Sequence record: SRR20825010_6051
Direction: 5' to 3' (one strand)
Length of the DNA stretch: 41,545 nucleotides
Shown here: positions 1 through 41,545 of the stretch, piece by piece
Layout of the letters: each line of letters opens with the position of its first letter
Numbering within the stretch: position 1 is the stretch's first letter
Notes under the pieces: generated by a model
The model's input: the letters and a program-made list of their open reading frames with translations, nothing else
The model's database searches: none
Told to the model about the DNA's origin: nothing
Made by a program: the position numbers and the translations under genes

Positions 1-61
1 GGCCGCAGGCCGAGGGGGCAGCGCCCCCTGTCACGCTGGCCTCTTGCGGTGCCGCCGCTGT

Positions 62-1006
62 TCAGACCCGCCCCAGAAACGCCGCCAGTCGCAAAAAGGC
101 GGTCGCCGCGCGGCGGTCGCGGGTGATCCCCAGCCGGGTCTGCGCCCGGATGCGGGGCAGGCCGCGGGCCGGTGCCGCATCCAGCGCGGCCAGCAGGGCG
201 CGGGTGTCCCCGGTCAGCCAGGGGCGGGCCTGTTCCAGCGCCCTGCGGTTTGCCGTCTGCCAGTCGCGCCAGGTAGGGCCGAGCACCATGGCCGCGCGGG
301 CCAGTCCGGCCAGAAACCCGCGATGCGCGCCCAGCACGTTGTCGCCGTGCTGGCGGTAATCCAGCACCACCTCGGGGGAGACGGTGACTTGGCCGCCCGC
401 GCCGGTGATCAGCAGGTAGAGCCACCAGTCGTGGAACGGCACCTCCACCGGACCCACGGCGCGCACCAGCGCCAGCGCGGCGGGGTTCAGCACCGCGCAG
501 TGTCCCGCCACCCGGTTCTGCACCAGCGCGTTGCCAAAGGACGGCGGGCCGGAGTGCACCCGGCTGAGGCCCAGGGTCGCGCCTGTCGCGCTGACGTGGC
601 GGCTTTGCGCGCTGTAGACCGCCGGGCCGTCGAAATGCGTCAGCGTCATCAGCGCGTGGGACAGCTTGTGCGAATACCAGATGTCATCCTGATCGCAGAT
701 TGCCACGGGGTCTGCGGGCAGATCGGGGTGGCACAGCAACGTCAGGAAATTCGCAGCCGCGCCCCGGCGCGGGCCATCCAGCAGGCGGATCTCATGGGTG
801 GGATGGGCGGTGGCAAAGCGTTCGACGATTCCCCGCGTGCCGTCACGCGATCCGTCGTCCGACACCCAAAGCGCCCAGTCGGCATGGTCCTGCGCCGCCA
901 GGCTGTCCAGTTGTGCACCCAGATGCGCCGCGCCCTGATAGCTGGCCAGCAGGATCGTGACATGCGGCAACGCAGGGGCGGGCAGGGGGGCGCTGTGTCG
1001 GGTCAT
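62..1006 (-). CDS. Glycosyltransferase family 2 (GT-A fold, rhamnosyltransferase-like subgroup)
   Basis: Motifs ILLASYQG, VSDDGSRDGT, CDQDDIW (DxD), HDWW and YRQHGDNVLG. Confidence 0.9.
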   Translation of the reverse strand: MTRHSAPLPAPALPHVTILLASYQGAAHLGAQLDSLAAQDHADWALWVSDDGSRDGTRGIVERFATAHPTHEIRLLDGPRRGAAANFLTLLCHPDLPADPVAICDQDDIWYSHKLSHALMTLTHFDGPAVYSAQSRHVSATGATLGLSRVHSGPPSFGNALVQNRVAGHCAVLNPAALALVRAVGPVEVPFHDWWLYLLITGAGGQVTVSPEVVLDYRQHGDNVLGAHRGFLAGLARAAMVLGPTWRDWQTANRRALEQARPWLTGDTRALLAALDAAPARGLPRIRAQTRLGITRDRRAATAFLRLAAFLGRV

Positions 1007-1167
1007 TGTGGCGCGGTTGTAGGGCAGCGGACGGTGGCAGGGGAAGGTGCAAAGCGCCGCGGCGCGCCCTGAACCTGTTGACCGGGCGCATGATTTCCCG
1101 CCACTAAGGGCACAAGCCGATGTCGGGCATGCGCGCTGGTTGGCAGGGTACAGTGGTTCACGAGGTC

Positions 1168-4041
1168 ATGGTCACAATTTCCGATCCGCGCTACGCGCTG
1201 CAATGGCATTTCGATCTGATTGGCGACATCGAGACGATCTGGCAGGAGGTCAGCGGCGCGGGGGTGTCGGTCGGCGTCTATGACGACGGTATGGATCAGG
1301 ATCACCCGGATCTGGCCGCCAATTACAACGCCAGCCTGCACTACGACGGGATCAGCAACGATGACGGCAGCCACAACAGCGGCGTTGACGGGCACGGAAC
1401 CTCTGTCGGCGGGCTGATCGCGGCGGCGCGCAACGGTCTGGGCGGGGTTGGCGTGGCCTGGGGGGCATCGCTGACCTCGGTCGACTATCTGAACGACACG
1501 CAGACTGGCTCGGACGCGGTGTTGTACGATTCTCTGGTCTGGACCGCCATGTTCGACGTGGTGAACCAGAGCTATGGCGTCAGGCCGGAGTTTTCCGACG
1601 ACTGGGACATCGGTGATCCGGGCAGTTATGGCTGGGAAGAGGCGCAGCGCTTTGCGCAGGCCACCCAGAGCGGGCGCGGCGGTCTTGGCACCATATTTGT
1701 CAAGGCGGCGGGCAATGAGGCGGGCGACCCCACGCTGCAAAGCTTTGGCGTGCTGGGCAATGCGCAGGGCGCGGGGCACAACGTCCTGCACACGGTGATC
1801 GTGGTGGGGGCGGTGGGGCGTGACGGGTCGGTCGAGAGTTATTCCAACTTTGGTGCCAACCTGCTGGTCTCGGCCCCGGCGGCCAGCCACACCACCGATG
1901 TGGCGGGTCGCGACGGCTATGCGTCGGGCGATTACACCAATGATTTCGGCGGCACCTCGGCGGCGACGCCGGTGGTGTCTGGCGTGGTGGCGCTGATGCT
2001 GGAGACCGCACCCGGCTTGGGCTGGCGCGACGTGCAGGCGATCCTGTCGCTGACGGCGGCGCAGACCGGGTCGGCCTATGGTGGTCCGGCTAGCGGTTTC
2101 GAGGCGGGCGCATGGCAATCCATGGGCGGCGAGACGTGGAACGGCGGCGCGATGAGCTTTAGCCCCAGCTACGGCTTTGGCCTTGTCGATGCCTTTGCCG
2201 CCGTGCGTCTGGCCGAGGTCTGGCTGGACATGCAGGGCGGCGTGGCGGCGACCTCGGACAATTTGGTGCAGGCCAGTTTCGCGCGCAGCCAGACCCGGTC
2301 GATCTTTGATTTTTCTGATGCCGAACTGGTGCTGGCGGTCGATCAGGGCATTGTCATCGAACATGTCTATGTCACGGTTGCGATCACCCATGGCTTTGCC
2401 AGTGACCTGACCATCACCCTGATCGCCCCTGACGGCACAGAGGTCATCCTCGCCGAGGGCGACGGCGGCGGCTCTGCGCTGAACGGCGACTGGACCTTTG
2501 GGGTGGCGGCGCTGCGCGGCATGTCCAGCGCGGGGGACTGGACGTTGCGGGTGGGCGACGGGTCGGTCGGGGATGCGGGCACGCTGCGCTCTGTCCGGCT
2601 GGAGTTTCTGGGCAGCCCCAAGGACGGCCCGCAAAGCGCCGATGACATCTGGGTCTTTACCGATGATTTCGCCGCGCTGGTCGCCGCCGACCCGGGGCGA
2701 GGCCGCGCCGTGGACGATGACGGCGGCACCGACTGGATCACCAGCGTCGCGGTGGCCGACCCGGTCGAGATCACGCTGGGCGCCACCGCGACGCTGCGGG
2801 TGGCGGGCAGCGACTGGGCCACGATTGAGGGCGGCATCGAAAACGCCAGCAGCGGCGACGGCGACGATGTGCTGACCGGCGGGGCAGGGGCCAACGTGCT
2901 ACGCGCCGGGCGCGGCAGCGATCTGGTCTCGGGCGGCGCGGGGGCGGATGATCTGGCGGGCGGTTCGGGCGGCGATGTGGTGCAGGGCGGCGGTGCTGGG
3001 ATCTATCACACCGCGATCTCGGCGCAGGTGTACCGGCTGTATCTGGCGGTCTTCGGGCGCGCGCCGGATGCGGGCGGGCATCAGGCCTGGGCACAGCGGA
3101 TGACGCTGGACCGGATGACCCACGATCAGGTGGCGCAGGCCTTTATCGCCTCACCCGAGTTCACCGCCACCTATGGCGCCACCACGGCCGTGGAATTTGT
3201 CACGCTGCTCTATGAAAACGTGTTGCACCGCGCGCCGGATGCCGCCGGGCTGGCATCTTGGGTGACGCGGCTGGACGAGGGGACATCGCGCGCCCGCGTG
3301 GTGCTGTTGTTCGCCGAAAGCCCCGAGCATCAGACCACCAGCGCCGCCGCGCAAGACGCCTATGATACGGCCCGCGACATCACCGAATGGGCCGATGATG
3401 TCTATCGGCTGTACCGGGCGATCTTTGACCGCGACCCCGATCCGGGCGGCTATGACGGCTGGGCCGAGATGCTGGCGGCGGGGCGGATGCGGTTCGATCA
3501 GGTGGTCGAAAGCTTCATGGCCTCGCCCGAGTTCACCGCCACCTATGGCGCGGCCACCAGCGACACCGATTTTGTCACGCTGCTCTATGACAACGTGCTG
3601 AAACGCGCGCCCGATCCGGCGGGGCTGGACGGCTGGGTGACGCGGCTGGAGGACGGCATGAGCCGGGTCAAGCTGGTGGAGTTTTTTGTGTCCTCGCCCG
3701 AGTTCACCGACAGCAGCGCCGCCGGGCTGGAGGCGTTCACCACCGGGCGCGGCACGGACGATGTGCTGCGCAGCGATGGCGGTGACGATCTGCTGGCGGG
3801 CGGGCTATATGCCGATCAGTTTGTCTTTGTCAGCGATGGCGCGGCCAGCACCACCACCGTCACCGATCTGGAACCCTGGGACGTGCTGACCTTCGAGGGG
3901 TTCGGCATGGACGCGGGGCAGATCTTTGCGGCGCTGGAACAGCAAGGCGACGACGTGGTGCTGATGGCGGCGGGCGAGGCGGTGATCCTTGCCGAGACCG
4001 CGCTGGACGAGATCACGCAGGAGATGATCACCATTGCCTGA
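1168..4041 (+). CDS. Kexin/furin-like S8 serine peptidase with P-domain, RTX Ca-binding repeats and DUF4214 repeats; probable T1SS substrate
   Basis: Catalytic VYDDG, HGTSVGG, AAGNE, GTSAATP; P-domain (IEHVYVTVAITH...DLTITLIAPDGT...GDWTLRV); GGxGxDxL nonapeptides; VYRLY..FGRAPD..G...W repeats; no Sec signal. Start 1168 preferred, ORF open from 1120. Confidence 0.9.
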   Translation: MVTISDPRYALQWHFDLIGDIETIWQEVSGAGVSVGVYDDGMDQDHPDLAANYNASLHYDGISNDDGSHNSGVDGHGTSVGGLIAAARNGLGGVGVAWGASLTSVDYLNDTQTGSDAVLYDSLVWTAMFDVVNQSYGVRPEFSDDWDIGDPGSYGWEEAQRFAQATQSGRGGLGTIFVKAAGNEAGDPTLQSFGVLGNAQGAGHNVLHTVIVVGAVGRDGSVESYSNFGANLLVSAPAASHTTDVAGRDGYASGDYTNDFGGTSAATPVVSGVVALMLETAPGLGWRDVQAILSLTAAQTGSAYGGPASGFEAGAWQSMGGETWNGGAMSFSPSYGFGLVDAFAAVRLAEVWLDMQGGVAATSDNLVQASFARSQTRSIFDFSDAELVLAVDQGIVIEHVYVTVAITHGFASDLTITLIAPDGTEVILAEGDGGGSALNGDWTFGVAALRGMSSAGDWTLRVGDGSVGDAGTLRSVRLEFLGSPKDGPQSADDIWVFTDDFAALVAADPGRGRAVDDDGGTDWITSVAVADPVEITLGATATLRVAGSDWATIEGGIENASSGDGDDVLTGGAGANVLRAGRGSDLVSGGAGADDLAGGSGGDVVQGGGAGIYHTAISAQVYRLYLAVFGRAPDAGGHQAWAQRMTLDRMTHDQVAQAFIASPEFTATYGATTAVEFVTLLYENVLHRAPDAAGLASWVTRLDEGTSRARVVLLFAESPEHQTTSAAAQDAYDTARDITEWADDVYRLYRAIFDRDPDPGGYDGWAEMLAAGRMRFDQVVESFMASPEFTATYGAATSDTDFVTLLYDNVLKRAPDPAGLDGWVTRLEDGMSRVKLVEFFVSSPEFTDSSAAGLEAFTTGRGTDDVLRSDGGDDLLAGGLYADQFVFVSDGAASTTTVTDLEPWDVLTFEGFGMDAGQIFAALEQQGDDVVLMAAGEAVILAETALDEITQEMITIA

Positions 4042-4784
4042 GCGGCCAGATGGAATATGGGCGCAACGGCCTGTGGCGGGTATCGTCCCGCCGCGCTGTC
4101 TTTCGCGTCGCCGTCCATCGTTTGATCCTGTCGTCCCTTGGCACTCTCATGCCGCAGGAATTCGCAACGAAATCGAGACTGGAAACCAAGGCCGCATGAA
4201 GCCAGAAATCATGCTCTGCCGACAGAAAACTGGACCGTTTGACGCTGGAGTTTTCGGCTGGGCTGTCTTGGCTGGGAGTGGCGTGAAAACGCATGAAGGC
4301 ATCGGGACGTGGATTAGCTCAGAGTGCTGGAAATTTGGTGATGCAGGCTTTACCTGAAACGCTTTATCCATTGATTTAATTTGTATTTTTCTGTTTTCGT
4401 TGTCAGCTTTTTTCCCGAAACCCTATTGGCCTTTGCTTTCGGAGGCCAGATGTAGAGGCCAGTTTCACCCTTAGTTCTTCATTATGACCCTATTTCGTCC
4501 CGCTTCAGGCCGAGTTTATTCCGAGTATCGGGACCGAAACGGGACCGGATGCAAATTGGACCCGCCGTGATTTCGTGCTGTGCTCTGATCTCTGGTCCAT
4601 GCTTTGTGAGGGAAACAAGGATCCAACAGCGGTATCAAAGGGGCGGCCGCAAATCGCGACGGCCCCACGACAGCTTCAAAAATGGTATTTCTGACCAAAG
4701 CCCTTTGCCTTGGACGCCAAGCAGGGGAACCCCCTAAGTACTGGACAGGCTCAATAGAGCAGGACTGGAAAAGGGAGGAACACC

Positions 4785-5774
4785 ATGCAGGACCTTAGAT
4801 TGTCGGTTGCGGTTGGCGATTACGACCGAATGCGACCACTTATCGACGGCGATGTGCAGATTGATGGAGTGGACCCGGTATTCCTCCGTTTGTCGCCGGA
4901 AGAAATTTTCTTTCGCGCCTTCCGCAGCGAAGATTTCGACATCTGTGAACTGTCGATGAGCTCTACCGTCCTGAAGATGGCCCGCGGCGAATGTCCCTAT
5001 GTACCGATCCCGGTGTTTCCGTCTCGTGCGTTCCGCCATACGGCGTTCTACATCAATGCGGCTTCGGGGATCCGTAAGCCTGAGGACCTGCGAGGCCGCC
5101 GCATCGGTGTGGGGGAATACCAACTCACCGCCAATGTCTGGGCGCGTGCCATTCTTGAGGATGACTACGGCATCAAGCCATCCGAGATTGAATGGGTTCG
5201 GGGCGGGATTGAGGAGCTGGGCCGCAAGGAAAAGATCCATTTGACCCTACCCGAGGGGGTCAACCTTGTTGATGCACCCGCTGACCGTACGCTTGCCAGC
5301 ATGCTGGCCGAGGGCGAGATTGATGCCTTGCTCGGACCGCGCATGCCCTCCAGCCTGAACGGCGACGGGCGGGTGCGCTGGCTGTTCGACGACCCGATAA
5401 CTGCGGCGCGCGACTGGTACGCCCGGACGAAAATCTTTCCGATCATGCATACGTTGGGTGTCCGCCGCAGTCTGGTCGAACAGCATCCGTGGCTGCCTGC
5501 GACCGTTCAGAAGGCGTTTGAACAATCCAAGGCCCTGTGCCTGTCGCGGCTGCGCGACACCTCGGCCACCAAGGTCACGCTTCCTTTTATCGAGGAAGGG
5601 TTCAAGGGCGCGCGCGAACTGCTTGGCGATGATTTCTGGTCATATGGCTATGAGGCCAACCGCCACGTCGTGCAGTCCTTTATCGACCATCATTACAGAC
5701 AGGGCCTTTCGCCCGTCCGGTTGTCTGCCGAGGACTTGTTCCATCCGGCCACGCTGGATGTTGCGCGGATCTGA
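4785..5774 (+). CDS. 4,5-dihydroxyphthalate decarboxylase family protein (Pht5-like, periplasmic-binding-protein fold)
   Basis: LSVAVGDYDR, PEEIFFRAF, FDICELSMS, IPVFPSRAFRH, EYQLTANVWAR, IFPIMH, DFWSYG; GGAGG RBS. Confidence 0.8.
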   Translation: MQDLRLSVAVGDYDRMRPLIDGDVQIDGVDPVFLRLSPEEIFFRAFRSEDFDICELSMSSTVLKMARGECPYVPIPVFPSRAFRHTAFYINAASGIRKPEDLRGRRIGVGEYQLTANVWARAILEDDYGIKPSEIEWVRGGIEELGRKEKIHLTLPEGVNLVDAPADRTLASMLAEGEIDALLGPRMPSSLNGDGRVRWLFDDPITAARDWYARTKIFPIMHTLGVRRSLVEQHPWLPATVQKAFEQSKALCLSRLRDTSATKVTLPFIEEGFKGARELLGDDFWSYGYEANRHVVQSFIDHHYRQGLSPVRLSAEDLFHPATLDVARI

Positions 5775-5795
5775 ACCCCTCGCGACAGACGCAGA

Positions 5796-6722
5796 TCAGG
5801 GCAGCTTCCGCGCGAGGTCACCCAGTTCCACCTCCAGCTGGCGGATCACGCACCGAAGCAGCCGCATGATCCGTTCCTCGTTACGAAAGCACGAGGAACG
5901 GATCGAACGTGTCATGTAGAGCGTGCGACGGAACGGGGCACCTTCGATCTGGAATACGCTCACCAGCCCCTGCGACACCTCGTCGGCCACCACGCCGTAA
6001 GGCAGGATAGAGGCGGCGTCTCCGTTCAGGACTGTCTGCCGTGTGGCCATCAGGGATTGCACCTCGTAGTGAATATCCGCCGGTGTGCCAGCCGCAGATG
6101 CGGCTTCATCGACCATGCGCCGGATTGGATCACGTTCCCCGGCTAGAACCAGAGAATGCTCCAGAAGGGCGCTCAACGTGATCACCTCGCCGCTGGTGTC
6201 GCCATCGCGTCGACGACGGGCGAAGAGAAGTTCTTCTTCCTGCAGCGGCACTTGTACCAACCCGGATGAGGTGGTGGGCGTATAGGTCAGGATCAGATCG
6301 ACGTGACCAGCCTCCAGCTCGCGCAGGAGGGTCAGGCTGGGCTCTTCTGTCAGGCTCAGTCGAACGCCATCGAGGTTCTGTCTGGCGGCCTGCAGCAAAT
6401 CCTGTCCGACCAGCCGCATGATCGAGTGAGTGATCCCGAGCGCGATAACCTCGACTGCGTTTTCGGCCGCAGCGCGTAACTCCTTTTCGGCCTGCTCGAA
6501 GCGGGCAAGGATCTCTACCGCATGATTATACAGAAGAGTGCCCTCGGGCGTCGCTTCGACGCCGCGGGAATGGCGATCGAGAAGCGACACTCCGAACTCT
6601 TCTTCAAGCTGCCGGATTTGCAGACCCAGCGCAGGCTGGGCCACGTTGAGCATGGCAGCGGCACGGGTCATGTTGCCGACCTCGACGACCTTGGAAAAAT
6701 AGCGAAGCTGGCGATCGTTCAT
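5796..6722 (-). CDS. LysR-family transcriptional regulator (Nac-like)
   Basis: N-terminal HTH QLRYFSKVVEVGNMTRAAAMLNVAQPALGLQIRQLEEEFG plus LysR substrate-binding domain; start at MNDRQ. Confidence 0.9.
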   Translation of the reverse strand: MNDRQLRYFSKVVEVGNMTRAAAMLNVAQPALGLQIRQLEEEFGVSLLDRHSRGVEATPEGTLLYNHAVEILARFEQAEKELRAAAENAVEVIALGITHSIMRLVGQDLLQAARQNLDGVRLSLTEEPSLTLLRELEAGHVDLILTYTPTTSSGLVQVPLQEEELLFARRRRDGDTSGEVITLSALLEHSLVLAGERDPIRRMVDEAASAAGTPADIHYEVQSLMATRQTVLNGDAASILPYGVVADEVSQGLVSVFQIEGAPFRRTLYMTRSIRSSCFRNEERIMRLLRCVIRQLEVELGDLARKLP

Positions 6723-6794
6723 TGTTCCACCTGGCATGTTTTCAGAGCGCTGGTGCCCCTTCGCCCACGGACGAATTTCGGCAGGCCCTCAGTT

Positions 6795-8009
6795 TTACGC
6801 ATAAGTTGCGGCGGCTGAAACGAGTTTCTCGACAAAACATTCGAACAGGGCGGTCGGAGTGTGATCTCGTCGTGTCGTCATGCCGATGGCGCGGCGCGTC
6901 CGGGGCACCTGCATTGGCAGAAGGGACAGCAGGCCTCGGTTGACGTCATCGCGCACTTGTTGGTGTGCGGCAATCGCGAGGCGGTCGCTGTCCAGCAAAA
7001 AGGTGCGCAGGGCCGCGGTCGAGTCCGTCGAGATGATCCCGTCGGGCAGGACACCGCCGGAGTCCGTCACCAGCGCCTCGAACTGGGTGCGCAGTGGAAC
7101 ACCCTGCAAAGGCAGTATCCAACGATATGCCAACATGTCGCTCAGCCGGGGGTGGGGGATCCCGGTGAGGGGATGTTTGGCCCCCGCCACGATGGCGATG
7201 GTGTCGTCAAACAGCGTGCGCGCCGTCAGCCCGGGATCGTCATCAAGGCGACGAATAGAGCCGACAACCAGATCGATGTCCCCGTCGCGCAGTTGTTGTG
7301 CCAGGCTGTCCCAGGTGCCGTCCTGCAAAGTGATCTCGGCGTCAGGAAAGCTATCCAGCGTCGCCAGCGTCGCCGAAGGCACCAGACCTGATCGCGCAAT
7401 CGGCAGTGTTCCAATGGAAAGTCGCCCTTTCCCACGACCGACCAGGACCGCCAGATCGTCTTCGGCCTGACGCAATTCGCTGTAGGCCAGCTTGATCCGT
7501 CGGGTGAGGGTTTCGGATCCCGGTTCGGGCAGCAGGCCCAGTCTTGTACGGCGATACAGTTTTCGTCCCAGTCGGCGTTCCAATGTCAACAAGGACCGCG
7601 AGACTGCGGGCGGACTCAGGCCAAGTACCCTGGCCGCCCGCACAATAGAGCGTTGTTCCTGCGTGGCCAACAAGGCGCGGAGCTCATGGTCTGATGCCTG
7701 CACGAGGTTTGCCGATCCATCCGGACCGACCAGATGGGCAAAGGCGCGCGCTGCGCGGCCAATAACGATAGTGCCTGCTTCGGTCTGGGCGACATGCACT
7801 GTGGATCGGTCGAACAGGGCCAGACCGATAGCGTCTTCAAGTGATGCAACCGCCCGCGTCACCGCTGGTTGGCTGACGCCCAGTTGGTCCGCTGCCAGAG
7901 AAAATCGGCCGGATTGCGCCACTGTCAGCGCCATGCGCAGCTTGCGCAGTCCGGATGCCGCAAGGTCAAACTGCGCAGGAGGAGGGGGAGTCATTGGCAA
8001 GGATTCCAT
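6795..8009 (-). CDS. Double-HTH LysR regulator (LigR/GalR/FldY-like architecture)
   Basis: Two tandem HTHs (FSLAADQLGVSQPAVTRAV and SIVRAARVLGLSPPAVSRSL), then LSIGTLPIARSGLVP effector domain; 404 aa. Confidence 0.85.
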   Translation of the reverse strand: MESLPMTPPPPAQFDLAASGLRKLRMALTVAQSGRFSLAADQLGVSQPAVTRAVASLEDAIGLALFDRSTVHVAQTEAGTIVIGRAARAFAHLVGPDGSANLVQASDHELRALLATQEQRSIVRAARVLGLSPPAVSRSLLTLERRLGRKLYRRTRLGLLPEPGSETLTRRIKLAYSELRQAEDDLAVLVGRGKGRLSIGTLPIARSGLVPSATLATLDSFPDAEITLQDGTWDSLAQQLRDGDIDLVVGSIRRLDDDPGLTARTLFDDTIAIVAGAKHPLTGIPHPRLSDMLAYRWILPLQGVPLRTQFEALVTDSGGVLPDGIISTDSTAALRTFLLDSDRLAIAAHQQVRDDVNRGLLSLLPMQVPRTRRAIGMTTRRDHTPTALFECFVEKLVSAAATYA

Positions 8010-8027
8010 ATCGTCTTTCAGCGTAGC

Positions 8028-8042
8028 GTAACCATTTTTTAT
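8028..8042. promoter_or_regulatory. Putative LysR T-N11-A binding box in the divergent regulator/operon promoter
   Basis: GTAACCATTTTTTAT, close to ATAAC-N5-GTTAT, in an AT-rich patch just upstream of the double-HTH LysR start. Confidence 0.4.
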
Positions 8043-8136
8043 AACTGCGCGCCACTCTGCATTTCTCAGGCCCGTGCGTCAGATGCCATGATGCACTTGT
8101 GGGCTGGAGGAGCCTGTAGATGCTTGGGGGAGAGAC

Positions 8137-9981
8137 ATGACAAAGCACGATTCCGTCGGATCACGCGCGGACACTCGCCTTGCCGGCCTTGAGCGCCCGG
8201 AGCCTGGTAACGCCGCAGCCGAGTTCGGTTCGTGGGGCAGTGATGCTGTCGCACAGGTTCTGCAAGATCTTGGTCTTGAGTTCATTGCGCTTGTACCGGG
8301 GTCCAGTTTCCGGGGTCTGCACGACTCTCTGGTCAACGGGCTGGGCAACTCTAACCCGCAAATGGTTGTGTGCCTGCACGAGGAACATGCCGTTGCGATC
8401 GCCGACGGATATGCGCGTGCAACGGATCGCCCCATGGCAGTTGCGTTGCACTCCAACGTCGGGCTGATGCATGCGGCCATGACCGTCTACAATGCCTGGT
8501 GCGACCGGCAGCCGATGGTGATCATCGGCGCGACCGGCCCGGTGGACTCGCATAAGCGCCGCCCCTGGATTGACTGGATTCACACCTCCCGCGATCAGGG
8601 TGCCTTGGTGCGTGGCTATGTGAAGTGGGACGACCAGCCCGCCTCGACAGAGGCAAGTGTCGAGTCCGTAATCCGCGCACATCAGATTGCCACGACCGCG
8701 CCCTTTGGGCCGACCTATGTCTGTCTGGATGTCGCGGTGCAGGAACGTCGGCTGGACGCGCCGGTCAAGGTGCCGCCGCTAGAACGCTTTCGCACCGCAG
8801 AGCGCCCCGGCGCACCAAGTGCGTCGCTTGAGCGGACAGTGGCCGCGATCGGGGCGGCTCGCCGCCCCCTGTTTCTGTTTGGTCGCATGTCGCGCGATCA
8901 GGCCGACTGGGACGCGCGTGTTAAGCTTGCCGAGGCAGCGGGCGCGGCTGTCATGACCAGCATCCACAATGCCGCCGCCTTTCCGACCGACCATCCGCAG
9001 CACATCGTGGCCCCTTGTGCCGAACACCGCACACAAGAGGAAAAGGACATCGTTGCTGCCGCCGACCTGATCGTCAGCTTTGACTGGCTGGATCTCGCAG
9101 GTTTCCTGCGCAGTTGTTCGGGAGAGGCACAGTCGCAGACACCGGTCGAGACACTGATCATTTCGTGCTCGATGGATCAACTGGTCGCCAATGGCTGGGC
9201 GATGGACCTGCAGGCGCTGCCTGCCGCTGATATTCCGCTGCTGGCGCATCCCGATGCGTTGACGCATCAGCTGGTGACCGCATTTGACGGCCCGAAGCAG
9301 GGTAGCGAATGGGATTTTTCAGGGCCACACTGGACCAGCTGGCTGCCTGTGGAACCCGAAGGCGACCGCGAGGATTGCATTTCGCTGGGTGATTTCGCGA
9401 TGTCGGTGCGGGCCCTTGGCGATGCAGGCGACACGACCTTTGTGCGCCTGCCTCTGGGGTGGCCGCGTACGGCCTGCCGTTTCAACGATCCGCTTGCCTA
9501 TCTGGGCAAGGACGGCGGCGGCGCTGTGGGCATCGGTCCTGCACATGCGGTGGGTGCGGCGCTGGCGCTGCGCAACTCGGACCGTGTGGTGACTGCGGTG
9601 CTGGGCGACGGCGATACGGTGATGGGCATCACGGCGCTGTGGACCGCGGCGCATCTGGATCTGCCTCTCTTGGTGATCATCGGCAACAACACCTCATATT
9701 TCAACGACGAGCGGCATCAGGAAGTGGTTGCGGTCGCGCGCTCGCGCCCGGTTGCGAACCGCTGGATCGGACAGCGCCTGACCGATCCCGAAGTGGATCT
9801 TGTTGCGATGGCCCGTGCGCAGGGGTTCGACGGCGAAGGGCCGGTGCGCACCGCCGAAGGTCTCAGGGCGGCGATCGCCAAGGGCCGCGAAATCGTGCGC
9901 GGCGGAGGCCGCTACCTGATCGATGCCCGGATCGAACCCGGATACGCAGGAGATTTCGGCCTGAAGCCCATCGAAGATTGA
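8137..9981 (+). CDS. Thiamine diphosphate-dependent enzyme (benzoylformate decarboxylase/acetolactate synthase-like)
   Basis: CLHEEHAVAIADGYA (catalytic Glu) and GDGD-x24-GNN ThDP motif; GGAG RBS. Confidence 0.88.
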   Translation: MTKHDSVGSRADTRLAGLERPEPGNAAAEFGSWGSDAVAQVLQDLGLEFIALVPGSSFRGLHDSLVNGLGNSNPQMVVCLHEEHAVAIADGYARATDRPMAVALHSNVGLMHAAMTVYNAWCDRQPMVIIGATGPVDSHKRRPWIDWIHTSRDQGALVRGYVKWDDQPASTEASVESVIRAHQIATTAPFGPTYVCLDVAVQERRLDAPVKVPPLERFRTAERPGAPSASLERTVAAIGAARRPLFLFGRMSRDQADWDARVKLAEAAGAAVMTSIHNAAAFPTDHPQHIVAPCAEHRTQEEKDIVAAADLIVSFDWLDLAGFLRSCSGEAQSQTPVETLIISCSMDQLVANGWAMDLQALPAADIPLLAHPDALTHQLVTAFDGPKQGSEWDFSGPHWTSWLPVEPEGDREDCISLGDFAMSVRALGDAGDTTFVRLPLGWPRTACRFNDPLAYLGKDGGGAVGIGPAHAVGAALALRNSDRVVTAVLGDGDTVMGITALWTAAHLDLPLLVIIGNNTSYFNDERHQEVVAVARSRPVANRWIGQRLTDPEVDLVAMARAQGFDGEGPVRTAEGLRAAIAKGREIVRGGGRYLIDARIEPGYAGDFGLKPIED

Positions 9982-9998
9982 GTTGAAGGACAAGAACA

Positions 9999-11453
9999 AT
10001 GAATCCGATCACATTCCCGACTGAGCGTGGGCTCTTTTATGGCGGCCAATGGCATGCACCGCTGCAAGGCGACAGCCGTCGGTCGATCAGCCCCGCGACG
10101 GGTGAGGATTTTGGCGCGGTGGCGATTGGCGGTCCCGAAGATATGGACGCAGCAATTGCCGCGGCCCGCACGGCCTTTCCGGCTTGGCGTGACCTGACCC
10201 CGCGCGCGCGCGGATTGTATCTGCGTCAGGCCGCACAGGTGTTGCGGGACAACAAGACCGAGCTGGCGCGCCTTGATGCGGCGGAGTCGGGTAACCCGTT
10301 TGCCGCCATGCTCAAGGACGTCGATATCGCGGCGGACAGTCTGGATTACTTTGCTGGTCTTGCGGCCGAGACCAAGGGCGAGTCGATCCCGCTGGGGCCG
10401 GATGCCGTCAATTTCACGGTTCGCGAGCCGCTTGGGGTGGTGGGCCGCATTGTCGCCTTCAATCATCCGCTGATGTTTTTTGGCGCCAAGATGGGCGCTC
10501 CTCTGGCTGCCGGCAACACGGTGGTCATCAAACCGGCCGAGCAGGCGCCGCTTTCGTCGCTGCGTTTCATGGAGTTGATCGAGGGTCTCTTCCCGCCGGG
10601 GGTGGTGAATCTTGTCAATGGCGGCGTTGATGCCGGGCGTCATCTTGTCGGACATGCGGATGTGGCGATGGTTGGCCTGATCGGCTCGGTGCCGACAGGG
10701 CGTGCGGTGATGTCCACAGCCGCCCGGACCATCAAGCCGGTGATGCTTGAACTGGGTGGCAAAAACGCCCTGATTGCCTGCCCGGATGTCGAGATCGAGA
10801 CCGTGGCACGCGGCATCGTGGCGGGTATGAATTTTGCCTGGGGCGGGCAATCTTGCGGGTCAACCAGTCGGGCGTTGATCCATACCGATATCCACGATGC
10901 GGTACTGGACCGCGTGGCCGAACTGGTCGAGGCCTTTGTGCCCGGAGATCCCACCGACCCCGCGACCACCATGGGCGCGTTGATCAGTGCTGACCAGCGC
11001 GACCGGGTGCTGCACTATATCGCCACCGGCAAGGCCGAAGGGGCCCGGCTGGTGACCGGCGGGCAGGCGCTGGATGGACCTGTGCCCGGGCAGGGCAACT
11101 TTGTCGCTCCGACGATCTTTGCCGATGTCACACCACAGATGACCATCGCCCGGGAAGAGATTTTCGGCCCCGTCCTTTCAGTTATTCGCTGGCAGGACGA
11201 GGACGAGGTCATGCGCATCGCCAACGATGTCGAATATGGGCTGACCTGTTCGATCTGGACCCGTGATCTGGTGCGTGCGCATCGCCTTGCCCGCAAGGCC
11301 GAGGCGGGGTTCGTCTGGGTCAACAAGGCCGGGCCGCACTTTCTGGGCGCCCCATTCGGCGGCGTGAAGCAATCGGGGATCGGGCGCGAGGAATGCCTTG
11401 GCGAGCTGCTCGCGTTCACCCGCGAAAAGAACATTCACATCGCACTGGCCTGA
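9999..11453 (+). CDS. Aldehyde dehydrogenase, PhdK (2-carboxybenzaldehyde dehydrogenase)-like subfamily
   Basis: AFNHP, LELGGKNA, GMNFAWGGQSCGSTSR (catalytic Cys context recalled from PhdK), EEIFGPV, PFGGVKQSG. Confidence 0.85.
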   Translation: MNPITFPTERGLFYGGQWHAPLQGDSRRSISPATGEDFGAVAIGGPEDMDAAIAAARTAFPAWRDLTPRARGLYLRQAAQVLRDNKTELARLDAAESGNPFAAMLKDVDIAADSLDYFAGLAAETKGESIPLGPDAVNFTVREPLGVVGRIVAFNHPLMFFGAKMGAPLAAGNTVVIKPAEQAPLSSLRFMELIEGLFPPGVVNLVNGGVDAGRHLVGHADVAMVGLIGSVPTGRAVMSTAARTIKPVMLELGGKNALIACPDVEIETVARGIVAGMNFAWGGQSCGSTSRALIHTDIHDAVLDRVAELVEAFVPGDPTDPATTMGALISADQRDRVLHYIATGKAEGARLVTGGQALDGPVPGQGNFVAPTIFADVTPQMTIAREEIFGPVLSVIRWQDEDEVMRIANDVEYGLTCSIWTRDLVRAHRLARKAEAGFVWVNKAGPHFLGAPFGGVKQSGIGREECLGELLAFTREKNIHIALA

Positions 11454-11471
11454 ACGCGAAAAGGTAAGATC

Positions 11472-13049
11472 ATGCTTGAGGCGGATTATGTCATTGTAGG
11501 AGGCGGGGCGGCGGGGTGCGTGGTCGCGGCGCGCCTGTCCGAGGACCCCAAGGTCCGTGTTCTTCTGCTTGAGGCAGGACCACGCGACTGGCACCCCTGG
11601 ATCCATGTTCCAGCCGCCTGCCTGTTCCTGCAGCACGATGCCCGTTTCAACTGGCTGGATGCCAGTGAGCCGCAATCCACGCTCGATGGTCGCCGGGTGA
11701 AGATCCCGCAGGGCAAGATGCTGGGCGGCAGCGGTTCGCTCAACGGGATGCTGCATGTCCGCCCGCAGCCCGAGGACATTGCGGACTGGAACACCCGCGG
11801 TTGGGATTGGGAAACGCTGGAGCCAATCCTGGCCAAGGCGGAAAGCTATGCCCCGGGCGGTCCCGGACGTGGGCAGCAGGGGATACTGACGGTATCGGAT
11901 TTCTCCGATACCCACCCGCTGACCCGCGCCTTTATCGAGGCATGTACGACGGCGGGTATTCCCGCAAACCCGGACATGAACGGCCCGGTGCGCCGGGGCG
12001 CGTCGCCCTTTCAGCAGGCCCGAAAGGGGCGTTTTCGCAGTCAGACCGCCCAAAGCTATCTGCGCGCCGCCCGAAAACGGCCGAACCTTCAGGTGCAGAC
12101 CGGCGCTCAGGTGACCCGTATTGTCTTTGATGGACGCCGCGCTGTCGGGGTGCGGTTTCGTCGTGGCGGTACTGAACACGACGTCCGCGCCAGCCGTGAG
12201 GTGGTGCTTTGCGCCGGAGCCATGCGCTCACCGCAGCTGCTGCAGGTTTCGGGGATTGGCGATCCGGCACATCTTGCCAAGCTGGGGGTGCCGGTTGTCG
12301 CATCGTCACCGGCCGTTGGTCGGGACATGCGGGACCATTTCCTGCTGCGGGTGGCGCACCGGGTCGGCGGCATTGCCACCATCAATGAGCGCACGCGCGG
12401 GCTTTCGGTGGTTCGCGAGGTGCTCCGCTACGTCTTCAAGGGTGAGGGGATGCTGACCATGGGGGCAGGCGCTGCAGCGGCGATCCTGTCGCTTGACGGC
12501 GAGACGGCAACCCCGAACGTCCAGATCAGCTTTGCTCCGGGCAGTTTCTCCGGGCCGGGTACGCTGGAGCGCGAACCGGGCATGACCATCGGTGCCTGGC
12601 TGTCTCCGGGTGAGAGCCGCGGTACGGTGATGGCGGTCGATGCGGATACAGCGACGGCCCCGGCCATTGATCCGCGCTATCTGAGCGCAGAAAGCGACCG
12701 GCAGGGCATCGTTGCCTGTATACGACTGATCCGCAGCCTGTTCGAAGAGCCCGCATTGGCGCGCTGGTCGCGCGGCGAAACCCTGCCCGGCCCAGAGACA
12801 CCCGACGACGCCGAGGCGATCCTTGCCTTTGCCCGTGATCGCGGCGCGTCGGGATATCATTTCGCCGGCACCTGCCGGATGGGGGATGATGCGGCCTCGG
12901 TTGTGGATGGCGCATTGCGCGTTCGCGGGACCGAAGGCTTGCGCGTTGTGGATGCCTCTGTCATGCCGACGCCCCCCATCGGAAATGCCCATGCCACCGT
13001 GGTGATGCTTGCCGAGCGCGGTGCAAGTCTGATTGCGGCACGCAGCTGA
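11472..13049 (+). CDS. GMC family flavin oxidoreductase (choline dehydrogenase-like)
   Basis: DYVIVGGGAAG, GKMLGGSGSLNGM, SPQLLQVSGIG, YHFAGTCRMG, LRVVDASVMP...GNAHA. Confidence 0.92.
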   Translation: MLEADYVIVGGGAAGCVVAARLSEDPKVRVLLLEAGPRDWHPWIHVPAACLFLQHDARFNWLDASEPQSTLDGRRVKIPQGKMLGGSGSLNGMLHVRPQPEDIADWNTRGWDWETLEPILAKAESYAPGGPGRGQQGILTVSDFSDTHPLTRAFIEACTTAGIPANPDMNGPVRRGASPFQQARKGRFRSQTAQSYLRAARKRPNLQVQTGAQVTRIVFDGRRAVGVRFRRGGTEHDVRASREVVLCAGAMRSPQLLQVSGIGDPAHLAKLGVPVVASSPAVGRDMRDHFLLRVAHRVGGIATINERTRGLSVVREVLRYVFKGEGMLTMGAGAAAAILSLDGETATPNVQISFAPGSFSGPGTLEREPGMTIGAWLSPGESRGTVMAVDADTATAPAIDPRYLSAESDRQGIVACIRLIRSLFEEPALARWSRGETLPGPETPDDAEAILAFARDRGASGYHFAGTCRMGDDAASVVDGALRVRGTEGLRVVDASVMPTPPIGNAHATVVMLAERGASLIAARS

Positions 13050-13078
13050 CGCGCGTCCAAAGCAAAAGAGGAAAACAC

Positions 13079-13540
13079 ATGCCCCGTATCATGATACTTA
13101 ACGGACCCAATCTCGACATCATGGGTCGGCGCAAGAATGCGGCCTACAACGGAATATCGCTGGCCGATGTTGACACGATGGTACAGGACTGGGCCAAAGA
13201 GCATCAGGTCGAGGTGGATTTCCGTCAATCCAACCACGAAGGCGTGCTCGTGGACTGGATCCACGAGGCACTGGATGGTGTCGACGGTTTGATCATCAAT
13301 GCGACGGCGTTGACCCATACATCCCTGATGATCACAGATGCGCTTGCGGCGCTGGAATGTCCAACGATCGAGCTGCACTTTTCCAACGTTCATCGGGATC
13401 CGACGCGCGCAGACCGGCATGTTTCGGTCGTGCGCCGTGCCGTGACAGGCGTGATCGCGGGGTTCGGTCCGCGCGGCTATCTGGCGGCGCTGGATTTGCT
13501 GAACGACATGGCGGCGGAAGCTGCCCAGAAGGAGACATGA
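13079..13540 (+). CDS. aroQ: Type II 3-dehydroquinate dehydratase (divergent)
   Basis: ILNGPNL..MGRR...Y, QSNHEG, LTHTS, ELHFSNVH, GVIAGFG. Confidence 0.85.
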   Translation: MPRIMILNGPNLDIMGRRKNAAYNGISLADVDTMVQDWAKEHQVEVDFRQSNHEGVLVDWIHEALDGVDGLIINATALTHTSLMITDALAALECPTIELHFSNVHRDPTRADRHVSVVRRAVTGVIAGFGPRGYLAALDLLNDMAAEAAQKET

Positions 13541-13541
13541 G

Positions 13542-14339
13542 ATGAACGACACCGACAAGCCCGTCGCGGTGGTGACCGGCGGAGCCGGCGGCATCGGACA
13601 GATCATCTGCTCCACCCTCGCTCAGGAAGGCTGGCGTGTGGTTGTTGCCGATATCGACATCGACAAGGCCCGGACCGTGGCAGAGGCCTGCGGGGGGGTG
13701 GCGCAAGCGCTCGACATTCTTGATCCTGACAACGTCGAGGCCGCCGCCGAAACCATCGAACGCGAGGTCGGCCCGGTCCGCACCGTCGTACACTCGGCTG
13801 CAACCTTTCAGGCGCTGAAGCCTGCGGAAGAAACCGATATAGCCGATTGGGATCGCATCGTTGCGCTTGTGCATCGGGGCACCTATCTGGTCTCGGTTGC
13901 CTTTGCCAAACGCATGGCGGCGCGCGGGGGCGGGTCGTTTGTGGCCCTGTCGTCGTGGAACGGTGTGCGGTCTGCCCGGATGCTGGCCTATTGCTCGTCC
14001 AAGGCGGCGGTCAACCTTCTGGTCGAAGGCATGGCAATGGAATGGGGGCGCAGCGGCGTGCGTTTCAACGCTGTCTCGCCGGGTGTCGTGATGACCGAGC
14101 GCGTCGCGGAACGCATCAGAACCGGCGCGCGCTATACCACGAACCCGATCGAAATGACCGCGTTGGGCCGTCTCGTGACCTCGGAAGAAGTCGCCAATGC
14201 GGTTTCCTTTCTGGCATCTGACAAGGCCTCGGGCATCACGGGGGCCAATCTGCTGGTCGATACCGGCACGACGATCAGCCAGGCATGGAGCCTGTTTGGC
14301 GGCATTCCGGGGCCACGACCGCTGGATGATGCGACGTGA
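13542..14339 (+). CDS. Short-chain dehydrogenase/reductase (probably NAD-dependent)
   Basis: VTGGAGGIG, ADID, YCSSK, VRFNAVSPG, GITGANLLVD. Confidence 0.92.
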   Translation: MNDTDKPVAVVTGGAGGIGQIICSTLAQEGWRVVVADIDIDKARTVAEACGGVAQALDILDPDNVEAAAETIEREVGPVRTVVHSAATFQALKPAEETDIADWDRIVALVHRGTYLVSVAFAKRMAARGGGSFVALSSWNGVRSARMLAYCSSKAAVNLLVEGMAMEWGRSGVRFNAVSPGVVMTERVAERIRTGARYTTNPIEMTALGRLVTSEEVANAVSFLASDKASGITGANLLVDTGTTISQAWSLFGGIPGPRPLDDAT

Positions 14340-15139
14340 GCGCACTGGCCATGGCATACCTGACCCTTGGCGATCTCGATCCGTTCGAGATGGTCGAGGC
14401 GGCCGCGCGCGGCGGATTTGAGGCAACGGCACTGCGTCTGACCGGGCACAGTCCCGGTGATGACTGGGGGTTCGATCCGACAAGTGCCGCCGACATCCGC
14501 CGGATGGCGCGGCTGTCCCGTGACGCAGGGATCTCGTTGGTCAACATCTCGACCTATCGTTTCGTGCCGGGGGCTGCCCCGGCCGATTTTCGCCCGGTCA
14601 TCGACGCCTGCGCCGAGTTGGGCATCGGGATGATCACCGCCAATTCCTTTGCTGGTGAAGAGGCCGAGGTGACAGCCTTGATGGCGGAAATCGCGCGTGA
14701 TGCCGCGTCTCGGAACATACGCCTTGGCATCGAGTTTATTCCCGTCAGCCGGATCCGCACCGCCGCGGATGCCCTGCGGATCGCCCGGGCCACGGATGCG
14801 GGCAACGTCGGACTGGTGGTCGACGCACTTCACCTTTGGCGGTCGGGCGGTACGGTGGAGACGGTGCGCGGGCTTCCGGGTGATCGGATCTTTGCGCTGC
14901 AGCTTTGTGACGCCCCGCTGGCCGCGCCCGATGATCTTGCGGCCGAGATGCGGTCTGCGCGCCTGTTGCCGGGTGACGGCGAATTCGACCTCCGAGGATT
15001 GGTCGACGCGGTTCCCGCCGCCACCGAAATAGAGATAGAGGTGCCGAACGCCGATTATGATCGTCTGACGCCCGCAGCACGTGCGCGGTTGGTCCATGAT
15101 GCCGGAGAGGCCTTTCTTGCGCGGGCCCATGCGGATTGA
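14336..15139 (+). CDS. Xylose isomerase-like TIM-barrel protein (sugar phosphate isomerase/epimerase/dehydratase family)
   Basis: Metal-ligand motifs IEFIP, VDALH, QLCD, RLLPGDG, EIEVP; GTG start overlaps the SDR stop (GTGA). Confidence 0.82.
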   Translation: MSALAMAYLTLGDLDPFEMVEAAARGGFEATALRLTGHSPGDDWGFDPTSAADIRRMARLSRDAGISLVNISTYRFVPGAAPADFRPVIDACAELGIGMITANSFAGEEAEVTALMAEIARDAASRNIRLGIEFIPVSRIRTAADALRIARATDAGNVGLVVDALHLWRSGGTVETVRGLPGDRIFALQLCDAPLAAPDDLAAEMRSARLLPGDGEFDLRGLVDAVPAATEIEIEVPNADYDRLTPAARARLVHDAGEAFLARAHAD

Positions 15140-16059
15140 CCCCTCATTCCTCACTTTCGACCACTCCGCCGGACACTTGGCCGGGGTTGGCGATCACAGC
15201 GAAACTGGCCTCGGTGACGCTTTTTGTGATCGTCTCCTCCTTTGTCGCGGCACTCGACATGTTGCCGACGGGTCAGATCATCTTTTTTCGCTCGGCGTTG
15301 GCAATTCCGGTCATCGTGATCTGGATTGCGACAAGAGGGGGCTTTCCCGGGGCGCTGTATACCCGGCACCCTCTGGGGCATCTTTGGCGCGGCTTGATCG
15401 GGACCGGGGCGATGGCTTGCACGTTCATCGCGCTGGCACGGTTGCCGTTGGCCGAGGTGACCCTGCTTACTTATCTCGCGCCGATGCTTGTGGTGCTTCT
15501 GGCGGTCCCTGTCCTTGGCGAGCCATTGCGTGCCGGTGTCGCGATCGGGGTTCTGACGGGTTTTCTGGGGGTGCTTATTGCGCTGTCACCGCGGCTGGGC
15601 GGTCTCGGCGGTACGGATACCGCAACACTGATCGGGATTGCGGCGGGGTTTTTGGCGGCGTTCGGTGCGGCCGTGGTGCAGCTGCTGATCCGCATCATGG
15701 CGCGCACAGAGAACATTGCCGCCATCGTTTTCTGGTTTTCGGTCACCTCGATGATGGCGGGGTTATTGACCCTGCCTTGGGGCTGGGTCTGGCCGGACAG
15801 GGGACAGGCCATTCTGCTGATTGGCGCAGGCCTTTTGGGCGGGATGGCGCAGATGCTGATGACCACCGCGTATCGGCTTGCGAAGGCTTCGACCGTGTCG
15901 CCCTTCGATTACTGGGCGGTGGTGGTGGCCTTGATACTGGGGGCCGTGGTCTTCGGCGAGCGCCCGGCGCTGGCAACCCTGATCGGCGCTCTCATCGTGA
16001 TTTGCGCCGGCATAACCGTGCTGTTGCACGAAACCGGCCGGTGGCGGCGAAAAGAATGA
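15136..16059 (+). CDS. DMT/EamA family transporter
   Basis: About 10 hydrophobic segments; GQIIFFRS, LPLAEV, ASTVSPFDY, FGERP; overlaps upstream stop. Confidence 0.88.
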   Translation: MTPHSSLSTTPPDTWPGLAITAKLASVTLFVIVSSFVAALDMLPTGQIIFFRSALAIPVIVIWIATRGGFPGALYTRHPLGHLWRGLIGTGAMACTFIALARLPLAEVTLLTYLAPMLVVLLAVPVLGEPLRAGVAIGVLTGFLGVLIALSPRLGGLGGTDTATLIGIAAGFLAAFGAAVVQLLIRIMARTENIAAIVFWFSVTSMMAGLLTLPWGWVWPDRGQAILLIGAGLLGGMAQMLMTTAYRLAKASTVSPFDYWAVVVALILGAVVFGERPALATLIGALIVICAGITVLLHETGRWRRKE

Positions 16060-16072
16060 AGAGGAGACATTC

Positions 16073-16822
16073 ATGACGGAACACCCCAAGACAATGGGAC
16101 GTATCGATCCCGCCCGGATCACCGCGTTCGAAATTCCGCGCCCCGATCCGGCGCTGATCGCGGCGCTGAAGGCGGTTGAAGGGCCAACTGAACTGGTCTC
16201 GGACGCCTTGGATGATCTGGGTGTCGACGGTGTGGTGGGCAGTTCGATACTGAAACCCACCTTGTCCGGTCGCGTCGTCGTCGGGCCTGCACTGACAATT
16301 CGGAACGAGCCACTGGGCATTCCGGCGCATGAGGCGGCGCGGCGCATGGTGCCCAACCGCCAGACCGACTTTGAGGCCCACAATCTGACCCGTCCGGGCG
16401 ATATCCTTGTCATTCAAGGCGGTCGCGACGTGTCCAATATCGGCGGCATTTCGGCCACCATGGCCAAACGGCAGGGCGGGCTGGCCGCCATCGTCGACGG
16501 CGGCATTCGTGATCTGTCGACATCACGCAAGATAGATTACCCGCTGTGGTGCCGCGATGTCACCGCTCAGACCGGACGGTGGCGGCAGGAGACGGCCGAG
16601 ATCAACGGGGCCGTCAGCATCTGCGCACATCGCATCACGCCTGGTGACATCGTGGTGGCGGATGACAGCGGCGTCTGTTTCATCCCCTACGCCTTGTTGG
16701 CCGAGGTGGTGGAGCGCGTCCGCCGACGTGACGAAACTGATCGGGAATACATGGATTTTCTCGCTGGCAGCGAACCTTTGACCGCGTTCCCACGTCCGGA
16801 CCCGGCGCAGTTCCGCGAGTAA
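16073..16822 (+). CDS. RraA family protein (HMG/CHA aldolase, LigK-like fold)
   Basis: SDALD, GPALT, PGDILVI, VDGGIRD, PGDIVVADDSGV; GAGGAG RBS. Confidence 0.85.
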   Translation: MTEHPKTMGRIDPARITAFEIPRPDPALIAALKAVEGPTELVSDALDDLGVDGVVGSSILKPTLSGRVVVGPALTIRNEPLGIPAHEAARRMVPNRQTDFEAHNLTRPGDILVIQGGRDVSNIGGISATMAKRQGGLAAIVDGGIRDLSTSRKIDYPLWCRDVTAQTGRWRQETAEINGAVSICAHRITPGDIVVADDSGVCFIPYALLAEVVERVRRRDETDREYMDFLAGSEPLTAFPRPDPAQFRE

Positions 16823-16966
16823 ATCCAAGACATTCGACGCCAAGCATTCGCTTTGGGGTCGGATACACAAATCGTCTTGGATCCATTTTGCGATGGTTTC
16901 TAGGCTGAACAGGTGAAAGGACGGCACCCGACAGGAGACGGACCGTTCATGACAAGGGAGGACAAT

Positions 16967-17950
16967 ATGTCAATCACCACTTTCAAGCGACGCACGTTTC
17001 TAGCAGGCATGGCAGCGACGGGTGGCCTGCTGGCCGCGCCACATGTCGCGCGCGCGCAATCCTATGCCACCCGCCCGGTGCGGATCATTGTCCAGAATGC
17101 GGCCGGCGGTTCGAATGACACGCTCGCCCGTTTCGTCGCACCAACGATGGAAGAGTATCTCGGTCAGCCCGTGATCGTCGAAAACCGCCCCGGCGCTGCC
17201 GGCAACATTGGTTTTCACGCAGCCATGACCGCCAAGCCAGACGGCCACACTCTGCTGTGCTCGAGCGTGGCGATCCTTGCCGCGGCGCACACCAGTGACA
17301 ACCCTCCGGGCAACCCGGTCACGGATCTCGAGCATATCACCCAGCTTGCTGACGGGCCGTTCCGGTTTGCGATCAATCCGGACAACGGCATCTCGAACTT
17401 TGTCGAGTTCCTCGCACACATGCGTGCAAACCCCGGCTCTCTGCGCCACGGCACGCCTGGATTTGGCGGCAACATTCACCTGCTTGCCGAGATTTTCAAG
17501 AACCGTGCCGGGATCGATATGCCAGCGGTGCATTACAACGCGGTCGGAAACATCCTGACCGATCTGCTGGGCAACGAGATCCAAGTGGGCATCACGGGGC
17601 CGCATCATACCAAGCCGTATATCGAAAGCGGACAACTCGTTCCGCTGATGACCACGGGTCCACGCCCCGACCCCAACTTCCCCGAGATTCCGACTGCGGC
17701 CGACGTGGGCCTGCCCGACGTCCAGGACTTCCGCAACTGGTTCGGCCTGCATGCGCCTAAAAATACGCCACAGGACATCCTCGACCAGGTATATAACGCC
17801 GCGCAGGCCGCGCTGACCAATCCCGACGTCATCAAAGGGATCGAAGCGAACAACTTCGTGGTAAAGGACACCTCGCCAGCCGAGTTTGCCGCAGCCATGA
17901 AGAGCGAAGACGCGCTTTATGCAGAGGCAGCCGGACTCATTCAAGGCTGA
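16967..17950 (+). CDS. tctC: Tripartite tricarboxylate transporter substrate-binding protein (Bug/TctC) with Tat-like signal
   Basis: KRRTFL twin-arginine motif, RPVRIIV..AAGG.ND, GQPVIVENRPGAAG, WFGLHAP; GGGAGG RBS. Confidence 0.9.
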   Translation: MSITTFKRRTFLAGMAATGGLLAAPHVARAQSYATRPVRIIVQNAAGGSNDTLARFVAPTMEEYLGQPVIVENRPGAAGNIGFHAAMTAKPDGHTLLCSSVAILAAAHTSDNPPGNPVTDLEHITQLADGPFRFAINPDNGISNFVEFLAHMRANPGSLRHGTPGFGGNIHLLAEIFKNRAGIDMPAVHYNAVGNILTDLLGNEIQVGITGPHHTKPYIESGQLVPLMTTGPRPDPNFPEIPTAADVGLPDVQDFRNWFGLHAPKNTPQDILDQVYNAAQAALTNPDVIKGIEANNFVVKDTSPAEFAAAMKSEDALYAEAAGLIQG

Positions 17951-17957
17951 TCGCCCC

Positions 17958-17994
17958 GGCCCGGGGCTGACCGTATCGCGGTCTGCCCCGGGCC
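17958..17994 (+). other. GC-rich stem-loop between tctC and tctB (mRNA stabiliser/attenuator)
   Basis: GGCCCGGGGC-t-GACCG...CGGTC-t-GCCCCGGGCC inverted repeat without a U-tract. Confidence 0.55.
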
Positions 17995-18049
17995 AGTCAG
18001 TCAGACCTGCGCAGCGGGTCAGTACAGATGTGCGAACGAGGAGATTCAA

Positions 18050-18502
18050 GTGCGGAACCTAAATGTTCGGGATGTGCTGTCAGGTGTGTTTCTGCTGGGC
18101 CTCGGGTCCATATTGGCCATACACTTGGGAGCTTCGCTGAGCATGGGCTCGGCGCGCAACCTGGGCCCTGGCTTTTTCCCGTTCGTGACAGCCATCATAC
18201 TGGCGATTTGCGGGCTTGTCGTCTTGGTGGGCGGCCTCCGGAGGGCGGGTACAGACGGACCCGATATCGACTGGGTCGGCGCGTTTTTCATCTGCCTCGG
18301 CATCGTGTGCTTTGGCCTGCTGCTGCCGCGTGTCGGTTTGCTGCCGGCCCTGATGGTGCTTCTGCTCGTCTCGACGATTTTTGACCGTCGCTTCTCGATG
18401 GTACAGCGCGTGGTCTACACCATCGGCATGGTGGTCGTTGCCTGGTTGATCTTCGTCGTTGGCCTGCGCGTTACTGTCCCCCTTTACACCCTTCCCTGGT
18501 AG
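18050..18502 (+). CDS. tctB: Tripartite tricarboxylate transporter small membrane subunit
   Basis: GSARNLGPGFFP motif, 4-5 TM segments, located between tctC and tctA. Confidence 0.88.
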   Translation: MRNLNVRDVLSGVFLLGLGSILAIHLGASLSMGSARNLGPGFFPFVTAIILAICGLVVLVGGLRRAGTDGPDIDWVGAFFICLGIVCFGLLLPRVGLLPALMVLLLVSTIFDRRFSMVQRVVYTIGMVVVAWLIFVVGLRVTVPLYTLPW

Positions 18503-18506
18503 CCCC

Positions 18507-20033
18507 ATGCAATTTGATTTTCTGGACAACATCCTGTTGGGGTTCAACACGGCCGTAAGCCCCATGAACCTGCTATACTGCTTTTTCGGCGTCAGCGTCG
18601 GCATGGTTGTTGGCATCATTCCCGGCCTTGGTGCTTTGGCGGCGATGACGCTGCTGTTCCCGATCACCTTCTACCTTGATCCATTGGGCGCGTTGATCAT
18701 GATGTCGGGTATCTGGTACGGCACAACCTATGGCGGGTCGATCACCACCATTTTGCTGAACCTGCCCGGTGACCCCAAGAGCGCGGTCACCAGTCTTGAC
18801 GGGTACCCGATGACCAAGCAGGGGCGCGCGGGCGTCGCGCTTTTCATGACCTCCATTGCGTCTTTCGTTGGTGCAACCATCGGCATCCTGATCATGCTGA
18901 TCTTCTCTCCATTGATTACCGACGTCGCGATCCGTTTCAGCGCGCCCGAATATTTCGCCTTGATGATCCTCGGCCTGCTTGCCTCGGCTGTGATCGCCTC
19001 TGCGCCACTCATCAAAAGCGTGGCGATGGCGGTTCTGGGGGTGCTTGTCGGTCTGGTTGGGATGGATATCCACACCGGGGTTTCGCGGATGACCTTCGGA
19101 CAGATGGAGCTGATGGACGGGGTCAGCCTGGTCGCGATTGCGATGGGCCTTTTCGGGGTGACCGAAGTCCTCTCAAGCCTGCGCACGGACGCCGTGGCCA
19201 AACATGAACGACGCATCACGCTGCGCTCGATGCTGCCCACGCGTGAGGACATGCGCCGTTCCTGGGGGGCGATGGGACGTGGTGCCGGTGTCGGGTCGTT
19301 CTTCGGCATCCTGCCCGGTACGGGTCCGGCGGTTTCGGCCTTCATGGCCTACGCGATCGAGCGCCGCGTTTCACGCAGACCAAAGGAATTCGGAAACGGG
19401 GCCATCGAAGGTATCATGGGGCCTGAAACCGCGAACAACGCGGCGGATCAGACGGCCTTCATCCCCACGCTTCTGCTTGGGGTGCCCGGCACGGCCTCAA
19501 TGGCGTTGATGATTGGCATCATGATGATCCACGGGATCACGCCGGGGCCCGCGATCATGACCCAGAACTCCGAGCTTTTCTGGGGCTTGATCATGAGTTT
19601 CTGGATCGGCAACCTGATGCTGCTGATTTTGAATATCCCCTTCATCGGCCTTTGGGTCCGCATTCTCGATATTCCGTATCGCTACGTCTATCCTGCGATC
19701 GTGATGTTCGTCAGCATCGGGGCCTATTCGGTCAGCAACAGCATCTACGACGTCTGGATGGTGCTGATCTTCGGGATCCTGGGTTACGCAATGCGCATTA
19801 CCGGGTTTCCCGCAGCGCCGCTTTTGCTGGGGTATATTCTAGGTCCGATGATGGAAGAGAACCTGCGCCGCGCTTTGCAGCTTTCCGGTGGGGATTATAC
19901 GGTTCTCATAACGCGCCCAATCAGTGGCACGATCCTCGTACTGACGGCTGTGATGCTCGGCCTTGGGATTTGGTCCAGCTACCGCCTGCGCTGCAAGGAA
20001 CGTGCGGCGAACGATCTCGCGCTTGATCAGTGA
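18507..20033 (+). CDS. tctA: Tripartite tricarboxylate transporter large membrane subunit
   Basis: GIIPGLG, YGGSITTILLNLPG, DGYPMTKQGRAG, PETANNA, IPTLLLGVPG; start at MQFDF. Confidence 0.93.
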   Translation: MQFDFLDNILLGFNTAVSPMNLLYCFFGVSVGMVVGIIPGLGALAAMTLLFPITFYLDPLGALIMMSGIWYGTTYGGSITTILLNLPGDPKSAVTSLDGYPMTKQGRAGVALFMTSIASFVGATIGILIMLIFSPLITDVAIRFSAPEYFALMILGLLASAVIASAPLIKSVAMAVLGVLVGLVGMDIHTGVSRMTFGQMELMDGVSLVAIAMGLFGVTEVLSSLRTDAVAKHERRITLRSMLPTREDMRRSWGAMGRGAGVGSFFGILPGTGPAVSAFMAYAIERRVSRRPKEFGNGAIEGIMGPETANNAADQTAFIPTLLLGVPGTASMALMIGIMMIHGITPGPAIMTQNSELFWGLIMSFWIGNLMLLILNIPFIGLWVRILDIPYRYVYPAIVMFVSIGAYSVSNSIYDVWMVLIFGILGYAMRITGFPAAPLLLGYILGPMMEENLRRALQLSGGDYTVLITRPISGTILVLTAVMLGLGIWSSYRLRCKERAANDLALDQ

Positions 20034-20066
20034 TGAAGTCACGGCGGTAAACCGCGATGCATCCAA

Positions 20067-20230
20067 ACCACGAACTGGTCGGCCTACAATAACGCGTTGA
20101 AGGGCTGCGGATCGCTGGCGATCTGGTTTGCCCCAGAGAGCGTTTGGACGCCAGCCCCAGCGGCAGGCGTGGTTGACAACAGAGCCTCAGTGACGCTGCC
20201 AAACATGCCTGATGCTCAAAGTCCTGCTCG
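20067..20230 (+). pseudogene. IS5-family (IS903-group-like) transposase N-terminal remnant, frameshifted
   Basis: Translates to TTNWSAYNNALKGCGSLAIWFAPE...GRRG*QQSLSDAA..TCLMLKVL, matching the TNWxxYNxALxxRGSLxIWF / YSDxAIQTCLxxKVLF motifs. Confidence 0.75.
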
Positions 20231-20411
20231 TGAGAGGACCGGGTGCGTTGAGAGGGGGCCGTTGCATTAACGGCCCGCTGCTCGGTGAGCATATCGCTTA
20301 CGTCCGGGCACGAAAGCGGGTAGCGGCAGGACCATCGCTCACGCCTCGGCTTGTGGCAACAATGGCTCGAACATCTCCATGGTTAATGCAAAGCTTCCCT
20401 TTGGCCTGAAA

Positions 20412-20493
20412 ACCTGAAGGCCGCCCCCTGACATGAAGCCCATGCCATAGCTTGGTCCGGCGGAAAACTGGTCCGAAATCCAAGACCACCTCT
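20412..20493 (+). mobile_element. IS3-family right-end remnant (copy 1)
   Basis: 82 bp, about 65/82 identical by manual alignment to 24694-24775; ends ...AAAACTGGTCCGAAATCCAAGACCACCTC. Confidence 0.65.
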
Positions 20494-20703
20494 CTACCCC
20501 AAGGCATAGGTGTCTATGCGCGGCGACATCGCGATTAGCCTTCGGAGCTTCGGCACTATTCAGGGCAACCTGCGACATCGGTCGAGATCGAAATTAATCG
20601 CGGAGCCGACGTCCGGCTGGATGCCCCCATGCGCAGGGTCACGTTCAGGTTGCCCCGACACTCCGAAAAGATCGACCGAGCGTCGAACCAAGAGGTGGAT
20701 GAA

Positions 20704-23700
20704 GTGTTCAAGCCCGCGTCAATCTGTTTTACGCATGTGCTCTACGGCAGCATGATCGCACTTGCGACGCTGTCGGCGTCCCAGCTGCGGGCCGGCGATT
20801 TCCTTCTGGACTGGAACGAGCTCGACTGGCCCACTGGGTCCACCGCAGCGCAGACTTACACGCTGACGGACCAGTACGGGTTCGAAGTGGACGCAACAAT
20901 CAATGTAACGGGCACTTTCACCAATTTCGGGACCCTTGTCACGCCGGATGAGACGAATACCTTTGGCGGCGGTGTGGGATCGCTGGCTTTTATCGTGGAC
21001 TCGCCTGCAAACCTTGGAAAGATCGGCGATTCAACAGCCAGAGCGCAGTTGAGCTTTACGTCGAATAGCATTCCTCTGCCAGTCAACGGGCTGCAGCTGG
21101 ACATCGTCGATGTCGACGCGGGGGATGCGAACACGACGATTGACCGCTGTGATTTCATCACCGTGACCGGCGACAACGGCGATCCGGCCCTGTCCGCGGT
21201 ATCGGCGACGCCCGTGTTTGTCCTGGGGCCTGGACCGGGCACCGGGACGACGGGCGTCATCGCCGCCAACCAGGCGCAATGTCTCTACATCGAAGGGCCT
21301 GTAGTGTCGCCGACCTCTAACAATGATGACAGGGGAACGGTCCGCGCGACATTTCCCGACAACACCTCGTCGGCGACCGTCATATATGACGAATCCATCG
21401 GCAATGTCAGAACCCAGCTCAGCTATGACCCCGCCGCACGGGGCATCGGCGTTCTGGCTGCAAGCGCCTTCACCGTCGGGCAGAGCATTTCGCTGGTCAA
21501 AACCTCGGACCCGTCCGAGCTTCCCGAACCGGGGACCACGATCACCTATACCTACTTTGTCACAAATGACGGGGTCCTGCCGTTCAACACCGGGCAGGAT
21601 ATCGTCATCCAGGACGATTCCGTTGCCACCGTGACCTGCCCGGCGATCACCGCCGACGTGCCGGTTGGCGGCACTCTTGAATGTACTGCGGAGTACACGG
21701 TGACCGTGGCGGATATCCTGAATGGCGGCCTAACCTCGACGGCGACGGCAGGTATCGGCCCGATCGGTCAGGCCTTTGACGACCGGCTGCAATCCGACGC
21801 CGAGACGCTGACGCTGCTCTATGCGCTGGGATATGATTTCGGCGATGCGCCTATCACCTATCTGGCGCCCTCGCACGCTATCGTGGTGTCTCCGACGGTC
21901 TACCTCGGCAACACGGCGCCCGATGCCGATGCCTTCACCCAGTCGAATCTGACAGCCACCGGCGACGACCTGTCGGACAGCGACGATGAAGATGGCGTTG
22001 CTCTGCCACTGCTCACCCAAGGCACGATTGTCACGATCACAGTCGATGTTGCGGGCGACGGTTATCTTCAGGCGTGGATGGACTTCAACGGTAACGGATT
22101 ATTCGAAAACGATGCCCTGGAGCGTCTGGCCACCGACCTGCGCGACGACGGAACGGGCGACGATCTCGTCGCCGGAGACGGTGAGATCCAGATCAGAGTA
22201 TCGGTGCCCGACGACGCCACCACATCACTGACCTTTGGTCGTTTCCGCTGGGCCTCCGAGGCCGGTCTTGGCATTTCGAACCCCACGCTGGATGGCGAGG
22301 TCGAGGATTATTCCTTTGTCATTGCCGCCGCCGATCTGGTCGACCGGGGCGACGCGCCTGCCAGCTATGGCGACCCGCGCCATATCGTGGTGCCGCTGAT
22401 ATATTTGGGCAACGCACTGCCCGATACCGAGACCTCGGACAGGTTTTCGGCCGATGCAGATGGCGACGATCTGTCCGGCATCGACGACGAAGACGCCACC
22501 AGCTTTCCGACACTGGCGGCGGGCGCCATCGTGCCGCTGACCGTGCTCACCCATGAAACGCTCAGCGTGCAGTTCGACCTGGGTTTGCCGGTTCTGGTGC
22601 CGGGCATCACCAACCTGCAGCTCTGGATCGACTACGACCAGAACGGTACGTTCGAGAGTGATGAACAGGTGGCGGTCGATTACCGCGATGGCGGCACCGG
22701 CGACACCGACGGTGTCTTCAACAACCAGATCACGCTGAACATCCCGGTGCCCACCGATATCGGCGACGGCGCCACCTATGCACGCCTGCGCTGGTCCACC
22801 ACCAGCGGCCTTGTCGCCGATCCGTTCGACGGACTGAACCTTGATGGCGAGGTTGAGGATTATCTTGTCACCCTGTCAAACCCCAGCAGCCCGCTTGCCG
22901 CGGATTTGTCGCTGACCAAAGCGGTGTTGCGTGCCTCTGATGGCCTGCCAACCACCTTGGCCACCGCCGGAGAAGCGCTGGACTTTGTCCTGACCGTCAC
23001 CAGTGACGGACCGGCTTCGGCCACCGGAATCCGGGTGCGGGATTTGATACCGAGTGGCTTTACCTATGTCTCGGACGATGCCGCCGCGCAGGGGGATACC
23101 TATGACGCCGATACCGGGATCTGGAATCTGGGCGATGTCCCCGCAGGCAGCAGCCATGCGCTGACCATTCGTGTCACCATGCGGGATAGCGGAAATCACA
23201 CCAACACCGCCGAGATCGTCGCCAGTTCGCTGCCCGATCCAGACAGTGATCCGGCCGGCGGCACCTTGGTGGATGACCTGTCCGACGGGCTGGCCGATGA
23301 TGACGAGGCATCCGTCACCGTGACGTACACCGGCACCGGCGCGACCCTCTCGGGCGTGGTCTTTCTCGATAATGGTGCGGGGGCCACAGCCTATGACGGT
23401 GTGCAGGGCGGGGCGGAAATCACCACCGACCGTGCCGTGGTCGAGGTCTATGACAGCGCCGGTGTTCTGCTTGGCGCCCCCGCTGTTGCCGCCGATGGCC
23501 GCTGGAGCCTGATCTTGCCCGATGGCTATATCGATGCGGTTACCGTCACTGTTCTGCCCGACGCAGGGCTGCGCCCCGTTTCGGAAACGGTCGCGGCGCT
23601 GCCGGGGATGGTGAATGCAGATCCCCGCGACGGAAGGTTTACGTTCACCCCGGCGGCGAGCACCTCTTACAACGATCTGAACTTTGGCCTGATCGTCGAG

Positions 23701-24423
23701 GCCCGGATGAATCTCGATCAGCAGGCGGCGATCCGCCCCGGTCAGGTCGTATCGCTTCGGCATGAATATGTCGCAGATTCCTCCAGCATAGTTGCTTTCG
23801 TCGTTGAAAACGAGACGAGCGCAAACCCCGGCGCGTTTTCTACCACGCTGTTTCTTGACACAGATTGCGACGGGTCAGGCGACACAGCGATCACCGCTCC
23901 GGTCGCCATTCAGGCCGGAACCCAGTTGTGCGTCGTCGCACGGGTGTCAGCCTCGTCGGCGGTCAGCCCGACCGCATCCTACAGCTTTGATCTGGTGGCC
24001 AATACCTCTTACGGAGCCTCGGGCCTGACCGAACAGGATCGCAACACCGACCGGGTGGCCGTAGAGTCCTCGCAAGGCGCGGTCAAACTGACCAAGACGG
24101 TGCGCAATGTAACCCAAGGCACCGCCGAAGGTGTTATCAACGGGGCGGGCGCCGGAGATGTGCTTGAATATCGTATCTACGTCCAAAACACCGGGTCCGT
24201 CCCGGCATCGGATATCATCATTTACGACAAGACGCCGCCTTACACCGCGCTTGCCGGCTCAGTGCCAAGCCCGATCAACCTGAGCAGCGGAGTAACTTGC
24301 AGCAGCGGCACACCGGGATCAGCCAGCAGTGGCTATGTCGGAAACTTGAGATGGGACTGTAGCGGACTGGTTCAGCCGGGGGACGAGGGATCTGTGTCCT
24401 TCACAGTAAGGGTTGCGCGTTGA
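20704..24423 (+). CDS. Secreted multidomain adhesin-like protein: N-terminal head, two GEVED domains, DUF11-type Ig domains, C-terminal truncated DUF11 domain
   Basis: GTG start after GAGGTGG; signal peptide MFKPASICF...SQLRA; DFGDAP...GEVEDY twice; DLSLTK...RDLIPSG...TNTAEI DUF11; C-terminal LTK...YDKTP...VSFTVRV. Confidence 0.85.
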   Translation: MFKPASICFTHVLYGSMIALATLSASQLRAGDFLLDWNELDWPTGSTAAQTYTLTDQYGFEVDATINVTGTFTNFGTLVTPDETNTFGGGVGSLAFIVDSPANLGKIGDSTARAQLSFTSNSIPLPVNGLQLDIVDVDAGDANTTIDRCDFITVTGDNGDPALSAVSATPVFVLGPGPGTGTTGVIAANQAQCLYIEGPVVSPTSNNDDRGTVRATFPDNTSSATVIYDESIGNVRTQLSYDPAARGIGVLAASAFTVGQSISLVKTSDPSELPEPGTTITYTYFVTNDGVLPFNTGQDIVIQDDSVATVTCPAITADVPVGGTLECTAEYTVTVADILNGGLTSTATAGIGPIGQAFDDRLQSDAETLTLLYALGYDFGDAPITYLAPSHAIVVSPTVYLGNTAPDADAFTQSNLTATGDDLSDSDDEDGVALPLLTQGTIVTITVDVAGDGYLQAWMDFNGNGLFENDALERLATDLRDDGTGDDLVAGDGEIQIRVSVPDDATTSLTFGRFRWASEAGLGISNPTLDGEVEDYSFVIAAADLVDRGDAPASYGDPRHIVVPLIYLGNALPDTETSDRFSADADGDDLSGIDDEDATSFPTLAAGAIVPLTVLTHETLSVQFDLGLPVLVPGITNLQLWIDYDQNGTFESDEQVAVDYRDGGTGDTDGVFNNQITLNIPVPTDIGDGATYARLRWSTTSGLVADPFDGLNLDGEVEDYLVTLSNPSSPLAADLSLTKAVLRASDGLPTTLATAGEALDFVLTVTSDGPASATGIRVRDLIPSGFTYVSDDAAAQGDTYDADTGIWNLGDVPAGSSHALTIRVTMRDSGNHTNTAEIVASSLPDPDSDPAGGTLVDDLSDGLADDDEASVTVTYTGTGATLSGVVFLDNGAGATAYDGVQGGAEITTDRAVVEVYDSAGVLLGAPAVAADGRWSLILPDGYIDAVTVTVLPDAGLRPVSETVAALPGMVNADPRDGRFTFTPAASTSYNDLNFGLIVEARMNLDQQAAIRPGQVVSLRHEYVADSSSIVAFVVENETSANPGAFSTTLFLDTDCDGSGDTAITAPVAIQAGTQLCVVARVSASSAVSPTASYSFDLVANTSYGASGLTEQDRNTDRVAVESSQGAVKLTKTVRNVTQGTAEGVINGAGAGDVLEYRIYVQNTGSVPASDIIIYDKTPPYTALAGSVPSPINLSSGVTCSSGTPGSASSGYVGNLRWDCSGLVQPGDEGSVSFTVRVAR

Positions 24424-24499
24424 TCATATAAGCACCGTTCCAGCATAAGTCGTTGTACAGCGCGCGCATTGGGCGGCATCATCCAAGGGGCGTGCGACA

Positions 24500-24625
24500 C
24501 ATCGATGGCTCTACGCGCAGCAGCGGGAAGGACTGCGAGCGCGCCCGGCGCGCGGGCCGAGGCCCAGATCGCCCGTCGAAGCTGACAACGCATCAGAGAC
24601 AGGCATCGCGGAATGGCACGCTCAG
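24500..24625 (+). pseudogene. Possible serine resolvase C-terminal remnant
   Basis: ...KDCERARRAGRGPDRPSKLTTHQRQ resembles the resolvase arm/HTH linker EGRERAKARG..GRKPKLTPHQ. Confidence 0.35.
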
Positions 24626-24639
24626 AGATGCGACACCGC

Positions 24640-24775
24640 CCAGATCGCACGGGCTGCTGACACCGGACGAGGCCTATGATAGCCAGGACCCGGACCTGAA
24701 GATTGCCGCCTGAAATGAAACCGATGCTATAGCTTAGCTCGGCGGAAAACTGGTCGAAAAAACCGGACCACCTCT
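24640..24775 (+). mobile_element. IS3-family transposase 3' end and right-end remnant (copy 2)
   Basis: RSHGLLTPDEAYDSQDPDLKIAA* (typical OrfB C-terminus), then TAGCTTAG...AAAACTGGTCGAAAAAACCGGACCACCTC. Confidence 0.7.
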
Positions 24776-25044
24776 TACAAAGGAGACGGACTAAGGGCGT
24801 GAAACGGAGGGACGAATTCCGCCAGAATGCCTGCTGATCCGTCCCGAAAGCGGGACGGACGGCTATTCCGGCCGGCTGAAATCGCGATCTGGCTGCGGTT
24901 TGCGGCCCGGGGTTACGGCTATGCCGGAGCTTTCGACCCGCATCAGGATCGGGAGCAGGATGCGGTTACAGCCCGGATCACTTGGACTATCACTTGGCCT
25001 TGGGCGAGCAATCCGAAGGCCCTGCCTGCAACAGGGGCGCAATT

Positions 25045-25305
25045 TCAGCGGCGCTTTGTGAATTGGGCGGAGTAGCCGTTTTCCGGCGCCGCAGGACGGG
25101 ACCGGGCCAGCCTCCGGGTTTTGATCATCGCCGCAGGCATCAGAAAACCTAACGAGCTGGCAAGAGAGGCAAAGAAGTAGGCCGGGAAAATACGCGTCCC
25201 CACAGCAAGCAACAGAACGAAAGTGACAAAACCCAAGGCGAGGGTGCAGACCAGCGCAGCCCCCATGAGAGGGTGCTCGTGATCGGCATTGGCGTCGTTT
25301 TTCAT
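25045..25305 (-). CDS. Small hypothetical membrane protein (two predicted TM helices)
   Basis: MKNDANADHEHPLMGAALVCTLALGFVTFVLLLAVG...YFFASLASSLGFLM; GGAG upstream of ATG. Confidence 0.5.
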   Translation of the reverse strand: MKNDANADHEHPLMGAALVCTLALGFVTFVLLLAVGTRIFPAYFFASLASSLGFLMPAAMIKTRRLARSRPAAPENGYSAQFTKRR

Positions 25306-25897
25306 GGCATGCTCCGGGCTGGTTGCGGGACATAACATCCTTAACGGGCCATCAGCCGTCCTTCTCCGGTTCCAAAGTATCTGCCAAACGGCCAAAGCCT
25401 ATCGTGTTAGCCTTTCGTACACGGGGGCAGCGCCGGACGAGGCGATGTCCCGCATCCCGGAAACCGTTATGGGTCTGTTCGCGATATCCGCCGACACCAT
25501 CTATGGGATCAGCGGATTGACCGAGCAGATCAGCAACACCGGCGTGGTCCGCGTCGAACGCTCGGGCGGGTGACTGGAGCCACGCAAGACCGTCCAAAAC
25601 CTGACGCAAGGCGCCCCGGAAGGAGTCAGCAGCGGGGCCACGTCGGGCGGTGGTCGTGAGTATCTCATCTATCTGGAAAACCCCGGCCAACAGCCTGCAA
25701 CCCAGATCGTGATCCACGACCGGACACCGCCCTGTACCGAACTGGCTTCGAGCATTCCCAGCCCGGTGCCAGCCCGGTCAACGTCGGCAACAACTGGGTT
25801 TGCACCCTGATTGAGCCAGCGTCGAACGCTGCGGGTTGGACCAGGCGCGGGCCCGCCCCGCAAGACAGCAGTGAAGCCTACCACCTGAGAGACCTGC

Positions 25898-25931
25898 AAA
25901 AGAAACTGCCCTTCCCGATGGGGAAGGGCAG
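25898..25931 (-). terminator. Rho-independent terminator
   Basis: 11-bp stem CTGCCCTTCCC/GGGAAGGGCAG, 4-nt loop, followed on the minus strand by TTTCTTTT. Confidence 0.8.
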
Positions 25932-26004
25932 CAGGGGCATTTTCCGTGAGTGGTGTGCGGAACCCTCATGCAGGGGGGAGGGGAGATTCCGCATATGCGC
26001 CCCG
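25898..26004 (-). ncRNA. Candidate structured sRNA with C-rich (anti-Shine-Dalgarno-like) loop
   Basis: Hairpin 25954-25962/25987-25995 enclosing UCUCCCCUCCCCCCUG, followed by an intrinsic terminator. Confidence 0.45.
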
Positions 26005-26111
26005 GTCGAAAGATCCTTATCTTTCCTGAACTAAGACCACATTAACGTAAAACAGCCGCCAAGACGGCCACACAAAGGTCAGTTGGCCTATCCTTTGGCA
26101 GTAGAGACTAC

Positions 26112-28667
26112 CTATCTGTCGGAGAGAACTTGCTGCCATGCCGTCTGGGCGGCTTCGCAAGCAGGGGCAAGGTTGAGCATCACCTGCCTCAGACGATCTG
26201 TCTGCCCAAGTTTGCAGGCTTGTTCGATATCGCGCAGCAAATGCTGCAACCGCAACGCGCCCATCATGCCGCTGATGCCGGAAAAGGTGTGGGCTGCGGA
26301 TTGCGTCTCATCAAGATCGCCCCGCGCCGCGGCCCTTTCAAGATCATCCTTGAGAGCGCTTGCGTTCTGCCAGAATTCCTCCACATGCCGGGACAGGTCG
26401 TCATGCTCGAAAAGAGCCTGCAGGTCCGCGACCTGCTCGGGGTTGAGAACCCGCTCCGGGGCGGTCTCTGCGCTTTTGTCAAAGGCCTCGGGCCCGCTGC
26501 GATACTCTTTTTGCAAGCAATCGATCAGCGCCCGACGGCTGACCGGCTTCAGCAGATAGCCCGACATTCCCGCCTCGCGAAAAGCGTCTTGTTCGTCTGG
26601 CAAGGCATGGGCGGTGAAGGCCACGATCGGCGTGTCCCGATTGGGGCCTTCTTGTCCGCGGATCGCCCGAGAAGCCTGGGTACCGTTGATGCCCGGCATG
26701 GAAATGTCCATCAGGATCAGGTCGAAAGGCTGGTCGAGCGCGGCCCTGATCGCGGCCTCTCCGCCATCGGCGGTATCGCTCCTGTACCCGGACATGGCCA
26801 GCATTTTCACCATGAGATCCCGGTTGATCTGGTTGTCGTCGACCACAAGGATGTGCTTTTCCTCGGCATGGGCAGCACCGTGCAGCGAAAGCTCGTCTTT
26901 TGCGTCCCGCACCACCAGATCTGTCTCTTGTATCGGCAGGTCCAGGATGAAAGTCGCGCCTTCCCCGATCTCGGATTCGCAGCGCAAACTGCCACCCAGC
27001 CGATCGACGAAACGGCGCACGATGCCCAGTCCCAAGCCCGTTCCGCCGGTTCGGCGTTCATAGCGGTCATCCAGAGAGACAAAATCCTCGAAGATCCGGG
27101 CCTGGTCTTCGGGGGCGATGCCGATTCCTGTATCGCTGACTTCGAAACGAAGGCGGTTTTGGCCGGCCTCGTCGCCGGAAGCCATATAGCTAACGAAAAG
27201 CGACACCGCCCCTTCGGGAGAAAACTTGATCGCGTTACTCAGAAGATTGATCAGGATCTGTTGCAGGGATCTTGGCACCGTCATGAAATGTCGGCCTGCG
27301 ATGCCCTTGCATTGCAGGTCCAGCTCCACGTTCATGCTCTTGGCCATCGGGTCCAACATCGCGATCATGTTCGAGACCAGGGCGTGGACATCGCAGGCCT
27401 CGGTTGCCATCCCCTGCCCATCTTCGCTGCGTTCGATGGCAAGCACATCGTTAATATGGGACATCAAGACATCGCCCGAGAACAGCGCCGTGTTAAGATG
27501 CGTCTTCTGCTCGGCGGTCAGCGGGCTTTCTTCCATCAGGTAGAGCGACGATAGGACACCGTTCAGCGGGGTGCGCATCTCGTGGCTCATCATGGCAAAG
27601 AAGCGCGAGCGTTCTTTGACCGCCGAAAGCGCCGCATCCCGGGCCTTGGTCAGGTCGGCCTCATGTTGCTTTTCGCTGGAGATGTCCCTGAAGAAGGAGA
27701 TGAAGATGGGCCCAGTGCTCATCTGCGCGGTGGTGATCTGAGCCTGCGCGGGAAACGTCGATCCATCCGCGCGCATCATGCAGAATTCATGAACACCGCC
27801 ATCGGCAAAGGTCTTCCGTCCGGTTTCTTGATATTTCTTCAGGCTCTGCTCGACCGTCTCGCGTTCCGCCGGGGGAAAGAGCAATTCGATTACGAATTTC
27901 CCAAAAGCCTGCCTTTTGTTGTAACCAAAGATCTCTTCGGCCCCGGTGTTGAAGTCGATCACCCGACCCATGCCGTCGGCGACCACGATTCCACCAAGCG
28001 CCCCATCCAGGGTCGCCCGCAGTTGTCTCTGTTTTTCTTCGGCCGCGATCGAAGCGCGGCGCATCGATTGGGTCCGCTTTTGCAAGAAGAAAATCGTCAG
28101 GGCCATGGCCAGCGTACTGAGCACGATGACGATCATCATCACTTCCAGAAGAGATACGATCCGCTTCCGCTGAAGAGCCTGCTTCTCGGTCTCCTCCCGT
28201 ATCGCCCCGAGCGCGATGCTTCGGCTGAGATGCGCCTGTTCGAGTAGAGTTCTCTCGAAGTCTGGCAAGCCCGCGACAAGCTGTTCATCCTGCCCGTCGA
28301 TCAGGGCAATGTGATCGTCCAGCATGCGTTGCAGGGATGCGAGGTTTGTCTGGGCCTCGGGGGTCAAATTCTCTCCCGAGAACAACGGGAGTCGGCTGTA
28401 GAGCAGGTCAAAGCGTTTGCGCACTTCTGGCAGGTCGGGGTCTTCTGCTTCGACCTCGTTCCTGAGGACAACAAGCAGCTTGAGATACTCGACCTCGACC
28501 TGCGCCGCGCGCCAGGCAATCTGATCACCCTGTGCCACGCCCAGAAGGCGGACGTTGTCGCGCACGACAAGGGATAACCCCAGCATGAAGACAAGCGCCA
28601 GGATTGCCAGGCCGGTCAGGGTAAACCGCTCTTTTCCAATCCCGGCACCCTTGTCGGTTCGCTCCAT
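26112..28667 (-). CDS. Hybrid sensor histidine kinase (2 TM, periplasmic domain, PAS, HisKA, HATPase, REC, Hpt)
   Basis: MSHEMRTPLNG, NLLSNAIKF, DTGIGI, GTGLGL, LILMDISMPG, Hpt AAHTFSG; start MERTDKG chosen because the longer ORF overlaps the upstream gene. Confidence 0.93.
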   Translation of the reverse strand: MERTDKGAGIGKERFTLTGLAILALVFMLGLSLVVRDNVRLLGVAQGDQIAWRAAQVEVEYLKLLVVLRNEVEAEDPDLPEVRKRFDLLYSRLPLFSGENLTPEAQTNLASLQRMLDDHIALIDGQDEQLVAGLPDFERTLLEQAHLSRSIALGAIREETEKQALQRKRIVSLLEVMMIVIVLSTLAMALTIFFLQKRTQSMRRASIAAEEKQRQLRATLDGALGGIVVADGMGRVIDFNTGAEEIFGYNKRQAFGKFVIELLFPPAERETVEQSLKKYQETGRKTFADGGVHEFCMMRADGSTFPAQAQITTAQMSTGPIFISFFRDISSEKQHEADLTKARDAALSAVKERSRFFAMMSHEMRTPLNGVLSSLYLMEESPLTAEQKTHLNTALFSGDVLMSHINDVLAIERSEDGQGMATEACDVHALVSNMIAMLDPMAKSMNVELDLQCKGIAGRHFMTVPRSLQQILINLLSNAIKFSPEGAVSLFVSYMASGDEAGQNRLRFEVSDTGIGIAPEDQARIFEDFVSLDDRYERRTGGTGLGLGIVRRFVDRLGGSLRCESEIGEGATFILDLPIQETDLVVRDAKDELSLHGAAHAEEKHILVVDDNQINRDLMVKMLAMSGYRSDTADGGEAAIRAALDQPFDLILMDISMPGINGTQASRAIRGQEGPNRDTPIVAFTAHALPDEQDAFREAGMSGYLLKPVSRRALIDCLQKEYRSGPEAFDKSAETAPERVLNPEQVADLQALFEHDDLSRHVEEFWQNASALKDDLERAAARGDLDETQSAAHTFSGISGMMGALRLQHLLRDIEQACKLGQTDRLRQVMLNLAPACEAAQTAWQQVLSDR

Positions 28668-28689
28668 GTACGCCCCGAAATGCAGAGGG

Positions 28690-29160
28690 TTATTGCTCAA
28701 CTCTGAGGCGATCCATCTGCCATATTGAACGGGAGTAGACAACCTCAACCTGATATTTCGTATTGTCGTCGTAGGGATAGACCAACCAAAGCGGCCCCTT
28801 TCCCCGGCGGGACATTGGCGCGCCATTCTGATGATAGGCGACGATTGGTGCGGTGTCCTCGATCTCGTCCAGAGGTATATCGACGCTGTAATCATTGATG
28901 GCTTGCGCCGTGATGGTGCCTTCAGACACCCCCAACTCCTTCAAGAGGGCCGCCAGAGGCACACCTTCAAAGGTCTGGGGCCCCTCTGTCCAGATGGTTT
29001 TGGTGACGAAGCTCTCTACGGGCATGGCCTGAAGCTCTTCGAGCGTGAAGCTATGAACCGTGCCATTGATGGTGGCGGTCAGCATGGCTGTTCCGTCAGC
29101 TTGCGCAAAACATGCAAGCCCCATGACGGCCCCACCCGCGACACAGGAAAGTAGGCGCAT
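28690..29160 (-). CDS. Small periplasmic protein with molybdopterin-oxidoreductase-like (Oxidored_molyb) fold
   Basis: Signal peptide ...CFAQA; TKTIWTEG..FEGVPL, AINDYSV, RGKGPLWLVYPYD, SIWQ. Confidence 0.8.
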   Translation of the reverse strand: MRLLSCVAGGAVMGLACFAQADGTAMLTATINGTVHSFTLEELQAMPVESFVTKTIWTEGPQTFEGVPLAALLKELGVSEGTITAQAINDYSVDIPLDEIEDTAPIVAYHQNGAPMSRRGKGPLWLVYPYDDNTKYQVEVVYSRSIWQMDRLRVEQ

Positions 29161-29343
29161 CTCTTTTCCCTTTGCGTGGTTTCGACAGAAACACTTTAGT
29201 TTTACGGGAAAGTATCAGCATGGTAGATTAAGGATAACGGCATATGCGTAAGCATATAAGTATGCCCAAAGGCCTATACTCCAGTGTGCCAACGACAGGA
29301 TAGGCTCGAAACGCAAGAATCAGCAGGCAGGATCCGAATAGGC

Positions 29344-29964
29344 ATGAGTCTCAGAGTATTGATCGCCGACGATCACGTCATGGTTCGGGATATGTTCACC
29401 ATGTATCTTGAAACCAGTGGTACGGCCCAGACGATCACCGCCGGGTCACTTGATGAGGCCGTAAAGCTGATGCAGCAGAAGGGTCCTTTCGATCTGGTTC
29501 TGCTGGACTACACCATGCCCGGAATGAAGGGGCTCAATGGGCTCAAGACCGCGCTGGCAGCCAGCGGTGGCCACCCTGTGGGCATGATCTCGGGGACTGG
29601 GACACGGTTGATCGCCCAGCAGGCTATTGAACTCGGTGCGGCGGGGTTCCTGCCAAAATCGATGCCGGCCAAGACACTGGTGAACGCGGTCAAGTTCATG
29701 GCGATGGGAGAGGTCTACGCCCCGGTCGACTTCATGTCCGGAAAAGACGACCCCGCAGAGACCGATTTCGAGAGAGAGCTCTCGGACCGGGAAAAGCAGG
29801 TTCTGCGCGGCCTGCTGTCGGCGAAGTCCAACAAGGAGATCGCGATCGACCTCGATCTTCAGGAAGTCACGATCAAGCTGCACGTCAAGACGCTGTGCCG
29901 CAAGATCGACGCCAAGAACCGTACCGAAGCGGCCATTCTTGCCCGCGATGCCGGATTCGTCTGA
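29344..29964 (+). CDS. NarL/LuxR-family response regulator
   Basis: VLIADDH, LLDYTMPG, GFLPK; HTH LSDREKQVL...SNKEIA..L...TIKLHV. Confidence 0.93.
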   Translation: MSLRVLIADDHVMVRDMFTMYLETSGTAQTITAGSLDEAVKLMQQKGPFDLVLLDYTMPGMKGLNGLKTALAASGGHPVGMISGTGTRLIAQQAIELGAAGFLPKSMPAKTLVNAVKFMAMGEVYAPVDFMSGKDDPAETDFERELSDREKQVLRGLLSAKSNKEIAIDLDLQEVTIKLHVKTLCRKIDAKNRTEAAILARDAGFV

Positions 29965-30010
29965 CGGCGCGCCTGCAGCACTAGCACTCCATTTCAGAAT
30001 TTCTGTGGAC

Positions 30011-30042
30011 AGGACCGGCCAGTGCGCCGGTCCTTTGCGTTT
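30011..30042 (+). terminator. Possible terminator hairpin after the response regulator
   Basis: AGGACCGGC-N6-GCCGGTCCT followed by TTGCGTTT. Confidence 0.45.
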
Positions 30043-30259
30043 GCCCGCATGACAGCGGGCGATCAGAGCGCCCTCGCGCTCCACAGAGGGTTAGGGTCAC
30101 TATGCCAAAGGTCAGCGGCCTGACTTTGAGCAGTATCGATTAACCCATCCTCTTCCAAAACTCACGTTTCCTTTCAGGGCATTCCGGTGAGGCATTGCGG
30201 GGCACATGCCTCGCGTCGCTCAACCGCCGGACCAGCCCCGGCTCAAAAGGAAACTGCAC

Positions 30260-30772
30260 ATGTCCTATTGCATTGCACGCGTCAGCCAGGCCGTGGTCGT
30301 CGGCCTGACGCTCAGTCTGGCCGGGACAGTTGTCTCGGCCGATGCGCTTGAAAGCAACTTCTCCTTCCGCATCGTGGAGGCCGACGCCTCCGGTGAGGAG
30401 GTCCTTGTCGAACGCAACGCGGTCAAGCCGGGTGAAGTCATCCATTACGCACTGCGCCACCAGAACAAGACCGACAACTCCATGGCCGGTCTTGTCATCG
30501 CGGCTCCGGTGCCTGCGGGTGTGACCATCACCCTGGGCAACGAAGCAAGCTCTGTCCCCGCCACCTTCGAGGTGCAGGCGGAACTGGACCCCGAGAACGA
30601 TGGCCTTGAATGGTCGACGCTTCCTGCCATTCGCAAGATCGTCGACGCCAATGGCGCCCTTGTCGAGGAACCCCTCCCCGCCGCCGAAATCGTCGCCGTG
30701 CGCTGGAGTTTCTCCGAGGCTCTCGAAGCCGGTGAAGCGGCCCTCAACTCCTATCGCGTTCGCGTGAACTGA
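30260..30772 (+). CDS. Small secreted single truncated DUF11-like domain protein
   Basis: AAGGAAA RBS; signal peptide ...GTVVSA; VKPGEVIHYALRHQN...VRWSF...LEAGE...SYRVRVN*. Confidence 0.8.
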   Translation: MSYCIARVSQAVVVGLTLSLAGTVVSADALESNFSFRIVEADASGEEVLVERNAVKPGEVIHYALRHQNKTDNSMAGLVIAAPVPAGVTITLGNEASSVPATFEVQAELDPENDGLEWSTLPAIRKIVDANGALVEEPLPAAEIVAVRWSFSEALEAGEAALNSYRVRVN

Positions 30773-30818
30773 GCCGGGCAGCAGCCCAATCAGGAAACCT
30801 CCATCCGGGAAATCCATA

Positions 30819-33461
30819 GTGACTTATCAATCAGCAATCCTGCGCACGTCCAGTGCCGCAGCCATCTGTGTCGCGCTCGCGTCTGTGGCACAGGCCGCCC
30901 CCGAAGCGGGCTCTGTCATCGGCAACCAAGCCGTCGCCACTTATACAAATGCCTCCGGCGACACGATCACTGTGACCTCGAACACGGTCGAAACCGTGGT
31001 CCAGCAGGTTGCAGGCGTGACCCTGACCTCAAACAACTCCGAAACGGTCGCGCCGGGCGGCAAGGCCTTCTTGCCGCATATCATCACCAACGACGGCAAC
31101 GGTCCGGATGCCTTCGATCTGTTGGTTGCCGAAAACGACACGGGTCCGCTTGAGACCTCGCAATTGGTCTTTTACCCGGATGCCAACATGGACGGTGTCG
31201 CCGATAGCGCCACGCCGTTGCTCGAAACCCCGGTGCTGGCCCCCGGCGAGCAGTTCGGCGTCGTGATCGAGGCCACCGTGCCCTCGACCAATGCCGCGGG
31301 TGACACTGACACGATCACCGTGACCACGACCTCGCAGTTGGACGGCACCATTCTGGCGACCAACATCGACACGCTGACCGTGTCGAACGACGCCATCATC
31401 GAGTTGGTCAAGTCGATGGTCGCTGACGCGTCTTCGGCTGGTGATCCCAGCATCATCGACGCCGGTGACACCGTCACCATCACACTGACATATTCCTCCA
31501 CCGGTCTTATCGCGGCCAACAACTACTCCGTGATCGATGTGCTCGACGCGGGCTTCGAATATGTGCCGGGAACAGCCGTGTGGTCCGACGCCGCAGGCGC
31601 GCTGGACGACGACAACGCCTCGACCCTGGTCGACGCCACCAACGGCAACGGCGAAACCATCGCCTGGGACTACGACGACAACCAGACCGTCAACTTCAAC
31701 ATCTCCTCGGTCGGGTCGGGTCGTTCGGGCAGCGTGACCTTCCAGGCGCGGATCGCCGCCACCGCCAATGCCGGCGTGCTGACCAACGTGGCCAGCCAGA
31801 ATGTCGACGGCACCGCCTTTCCGCCGTCGAACACCGCCTCGGTGACGGTGGACAGCCAGTACTCGGTCTCCATCGCGGACACCGCGATCAACCCCGATGG
31901 CACCGCCAACGGCACGGTCTTTTCGGCCACCGACGATGACACGGCGCAGAACGATGTCGTGACCGAGATCGGCGACGTCTACCAAGGCGCCACGGTCCGC
32001 CACGAATTCGTGCTGACCAATAACTCGAACGAAGCCGACAGCCTGTCGCTGGACTTTGCCAATGTCGACTACCCGGCCGGCACCACCTTCCAGATCGTGG
32101 GCGCCGACGGCATCACCCCGGTGATCGGTTCGGTCGGTCCGCTGGCCATCGGCGAAAGCACCAAGGTCACGCTGATCGCGACCCTGCCAACGAACGCCAG
32201 CCCGACCCTGGCTGGTGATACCAACTACACCGCCACCATGACCGTGACCTCGGATGCCTCGGGTGTCACCGACGTATCCACCGCCGAATTCACCGGCGCG
32301 GTGCTGGCGGCCTCGGTCGATCTCGAAGCAGCGGGTGGCCTCGGCGACGGCGCAGCACCGACGAATGGCGGCGCACCATGGGTGAGCAACACGACCGATC
32401 CGGCTCAACCCACGACCTTCGACATGGTGGTCCAGAACAACGGCCCGGTTTCGGACAGCTACAACCTGTCGCTGGCCCAGCCGCTGCCCCTGGGCTGGAC
32501 GGTGGAATTCCGTGACTCGGACGGCACGCTGGTGACCAACACCGGCACCATCCCGGCCGCCGGCTCGGACACCTTCACCGTGACGGTCATCCCCGCAGCC
32601 GATGCTCCGCCCGCAGACACGCCGATCGACATTCAGATCGAAAGCTCGGTCTCCGGCCAGGCGGACCGTATCGTCAACCAAGTCACCGTGAACGAGATCT
32701 ACGACGTGCAGATCCTTGAAGGTCAGAGCGTCCAAGCCTCGCCGGGCGGTGTGGTGGACATGCTCCACACGATCACCAACGAGGGCAACGTCGCCGTTAC
32801 CGAAGGTGCGATCATCCAAACGGGCCTCACCAACTTTTCTGGCGCGATCTTCTGGGACCAGAACGGCAACGGTGTTCTTGACGCGGGCGATCCGGTTATC
32901 GACAACTTCAATGACCTGACGGACGGTGTCGCTGCGGGGACCAACGGTCTGGCCGCGGGTGAGACGATCTCTGTCATCTACCGCGTCCAGACCCCCTCGA
33001 CCGCGACGCCCGGTGTGTCCGAGATCGGCACCCTGTCGCTTGGCACCGCGCTGAACGGCGGCACGGCGACGGACGCGGATACCGCGGACAACGCCAATGA
33101 GGACCGGATCACCATCATCGCCGGCGATGTGACCCTGACCAAGTACCAGTATGTCGATCCCGATTGTGACGGTACCGCGGGCACCTTCACCAAGACGCGT
33201 CAGCCGGTCGAGCCCGGTCAGTGCATCCGCTACATGATCGAGGCCGAGAACACCGGCAGCTTCGCGGCGGTTGACGTGACCATTTCGGACGCGGCACCTG
33301 CCTATACCTCCGTCACCAATTGCGGTGGATCGTGCTCGGAAACGCTGTTCCCGGCTGGCAGCACTGCGGCGATCACGTCCAGCGCCGTCTCCAGCGACCA
33401 TGGAACGGTTTTGCCTGGTGGCGTCGCACGGCTCGAGTTCACCGTACAGGTGGAAGACTAA
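30819..33461 (+). CDS. Secreted DUF11/Ig-repeat protein, putative major pilin/fibre subunit
   Basis: Signal peptide ...ASVAQA; T/D/A/G/N-rich Ig domains with DxNxDG-like loops; complete internal DUF11; truncated C-terminal DUF11. Confidence 0.85.
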   Translation: MTYQSAILRTSSAAAICVALASVAQAAPEAGSVIGNQAVATYTNASGDTITVTSNTVETVVQQVAGVTLTSNNSETVAPGGKAFLPHIITNDGNGPDAFDLLVAENDTGPLETSQLVFYPDANMDGVADSATPLLETPVLAPGEQFGVVIEATVPSTNAAGDTDTITVTTTSQLDGTILATNIDTLTVSNDAIIELVKSMVADASSAGDPSIIDAGDTVTITLTYSSTGLIAANNYSVIDVLDAGFEYVPGTAVWSDAAGALDDDNASTLVDATNGNGETIAWDYDDNQTVNFNISSVGSGRSGSVTFQARIAATANAGVLTNVASQNVDGTAFPPSNTASVTVDSQYSVSIADTAINPDGTANGTVFSATDDDTAQNDVVTEIGDVYQGATVRHEFVLTNNSNEADSLSLDFANVDYPAGTTFQIVGADGITPVIGSVGPLAIGESTKVTLIATLPTNASPTLAGDTNYTATMTVTSDASGVTDVSTAEFTGAVLAASVDLEAAGGLGDGAAPTNGGAPWVSNTTDPAQPTTFDMVVQNNGPVSDSYNLSLAQPLPLGWTVEFRDSDGTLVTNTGTIPAAGSDTFTVTVIPAADAPPADTPIDIQIESSVSGQADRIVNQVTVNEIYDVQILEGQSVQASPGGVVDMLHTITNEGNVAVTEGAIIQTGLTNFSGAIFWDQNGNGVLDAGDPVIDNFNDLTDGVAAGTNGLAAGETISVIYRVQTPSTATPGVSEIGTLSLGTALNGGTATDADTADNANEDRITIIAGDVTLTKYQYVDPDCDGTAGTFTKTRQPVEPGQCIRYMIEAENTGSFAAVDVTISDAAPAYTSVTNCGGSCSETLFPAGSTAAITSSAVSSDHGTVLPGGVARLEFTVQVED

Positions 33462-33474
33462 TCCCACCTGACTG

Positions 33475-33502
33475 GCCCCCGCCTTCGGGCGGGGGCTTTT
33501 TT
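33475..33502 (+). terminator. Intrinsic terminator inside the DUF11 operon
   Basis: GCCCCCGCC-TTCG-GGCGGGGGC-TTTTTT. Confidence 0.85.
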
Positions 33503-33555
33503 CCGGCGCGCTTCTGCTGCCCGGCTTTTGTCCCATTCCCCAAGGAGCGAAACTG

Positions 33556-36500
33556 ATGCGCAGTTTTCTTCGCTTTGCCCGTCTGGGAGTGACCAGTTTT
33601 CTTGTCCTCACAGCTGTCATCCTGTCTCTTGCCCTGACGACTGACACCTCGGCATCCCCACAGCCAGCCGGGTCCATCATCCGCAACATTGCCCAGGTCA
33701 CCTATTTCGACACGGAACGCGGTATATTGGTCACCCTCGAGTCCAACGCCGTCGAAGCCCGCATCAGCGTGGTTCCGGCTTTCGAGGTTTCCGGACGCGA
33801 CGTGCTGCTTCTGGCCCGCGGGGCCCTTGATCAGTTCACCTTCCGCATCAGAAACACCGGCAATATCACGCTGGAGGTCACACCTACCCTTTCCGCATCC
33901 GGGGCAGTGAATCTGCGCCTGAACCCGCGGCTCTTTGTCGATCTCAATGGCAACGGTGTCGTCGACGCGGGGGAGCCGGAACTCTCAGAGGCCGATACCC
34001 TCGAGATCGCGACCGGGCTGTATGTCGATGTGATCCACACCTTTCAGGTGGCCCCGGGCGCAGGCCCCGGCGAGACCTTTGACGTCACCCTGAACGCCAG
34101 CGCCCGGCCAATCTTCACCACTGACCCCGATGGCGAGGGGGAGGTCTCTCGCATCACCGGCGAAGGTCTTGGCCGGGTTGAGATCGTTTCGGCCACGCTG
34201 GAGATCACCAAGTCGCAGGCGCTGCAGCCCGGCGCCGACCAGACCCGCGTGCTCTACCAGCTGGGACTGCGCAACGACTCTGACGCGCCCGTCGCGGGCT
34301 ACTCCGAAATCGACGGTATGCCGTTGCGCATCGACGACACCGTCGTGACAGGGGTTTTGCTGCGCGACGCGATCCCGCTGAACGCGCGCTTCGACCGCAT
34401 CGACGCCACCGCCGGGCTGACCGCGCTCTACCACCGCGCTGGCAACCCCGAGCATCACTACACCACCGCCGCGCCCGCCAAAGCCACAGAGATCGACGCC
34501 GTGGCCTTCTTCTTTGCCGGCGACTTCCCGATGGGGTATGCGGCCGATCTGGGCTTTTCGGTCATCGTCGATGCCGCTCTGGGCACGGTCGAGGTCGACA
34601 ACACGGCCCGCGCCTTTCTGCCCGCCACGGATGGCGTGGCCCAGATCCTGTCAAACCGGGTGAGCACCGCGCTCTACCCAAGCGCAGAGGGCGCGATGGG
34701 TTTCATCGATCCCGACAGCCGCCTGAATGTCGCAACCAGTGAACTGGACAGCAACCTGATCACGCGACTGGTGTCTGGCGCCTGCAACCTGACCACGGGG
34801 ATCGACACCATCGAGGTCACGCTGCAAAGCCTGCACAGCGGCGATATCGAAGTCTCGATCGCACGCGAAACCGGTCCCAACACCGGGGTCTTTGAAATCG
34901 CATCGCTGCCGGTCACCGAAATGGCCGTGCCGCGCACACGGGACGGCGTCATGGCGTCTTACCGGGGTGACACCATCCGCGCCGAGGCACGCTGCGGTGG
35001 CCAGTTGCTGACCGCCAGCCTCCTGATCGCGCCGGGCAACTTCGTCTTCGACGCGATCACCAACGATCCGGTCGAGGGCGTTGGCGTGTCCCTGATCGAC
35101 GCCTCCACCAGCATCGAGGTGGCGCGCGTAGAGACTGACGCTCGCGGCTATTTTGCCTTTGGCGACATCGAGGCGGGGACGTACAGATATGAGATCGTCG
35201 AGGCCCCGGAATGGAGTTTTCCCTCCGTACGGGCCGATTTCCGCGGCTTTGGCCGGATCATCACCGATGCGGCCTTCGGCGGCGGCTTTGCCCATTCCGG
35301 CGGCTTGCTGAGCGATTCTGACATCCCGGTCGATCCTTTCTACGGCGTTCCGGTGGCGCTGCAAAAGTCCGCCGACCGTGAGCGGGTGACGCAGGGCGCA
35401 TTCGTGACCTACACGCTGGAGCTGACCAACAACATGCGTCAGGCGCTGGTCGGTGCCGAGATCTTCGACCGCGCACCCTATGGGCTGAGCCTCGTCAAGG
35501 GTTCGGTGACGCTGGATGGCGCGCGCATCGGTGATCCGACCCGCGACCGCGACGGCGATCTGCTCTTTTCGATCGGTGATATCGCCCCGTTGGACATCGT
35601 CGAACTCAGCTACGTCATGTCCGTGGGCGCGGCCGCCCGCGAGGGCAAGCTTGAGAACACCGCCCTGCTTTCTGGCCGGCAGGCAGGCACCGGCACTTTG
35701 ATGCAATCGGCCCCGGCGCGCGCCATGGTGCGGCTGGACAATTCCGGCGGTGTTTTTTCCCGCCAGGGCACGGTTGTCGGCACGGTTTTCATGGATTGCG
35801 ACGGCAATGGCATTCAGGGCGACTGGCGCGAGCCGGGCATTCCCGGCGTGCGCATCGTCACCCAGGAAGGTCTGTTCGTGGTCACGGACCGCAACGGCAA
35901 GTACTCTCTGCCCGGGATGCGTCCTGTGACCCATGCCTTTCAGGTTCAGGCCGCCACGCTGCCCGAGGGCACCAAGGTCACCGTGACCCGCACCAACGAC
36001 CTGCGTCGCGGCGGATCGCGAATCGTGCCCCTGCGCCGAGGCGAATTGCGGACCGAGAATTTTGCGGTCGAGGCCTGCACCCCCGCAGCGCTGTCCGAGA
36101 TCAAGGTCCGCCGCATCCATTTCGACACCACGACGGCCCCCGACACGCTACGCGCGACAGATATGCCCATCGAAGGCGCGCGCAACCCGCAACGCTCGAC
36201 CCGCATCGAGGCCGGTGTTTCGACCACCACGCAACTGAGCACTGCCATGATGGCGGCCATGCAGGCCGAAAAGGACGGAAAGGCAGGACCGGACGGGGCG
36301 GTTTCACCGCGGCGCGCGGCGCTGAGCGTCAAGGCCCGCACCGCGCGCCGCCCGCTCGAATCCATGGTCAAATCGCTCGATCCGGAGCCCGGATTTATCG
36401 ACATCAAGGATGGCGATATCCTGACCCACCGCACCCAGAACATCCGGGTGAAGGGCAAGGCTGACCTGACGCTGGGCCTGTTGCTGAACGGCCGTGCCAT

Positions 36501-39348
36501 GGGTCGCGACCGCGTCGGTGAGCAGACCAGCTGGGCACCGCGCAACGTGCAGGCCGCAGAGTTCGTCGCGGTCAAGCTGCGCCCCGGCGACAACAGGTTG
36601 ACGCTGGTCGGTCGGGATGGCTTTGGCATCGAGCGGATGCGCCACGAAATCACTGTGACCGCCCCCGGCGACCCGGCGCGGATCGAGATCACCACCCCCG
36701 CCGAGGCCAGCGCCGACCCGGTCACTGGCGTGCCTGTGGTGGTGCGTATCCTTGACGCGCGTGGCCTGCCGGTGCCAGCCTCGGCCACCGTGACGCTGGG
36801 CGCGGACCGCGCGCTGTGGGACGTGACCGACATCCGCCCCGGCACCCCCGGCGTGCAGGCCTATATCGACAATGGCGAGGCGACCTTTACCCTGATCCCG
36901 CCGCAGGTTTCGGGCCCCGACCTGGTGACCGTGACCAGCGGCTTTGCCAAGGCCGAGGCGCGCATTGTCTTCACCCCCAATCTGGATGAGCGCATCATGA
37001 TCGGCGTGATCGAAGGCGCCGTCTCTCTGGGGGGAAAGACCGGTGGCGCGCTGCTGGACAAGGATGAGTTCAACCACTTCGAGGAAACCGCCACCGGCCT
37101 GCGCGGTGAGCTCTACCTCAAGGGTGCGATCCGCGGCGATGCCTTGCTGACACTGCGCTACAGCTCTGATCAGGACACGGAGGACCGGCTGTTCCGCGAC
37201 ATCCGCAGCGACGAATACTACCCGGTCTACGGTGACAACTCTGAACGCGGCTGGGACGCACAGTCTGCGTCGAACCTCTACATCAAGGTCGAGAAGGGCC
37301 GGTCCTACGTCCTTTATGGCGATATCGCGATCCAGCCCGAGGCACCGTCGTTCAAGCTGGGCGGGATGCAGCGCGTGGCCACCGGGGCCAAGGCCCACTG
37401 GGAAAACGACCGCGTTGCCGTCACTGTCTTTGCCGCCCGCACCGCGCAAGAGCAGCAGATCGTTGAATTCGCCGGACGCGGTATCTCAGGTCCCTATGAC
37501 CTGACCCTCGACGGGTACGTTGACGGCTCCGAGCGAGTCGAGATCCTGGTCCGCGACGAGGACGGCGGCGACATCATCAGCACCACCTCGCTGCGGCGGG
37601 GAACAGACTACATCCTGGATTTTTTCCGCGACACGATCACCTTTGACGACCCGGTCCGCCAGTTTGACTTTGACGGCAATCCGGTTTCGGTCCGCGTGAC
37701 CTACGAGGTCGAGCGCGCGGACGCCGAACGCTATTGGCTCTATGGGGGCGAGGTGAACTATGCCGCCAGTGACCGCACCAGCCTCGGCGTCCGCGCGGTG
37801 CATGCCGACGCCCGCCGCGGCAATCCGGCCCGCCAGCGCCTGCAATCGGCATATGTGCGTCACGAAACCCTTGGGGGTGGTGTCTGGGAGGCCGAGATCG
37901 CTCGGTCCGTGGACCAGGATGAGGTCAGCGATACCGCGCTACGTCTGTCCTATGACATCCGGACCGAGACAGAGCGGCTGTCTTTCGAGGCAATCCACAC
38001 CGGGCGCGATTTCATGTTCGGGGGGCTGGCGCGCCCGGGAACCACTCAAATGCGCCTGGCCTACGGGCTCGAGATCGACCGAAAGAGCGACCTGCAACTG
38101 GCGGCGGAATATGTCCGTGACCGTTATAAAGACAGTGCGCGCACCGCGCTGGACGCAACTTACTCCCGCCGTTTCAGCGAGGGGTTCCGCGGCGATATCG
38201 GCTTGGAATTGGCCCGCACCGACCGCGAGGGTCGCGTCGACGATCAGGTGGCCCTGCTGTTGGGCGGCCAGTGGACCCCGACAAACCGCGCGGGCGTCTC
38301 GATGCGCGCCCTGCTACGCCTGCCCTTCGCAGGTGACAACCGTGATCCGGCAGAGCTGACCTTGGGCATGACCCACGACGTCAAGCCCGGCTGGCGCGTC
38401 CACAACGAGATGGAGCTGAGCTTTGGCGATGACATGCTGATGACCCGCGCCCGCTATGGCATGGAATACCAGCTGAACGATTGGTTGTCGGGCACCACCG
38501 ATTTCAGTCGGGCCTCTGGCGAAGCCGAGGAAACCTGGCATCAGGGCATCGCGGCGGTTTGGCAGGTCAACGATCTGACGACCCTGCGCACCGACATCGA
38601 GCATTCGCGCGGCGCGCAGACAGGGTCGGACGCGCTGACCAGCATCGCGCTGGGGGCCAAGTGGCACGATGGCTTGGAATCGCTTGTCGGCGACGCGGAT
38701 TTCGATGTCACCTTCGAAGACGAGGGCAACACTTACTATGCCAGCCTCGGCATGGCAGCGCAGGTGAACGAGGATTGGACGGTGTTGGGCCGCACCCGCA
38801 TCGCCATCGACCAGCGCAACGGCGACGACCACCTGCGCACCCGGACCCGCATGGGCGCCTCTTATCGCCCGGTCAAAGACCCGCGTCTGGATGTGCTGGC
38901 GTGGTATGAGCATCGGCTGGACGAAAAGCACGGCCGCACCGAGACGCATTTGTGGTCCGTCGACGCCAGCTATGAGGCCGATGAGGATCTGCGTCTAAAC
39001 GGCAAGTATGCCGGTCAGCATCAGGCGGTTTCGGGCAATGGCTTTGCTGCGACAACCACCACACAGCTGGTTCAGGCCGGCGCCTATATCGATTTTGCCG
39101 ACGACCGGTTCCAGCTTGGCCTGAATGCGGCGAGCCTCTGGGACAGCCGCGGCGGCAGCACCACCGGTGTGGGGGCCGAGATAGGGTTCTCTCCCGCAGA
39201 GGGAGCCTTGCTGGCCATCGGCTACAACGCCGTCGATTCCCGCGTCGCGGGGATGTCTGACCTCTATCAGGATGGCGTGTACTTCCGCTTCAACCTGCTG
39301 CTGGACGACAGCCTGTGGGATCGATTGGACGGGTTTCTTGGCGATTGA
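33556..39348 (+). CDS. Large outer-membrane protein: DUF11 and SdrD-B/Ig domains plus a large C-terminal predicted beta-barrel
   Basis: AAGGAG RBS; signal peptide; two complete DUF11 domains; GTVFMDCDGNG...PGIPGV...TDRNGKYS; long amphipathic beta-strand region ending GVYFRFNL. Confidence 0.85.
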   Translation: MRSFLRFARLGVTSFLVLTAVILSLALTTDTSASPQPAGSIIRNIAQVTYFDTERGILVTLESNAVEARISVVPAFEVSGRDVLLLARGALDQFTFRIRNTGNITLEVTPTLSASGAVNLRLNPRLFVDLNGNGVVDAGEPELSEADTLEIATGLYVDVIHTFQVAPGAGPGETFDVTLNASARPIFTTDPDGEGEVSRITGEGLGRVEIVSATLEITKSQALQPGADQTRVLYQLGLRNDSDAPVAGYSEIDGMPLRIDDTVVTGVLLRDAIPLNARFDRIDATAGLTALYHRAGNPEHHYTTAAPAKATEIDAVAFFFAGDFPMGYAADLGFSVIVDAALGTVEVDNTARAFLPATDGVAQILSNRVSTALYPSAEGAMGFIDPDSRLNVATSELDSNLITRLVSGACNLTTGIDTIEVTLQSLHSGDIEVSIARETGPNTGVFEIASLPVTEMAVPRTRDGVMASYRGDTIRAEARCGGQLLTASLLIAPGNFVFDAITNDPVEGVGVSLIDASTSIEVARVETDARGYFAFGDIEAGTYRYEIVEAPEWSFPSVRADFRGFGRIITDAAFGGGFAHSGGLLSDSDIPVDPFYGVPVALQKSADRERVTQGAFVTYTLELTNNMRQALVGAEIFDRAPYGLSLVKGSVTLDGARIGDPTRDRDGDLLFSIGDIAPLDIVELSYVMSVGAAAREGKLENTALLSGRQAGTGTLMQSAPARAMVRLDNSGGVFSRQGTVVGTVFMDCDGNGIQGDWREPGIPGVRIVTQEGLFVVTDRNGKYSLPGMRPVTHAFQVQAATLPEGTKVTVTRTNDLRRGGSRIVPLRRGELRTENFAVEACTPAALSEIKVRRIHFDTTTAPDTLRATDMPIEGARNPQRSTRIEAGVSTTTQLSTAMMAAMQAEKDGKAGPDGAVSPRRAALSVKARTARRPLESMVKSLDPEPGFIDIKDGDILTHRTQNIRVKGKADLTLGLLLNGRAMGRDRVGEQTSWAPRNVQAAEFVAVKLRPGDNRLTLVGRDGFGIERMRHEITVTAPGDPARIEITTPAEASADPVTGVPVVVRILDARGLPVPASATVTLGADRALWDVTDIRPGTPGVQAYIDNGEATFTLIPPQVSGPDLVTVTSGFAKAEARIVFTPNLDERIMIGVIEGAVSLGGKTGGALLDKDEFNHFEETATGLRGELYLKGAIRGDALLTLRYSSDQDTEDRLFRDIRSDEYYPVYGDNSERGWDAQSASNLYIKVEKGRSYVLYGDIAIQPEAPSFKLGGMQRVATGAKAHWENDRVAVTVFAARTAQEQQIVEFAGRGISGPYDLTLDGYVDGSERVEILVRDEDGGDIISTTSLRRGTDYILDFFRDTITFDDPVRQFDFDGNPVSVRVTYEVERADAERYWLYGGEVNYAASDRTSLGVRAVHADARRGNPARQRLQSAYVRHETLGGGVWEAEIARSVDQDEVSDTALRLSYDIRTETERLSFEAIHTGRDFMFGGLARPGTTQMRLAYGLEIDRKSDLQLAAEYVRDRYKDSARTALDATYSRRFSEGFRGDIGLELARTDREGRVDDQVALLLGGQWTPTNRAGVSMRALLRLPFAGDNRDPAELTLGMTHDVKPGWRVHNEMELSFGDDMLMTRARYGMEYQLNDWLSGTTDFSRASGEAEETWHQGIAAVWQVNDLTTLRTDIEHSRGAQTGSDALTSIALGAKWHDGLESLVGDADFDVTFEDEGNTYYASLGMAAQVNEDWTVLGRTRIAIDQRNGDDHLRTRTRMGASYRPVKDPRLDVLAWYEHRLDEKHGRTETHLWSVDASYEADEDLRLNGKYAGQHQAVSGNGFAATTTTQLVQAGAYIDFADDRFQLGLNAASLWDSRGGSTTGVGAEIGFSPAEGALLAIGYNAVDSRVAGMSDLYQDGVYFRFNLLLDDSLWDRLDGFLGD

Positions 39349-39372
39349 CGGGACCACGATAGCCAAGAAAAG

Positions 39373-39412
39373 GGCCACACCGCGCAGCGCATCCGCGGTG
39401 TGGTCCACTTTT
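39373..39412 (+). terminator. Hairpin/possible terminator after the barrel gene
   Basis: GGCCACACCGCG-N9-CGCGGTGTGGTC with ACTTTT downstream and AAGAAAA upstream. Confidence 0.55.
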
Positions 39413-39552
39413 ATCCGCACCCCGGTATCGGTCATGCGCCGGGAAGCACAGCCACCTATACGATAGCGGTGTTTTGTAGCTGTTTGCACCGCCCGCCACC
39501 AAACCCCCGGTTTTTATGATGCCCCTGCCCACATGGATCAGGAGCATGAAAA

Positions 39553-40254
39553 ATGAAAACGACGTCTTTGACCCATGTGCTGGGTCTTGTGGTTACCTTG
39601 AGTGCAGGCGGCGCTCAGGGTCAGCAGGTCCTGTTTGGGATTTCCGACATTCGCGGCGACGGCCAGATCCAATTCGGGCTGGACCTCGGGCAAAGCGCGG
39701 CACCCATCTTCATCGACCGGTCAGAGCCTGCGGCAGAGCCAGAACGCGCGCCTTTCATCTCTTCCCGCTCGGGCGATCGATCCTCGCGGCTTTTGGATCT
39801 GATCGGCCATGCAGAGGCCAGTGGCGCTGGCTATGACAGCGTGCAACACGGCACGCGCACGAAGCCCGCGAAGCGCCCGACCGACATGACGATCGCCGAG
39901 ATACTTGACTGGATCGAAGCCACCCCTGGCCAACCCCACGCGATCGGGCGCTACCAGTTCATCCCCAAGACGCTGCGGGCTCTCGTGCGGCGCGGCGGGA
40001 TCGGTCGGCAGGATCGGTTTACACCCGCGCTTCAGGATCATCTTGCAAACATGCTGCTCGAGGATGCCGGCTACAGCGCCTTCGTGTCCGGGCAGCTTTC
40101 ACAGAAGCGTTTCATGTACAATCTGGCCGGGATCTGGGCCGGATTGCCGCTGCCCTCGGGGCGCTCACGCTATCATGGCTACGCGGGCAATCACGCCACC
40201 ATCAGCTGGAACACCTACAACAGCGAGGTCACGCGCATCTTTTCACGCCGCTAA
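39553..40254 (+). CDS. Secreted lysozyme-superfamily (lambda-R-like) muramidase/lytic transglycosylase
   Basis: Signal peptide; LLDLIGHAEA (putative catalytic Glu), AIGRYQFIPKTL, FTPALQD, LAGIWAGLP. Confidence 0.75.
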   Translation: MKTTSLTHVLGLVVTLSAGGAQGQQVLFGISDIRGDGQIQFGLDLGQSAAPIFIDRSEPAAEPERAPFISSRSGDRSSRLLDLIGHAEASGAGYDSVQHGTRTKPAKRPTDMTIAEILDWIEATPGQPHAIGRYQFIPKTLRALVRRGGIGRQDRFTPALQDHLANMLLEDAGYSAFVSGQLSQKRFMYNLAGIWAGLPLPSGRSRYHGYAGNHATISWNTYNSEVTRIFSRR

Positions 40255-41159
40255 ACCTAACTGAACAGGTGTGGCCAGACATACGCATTGCTGTGCGGCG
40301 GTGACGCTTTTGCAGGTGGGGCCAAGGGTCGGCATCAAACCGTGACAGGTCCATCTGGCCTCAGGTCATCCTGAAAATAGACTTTTCCGGACAAGATTGA
40401 GCTTGAAAAATCCGGCTCGTTCATCCCCCGGAAGGACGACCTGAACATCAAATTGGTAAACTCTGGACAGCGTATCATTCGGCAAGCCATGAGGACAGTC
40501 GATAGAGAAGATCGCTGAACGACGAGGGCCGCGCAATCCTCCGGTTCAAGGGCAGCACCTGACCGCAATGAATGCGCCTAACACGCCAAACTTGGCGCGA
40601 CCGCAGTCCTTCCCAAACGACACCAAAACCGAAAATTGGTAAACCCGCCGTCGGCGTGGCACCTTCATAACGGTAACCCCAGTGCGTTATGTAAGATCAT
40701 TCAATAATGGGGGAGGCAACGTTTTCTACAATGATTGACTCAAATGGCGTCTTTTGGCCCTGAAGCGTATCAGATTTGACCTGCAACAGATCCGACGCTC
40801 TTTTCCGTTTGGCAGGCACAGTATCACGCACTGCCGAGATGTCCGGATTTTTTACAGGCAATCCTGCATCAGTTGATCCCGCCGTTTGGGTCTCAAAAAT
40901 CAAATGGGTTACTTTCCTTTTCCAAGGACACGTTGTCATGCAGCGATCTGAAAGCGCCGCTTGGTCCGGTGCCCCATGTCTCAACACCGGACAACACCCC
41001 GGACAACTCCTCGCCCGTTACCATGCTCTGCTTTTCCAGTTTTGCGGCAAGTTGTTCGCCGACATTCCGGTTGGCCCGTAAGATCGCGGTTGTTGTTGCA
41101 TCTGCGGCTGTCAAATGCTGCTGGATCCGGCGCTGAAGGTGATGGAATTACAGGGCGGC

Positions 41160-41256
41160 GTGCGCTGCAAAAAGCGTTACATCGTCCGCGAAATCTACCG
41201 CGCTCTCTGCGCCACACCGGACCTAGTTCCTGCCGCTTGACAAATATAGGAGCATC
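41160..41256 (+). mobile_element. IS110-family transposase 3' remnant and right end
   Basis: VRCKKRYIVREIYRALCATPDLVPAA* (cf. RCLKRYxAREIY), then GCTTGACAAATATAGGAGCATC. Confidence 0.7.
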
Positions 41257-41513
41257 AATGCCCTCGCCGAAAGCATCATTGGCCTCTTCAAGACCGAGGT
41301 CATCAAGTGCCTCGGCCCTTGGAAGTCTGCCGGACAGATCGAGTGGGAAACGCTGAAATGGACCGACTGGTACAACAACACTCGCCTTCACAGCGCCATC
41401 GGCTACATCACGCCGCAAGAAGCAAAGGAGGCATTCTACGCAAGCTTGAATGCGGCCGAAAAAGCAGCCTAATCATTGAACCAGAAGCTATCCGGCAAAC
41501 CCGGGGTGGCTCA
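41257..41513 (+). mobile_element. IS3-family (IS51-group-like) transposase C-terminal fragment with right inverted repeat
   Basis: NALAESIIGLFKTEVI...GPWK...EWETLKWTDWYNNTRLHSAIGYITP...AA*; IRR TCCGGCAAACCCGGGGTGGCTCA. Confidence 0.85.
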
Positions 41514-41545
41514 GATTGCAACAACGGATCTTGACTGATCGTGTC

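What the first reader, a model, noticed from the sequence alone, without database searches (positions are those of the whole stretch)
20704..39348. Candidate donor-strand-complemented, isopeptide-crosslinked DUF11 pilus system in a Gram-negative bacterium
Seen: complete DUF11 domains here run L/IxK...D-x-x-P/D...F/YxxxV/I and then end in two strands, 'G-x(2-3)-N-x-A...S-N/A-x-x-x-x-V/L' (e.g. AGVLTNVAS...SNTASVTV inside the 880-aa protein). Three proteins END with a DUF11 domain cut off just before those strands: 880-aa TLTK(33141)...SDAAP(33288)...LEFTVQVED*; 1239-aa KLTK(24094)...YDKTP(24226)...VSFTVRVAR*; 170-aa ...SYRVRVN*. Two proteins BEGIN, right after the signal peptide, with the missing piece: AGSVIGN(30924)QAVATY...SNTVETVV (880-aa) and AGSIIRN(33685)IAQVTY...SNAVEARI (1930-aa). 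Known: DUF11/CnaA-like domains form autocatalytic Lys-Asn isopeptide bonds using a nearby acidic residue, and chaperone-usher pili polymerise by donor-strand complementation. Inference: acceptor-only = tip adhesin, donor+acceptor = self-polymerising shaft, donor-only + OM barrel = base. The Lys-Asn bond would then form BETWEEN subunits, giving a sortase-free covalent fibre. I do not know of a mechanistic description of this, but could not search the literature.
Basis: partly seen in the sequence, partly recalled or inferred. Interest (0 to 1): 0.92.

Follow-up and report, generated by a model that had tools for sequence, protein, structure and literature searches.

The report
Split-domain covalent pilus candidate in diderms
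A conserved gene set in marine Roseobacter-group bacteria, and in many other double-membraned bacteria, appears to build a surface fibre by snapping together halves of one adhesin domain carried on different proteins, probably locking each joint with a self-made covalent bond.

Summary
The 880-aa and 1239-aa proteins end in a DUF11/CLIPPER domain that stops at Pfam profile position 84 of 114. An internal copy runs to position 113. The 880-aa and 1930-aa proteins begin, just after the signal peptide, with an Asn-bearing two-strand peptide. A complex prediction docks the 880-aa N-peptide into its own C-terminal domain: ipSAE 0.88, best control 0.00. In the monomer model the same peptide is unplaced. 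Lys775, Asp824 and Asn36 are invariant in 53 homologues. The pattern (tip acceptor only, shaft both, base donor only plus a large C-terminal barrel) holds in all 52 loci with a complete shaft gene, across Rhodobacterales, Balneolaceae, Limnohabitans and Thermus. Distant Pseudomonadota carry one to three short pilin-like versions. The base barrel family spans 2195 clusters. The 170-aa protein is a core gene that mostly lacks the Asp; I propose it is a non-covalent donor cap. The covalent bond, polymerisation and export route are inferred. The principle is already shown in Clostridium BsaA and proposed from cryo-EM density in archaeal threads. This would be a new variant in a new fold and envelope.

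The parts
20629..24423 (+). Tip protein (1264 aa from the ATG at 20629, or 1239 aa from the GTG at 20704). It has a variable N-terminal head with DUF7507, two GEVED domains and one complete DUF11. It has no N-terminal donor.
   Evidence: Pfam: DUF11 93.1 bits, GEVED 79.5, DUF7507 77.1. The donor HMM does not match it; the acceptor HMM matches at its C-terminus. Only about the last 500 aa are conserved in homologues, whose length (874-1983 aa) and position vary.
24055..24420 (+). C-terminal acceptor half-domain of the tip: Lys at 24094, Asp at 24226, ending ...SFTVRVAR*.
   Evidence: The Asp column is D in 18 of 18 tip C-domains. The Lys is seen by eye in all 18 printed C-termini; hmmalign placed it two columns off.
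25289..25573 (+). Short ORF inside a 1.7-kb stretch without a clear gene (24424-26111). It contains a stretch that resembles the conserved segment just before the tip's acceptor domain, and may be a remnant of another tip gene.
   Evidence: Seen by eye; not tested further.
26112..28895 (-). Hybrid sensor histidine kinase (PAS, HisKA, HATPase_c, receiver, Hpt). Likely a regulator of the locus.
   Evidence: Pfam. A homologue occupies the same position in most Rhodobacterales loci.
28690..29160 (-). Small secreted protein of 156 aa with a molybdopterin-binding-like domain, next to the kinase.
   Evidence: Pfam Oxidored_molyb, 33.6 bits. Conserved beside the kinase.
29284..29964 (+). LuxR/GerE-type response regulator.
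   Evidence: Pfam Response_reg 72.5 bits and GerE 57.7 bits. Conserved upstream of the core operon.
30206..30772 (+). Small core protein (188-aa ORF; 170 aa from Met19, the length of its homologues). It has a signal peptide and one truncated DUF11-like domain without the Lys or Asp. Proposed to be a non-covalent cap or chaperone for donor strands.
   Evidence: The acceptor HMM matches up to its C-terminus. Asp column: A 44, L 4, G 2 of 50. It lies directly upstream of the shaft gene in 51 of 52 loci. DUF11 is only sub-threshold (14.5 bits; TIGR01451 17.4 bits).
30819..33461 (+). Shaft protein (880 aa): signal peptide, donor, a string of Ig-like domains, and an acceptor.
30897..31016 (+). Donor peptide of the shaft (residues 27-66): two strands, with Asn36 (30924) in the first and Ser54-Asn55 in the second.
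   Evidence: Nearly invariant in 120 homologues of 67-100% identity. Asn36 and Asn55 are N in 52 of 52 rows. pLDDT is below 50 to 69 in the monomer model and 89-90 in the complex.
33102..33458 (+). Acceptor half-domain of the shaft (residues 762-880): Lys775 (33141), Asp824 (33288) and four invariant Cys.
   Evidence: Pfam DUF11 profile positions 9-84 of 114. Invariant columns. Predicted contacts: residues 817-825 pair with donor residues 36-43; the Lys775 strand pairs with donor residues 52-59; Lys775 touches Ala38.
33556..39348 (+). Base protein (1930 aa): signal peptide, donor, a stalk (DUF7925-like, CarboxypepD_reg, DUF11, SdrD_B) and a C-terminal outer-membrane barrel module. It has no C-terminal acceptor.
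33655..33774 (+). Donor peptide of the base (residues 34-73), with Asn44 at 33685.
   Evidence: The donor HMM hits the first 160 aa of 87 of 119 base-family representatives of at least 1500 aa, against 3 of 119 for the rest of those proteins.
36856..39345 (+). C-terminal module of the base (residues 1101-1930). It holds an Ig-like domain, a highly conserved but unfolded segment (base residues about 1161-1242), and about 32 membrane-length beta-strands (base residues 1376-1916).
   Evidence: AlphaFold2 model: mean pLDDT 75.2, pTM 0.64. Family of 2195 clusters at E<=0.001. Only generic outer-membrane barrel matches were found.
39553..40254 (+). Conserved downstream 233-aa secreted protein. It may be a lytic transglycosylase, but the evidence is very weak.
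   Evidence: A homologue lies downstream of the base gene in most Rhodobacterales loci. Pfam SLT scores E 0.17 and 11.9 bits, below the cut-off of 21.3.

Best explanation
The locus encodes a modular surface fibre whose subunits are joined by complementation of a split CLIPPER (DUF11, CnaA-like) domain.

The tip and the shaft each end in a half-domain. This half-domain carries the first-strand Lys and the catalytic Asp but lacks the last two strands. The shaft and the base each begin, right after signal-peptide cleavage, with those two strands; the first of them carries the Asn.

Inserting a donor into the preceding subunit's acceptor rebuilds one complete Ig-like domain. This gives the order tip <- shaft (one or several copies) <- base, with every subunit running N-terminus outward. 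The base holds the fibre in the outer membrane through a very large C-terminal beta-barrel.

By analogy with intact CLIPPER domains, the rebuilt core should bring Lys775, Asp824 and Asn36 together, so that a Lys-Asn isopeptide forms spontaneously between chains without a sortase.

The small protein encoded first in the core operon has the same truncated fold but usually lacks the Asp, and in this lineage also the Lys. I infer that it binds donor strands reversibly in the periplasm, as a cap or chaperone working with the opposite polarity to PapD/FimC.

Status of each step:
- Shown in silico: the split, its complementarity and its conservation.
- Inferred: trans rather than cis pairing for the shaft, the covalent bond, polymerisation, the role of the small protein, and export through the base barrel.
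For: 1. Truncation. The terminal domain matches DUF11 profile positions 9-84 of 114 and the protein then ends. An internal domain of the same protein matches positions 10-113. hhalign puts the terminal domain on the first 129 of 163 columns of the internal domain, with Lys on Lys and Asp on Asp, leaving 34 residues unmatched (weak, E 0.049).

2. Complementarity. The complex of residues 762-880 with residues 27-66 scored ipSAE 0.88/0.88/0.87 against a best control of 0.00. Partner pLDDT was 89-90 and at least 95% of contacts agreed between runs. The mark was reached by 51 of 78 solved complexes and 2 of 108 mismatched pairs. Donor strand 36-43 pairs with the Asp824 strand. Donor strand 52-59 pairs with the Lys775 strand. 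Lys775 touches Ala38, two residues from Asn36 on the same face. This fits the CnaA rule that the bond links the first and the penultimate strand on opposing sheets (PMC12617251, passages read).

3. The donor is an orphan in the monomer. In the AlphaFold2 model of the whole 880-aa protein, residues 1-36 and 55-66 have pLDDT below 50 and blocks 31-50 average 52-69, while the mean is 80.

4. Conservation.
- Lys775, Asp824, Asn36 and Asn55 are invariant in 53 homologues.
- The donor peptide is nearly identical in 120 homologues of 67-100% identity. It stays recognisable in Balneolaceae, Limnohabitans, Neomegalonema and Thermus at 28-49% overall identity.
- The Asp column is D in 54 of 54 shaft and 18 of 18 tip C-domains, and in 15 of 15 short pilin-like ORFs of distant loci.

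5. Architecture rule. In 52 loci with a complete shaft gene, the shaft has donor plus acceptor. The small gene lies directly upstream in 51 of 52. A donor-only ORF follows in 49 of 52; the three misses show the motif by eye. No donor-HMM hit was internal to any protein.

6. Breadth.
- The base barrel module has 2195 representative clusters at E<=0.001 and 621 at E<=1e-30.
- The donor HMM hits the N-terminus of 87 of 119 full-length representatives, against 3 of 119 elsewhere in those proteins.
- 48 of 401 sampled Pseudomonadota genomes carry the barrel module.

7. Of 12 distant loci, 7 by HMM and 3 more by eye have one to three short ORFs (329-476 aa) with an N-terminal donor-like motif and a C-terminal acceptor, directly upstream of the barrel protein. 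A small protein was flagged in 7 of the 12. This is the layout of a pilus operon.

8. Intact DUF11/CLIPPER forms a Lys-Asn bond with a nearby Asp (PDB 9IFR, PMC12617251, passages read).
Against: - No coordinates were returned, so the Lys775-Asn36 distance was not measured. Asn36 is not among the 25 best-defined contacts, although it lies in the interface list.
- The predictor tends to pass halves of a split fold by likeness to solved intact domains. The pass therefore shows that the two pieces look like one CnaA-type domain. It does not show that they meet in trans or in a cell, and it cannot tell which donor goes with which acceptor.
- Sequence tools alone do not equate the donor with the last two strands. 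Pfam finds no DUF11 match in either donor peptide (0 of 2). hhalign aligned the donor to a different part of the internal domain. The donor HMM follows an internal acceptor-HMM match in only 14 of 352 cases at i-E<=10 and 4 of 352 at <=0.1, against 0 of 352 in a shifted control window.
- Asn36 is not universal in base proteins: N in 47 of 52 locus copies and 73 of 88 representatives. Some joints may be non-covalent.
- A complete acceptor-only gene longer than 700 aa lies within 10 kb in only 16 of 52 loci. Several others run off the fetched stretch.
- Two of 8 distant small proteins keep the Asp, which weakens the idea that the small protein never cross-links.
- Two of 12 distant barrel loci (L068, L069) have no donor or acceptor at all.
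- The terminal domain's own Pfam score (19.1 bits) is below the cut-off of 24.6.
Confidence: 0.62

Rival explanations
1. A fixed three-part adhesin rather than a polymer. One tip, one shaft and one base join by the same split-domain complementation, covalent or not. The shaft acts as a single extension piece, and the donor-acceptor pairs are specific (shaft donor to tip, base donor to shaft).
For: All the complementation evidence fits this equally well. At 880 aa the shaft is long for a repeating pilin. Only one donor-plus-acceptor gene is present in this lineage. The homotypic pass cannot tell close cousins apart, by the tool's own calibration.
Against: Distant loci carry two or three short donor-plus-acceptor paralogues of 329-476 aa, as in operons with major and minor pilins. 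The shaft donor docks confidently into the shaft's own acceptor.
Confidence: 0.2
2. Complementation in cis. The shaft's N-terminal strands fold back into its own C-terminal domain, closing the protein into a ring or hairpin. Only the tip and the base need a partner in trans.
For: The same donor and acceptor lie in one chain, and the complex prediction used pieces of one protein. CnaA folds tolerate large insertions within loops (PMC12617251, passage read).
Against: The whole-protein AlphaFold2 model does not place the donor with confidence: pLDDT is below 50 for residues 1-36 and 55-66. Donor-only and acceptor-only proteins exist in every locus and cannot be satisfied in cis. The order of the pieces (Asn strands first, Lys and Asp strands last) is the reverse of an intact domain, so a cis joint would require the seven-or-so intervening domains to loop back.
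Confidence: 0.08
3. Ordinary independent fibrillar adhesins. The conserved N-terminal peptide is a sorting or secretion signal, and the short C-terminal domains are merely degenerate Ig-like domains. No inter-protein joint forms.
For: Pfam does not recognise the donor peptide as DUF11. The terminal domain is below the Pfam cut-off. The export route is unknown.
Against: The N-peptide is predicted to complete the terminal domain strand for strand, with controls at 0.00. The Lys and Asp are invariant in exactly these terminal domains. The donor-only, both and acceptor-only pattern matches gene roles in 52 loci and across phyla.
Confidence: 0.07

Closest known systems
Clostridium perfringens BsaA fibres (TasA family): 'donor-strand exchange and lock' (PMC11580942, preprint; abstract and passages read)
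   Same: The N-terminal segment of one subunit inserts as a strand into the next subunit. An Asn on the donor and a Lys on the acceptor, with a nearby acidic residue, then form an autocatalytic intermolecular isopeptide. No sortase is involved.
   Different: BsaA has a TasA-type fold and a Glu catalyst, comes from a Gram-positive cell, and forms a homopolymer anchored at the cytoplasmic membrane and matured by SipW. Here a CnaA-like CLIPPER domain is split, two strands are donated, the catalyst is Asp, and the parts are a tip, a shaft and a base with an outer-membrane barrel. Pfam found no TasA/peptidase M73 family in the four proteins.
Chaperone-usher pili (type 1, P pili)
   Same: The logic and polarity are the same. 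The tip adhesin has only an acceptor groove. Shaft subunits have an N-terminal donor plus a groove. The last subunit donates but does not accept. The operon also encodes a small periplasmic helper and a large outer-membrane barrel protein.
   Different: There is no homology: Pfam found no PapD-like chaperone, usher or fimbrial pilin family in the four proteins. Two strands are donated rather than one. A Lys-Asp-Asn triad for a covalent lock is present. The terminal donor subunit is fused to the barrel. The small helper resembles an acceptor rather than a strand donor. The barrel has about 32 strands by DSSP, compared with the usher's 24 (recalled).
Archaeal threads of Sulfolobus acidocaldarius (Saci_0406; PMC9715654, abstract and passages read)
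   Same: Head-to-tail subunits are joined by donor-strand complementation plus a proposed covalent inter-subunit isopeptide. A putative cap protein is encoded alongside.
   Different: The thread bond links Asn57 to the N-terminal alpha-amine of subunit n+2, not Lys to Asn within one rebuilt domain. The fold is different, the organism is an archaeon, and there is no outer membrane or barrel.
Intact CLIPPER/DUF11 domains of fibrillar adhesins (PDB 9IFR; PMC12617251, abstract and passages read)
   Same: The domain family is the same, with the same Lys (first strand), Asp and Asn (penultimate strand) triad. Complete copies occur inside the tip, shaft and base proteins here.
   Different: In 9IFR and in the survey the bond is intramolecular, within one chain. 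Here the terminal copies are split between polypeptides, so the same chemistry would join two proteins.
Sortase-assembled pili of Gram-positive bacteria
   Same: A covalent fibre of Ig-like (Cna-type) subunits arranged as tip, shaft and base.
   Different: In those pili the inter-subunit bond is made by a sortase between an LPXTG threonine and a pilin-motif lysine. Here the C-termini lack LPXTG, and the bond would be autocatalytic inside a rebuilt domain.
SpyTag/SpyCatcher (engineered split CnaB2 domain; recalled, not looked up)
   Same: A peptide carrying one bond partner docks as a strand into a truncated Cna-type domain carrying the other partner and the catalytic acid, and an isopeptide forms spontaneously.
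   Different: That pair is man-made, derives from a CnaB fold and forms a Lys-Asp bond. This would be a natural CnaA-type counterpart used to build fibres.

Membership tests
CLIPPER / DUF11 (PF01345, TIGR01451) | Match to the family profile above the curated cut-off | tested here: met
   Pfam DUF11: tip 93.1 bits and base 33.0 bits (cut-off 24.6). TIGR01451: tip 60.7, shaft 39.8, base 39.1 bits (cut-off 24). The split terminal domain of the shaft alone scores 19.1 bits and the small protein 14.5-17.4 bits; both are below the cut-offs.
CLIPPER / DUF11 (PF01345, TIGR01451) | Lys on the first strand, catalytic Asp, and Asn on the penultimate strand | tested here: met
   Lys775 and Asp824 in the acceptor and Asn36 in the first donor strand are invariant in 53 homologues. 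The residues are present; their geometry and the bond itself could not be tested.
CLIPPER / DUF11 (PF01345, TIGR01451) | A complete domain within one polypeptide (intramolecular bond) | tested here: not met
   The terminal copies stop at profile position 84 of 114 and the protein ends there. Internal copies are complete. The terminal copies are therefore split members of the family, not canonical ones.
Chaperone-usher pili | PapD-like chaperone, usher and fimbrial pilin families | tested here: not met
   None of these Pfam families appears among the hits for the tip, small, shaft, base or downstream proteins. In the fold search the usher PapC (Z 11.2) ranks among many generic barrels, which is inconclusive for fold.
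Chaperone-usher pili | An N-terminal donor strand completes the previous subunit's incomplete Ig fold; the tip lacks a donor | tested here: met
   This is a functional likeness only.
Sortase-dependent pili | C-terminal LPXTG sorting signal and a pilus sortase | tested here: not met
   The tip, shaft and small proteins end ...FTVRVAR...FTVQVED and ...YRVRVN, with no LPXTG or hydrophobic tail. The window was not searched for a sortase gene.
TasA/BsaA donor-strand-exchange fibres | TasA (peptidase M73-like) fold with an Asn-Glu-Lys triad; SipW signal peptidase | tested here: not met
   No such Pfam family appears among the hits. The acid here is Asp, in a DUF11 fold. SipW was not searched for.
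Classical (type Va) autotransporters | C-terminal 12-stranded barrel (PF03797) that exports its own N-terminal passenger | tested here: not met
   No autotransporter Pfam hit. The model has about 32 strands in residues 276-816 of the module. Autotransporter barrels appear only as weak partial matches (Z 9.7). Whether the stalk passes through the barrel could not be tested.
Type V pili of Bacteroidota (FimA/Mfa1) | Lipoprotein pilin precursors whose strand exchange is triggered by a protease | tested here: not met
   No FimA/Mfa family hit. The signal peptides end in Ala-x-Ala-type sites, with no lipobox Cys. The protease requirement was not tested.

The most novel reading that the evidence does not exclude
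This is a previously unrecognised and widespread class of pilus in double-membraned bacteria, present in Pseudomonadota, Balneolaceae and Thermus. Its subunits are natural split-Cna 'tag and catcher' pairs that polymerise tip-first and lock themselves with autocatalytic Lys-Asn bonds. The roughly 32-stranded barrel of the base protein serves both as the export pore and as the final anchored subunit. The small Asp-less half-domain is a new kind of periplasmic chaperone that holds donor strands, the reverse of PapD/FimC.
Probability: 0.35. Interest if true: 0.93.

Novelty: new variant of a known kind. Interest (0 to 1): 0.86.

Why it matters
If the prediction holds, double-membraned bacteria have a route to covalently linked surface fibres that needs no sortase. 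The fibres would be built from a split version of a very common adhesin domain.

This would explain a large, unannotated family. The base barrel module has 2195 representative clusters and occurs in 48 of 401 sampled Pseudomonadota genomes. Its members are currently labelled 'NEW3 domain-containing', 'beta strand repeat-containing' or 'hypothetical'.

It would add a further pilus assembly principle to the list in current reviews. A review of October 2026 names chaperone-usher, type IV, curli and sortase pathways in the passages read.

It would also supply natural, orthogonal peptide-protein ligation pairs. And it would raise a direct question about how folded, cross-linked subunits cross the outer membrane.

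Thermus thermophilus HB8 carries a copy on plasmid pTT27. It is widely used as a laboratory model (recalled), so the question is open to experiment.

Tried and rejected
- The window's own assembly is not held, so the rest of the genome could not be searched for further tips or a secretion system.
- Sequence searches of solved structures found nothing useful. The shaft gave one chance hit (E 0.89), the tip none, and the tip's DUF11 only chance hits. 9IFR was not retrieved, so the Lys/Asp/Asn mapping rests on the paper's text and on the internal domains.
- hhalign of the donor against the internal domain gave an alignment to the wrong region.
- Pfam on the two bare donor peptides gave no DUF11 match.
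- Fold searches of the barrel model returned only generic outer-membrane barrels. Foldseek gave MtrB, LptD and SlpA at TM 0.2-0.31. VIA gave Z up to 13.5 with high rmsd. No family can be named.
- The fold search of the whole shaft model returned only generic tandem Ig-like arrays.
- ESM Atlas look-ups gave unnamed clusters or clusters labelled DUF11.
- The listing of cluster members returned no names for 10 base-family representatives.
- No RNA holder was listed by the look-up of sequencing runs. Read laying was therefore not used, and relative expression of shaft and base could not be compared.
- Only one complex-prediction job was allowed. The following were not tried: shaft donor with tip acceptor, base donor with shaft acceptor, and either donor with the small protein.
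- An OmpA-like domain after the barrel in Balneolaceae bases is only sub-threshold: E 8.6e-4 and 4.4e-3 in 2 of 3, below the cut-off.
- The SLT match of the downstream 233-aa protein is far below threshold.
- Supplementary tables of PMC12617251 could not be opened. They may list predicted isopeptide domains of these proteins.


Full report
**What is in the sequence**

Four plus-strand genes carry the feature:
- A 1239/1264-aa protein (20629/20704-24423), called the tip here.
- A 188-aa ORF (30206-30772; 170 aa from Met19), called the small protein.
- An 880-aa protein (30819-33461), called the shaft.
- A 1930-aa protein (33556-39348), called the base.

Between the tip and the small protein lie a hybrid histidine kinase, a small molybdopterin-domain protein and a LuxR-type response regulator.

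Every residue and coordinate in the finding checks: K at 33141, D at 33288, K at 24094, D at 24226, N at 30924 and N at 33685.

Pfam and NCBIfam place all the large proteins in DUF11/TIGR01451. A 2025 survey renamed this family CLIPPER and showed it to be a CnaA-like domain with an intramolecular Lys-Asn isopeptide and a nearby Asp (PDB 9IFR: Lys715, Asp748, Asn806; PMC12617251, abstract and passages read).

**Is the terminal domain really cut short?**

The C-terminal DUF11 match of the shaft covers residues 793-878 against profile positions 9-84 of 114, and the protein ends at residue 880. An internal domain of the same protein (residues 185-349) matches positions 10-113. About 30 profile positions, which correspond to the last two strands, are therefore missing at the end.

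A profile-profile alignment puts the terminal domain on the first 129 of 163 columns of the internal domain. Lys aligns with Lys, Asp with Asp, and ...LEFTVQVED with ...VTFQARIAA. This leaves 34 residues unmatched. The score is weak (E 0.049), because the alignments are shallow.

Sequence tools do not by themselves equate the N-terminal peptide with those 34 residues:
- hhalign aligned it elsewhere.
- Pfam found no DUF11 match in either bare donor peptide.
- An HMM built only from N-terminal donors follows an internal acceptor-HMM match in 14 of 352 cases at i-E<=10 and in 4 at <=0.1. A shifted control window gave 0 of 352. Clear examples are P0147, P0156 and P0179.

S-N-x-V) is visible by eye, but it needed support from structure.

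**Structure prediction**

- Scores were ipSAE 0.88, 0.88 and 0.87, against a best of 0.00 from three controls.
- Partner pLDDT was 89-90, and the runs agreed in at least 95% of contacts.
- The mark was reached by 51 of 78 solved complexes and 2 of 108 mismatched pairs.

The contacts are those of strand complementation. Donor residues 36-43 pair with the strand that bears Asp824 (822-40, 820-42). Donor residues 52-59 pair with the strand that bears Lys775 (775-54/55/57). Lys775 also touches Ala38, two residues from Asn36 on the same face. This fits the rule quoted in PMC12617251 that CnaA-type bonds join the first and penultimate strands on opposing sheets, and it makes Asn36 the candidate rather than Asn55.

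Two cautions apply. The tool warns that halves of a split fold can pass by likeness to solved intact domains. The pass therefore shows that the pieces look like one Cna-type domain, not that they meet in trans or in a cell. No coordinates were returned, so the Lys-Asn distance is unmeasured.

In the AlphaFold2 model of the whole 880-aa protein (53-sequence alignment, mean pLDDT 80.1), residues 1-36 and 55-66 are below 50 and the blocks between them average 52-69. The donor is not confidently packed on its neighbouring domain or anywhere else in the monomer.

**Conservation**

The shaft has 260 database relatives at E<=0.001. The best 120 listed (67-100% identity, 809-898 aa) come from Rhodobacteraceae: Sulfitobacter, Phaeobacter, Salipiger, Thioclava and others. 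They are annotated 'NEW3 domain-containing' or 'beta strand repeat-containing'.
- In 53 aligned homologues, Lys775, Asp824, Asn36, Asn55 and four Cys of the terminal domain are invariant. Mean column identity is 79%.
- The donor peptide is almost letter-identical in all 120.

A scan of species-representative genomes, seeded by donor-peptide patterns, returned 51 loci. These include Neomegalonema (46-49% identity), Balneolaceae (31-35%) and Limnohabitans (28-30%). Plasmid records added Pacificitalea and Thermus brockianus and thermophilus.

HMMs for donor and acceptor were built by iteration on all ORFs of these loci. The rule holds in every one of the 52 sources with a complete shaft gene. That count includes the window, and L001 duplicates L012.
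- The shaft has an N-terminal donor and a C-terminal acceptor.
- The small gene lies directly upstream in 51 of 52. The exception is an ORF-calling gap in L053.
- A donor-only ORF follows in 49 of 52. L043 and the two Thermus loci show the motif only by eye.
- No donor hit was internal to any protein.

Column counts:
- The Asp column is D in 54 of 54 shaft and 18 of 18 tip terminal domains.
- The Lys column is K in 51 of 54 shaft rows. The others include ORFs cut short.
- For the tips, hmmalign misplaced the Lys by two columns. All 18 printed C-termini nevertheless show it.
- Donor columns: Asn36 is N in 52 of 52 shafts, 47 of 52 bases and 73 of 88 base-family representatives. Asn55 is N in 52 of 52, 52 of 52 and 83 of 88.

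Tips vary in length (874-1983 aa), strand and position, and only about their last 500 residues are conserved. This suits an exchangeable head on a conserved connector. A complete acceptor-only gene lies within 10 kb in only 16 of 52 loci.

**The base and its family**

The C-terminal 830 residues of the base have 2195 representative clusters at E<=0.001 and 621 at <=1e-30. Most of these proteins are 1900-2400 aa, with the module at the C-terminus.
- The donor HMM hits the first 160 residues of 87 of 119 representatives of at least 1500 aa. It hits the much longer remainder of those proteins in 3 of 119. An N-terminal donor is therefore a hallmark of the family.
- The module was found in 48 of 401 sampled genomes of the phylum, and in 29 of 212 genera.
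- It was found in only 1 of 41 relatives of the nearest held genome, and in none of 10 congeners. One copy sits on a 55-kb plasmid. The distribution is patchy.

The AlphaFold2 model of the module (41-sequence alignment, pLDDT 75.2, pTM 0.64) has 32 strands of membrane length between model residues 276 and 816. Fold searches return only generic large outer-membrane barrels, including MtrB, LptD, SlpA, porins and PapC among many others. No family can be named, and whether the strands close into one barrel was not verified.

In Thermus, the stalk that bears the donor and the barrel are separate genes.

**Distant loci look like pilus operons**

I fetched about 17 kb around 12 distant barrel genes.
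- Seven by HMM and three more by eye have, directly upstream of the barrel protein, one to three short ORFs of 329-476 aa. Each has a donor-like N-terminus after the signal peptide and a C-terminal acceptor ending F-x-V-x-V. A small protein of 159-210 aa was flagged in seven of the 12 loci.
- All 15 such short ORFs have Asp at the catalytic column.
- The base N-termini in these loci show the I/V-x-N-x-A ... S/T-N motif by eye.
- Two loci (L068, L069) differ. They have a giant adhesin without a donor, next to a separate barrel.

The presence of several short donor-plus-acceptor paralogues favours polymerising pilins over a fixed three-part adhesin, at least in those lineages.

**The small protein**

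It is the first gene of the conserved core and has a Sec signal peptide without a lipobox Cys. The acceptor HMM matches it up to its last residues.
- At the Asp column it has Ala in 44, Leu in 4 and Gly in 2 of 50 copies. It has no conserved Lys.
- In the distant loci it has Asn in 6 and Asp in 2 of 8 copies.

A truncated acceptor that mostly cannot catalyse the bond suggests a reversible binder of donor strands, that is, a cap or chaperone with the opposite polarity to PapD/FimC. This is an inference, and no binding prediction could be run.

**Mechanism proposed**

- Shown in silico: the domain is split, the two pieces are complementary, the triad is conserved, and the donor/acceptor pattern follows gene role across phyla.
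- Inferred from the chemistry of intact CLIPPER domains: a spontaneous Lys775-Asn36 bond aided by Asp824.
- Inferred from architecture: the order tip <- shaft(n) <- base, with each subunit's N-terminus pointing outward. This is the polarity of chaperone-usher pili.
- Open: where assembly happens, how the tip and shaft cross the outer membrane, and what the invariant but unmodelled segment of the base does. That segment covers model residues 61-142, has pLDDT below 30 and contains 16 invariant columns. A passage through the roughly 32-stranded barrel is my guess.

**Comparison with what is known**

The principle is already shown or proposed elsewhere.
- C. perfringens BsaA polymerises by donor-strand exchange followed by an Asn35-Lys74 isopeptide catalysed by Glu56. 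This was shown by mutagenesis, and over 100 relatives keep the triad (PMC11580942, passages read).
- Sulfolobus threads combine donor-strand complementation with a proposed Asn57-to-N-terminus bond (PMC9715654).

Those systems use different folds and belong to single-membraned cells. Six full-text searches found no description of a split DUF11/CLIPPER domain, or of an autocatalytic inter-subunit isopeptide fibre in double-membraned bacteria. The pilus passages I read in a review of October 2026 name only chaperone-usher, type IV, sortase and curli pathways. The library lacks most subscription journals, and supplements were closed.

**Verdict**

I rate it a new variant of a known kind (donor-strand exchange with a covalent lock) in a new fold, a new envelope and a large uncharacterised family. 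Confidence in the stated mechanism is 0.62 and interest is 0.86.

Noticed in passing
window 24424-26111, especially the ORF 25289-25573 (+): A 1.7-kb stretch after the tip gene has no convincing gene. One short ORF in it carries a stretch that resembles the conserved segment just upstream of the tip's acceptor domain. It may be a remnant of a replaced tip gene, which would fit the variable tips seen elsewhere.
   Followed up: no
window 39553-40254 (+): A 233-aa secreted protein is conserved downstream of the base gene in most Rhodobacterales loci. Its only Pfam lead is a far sub-threshold SLT transglycosylase match (E 0.17). A peptidoglycan-cutting helper is possible but unsupported.
   Followed up: partly
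window 26112-29964: A hybrid histidine kinase, a small molybdopterin-binding-domain protein and a LuxR-type response regulator sit between the tip and the core operon. The same trio lies beside the core operon in most Rhodobacterales loci and on the Pacificitalea plasmid. It is probably a dedicated regulator set.
   Followed up: partly
window about 37036-37281 (base residues about 1161-1242): This is the most conserved stretch of the base C-terminal module, with 16 invariant columns in 41 sequences. AlphaFold2 models it at pLDDT 22-29. It may fold only against a partner or inside the barrel.
   Followed up: no
L054 (Thermus brockianus pTB1) 9426-20764; L055 (T. thermophilus HB8 pTT27) 7290-18659: Thermus plasmids carry the same gene order: small, shaft, then base. 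There the base is split into a stalk protein of about 875-900 aa with a donor-like N-terminus and a separate barrel protein of about 1800 aa. Another DUF11 gene follows.
   Followed up: partly
L045, L046, L048 (Balneolaceae), last about 240 aa of the base proteins: These bases are about 450 aa longer. In 2 of 3 their C-terminal tails give sub-threshold OmpA-family matches (E 8.6e-4 and 4.4e-3). This hints at a peptidoglycan-binding tail after the barrel.
   Followed up: partly
L068 and L069 (unnamed Pseudomonadota genomes): Two barrel-family loci lack both donor and acceptor. A 2570-2958-aa adhesin with several internal DUF11-like domains lies directly upstream of a separate barrel protein of about 1150 aa. 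This may be an unsplit or differently coupled relative of the system.
   Followed up: no
whole window versus nearest genome G001: The window shares 35% of its sampled words with the nearest held genome. That genome and 9 congeners nevertheless lack the shaft gene; only 1 of 41 relatives has it. A close copy lies on a 55-kb plasmid in Pacificitalea. The locus behaves like a mobile island.
   Followed up: partly

Follow-up and report, generated by a model that had tools for sequence, protein, structure and literature searches.

A very large predicted outer-membrane barrel as the probable base and exit pore of a surface fibre built from split domains

How do the subunits of a surface fibre cross the outer membrane when their genes lie beside no recognisable exporter? 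The question is raised by a stretch of 41,545 nucleotides from a marine bacterium (record SRR20825010_6051; the window), which carries an open reading frame for a protein of 1930 amino acids, here P0001 (33556..39348, + strand). A preliminary description, which had correctly located this frame, proposed that P0001 is both fibre anchor and usher-like translocon. Sequence comparison and structure modelling lead us to a similar reading, held at a probability of about 0.6, in which a surface fibre assembled from split domains has P0001 as its base and, most likely, leaves the cell through it. As that description had claimed, no other export machinery is found at the locus, among 39 window ORFs scanned against Pfam (sets of 16 and 23 that share one ORF; in all, the window has 109 ORFs of at least 100 aa, many in alternative frames).

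P0001 begins with a Sec-type signal peptide (approximately residues 1–33; 33556..33654, +), recognised by eye from its basic start and hydrophobic core. Beyond an N-terminal hairpin lies a stalk of about six Ig-like domains (residues 73–845; 33772..36090, +; borders estimated), then a linker (residues 846–939; 36091..36372, +), two further Ig-like domains (residues 940–1142; 36373..36981, +) just ahead of strand 1, and a barrel. In the stalk, CarboxypepD_reg (497–547), DUF11 (600–707) and SdrD_B (743–813) score over the Pfam cut-off, bearing out the proposed DUF11/SdrD-B/Ig stalk, and DUF7925 (227–354) scores below it. The stalk closes with a conserved DUF11 and SdrD-B pair, and two complete stalk domains retain Lys/Asp/Asn sets, K219/D271/N349 (by motif) and K604/D638/N701. 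The linker is unconserved, being matched by 4 of 151 proteins, and ranges from 35 to 228 residues (median 96, n = 179). A search of 50%-identity representatives returned 2189 relatives at E ≤ 1e-3, and the barrel is carried by 43 of 401 sampled proteobacterial genomes; the nearest compared genome (G001) has no match to P0001. The Pfam scan of P0001 gave no usher, secretin or OmpA family, as had been supposed, and the whole protein matched no sequence of a solved structure at E ≤ 1.

The alternating β-pattern described for the C-terminus is present, with an alternation over ~780 aa of 2.16 against 1.53 ± 0.10 for shuffles (0/1000 as high). Since the Ig stalk also alternates above its shuffles (1.87 against 1.53 ± 0.08; 0/1000 as high), the pattern alone is not diagnostic of a barrel, and the question is settled instead by an AlphaFold2 model of residues 1147–1916 (36994..39303, +; pLDDT 88.8, pTM 0.84). 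It predicts a single outer-membrane β-barrel, read as 38 strands (44 strand elements, six of which belong to an insert), followed in P0001 by a short C-terminal helix. Covariation supports the pairing of adjacent strands along the barrel, and the large barrel of the preliminary description is thus upheld. It is predicted to be wider than any barrel solved so far, the largest being SprA with 36 strands, and its pore, estimated at ~70 Å, would be wide enough for folded domains. The model matches no solved barrel (TM ≤ 0.29), and barrel profiles run against sequences of solved structures gave porin-strand and Ig matches only. Covariation for closure between strands 1 and 38 is weak (z 2.6, with 8 of 627 background pairs equally high); porins whose alignments reach each end of the model imply that it closes. 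A two-barrel reading is unsupported, as the adjacent-strand signals are continuous, no alternative closure rises above scattered background (maximum z 4.3) and the pTM is 0.84.

Of 22 chosen relatives, 7 have an OmpA domain fused behind the barrel, which places the barrel C-terminus in the periplasm, and strand parity in the model makes the two Ig-like domains of residues 940–1142 periplasmic. Loop 2 (residues 1204–1240; 37165..37275, +) is among the most conserved segments, with a mean conservation of 0.69 against 0.41–0.45 for strands 8–38, and is a candidate gate or cargo-binding loop. Parts of loops 1 and 2 have pLDDT < 50, and in the model these loops could plug the lumen. The linker is a candidate for the segment that would run through it.

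The anchoring role turns on the N-terminus, where a donor strand had been proposed. A donor element does occur there, shared with the N-terminus of the 880-aa pilin-like protein encoded upstream, and it is a two-strand hairpin (approximately residues 34–72, carrying Asn44; 33655..33771, +) instead of a single strand. This hairpin is equivalent to the final strand pair of a DUF11/CLIPPER domain, mapping to columns 96–132 of a 133-column profile of the complete domain. Hairpins fall on these columns at p < 0.01 in 22 of 43 cases, compared with 5–9 of 43 for shuffled sequences, whose matches are scattered; that of P0001 itself reaches p = 0.016 only. When the profile of the N-terminal region was compared with a single internal DUF11 sequence the hairpin match was not found, and the family profile found one. 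Acceptor domains map only to the complementary columns 3–95, in all 58 pilins, 13 adhesins and 47 small proteins. Lys is present in 57/58 and Asp in 58/58 pilin acceptor domains, the hairpin Asn in 41/43 aligned relatives, and the catalytic Asp in 0/47 small proteins. These Lys/Asp/Asn positions coincide with those that form the CLIPPER bond in 9IFR. Among internal DUF11 domains (n = 237), Lys is kept in 192, Asp in 227 and Asn in 212, and the K604/D638/N701 set has a Lys–Asn spacing of 91, the same as in the CLIPPER paper, with Asp at +34 as against +33 there.

The complementary columns support the view that the hairpin is the missing end of a truncated DUF11/CLIPPER domain, closing that of the neighbouring pilin and tip adhesin, and at the level of sequence they support the claim that P0001 anchors the fibre base by donor complementation. 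Because the isopeptide residues are divided between partner chains, the fibre is possibly covalently linked, and an inter-chain isopeptide bond may form within it. Against this reading, a hairpin held at the pore might cap the first subunit and halt growth.

The neighbouring genes supply the partners. The 880-aa pilin-like subunit (30819..33461, +) has an N-terminal donor hairpin (N36) and ends in a truncated DUF11 acceptor domain with K775 and D824; among sequences of solved structures it gave a single chance match. Upstream lies a small secreted, acceptor-only DUF11-like protein (30206..30772, +) without the catalytic Asp, a candidate hairpin chaperone or cap, whose profile returned nothing useful from solved structures. 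That this protein also lacks the Lys was considered and dropped, as in 18 of 47 a Lys stands two columns further along, in an unclear register; the missing Asp alone is used. A 1264-aa GEVED/DUF11 protein (20629..24423, +) has a C-terminal acceptor domain (K1156, D1200) and no donor, making it a candidate tip adhesin; in a Thioclava locus (L003) its homologue is directly upstream of the small gene. The small–pilin–barrel cassette is conserved: the small and pilin genes are both found in 51 of 55 stalk-bearing loci, and neither is found in 17 of 19 stand-alone-barrel loci. Between the pilin and barrel genes is a terminator-like hairpin (33474..33497, +) with a 10-bp stem and T tail, which would favour an excess of pilin; the terminator scan of the region is weak on its own, as it gives 10 sites against 7.2 ± 2.5 in shuffles. 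Downstream, a 233-aa secreted lysozyme-like protein (39553..40254, +; PHROG 90 endolysin, E 1.2e-15), whose gene follows the cassette in 8 of 12 loci from close relatives, may open peptidoglycan.

The best evidence suggesting a translocon role comes from relatives in which the gene is naturally split at the ~96-residue linker. Stand-alone barrels keep the second of the two pre-barrel Ig domains in 56/56 cases and the first in 1/56, with a signal peptide in 50/56 by a crude hydropathy test. A DUF11-ending gene is directly upstream in 23/23 loci tested, and an SdrD-B domain is also present in 22/23 of these genes. The partner proteins are mostly very large, at 740–3196 aa where complete and up to >3700 aa where cut. 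The split forms thus lend indirect support to the proposed export pore, and the association of the barrel with GspD, considered below, calls for caution.

In the proposed mechanism all fibre parts would reach the periplasm by Sec, and BAM would insert the barrel, leaving the two Ig domains before strand 1 in the periplasm. The stalk would then leave through the ~70-Å barrel on its ~96-residue linker tether, in the fashion of an autotransporter passenger, and pilins and tip adhesin would exit via the same pore. Each hairpin would fit into the acceptor domain of the subunit lying just outside it, from barrel protein to successive pilins to adhesin. An autocatalytic Lys–Asn lock between chains could follow, in which K775 and D824 of a pilin would act with Asn44 of the barrel protein or, from one pilin to the next, with Asn36. 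The small protein, with its acceptor lacking the catalytic Asp, would shield hairpins reversibly.

Might the barrel instead belong to the type IX pathway? Between strands 7 and 8 lies a 95-aa β-sandwich insert (37447..37731, +), extracellular by strand parity in the model, across which the two strands pair with a covariation z of 8.9; it contains the segment that had been likened to SprA (37525–37644). P0001 would then be a minimal and remote relative of SprA with an external cap, releasing cargo sideways, which we consider improbable. The barrels are similar in size (36 strands in SprA), and strands 4–8 plus the insert have TIGR04189 as their highest-ranking NCBIfam family, with matches in 11 of 78 relatives (best E 4.9e-4) covering SprA profile positions 609–660. 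However, these matches score 10–17 bits against a cut-off of 200, 7 of the 11 come from one bacterial family, and P0001 itself has none. The insert also resembles 6h3i (Z 6.2, rmsd 3.0, 83 aligned, chain range 259–785), but phage tail and neck domains match it better (Z 7–8.8), so that it does not single out SprA, and the whole-barrel TM to SprA is 0.21. Two profile searches, one with the insert (79 rows) and one with strands 4–8 plus insert (78 rows), do not list SprA at E ≤ 10, and SprA has no match in G001 and 14 control genomes. Moreover, 95 residues would be too small to cap a 38-strand pore, and a covalently attached stalk cannot leave sideways as free cargo. What stands of the suggested resemblance is a weak likeness of motif and fold, behind which a distant common ancestor may lie; its specificity to SprA does not.

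A narrower role is unlikely, but less so: P0001 would anchor the fibre and export only its own stalk (or grip the C-terminal module of a partner), with the separately encoded pilins and adhesin taking type II secretion or some other way out and snapping onto the hairpin outside. GspD is indeed commoner in barrel carriers, being over cut-off in 36/43 against 170/358 other genomes, and in 14/14 against 30/50 within one family, counts in which kin are not independent. With a fixed basal hairpin, growth is also simplest at the outer tip, and in Clostridium perfringens BsaA, by the available account, forms polymers through donor exchange and an isopeptide lock, with no usher. Yet in 10 carrier genomes out of 50 no GspD reaches the cut-off, among them G180, which is 100% complete and has a pilus-type locus (L143), and the close Rhodobacteraceae carriers G402, G403 and G408, and a cargo gene adjoins every one of the 23 stand-alone barrels tested. 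Of two culturable carriers, Pseudooceanicola marinus LMG 23705 likewise has no GspD over cut-off, and Sulfitobacter brevis DSM 11443 has one. It is very improbable that the protein has no part in export, serving as a periplasm-facing envelope connector or as a channel for solutes whose Ig chain is periplasmic. The stalk does meet the barrel on the periplasmic side by parity, weak porin-type matches occur and some relatives are annotated 'TonB-dependent receptor'; against this, partner proteins of 2000 to >3700 aa far exceed the width of the periplasm, DUF11 is typical of surface adhesin stalks, the wall-binding OmpA domain is at the opposite, C-terminal end, and the barrel has 38 strands in place of 22 and no TonB-receptor Pfam family.

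Should the exit-pore reading hold, the 38–40-stranded barrels predicted since 2021 would gain a function, and Gram-negative bacteria an additional protein export route, possibly one used by some of the giant Ig-repeat adhesins for which, beyond a signal peptide, no secretion signal is known. Full-text literature searches, in which subscription journals were mostly outside coverage, gave no description of this export system, and no experimental work on any member of the barrel family was found. More tentatively, and at a little under even odds, we propose an undescribed outer-membrane secretion and assembly route around what would be the widest single-chain barrel so far predicted with a function. 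In it one barrel family would serve three arrangements of genes (in one chain with its giant adhesin, beside a giant adhesin encoded separately, or as pilus pore and base), with a sortase-free pilus locked by spontaneous isopeptide bonds between chains and an 'inverse' chaperone that would sheathe the donor hairpin rather than fill the acceptor groove. A covalently self-locking pilus would be new among Gram-negatives, and as a tag/catcher candidate the split CLIPPER pair is a natural choice. A ~70-Å single-chain pore would be relevant to surface display and to the way in which BAM folds barrels of very large size.

Several known systems share parts of this arrangement. Chaperone-usher pili have FimD or PapC as usher and FimI or PapH as terminator or anchor, and similarly consist of Sec-exported Ig subunits joined by donor complementation, with an acceptor-only tip adhesin and a large outer-membrane barrel in the operon. 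The term 'usher-like' nevertheless holds as analogy only: P0001 has 38 strands against the 24 given for ushers in the source text available, combines anchor and pore in a single chain, and has no Usher, PapC_N or PapC_C match, nor do 23 barrel-region relatives at E ≤ 0.05. FimD tops a second-look fold list for the barrel (Z 15.8, rmsd 12.0, 345 aligned), a ranking not taken as evidence of usher homology, being tied with LamB (Z 15.4) at an rmsd of 12. The insert, compared with the usher plug, follows strand 7 and is extracellular by parity in the model, and no usher plug is among its top 50 fold matches. The donor here is a two-strand hairpin of the CLIPPER fold, not one strand, and a covalent lock is possible. 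No PapD-family chaperone gene occurs among the window ORFs scanned; the candidate chaperone is instead DUF11-like, and an acceptor rather than a donor.

Type V secretion comprises the 12-stranded barrels of autotransporters (Va) and the 16-stranded Omp85 barrels with POTRA domains of two-partner systems (Vb), and P0001 has neither. It shares the Va order of signal, passenger, linker and C-terminal barrel, and its relatives include both fused forms and, as in Vb, a separate cargo gene adjoining the barrel gene, the latter in relatives only (23/23 stand-alone loci). Its cargo differs in being Ig repeats, with a pore estimated to admit folded domains. SprA/Sov (6H3I; TIGR04189) likewise has a very large single-chain barrel, a small β-sandwich of the same fold and a weak motif of ~50 residues; it bears a cap and acts together with PorV by way of a lateral opening. 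P0001, by comparison, is proteobacterial and has 38 strands to 36, in ~770 residues to a family model of 2319 positions, and no PorV, Gld/Por motor or CTD-bearing cargo was seen among the scanned window ORFs. It also lacks the 22 strands and N-terminal plug of a TonB-dependent receptor.

The CLIPPER/DUF11 (PF01345) isopeptide domain (PDB 9IFR; bioRxiv 2025.04.25.650565 = PMC12617251) has the same Lys/Asp/Asn set as the internal domains of P0001. Here the domain is also cut between two chains, an arrangement not described in the available portion of PMC12617251, and the bond would consequently be intermolecular. BsaA fibres undergo donor exchange and are then locked by intermolecular isopeptide bonds, for which the accessible text gives mutational support (bioRxiv 2024.11.04.621531); BsaA differs in its TasA-like fold, Gram-positive host and lack of an outer-membrane barrel. 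The available parts of PMC8346858 predict a superfamily of 38/40-stranded barrels (families 003/002), and those of PMC9388160 three 38-stranded barrels in Deinococcus radiodurans. These share the predicted strand number and single barrel, with long insertions and extra domains in 'cluster 15', and the same parts give no function, cargo or operon for them. Compared by description only, the P0001 family is likely the predicted 38-strand family 003. In its proposed working, P0001 is by analogy an usher and an autotransporter combined, and a member of neither family.

The open reading frame at 33556-39348 encodes a 1930-aa protein with Pfam matches over cut-off to CarboxypepD_reg (residues 497-547), DUF11 (600-707) and SdrD_B (743-813), and a sub-threshold DUF2490 barrel match at 1602-1827. 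Usher, secretin and OmpA families were absent from the Pfam scan, and beyond these Pfam matches an NCBIfam scan yielded just a DUF11 repeat and, faintly, SdrD. The preliminary description of a DUF11/SdrD-B/Ig stalk followed by an alternating C-terminus is confirmed. The C-terminal part scores above shuffled sequences in an alternation statistic; as the Ig stalk also exceeds its shuffles, the C-terminal region was folded by structure prediction. Close relatives are Rhodobacteraceae proteins, with 58-66% identity across the barrel.

The AlphaFold2 model of residues 1143-1930, built from 71 sequences (pLDDT 88.8, pTM 0.84), contains 44 strands by DSSP. Six of these form a 95-residue insert, which adopts a like fold when folded alone, and setting it aside leaves a predicted barrel of 38 strands, seven before the insert and 31 after, as read by us off the model's secondary-structure string. 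Covariation among 399 sequences (effective number 285) gave z of at least 3.5 for 28 of 37 adjacent-strand pairs, the weakest being 6-7, 1-2 and 4-5 (z 0.7-1.5), while strands 7 and 8 pair across the insert at z 8.9. The large C-terminal barrel proposed earlier is thus supported by the model. Closure between strands 1 and 38 is weakly supported by covariation (z 2.6, with 8 of 627 background pairs equally high); in fold comparison, both ends of the model were matched by porins, which fits a closed barrel. The estimated backbone diameter is 68-72 Å, versus 43-48 Å for 24 strands, using a standard geometric formula. Short and long loops mostly alternate in the model, the pattern of an outer-membrane barrel whose two termini are periplasmic, and this agrees with the OmpA domain that lies C-terminal to the barrel in 7 of 22 relatives picked for extensions or split forms. 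Some barrels (P0059, P0136) have TPR or TRAF-binding/TPR-S domains in place of OmpA after the last strand. The conservation of loop 2 (residues 1204-1240) ranks with the highest of any segment (0.69); the loop is modelled with low confidence and could plug the lumen. No close solved structure was found by Foldseek (best TM 0.29; SprA 0.21, PapC 0.24), and in a second fold comparison FimD (Z 15.8, rmsd 12) tied with LamB (Z 15.4).

The segment that had been likened to the translocon SprA falls inside the insert. Among NCBIfam families, TIGR04189 is the one most often matched by strands 4-8 plus insert: 11 of the 78 members hit it (best E 4.9e-4), seven of these 11 belonging to one bacterial family; the NCBIfam scan gave no such match for the query itself. 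When 15 picked relatives and the query were rescanned, eight showed a match of about 50 residues covering SprA positions 609-660, scoring 10-17 bits where the cut-off is 200. Compared by fold, the insert model reaches Z 6.2 with SprA (rmsd 3.0, 83 aligned, rank 23), which places SprA below phage domains of the neck, tail and fibre-attachment kinds (Z 7-8.0); the T7 fibre N-terminus reaches Z 8.3-8.8 and F-ENA Z 7.0. Because phage and other domains outscore SprA, the resemblance is real, but concerns a small and widely shared domain; the insert and SprA could nonetheless have a common ancestor.

The barrel gene follows those of a small acceptor protein (30206-30772) and an 880-aa pilin (30819-33461), an order kept in 10 of the 12 genome loci; contig ends interrupt the remaining two. 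Metagenomes and an Acinetobacter plasmid also carry this cassette, followed by OmpA and a tip-like DUF11 gene. Against a profile of a complete internal DUF11 domain (133 columns), the C-terminal acceptor domains are confined to columns 3-95 in pilins (58/58), tip adhesins (13/13) and small proteins (47/47). In barrel proteins, an N-terminal stretch of 42 residues falls on columns 96-132 in 22 of 43 cases at p<0.01, versus 5-9 of 43 for shuffled N-termini, whose positions scatter; the query's own N-terminus gives p=0.016. Before alignment, two of 59 pilin references (adhesin-type), three of 45 N-terminal references and nine of 20 adhesin references were left out, and one adhesin was added. The solved CLIPPER domain 9IFR, which aligns with the internal DUF11 domain (E 2.9e-11), carries a Lys715-Asn806 bond with catalytic Asp748, according to its description (bioRxiv 2025.04.25.650565). 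At these positions, pilin acceptors have Lys in 57/58 and Asp in 58/58, tip adhesins have both in 13/13, the bond Asn lies in the barrel-protein hairpin in 41/43, and the small protein has Asp at the catalytic column in 0/47, figures that are conditional because members were gathered by similarity. From the column mapping and residue distribution we infer that hairpin binds acceptor, so that the barrel protein would be donor only, at the base; the pilin donor and acceptor, in the shaft; and the 1264-aa GEVED protein (20629-24423) acceptor only, at the tip. The small protein would be an acceptor, probably unable to lock, and is a candidate chaperone or cap. The barrel protein is therewith a likely fibre anchor.

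The system may be mobile. The nearest genome compared, G001, is without it, and a 55-kb Pacificitalea plasmid (L015, NZ_CP021408.1, 1171-20415) holds cassette, kinase and regulator, together with polysaccharide genes and one gene of the CsgG/HfaB family. Broken copies, due to either decay or assembly error, are seen on an Acinetobacter haemolyticus plasmid (L013, 9231-11434), with the pilin spread over several ORFs, and in the interrupted barrel genes of two metagenome loci (L059, 6162-11393; L061, 7275-12634). In the window, a hybrid histidine kinase, a Moco-type oxidoreductase-like gene and a LuxR-type response regulator (26112-29964) separate tip adhesin and cassette; since this block recurs, whole or in part, upstream in L001, L006, L007, L011 (close genome loci) and the Pacificitalea plasmid, it may regulate the fibre. 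Downstream of the barrel gene, here as in 8 of 12 close loci, a secreted lysozyme-like protein is encoded (39553-40254; PHROG 90, E 1.2e-15; no Pfam family). Elsewhere lie a 973-aa subtilase with P-domain, RTX and DUF4214 repeats (1120-4041), probably type I-secreted, with no type I exporter among the window ORFs scanned; a co-directional catabolic cluster unrelated to the barrel (8137-20033: TPP enzyme, aldehyde dehydrogenase, GMC oxidoreductase, dehydroquinase II, SDR, RraA-like aldolase and Tct transporter), preceded by two divergent LysR genes; and, at about 41240-41480, what by eye resembles the 3' remnant of an insertion-sequence transposase, with no Pfam match in the frames scanned.

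The preliminary description had also suggested that the protein may be an usher-like translocon. The kept architecture is DUF11, SdrD-B, linker, two Ig domains and barrel, with a linker variable in sequence (4/151 match) and length (median 96, range 35-228, n=179), at which many relatives are split: 56 of 264 are short Met-starting Ig-plus-barrel proteins, 50 of these with a hydrophobic N-terminal stretch. We examined 115 loci; once exact duplicates were removed, 74 of them offered both a complete barrel start and 3.5 kb or more of upstream sequence. Among these 74, small and pilin genes are both present in 51 of 55 stalk-bearing loci, and neither in 17 of 19 stand-alone loci, the two exceptions resembling broken fused genes. 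Immediately upstream of the stand-alone barrel, the gene ends in DUF11 in 23 of 23 loci tested (22 with SdrD-B too), this end being equivalent to query residues 600-845, and overlaps the barrel gene by 1 or 4 bases in 14; a Devosia plasmid provides one example. The samples are not random, 20 loci (L126-L145) being hand-picked and some near kin. The best reading of a barrel beside a separate, unanchored and very long partner is that it exports or holds that partner, and in the fused form a stalk at the periplasmic start of strand 1 would reach the outside only via its own barrel. Hybrid layouts (L134, 9741-15713 (-); L133, 16000-18261 (-)) combine stand-alone barrel, separate stalk gene and further upstream DUF11-ending genes, with the small gene absent.

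Type II secretion could instead export the other subunits. Of 401 genomes sampled from the phylum, 43 carry the barrel (12 more hits, Ig-only or weak porin-like, were left out), and GspD exceeds cut-off in 36 of these 43 versus 170 of the remaining 358 (naive p 7e-6), and within one family in 14/14 carriers versus 30/50 others, which counts against the barrel as their pore. Secretin matches are sub-threshold or absent in 7 of 43 carriers and 3 of 7 close relatives, and GspD is therefore not obligatory. In L137 (G068:C17), the contig with a stand-alone-type barrel locus also bears a gspD match some 12 kb away, possibly by chance; six genomes (G068, G136, G180, G217, G323, G344) each have two separate barrel loci, several differing in layout. 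On balance, the predicted barrel is likely a pore for its own stalk and, more probably than not, for the other subunits. The preliminary interpretation is in this sense partly supported.

In the portions of the literature available, a superfamily of 38- and 40-stranded barrels is predicted without function (PMC8346858), three such barrels are counted in D. radiodurans (PMC9388160), a 36-strand topology is predicted by AlphaFold2 without templates (bioRxiv 2022.10.09.511469), SprA is called the largest known, with 38-strand labels excluded (bioRxiv 2026.03.07.710327), its cap and lateral opening are described (PMC10994853), and BsaA offers a precedent for donor exchange followed by an intermolecular isopeptide lock (bioRxiv 2024.11.04.621531); the portions of PMC10629564 and PMC12617251 add nothing further on the barrel/fibre system, of which full-text searches found no description.

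Growth of the fibre could take place in the periplasm, at its base, in which case the hairpin of the barrel protein would serve as terminator, or outside the cell, at its tip. Between the pilin and barrel genes lies a terminator-like DNA hairpin, which would fit an excess of pilin. By the features tested the barrel protein falls outside the usher, type V, type IX and TonB-receptor families, and represents, on entirely computational grounds so far, a candidate new export and assembly system. The polarity proposed, tip first and anchor last, is the same as that of chaperone-usher pili.
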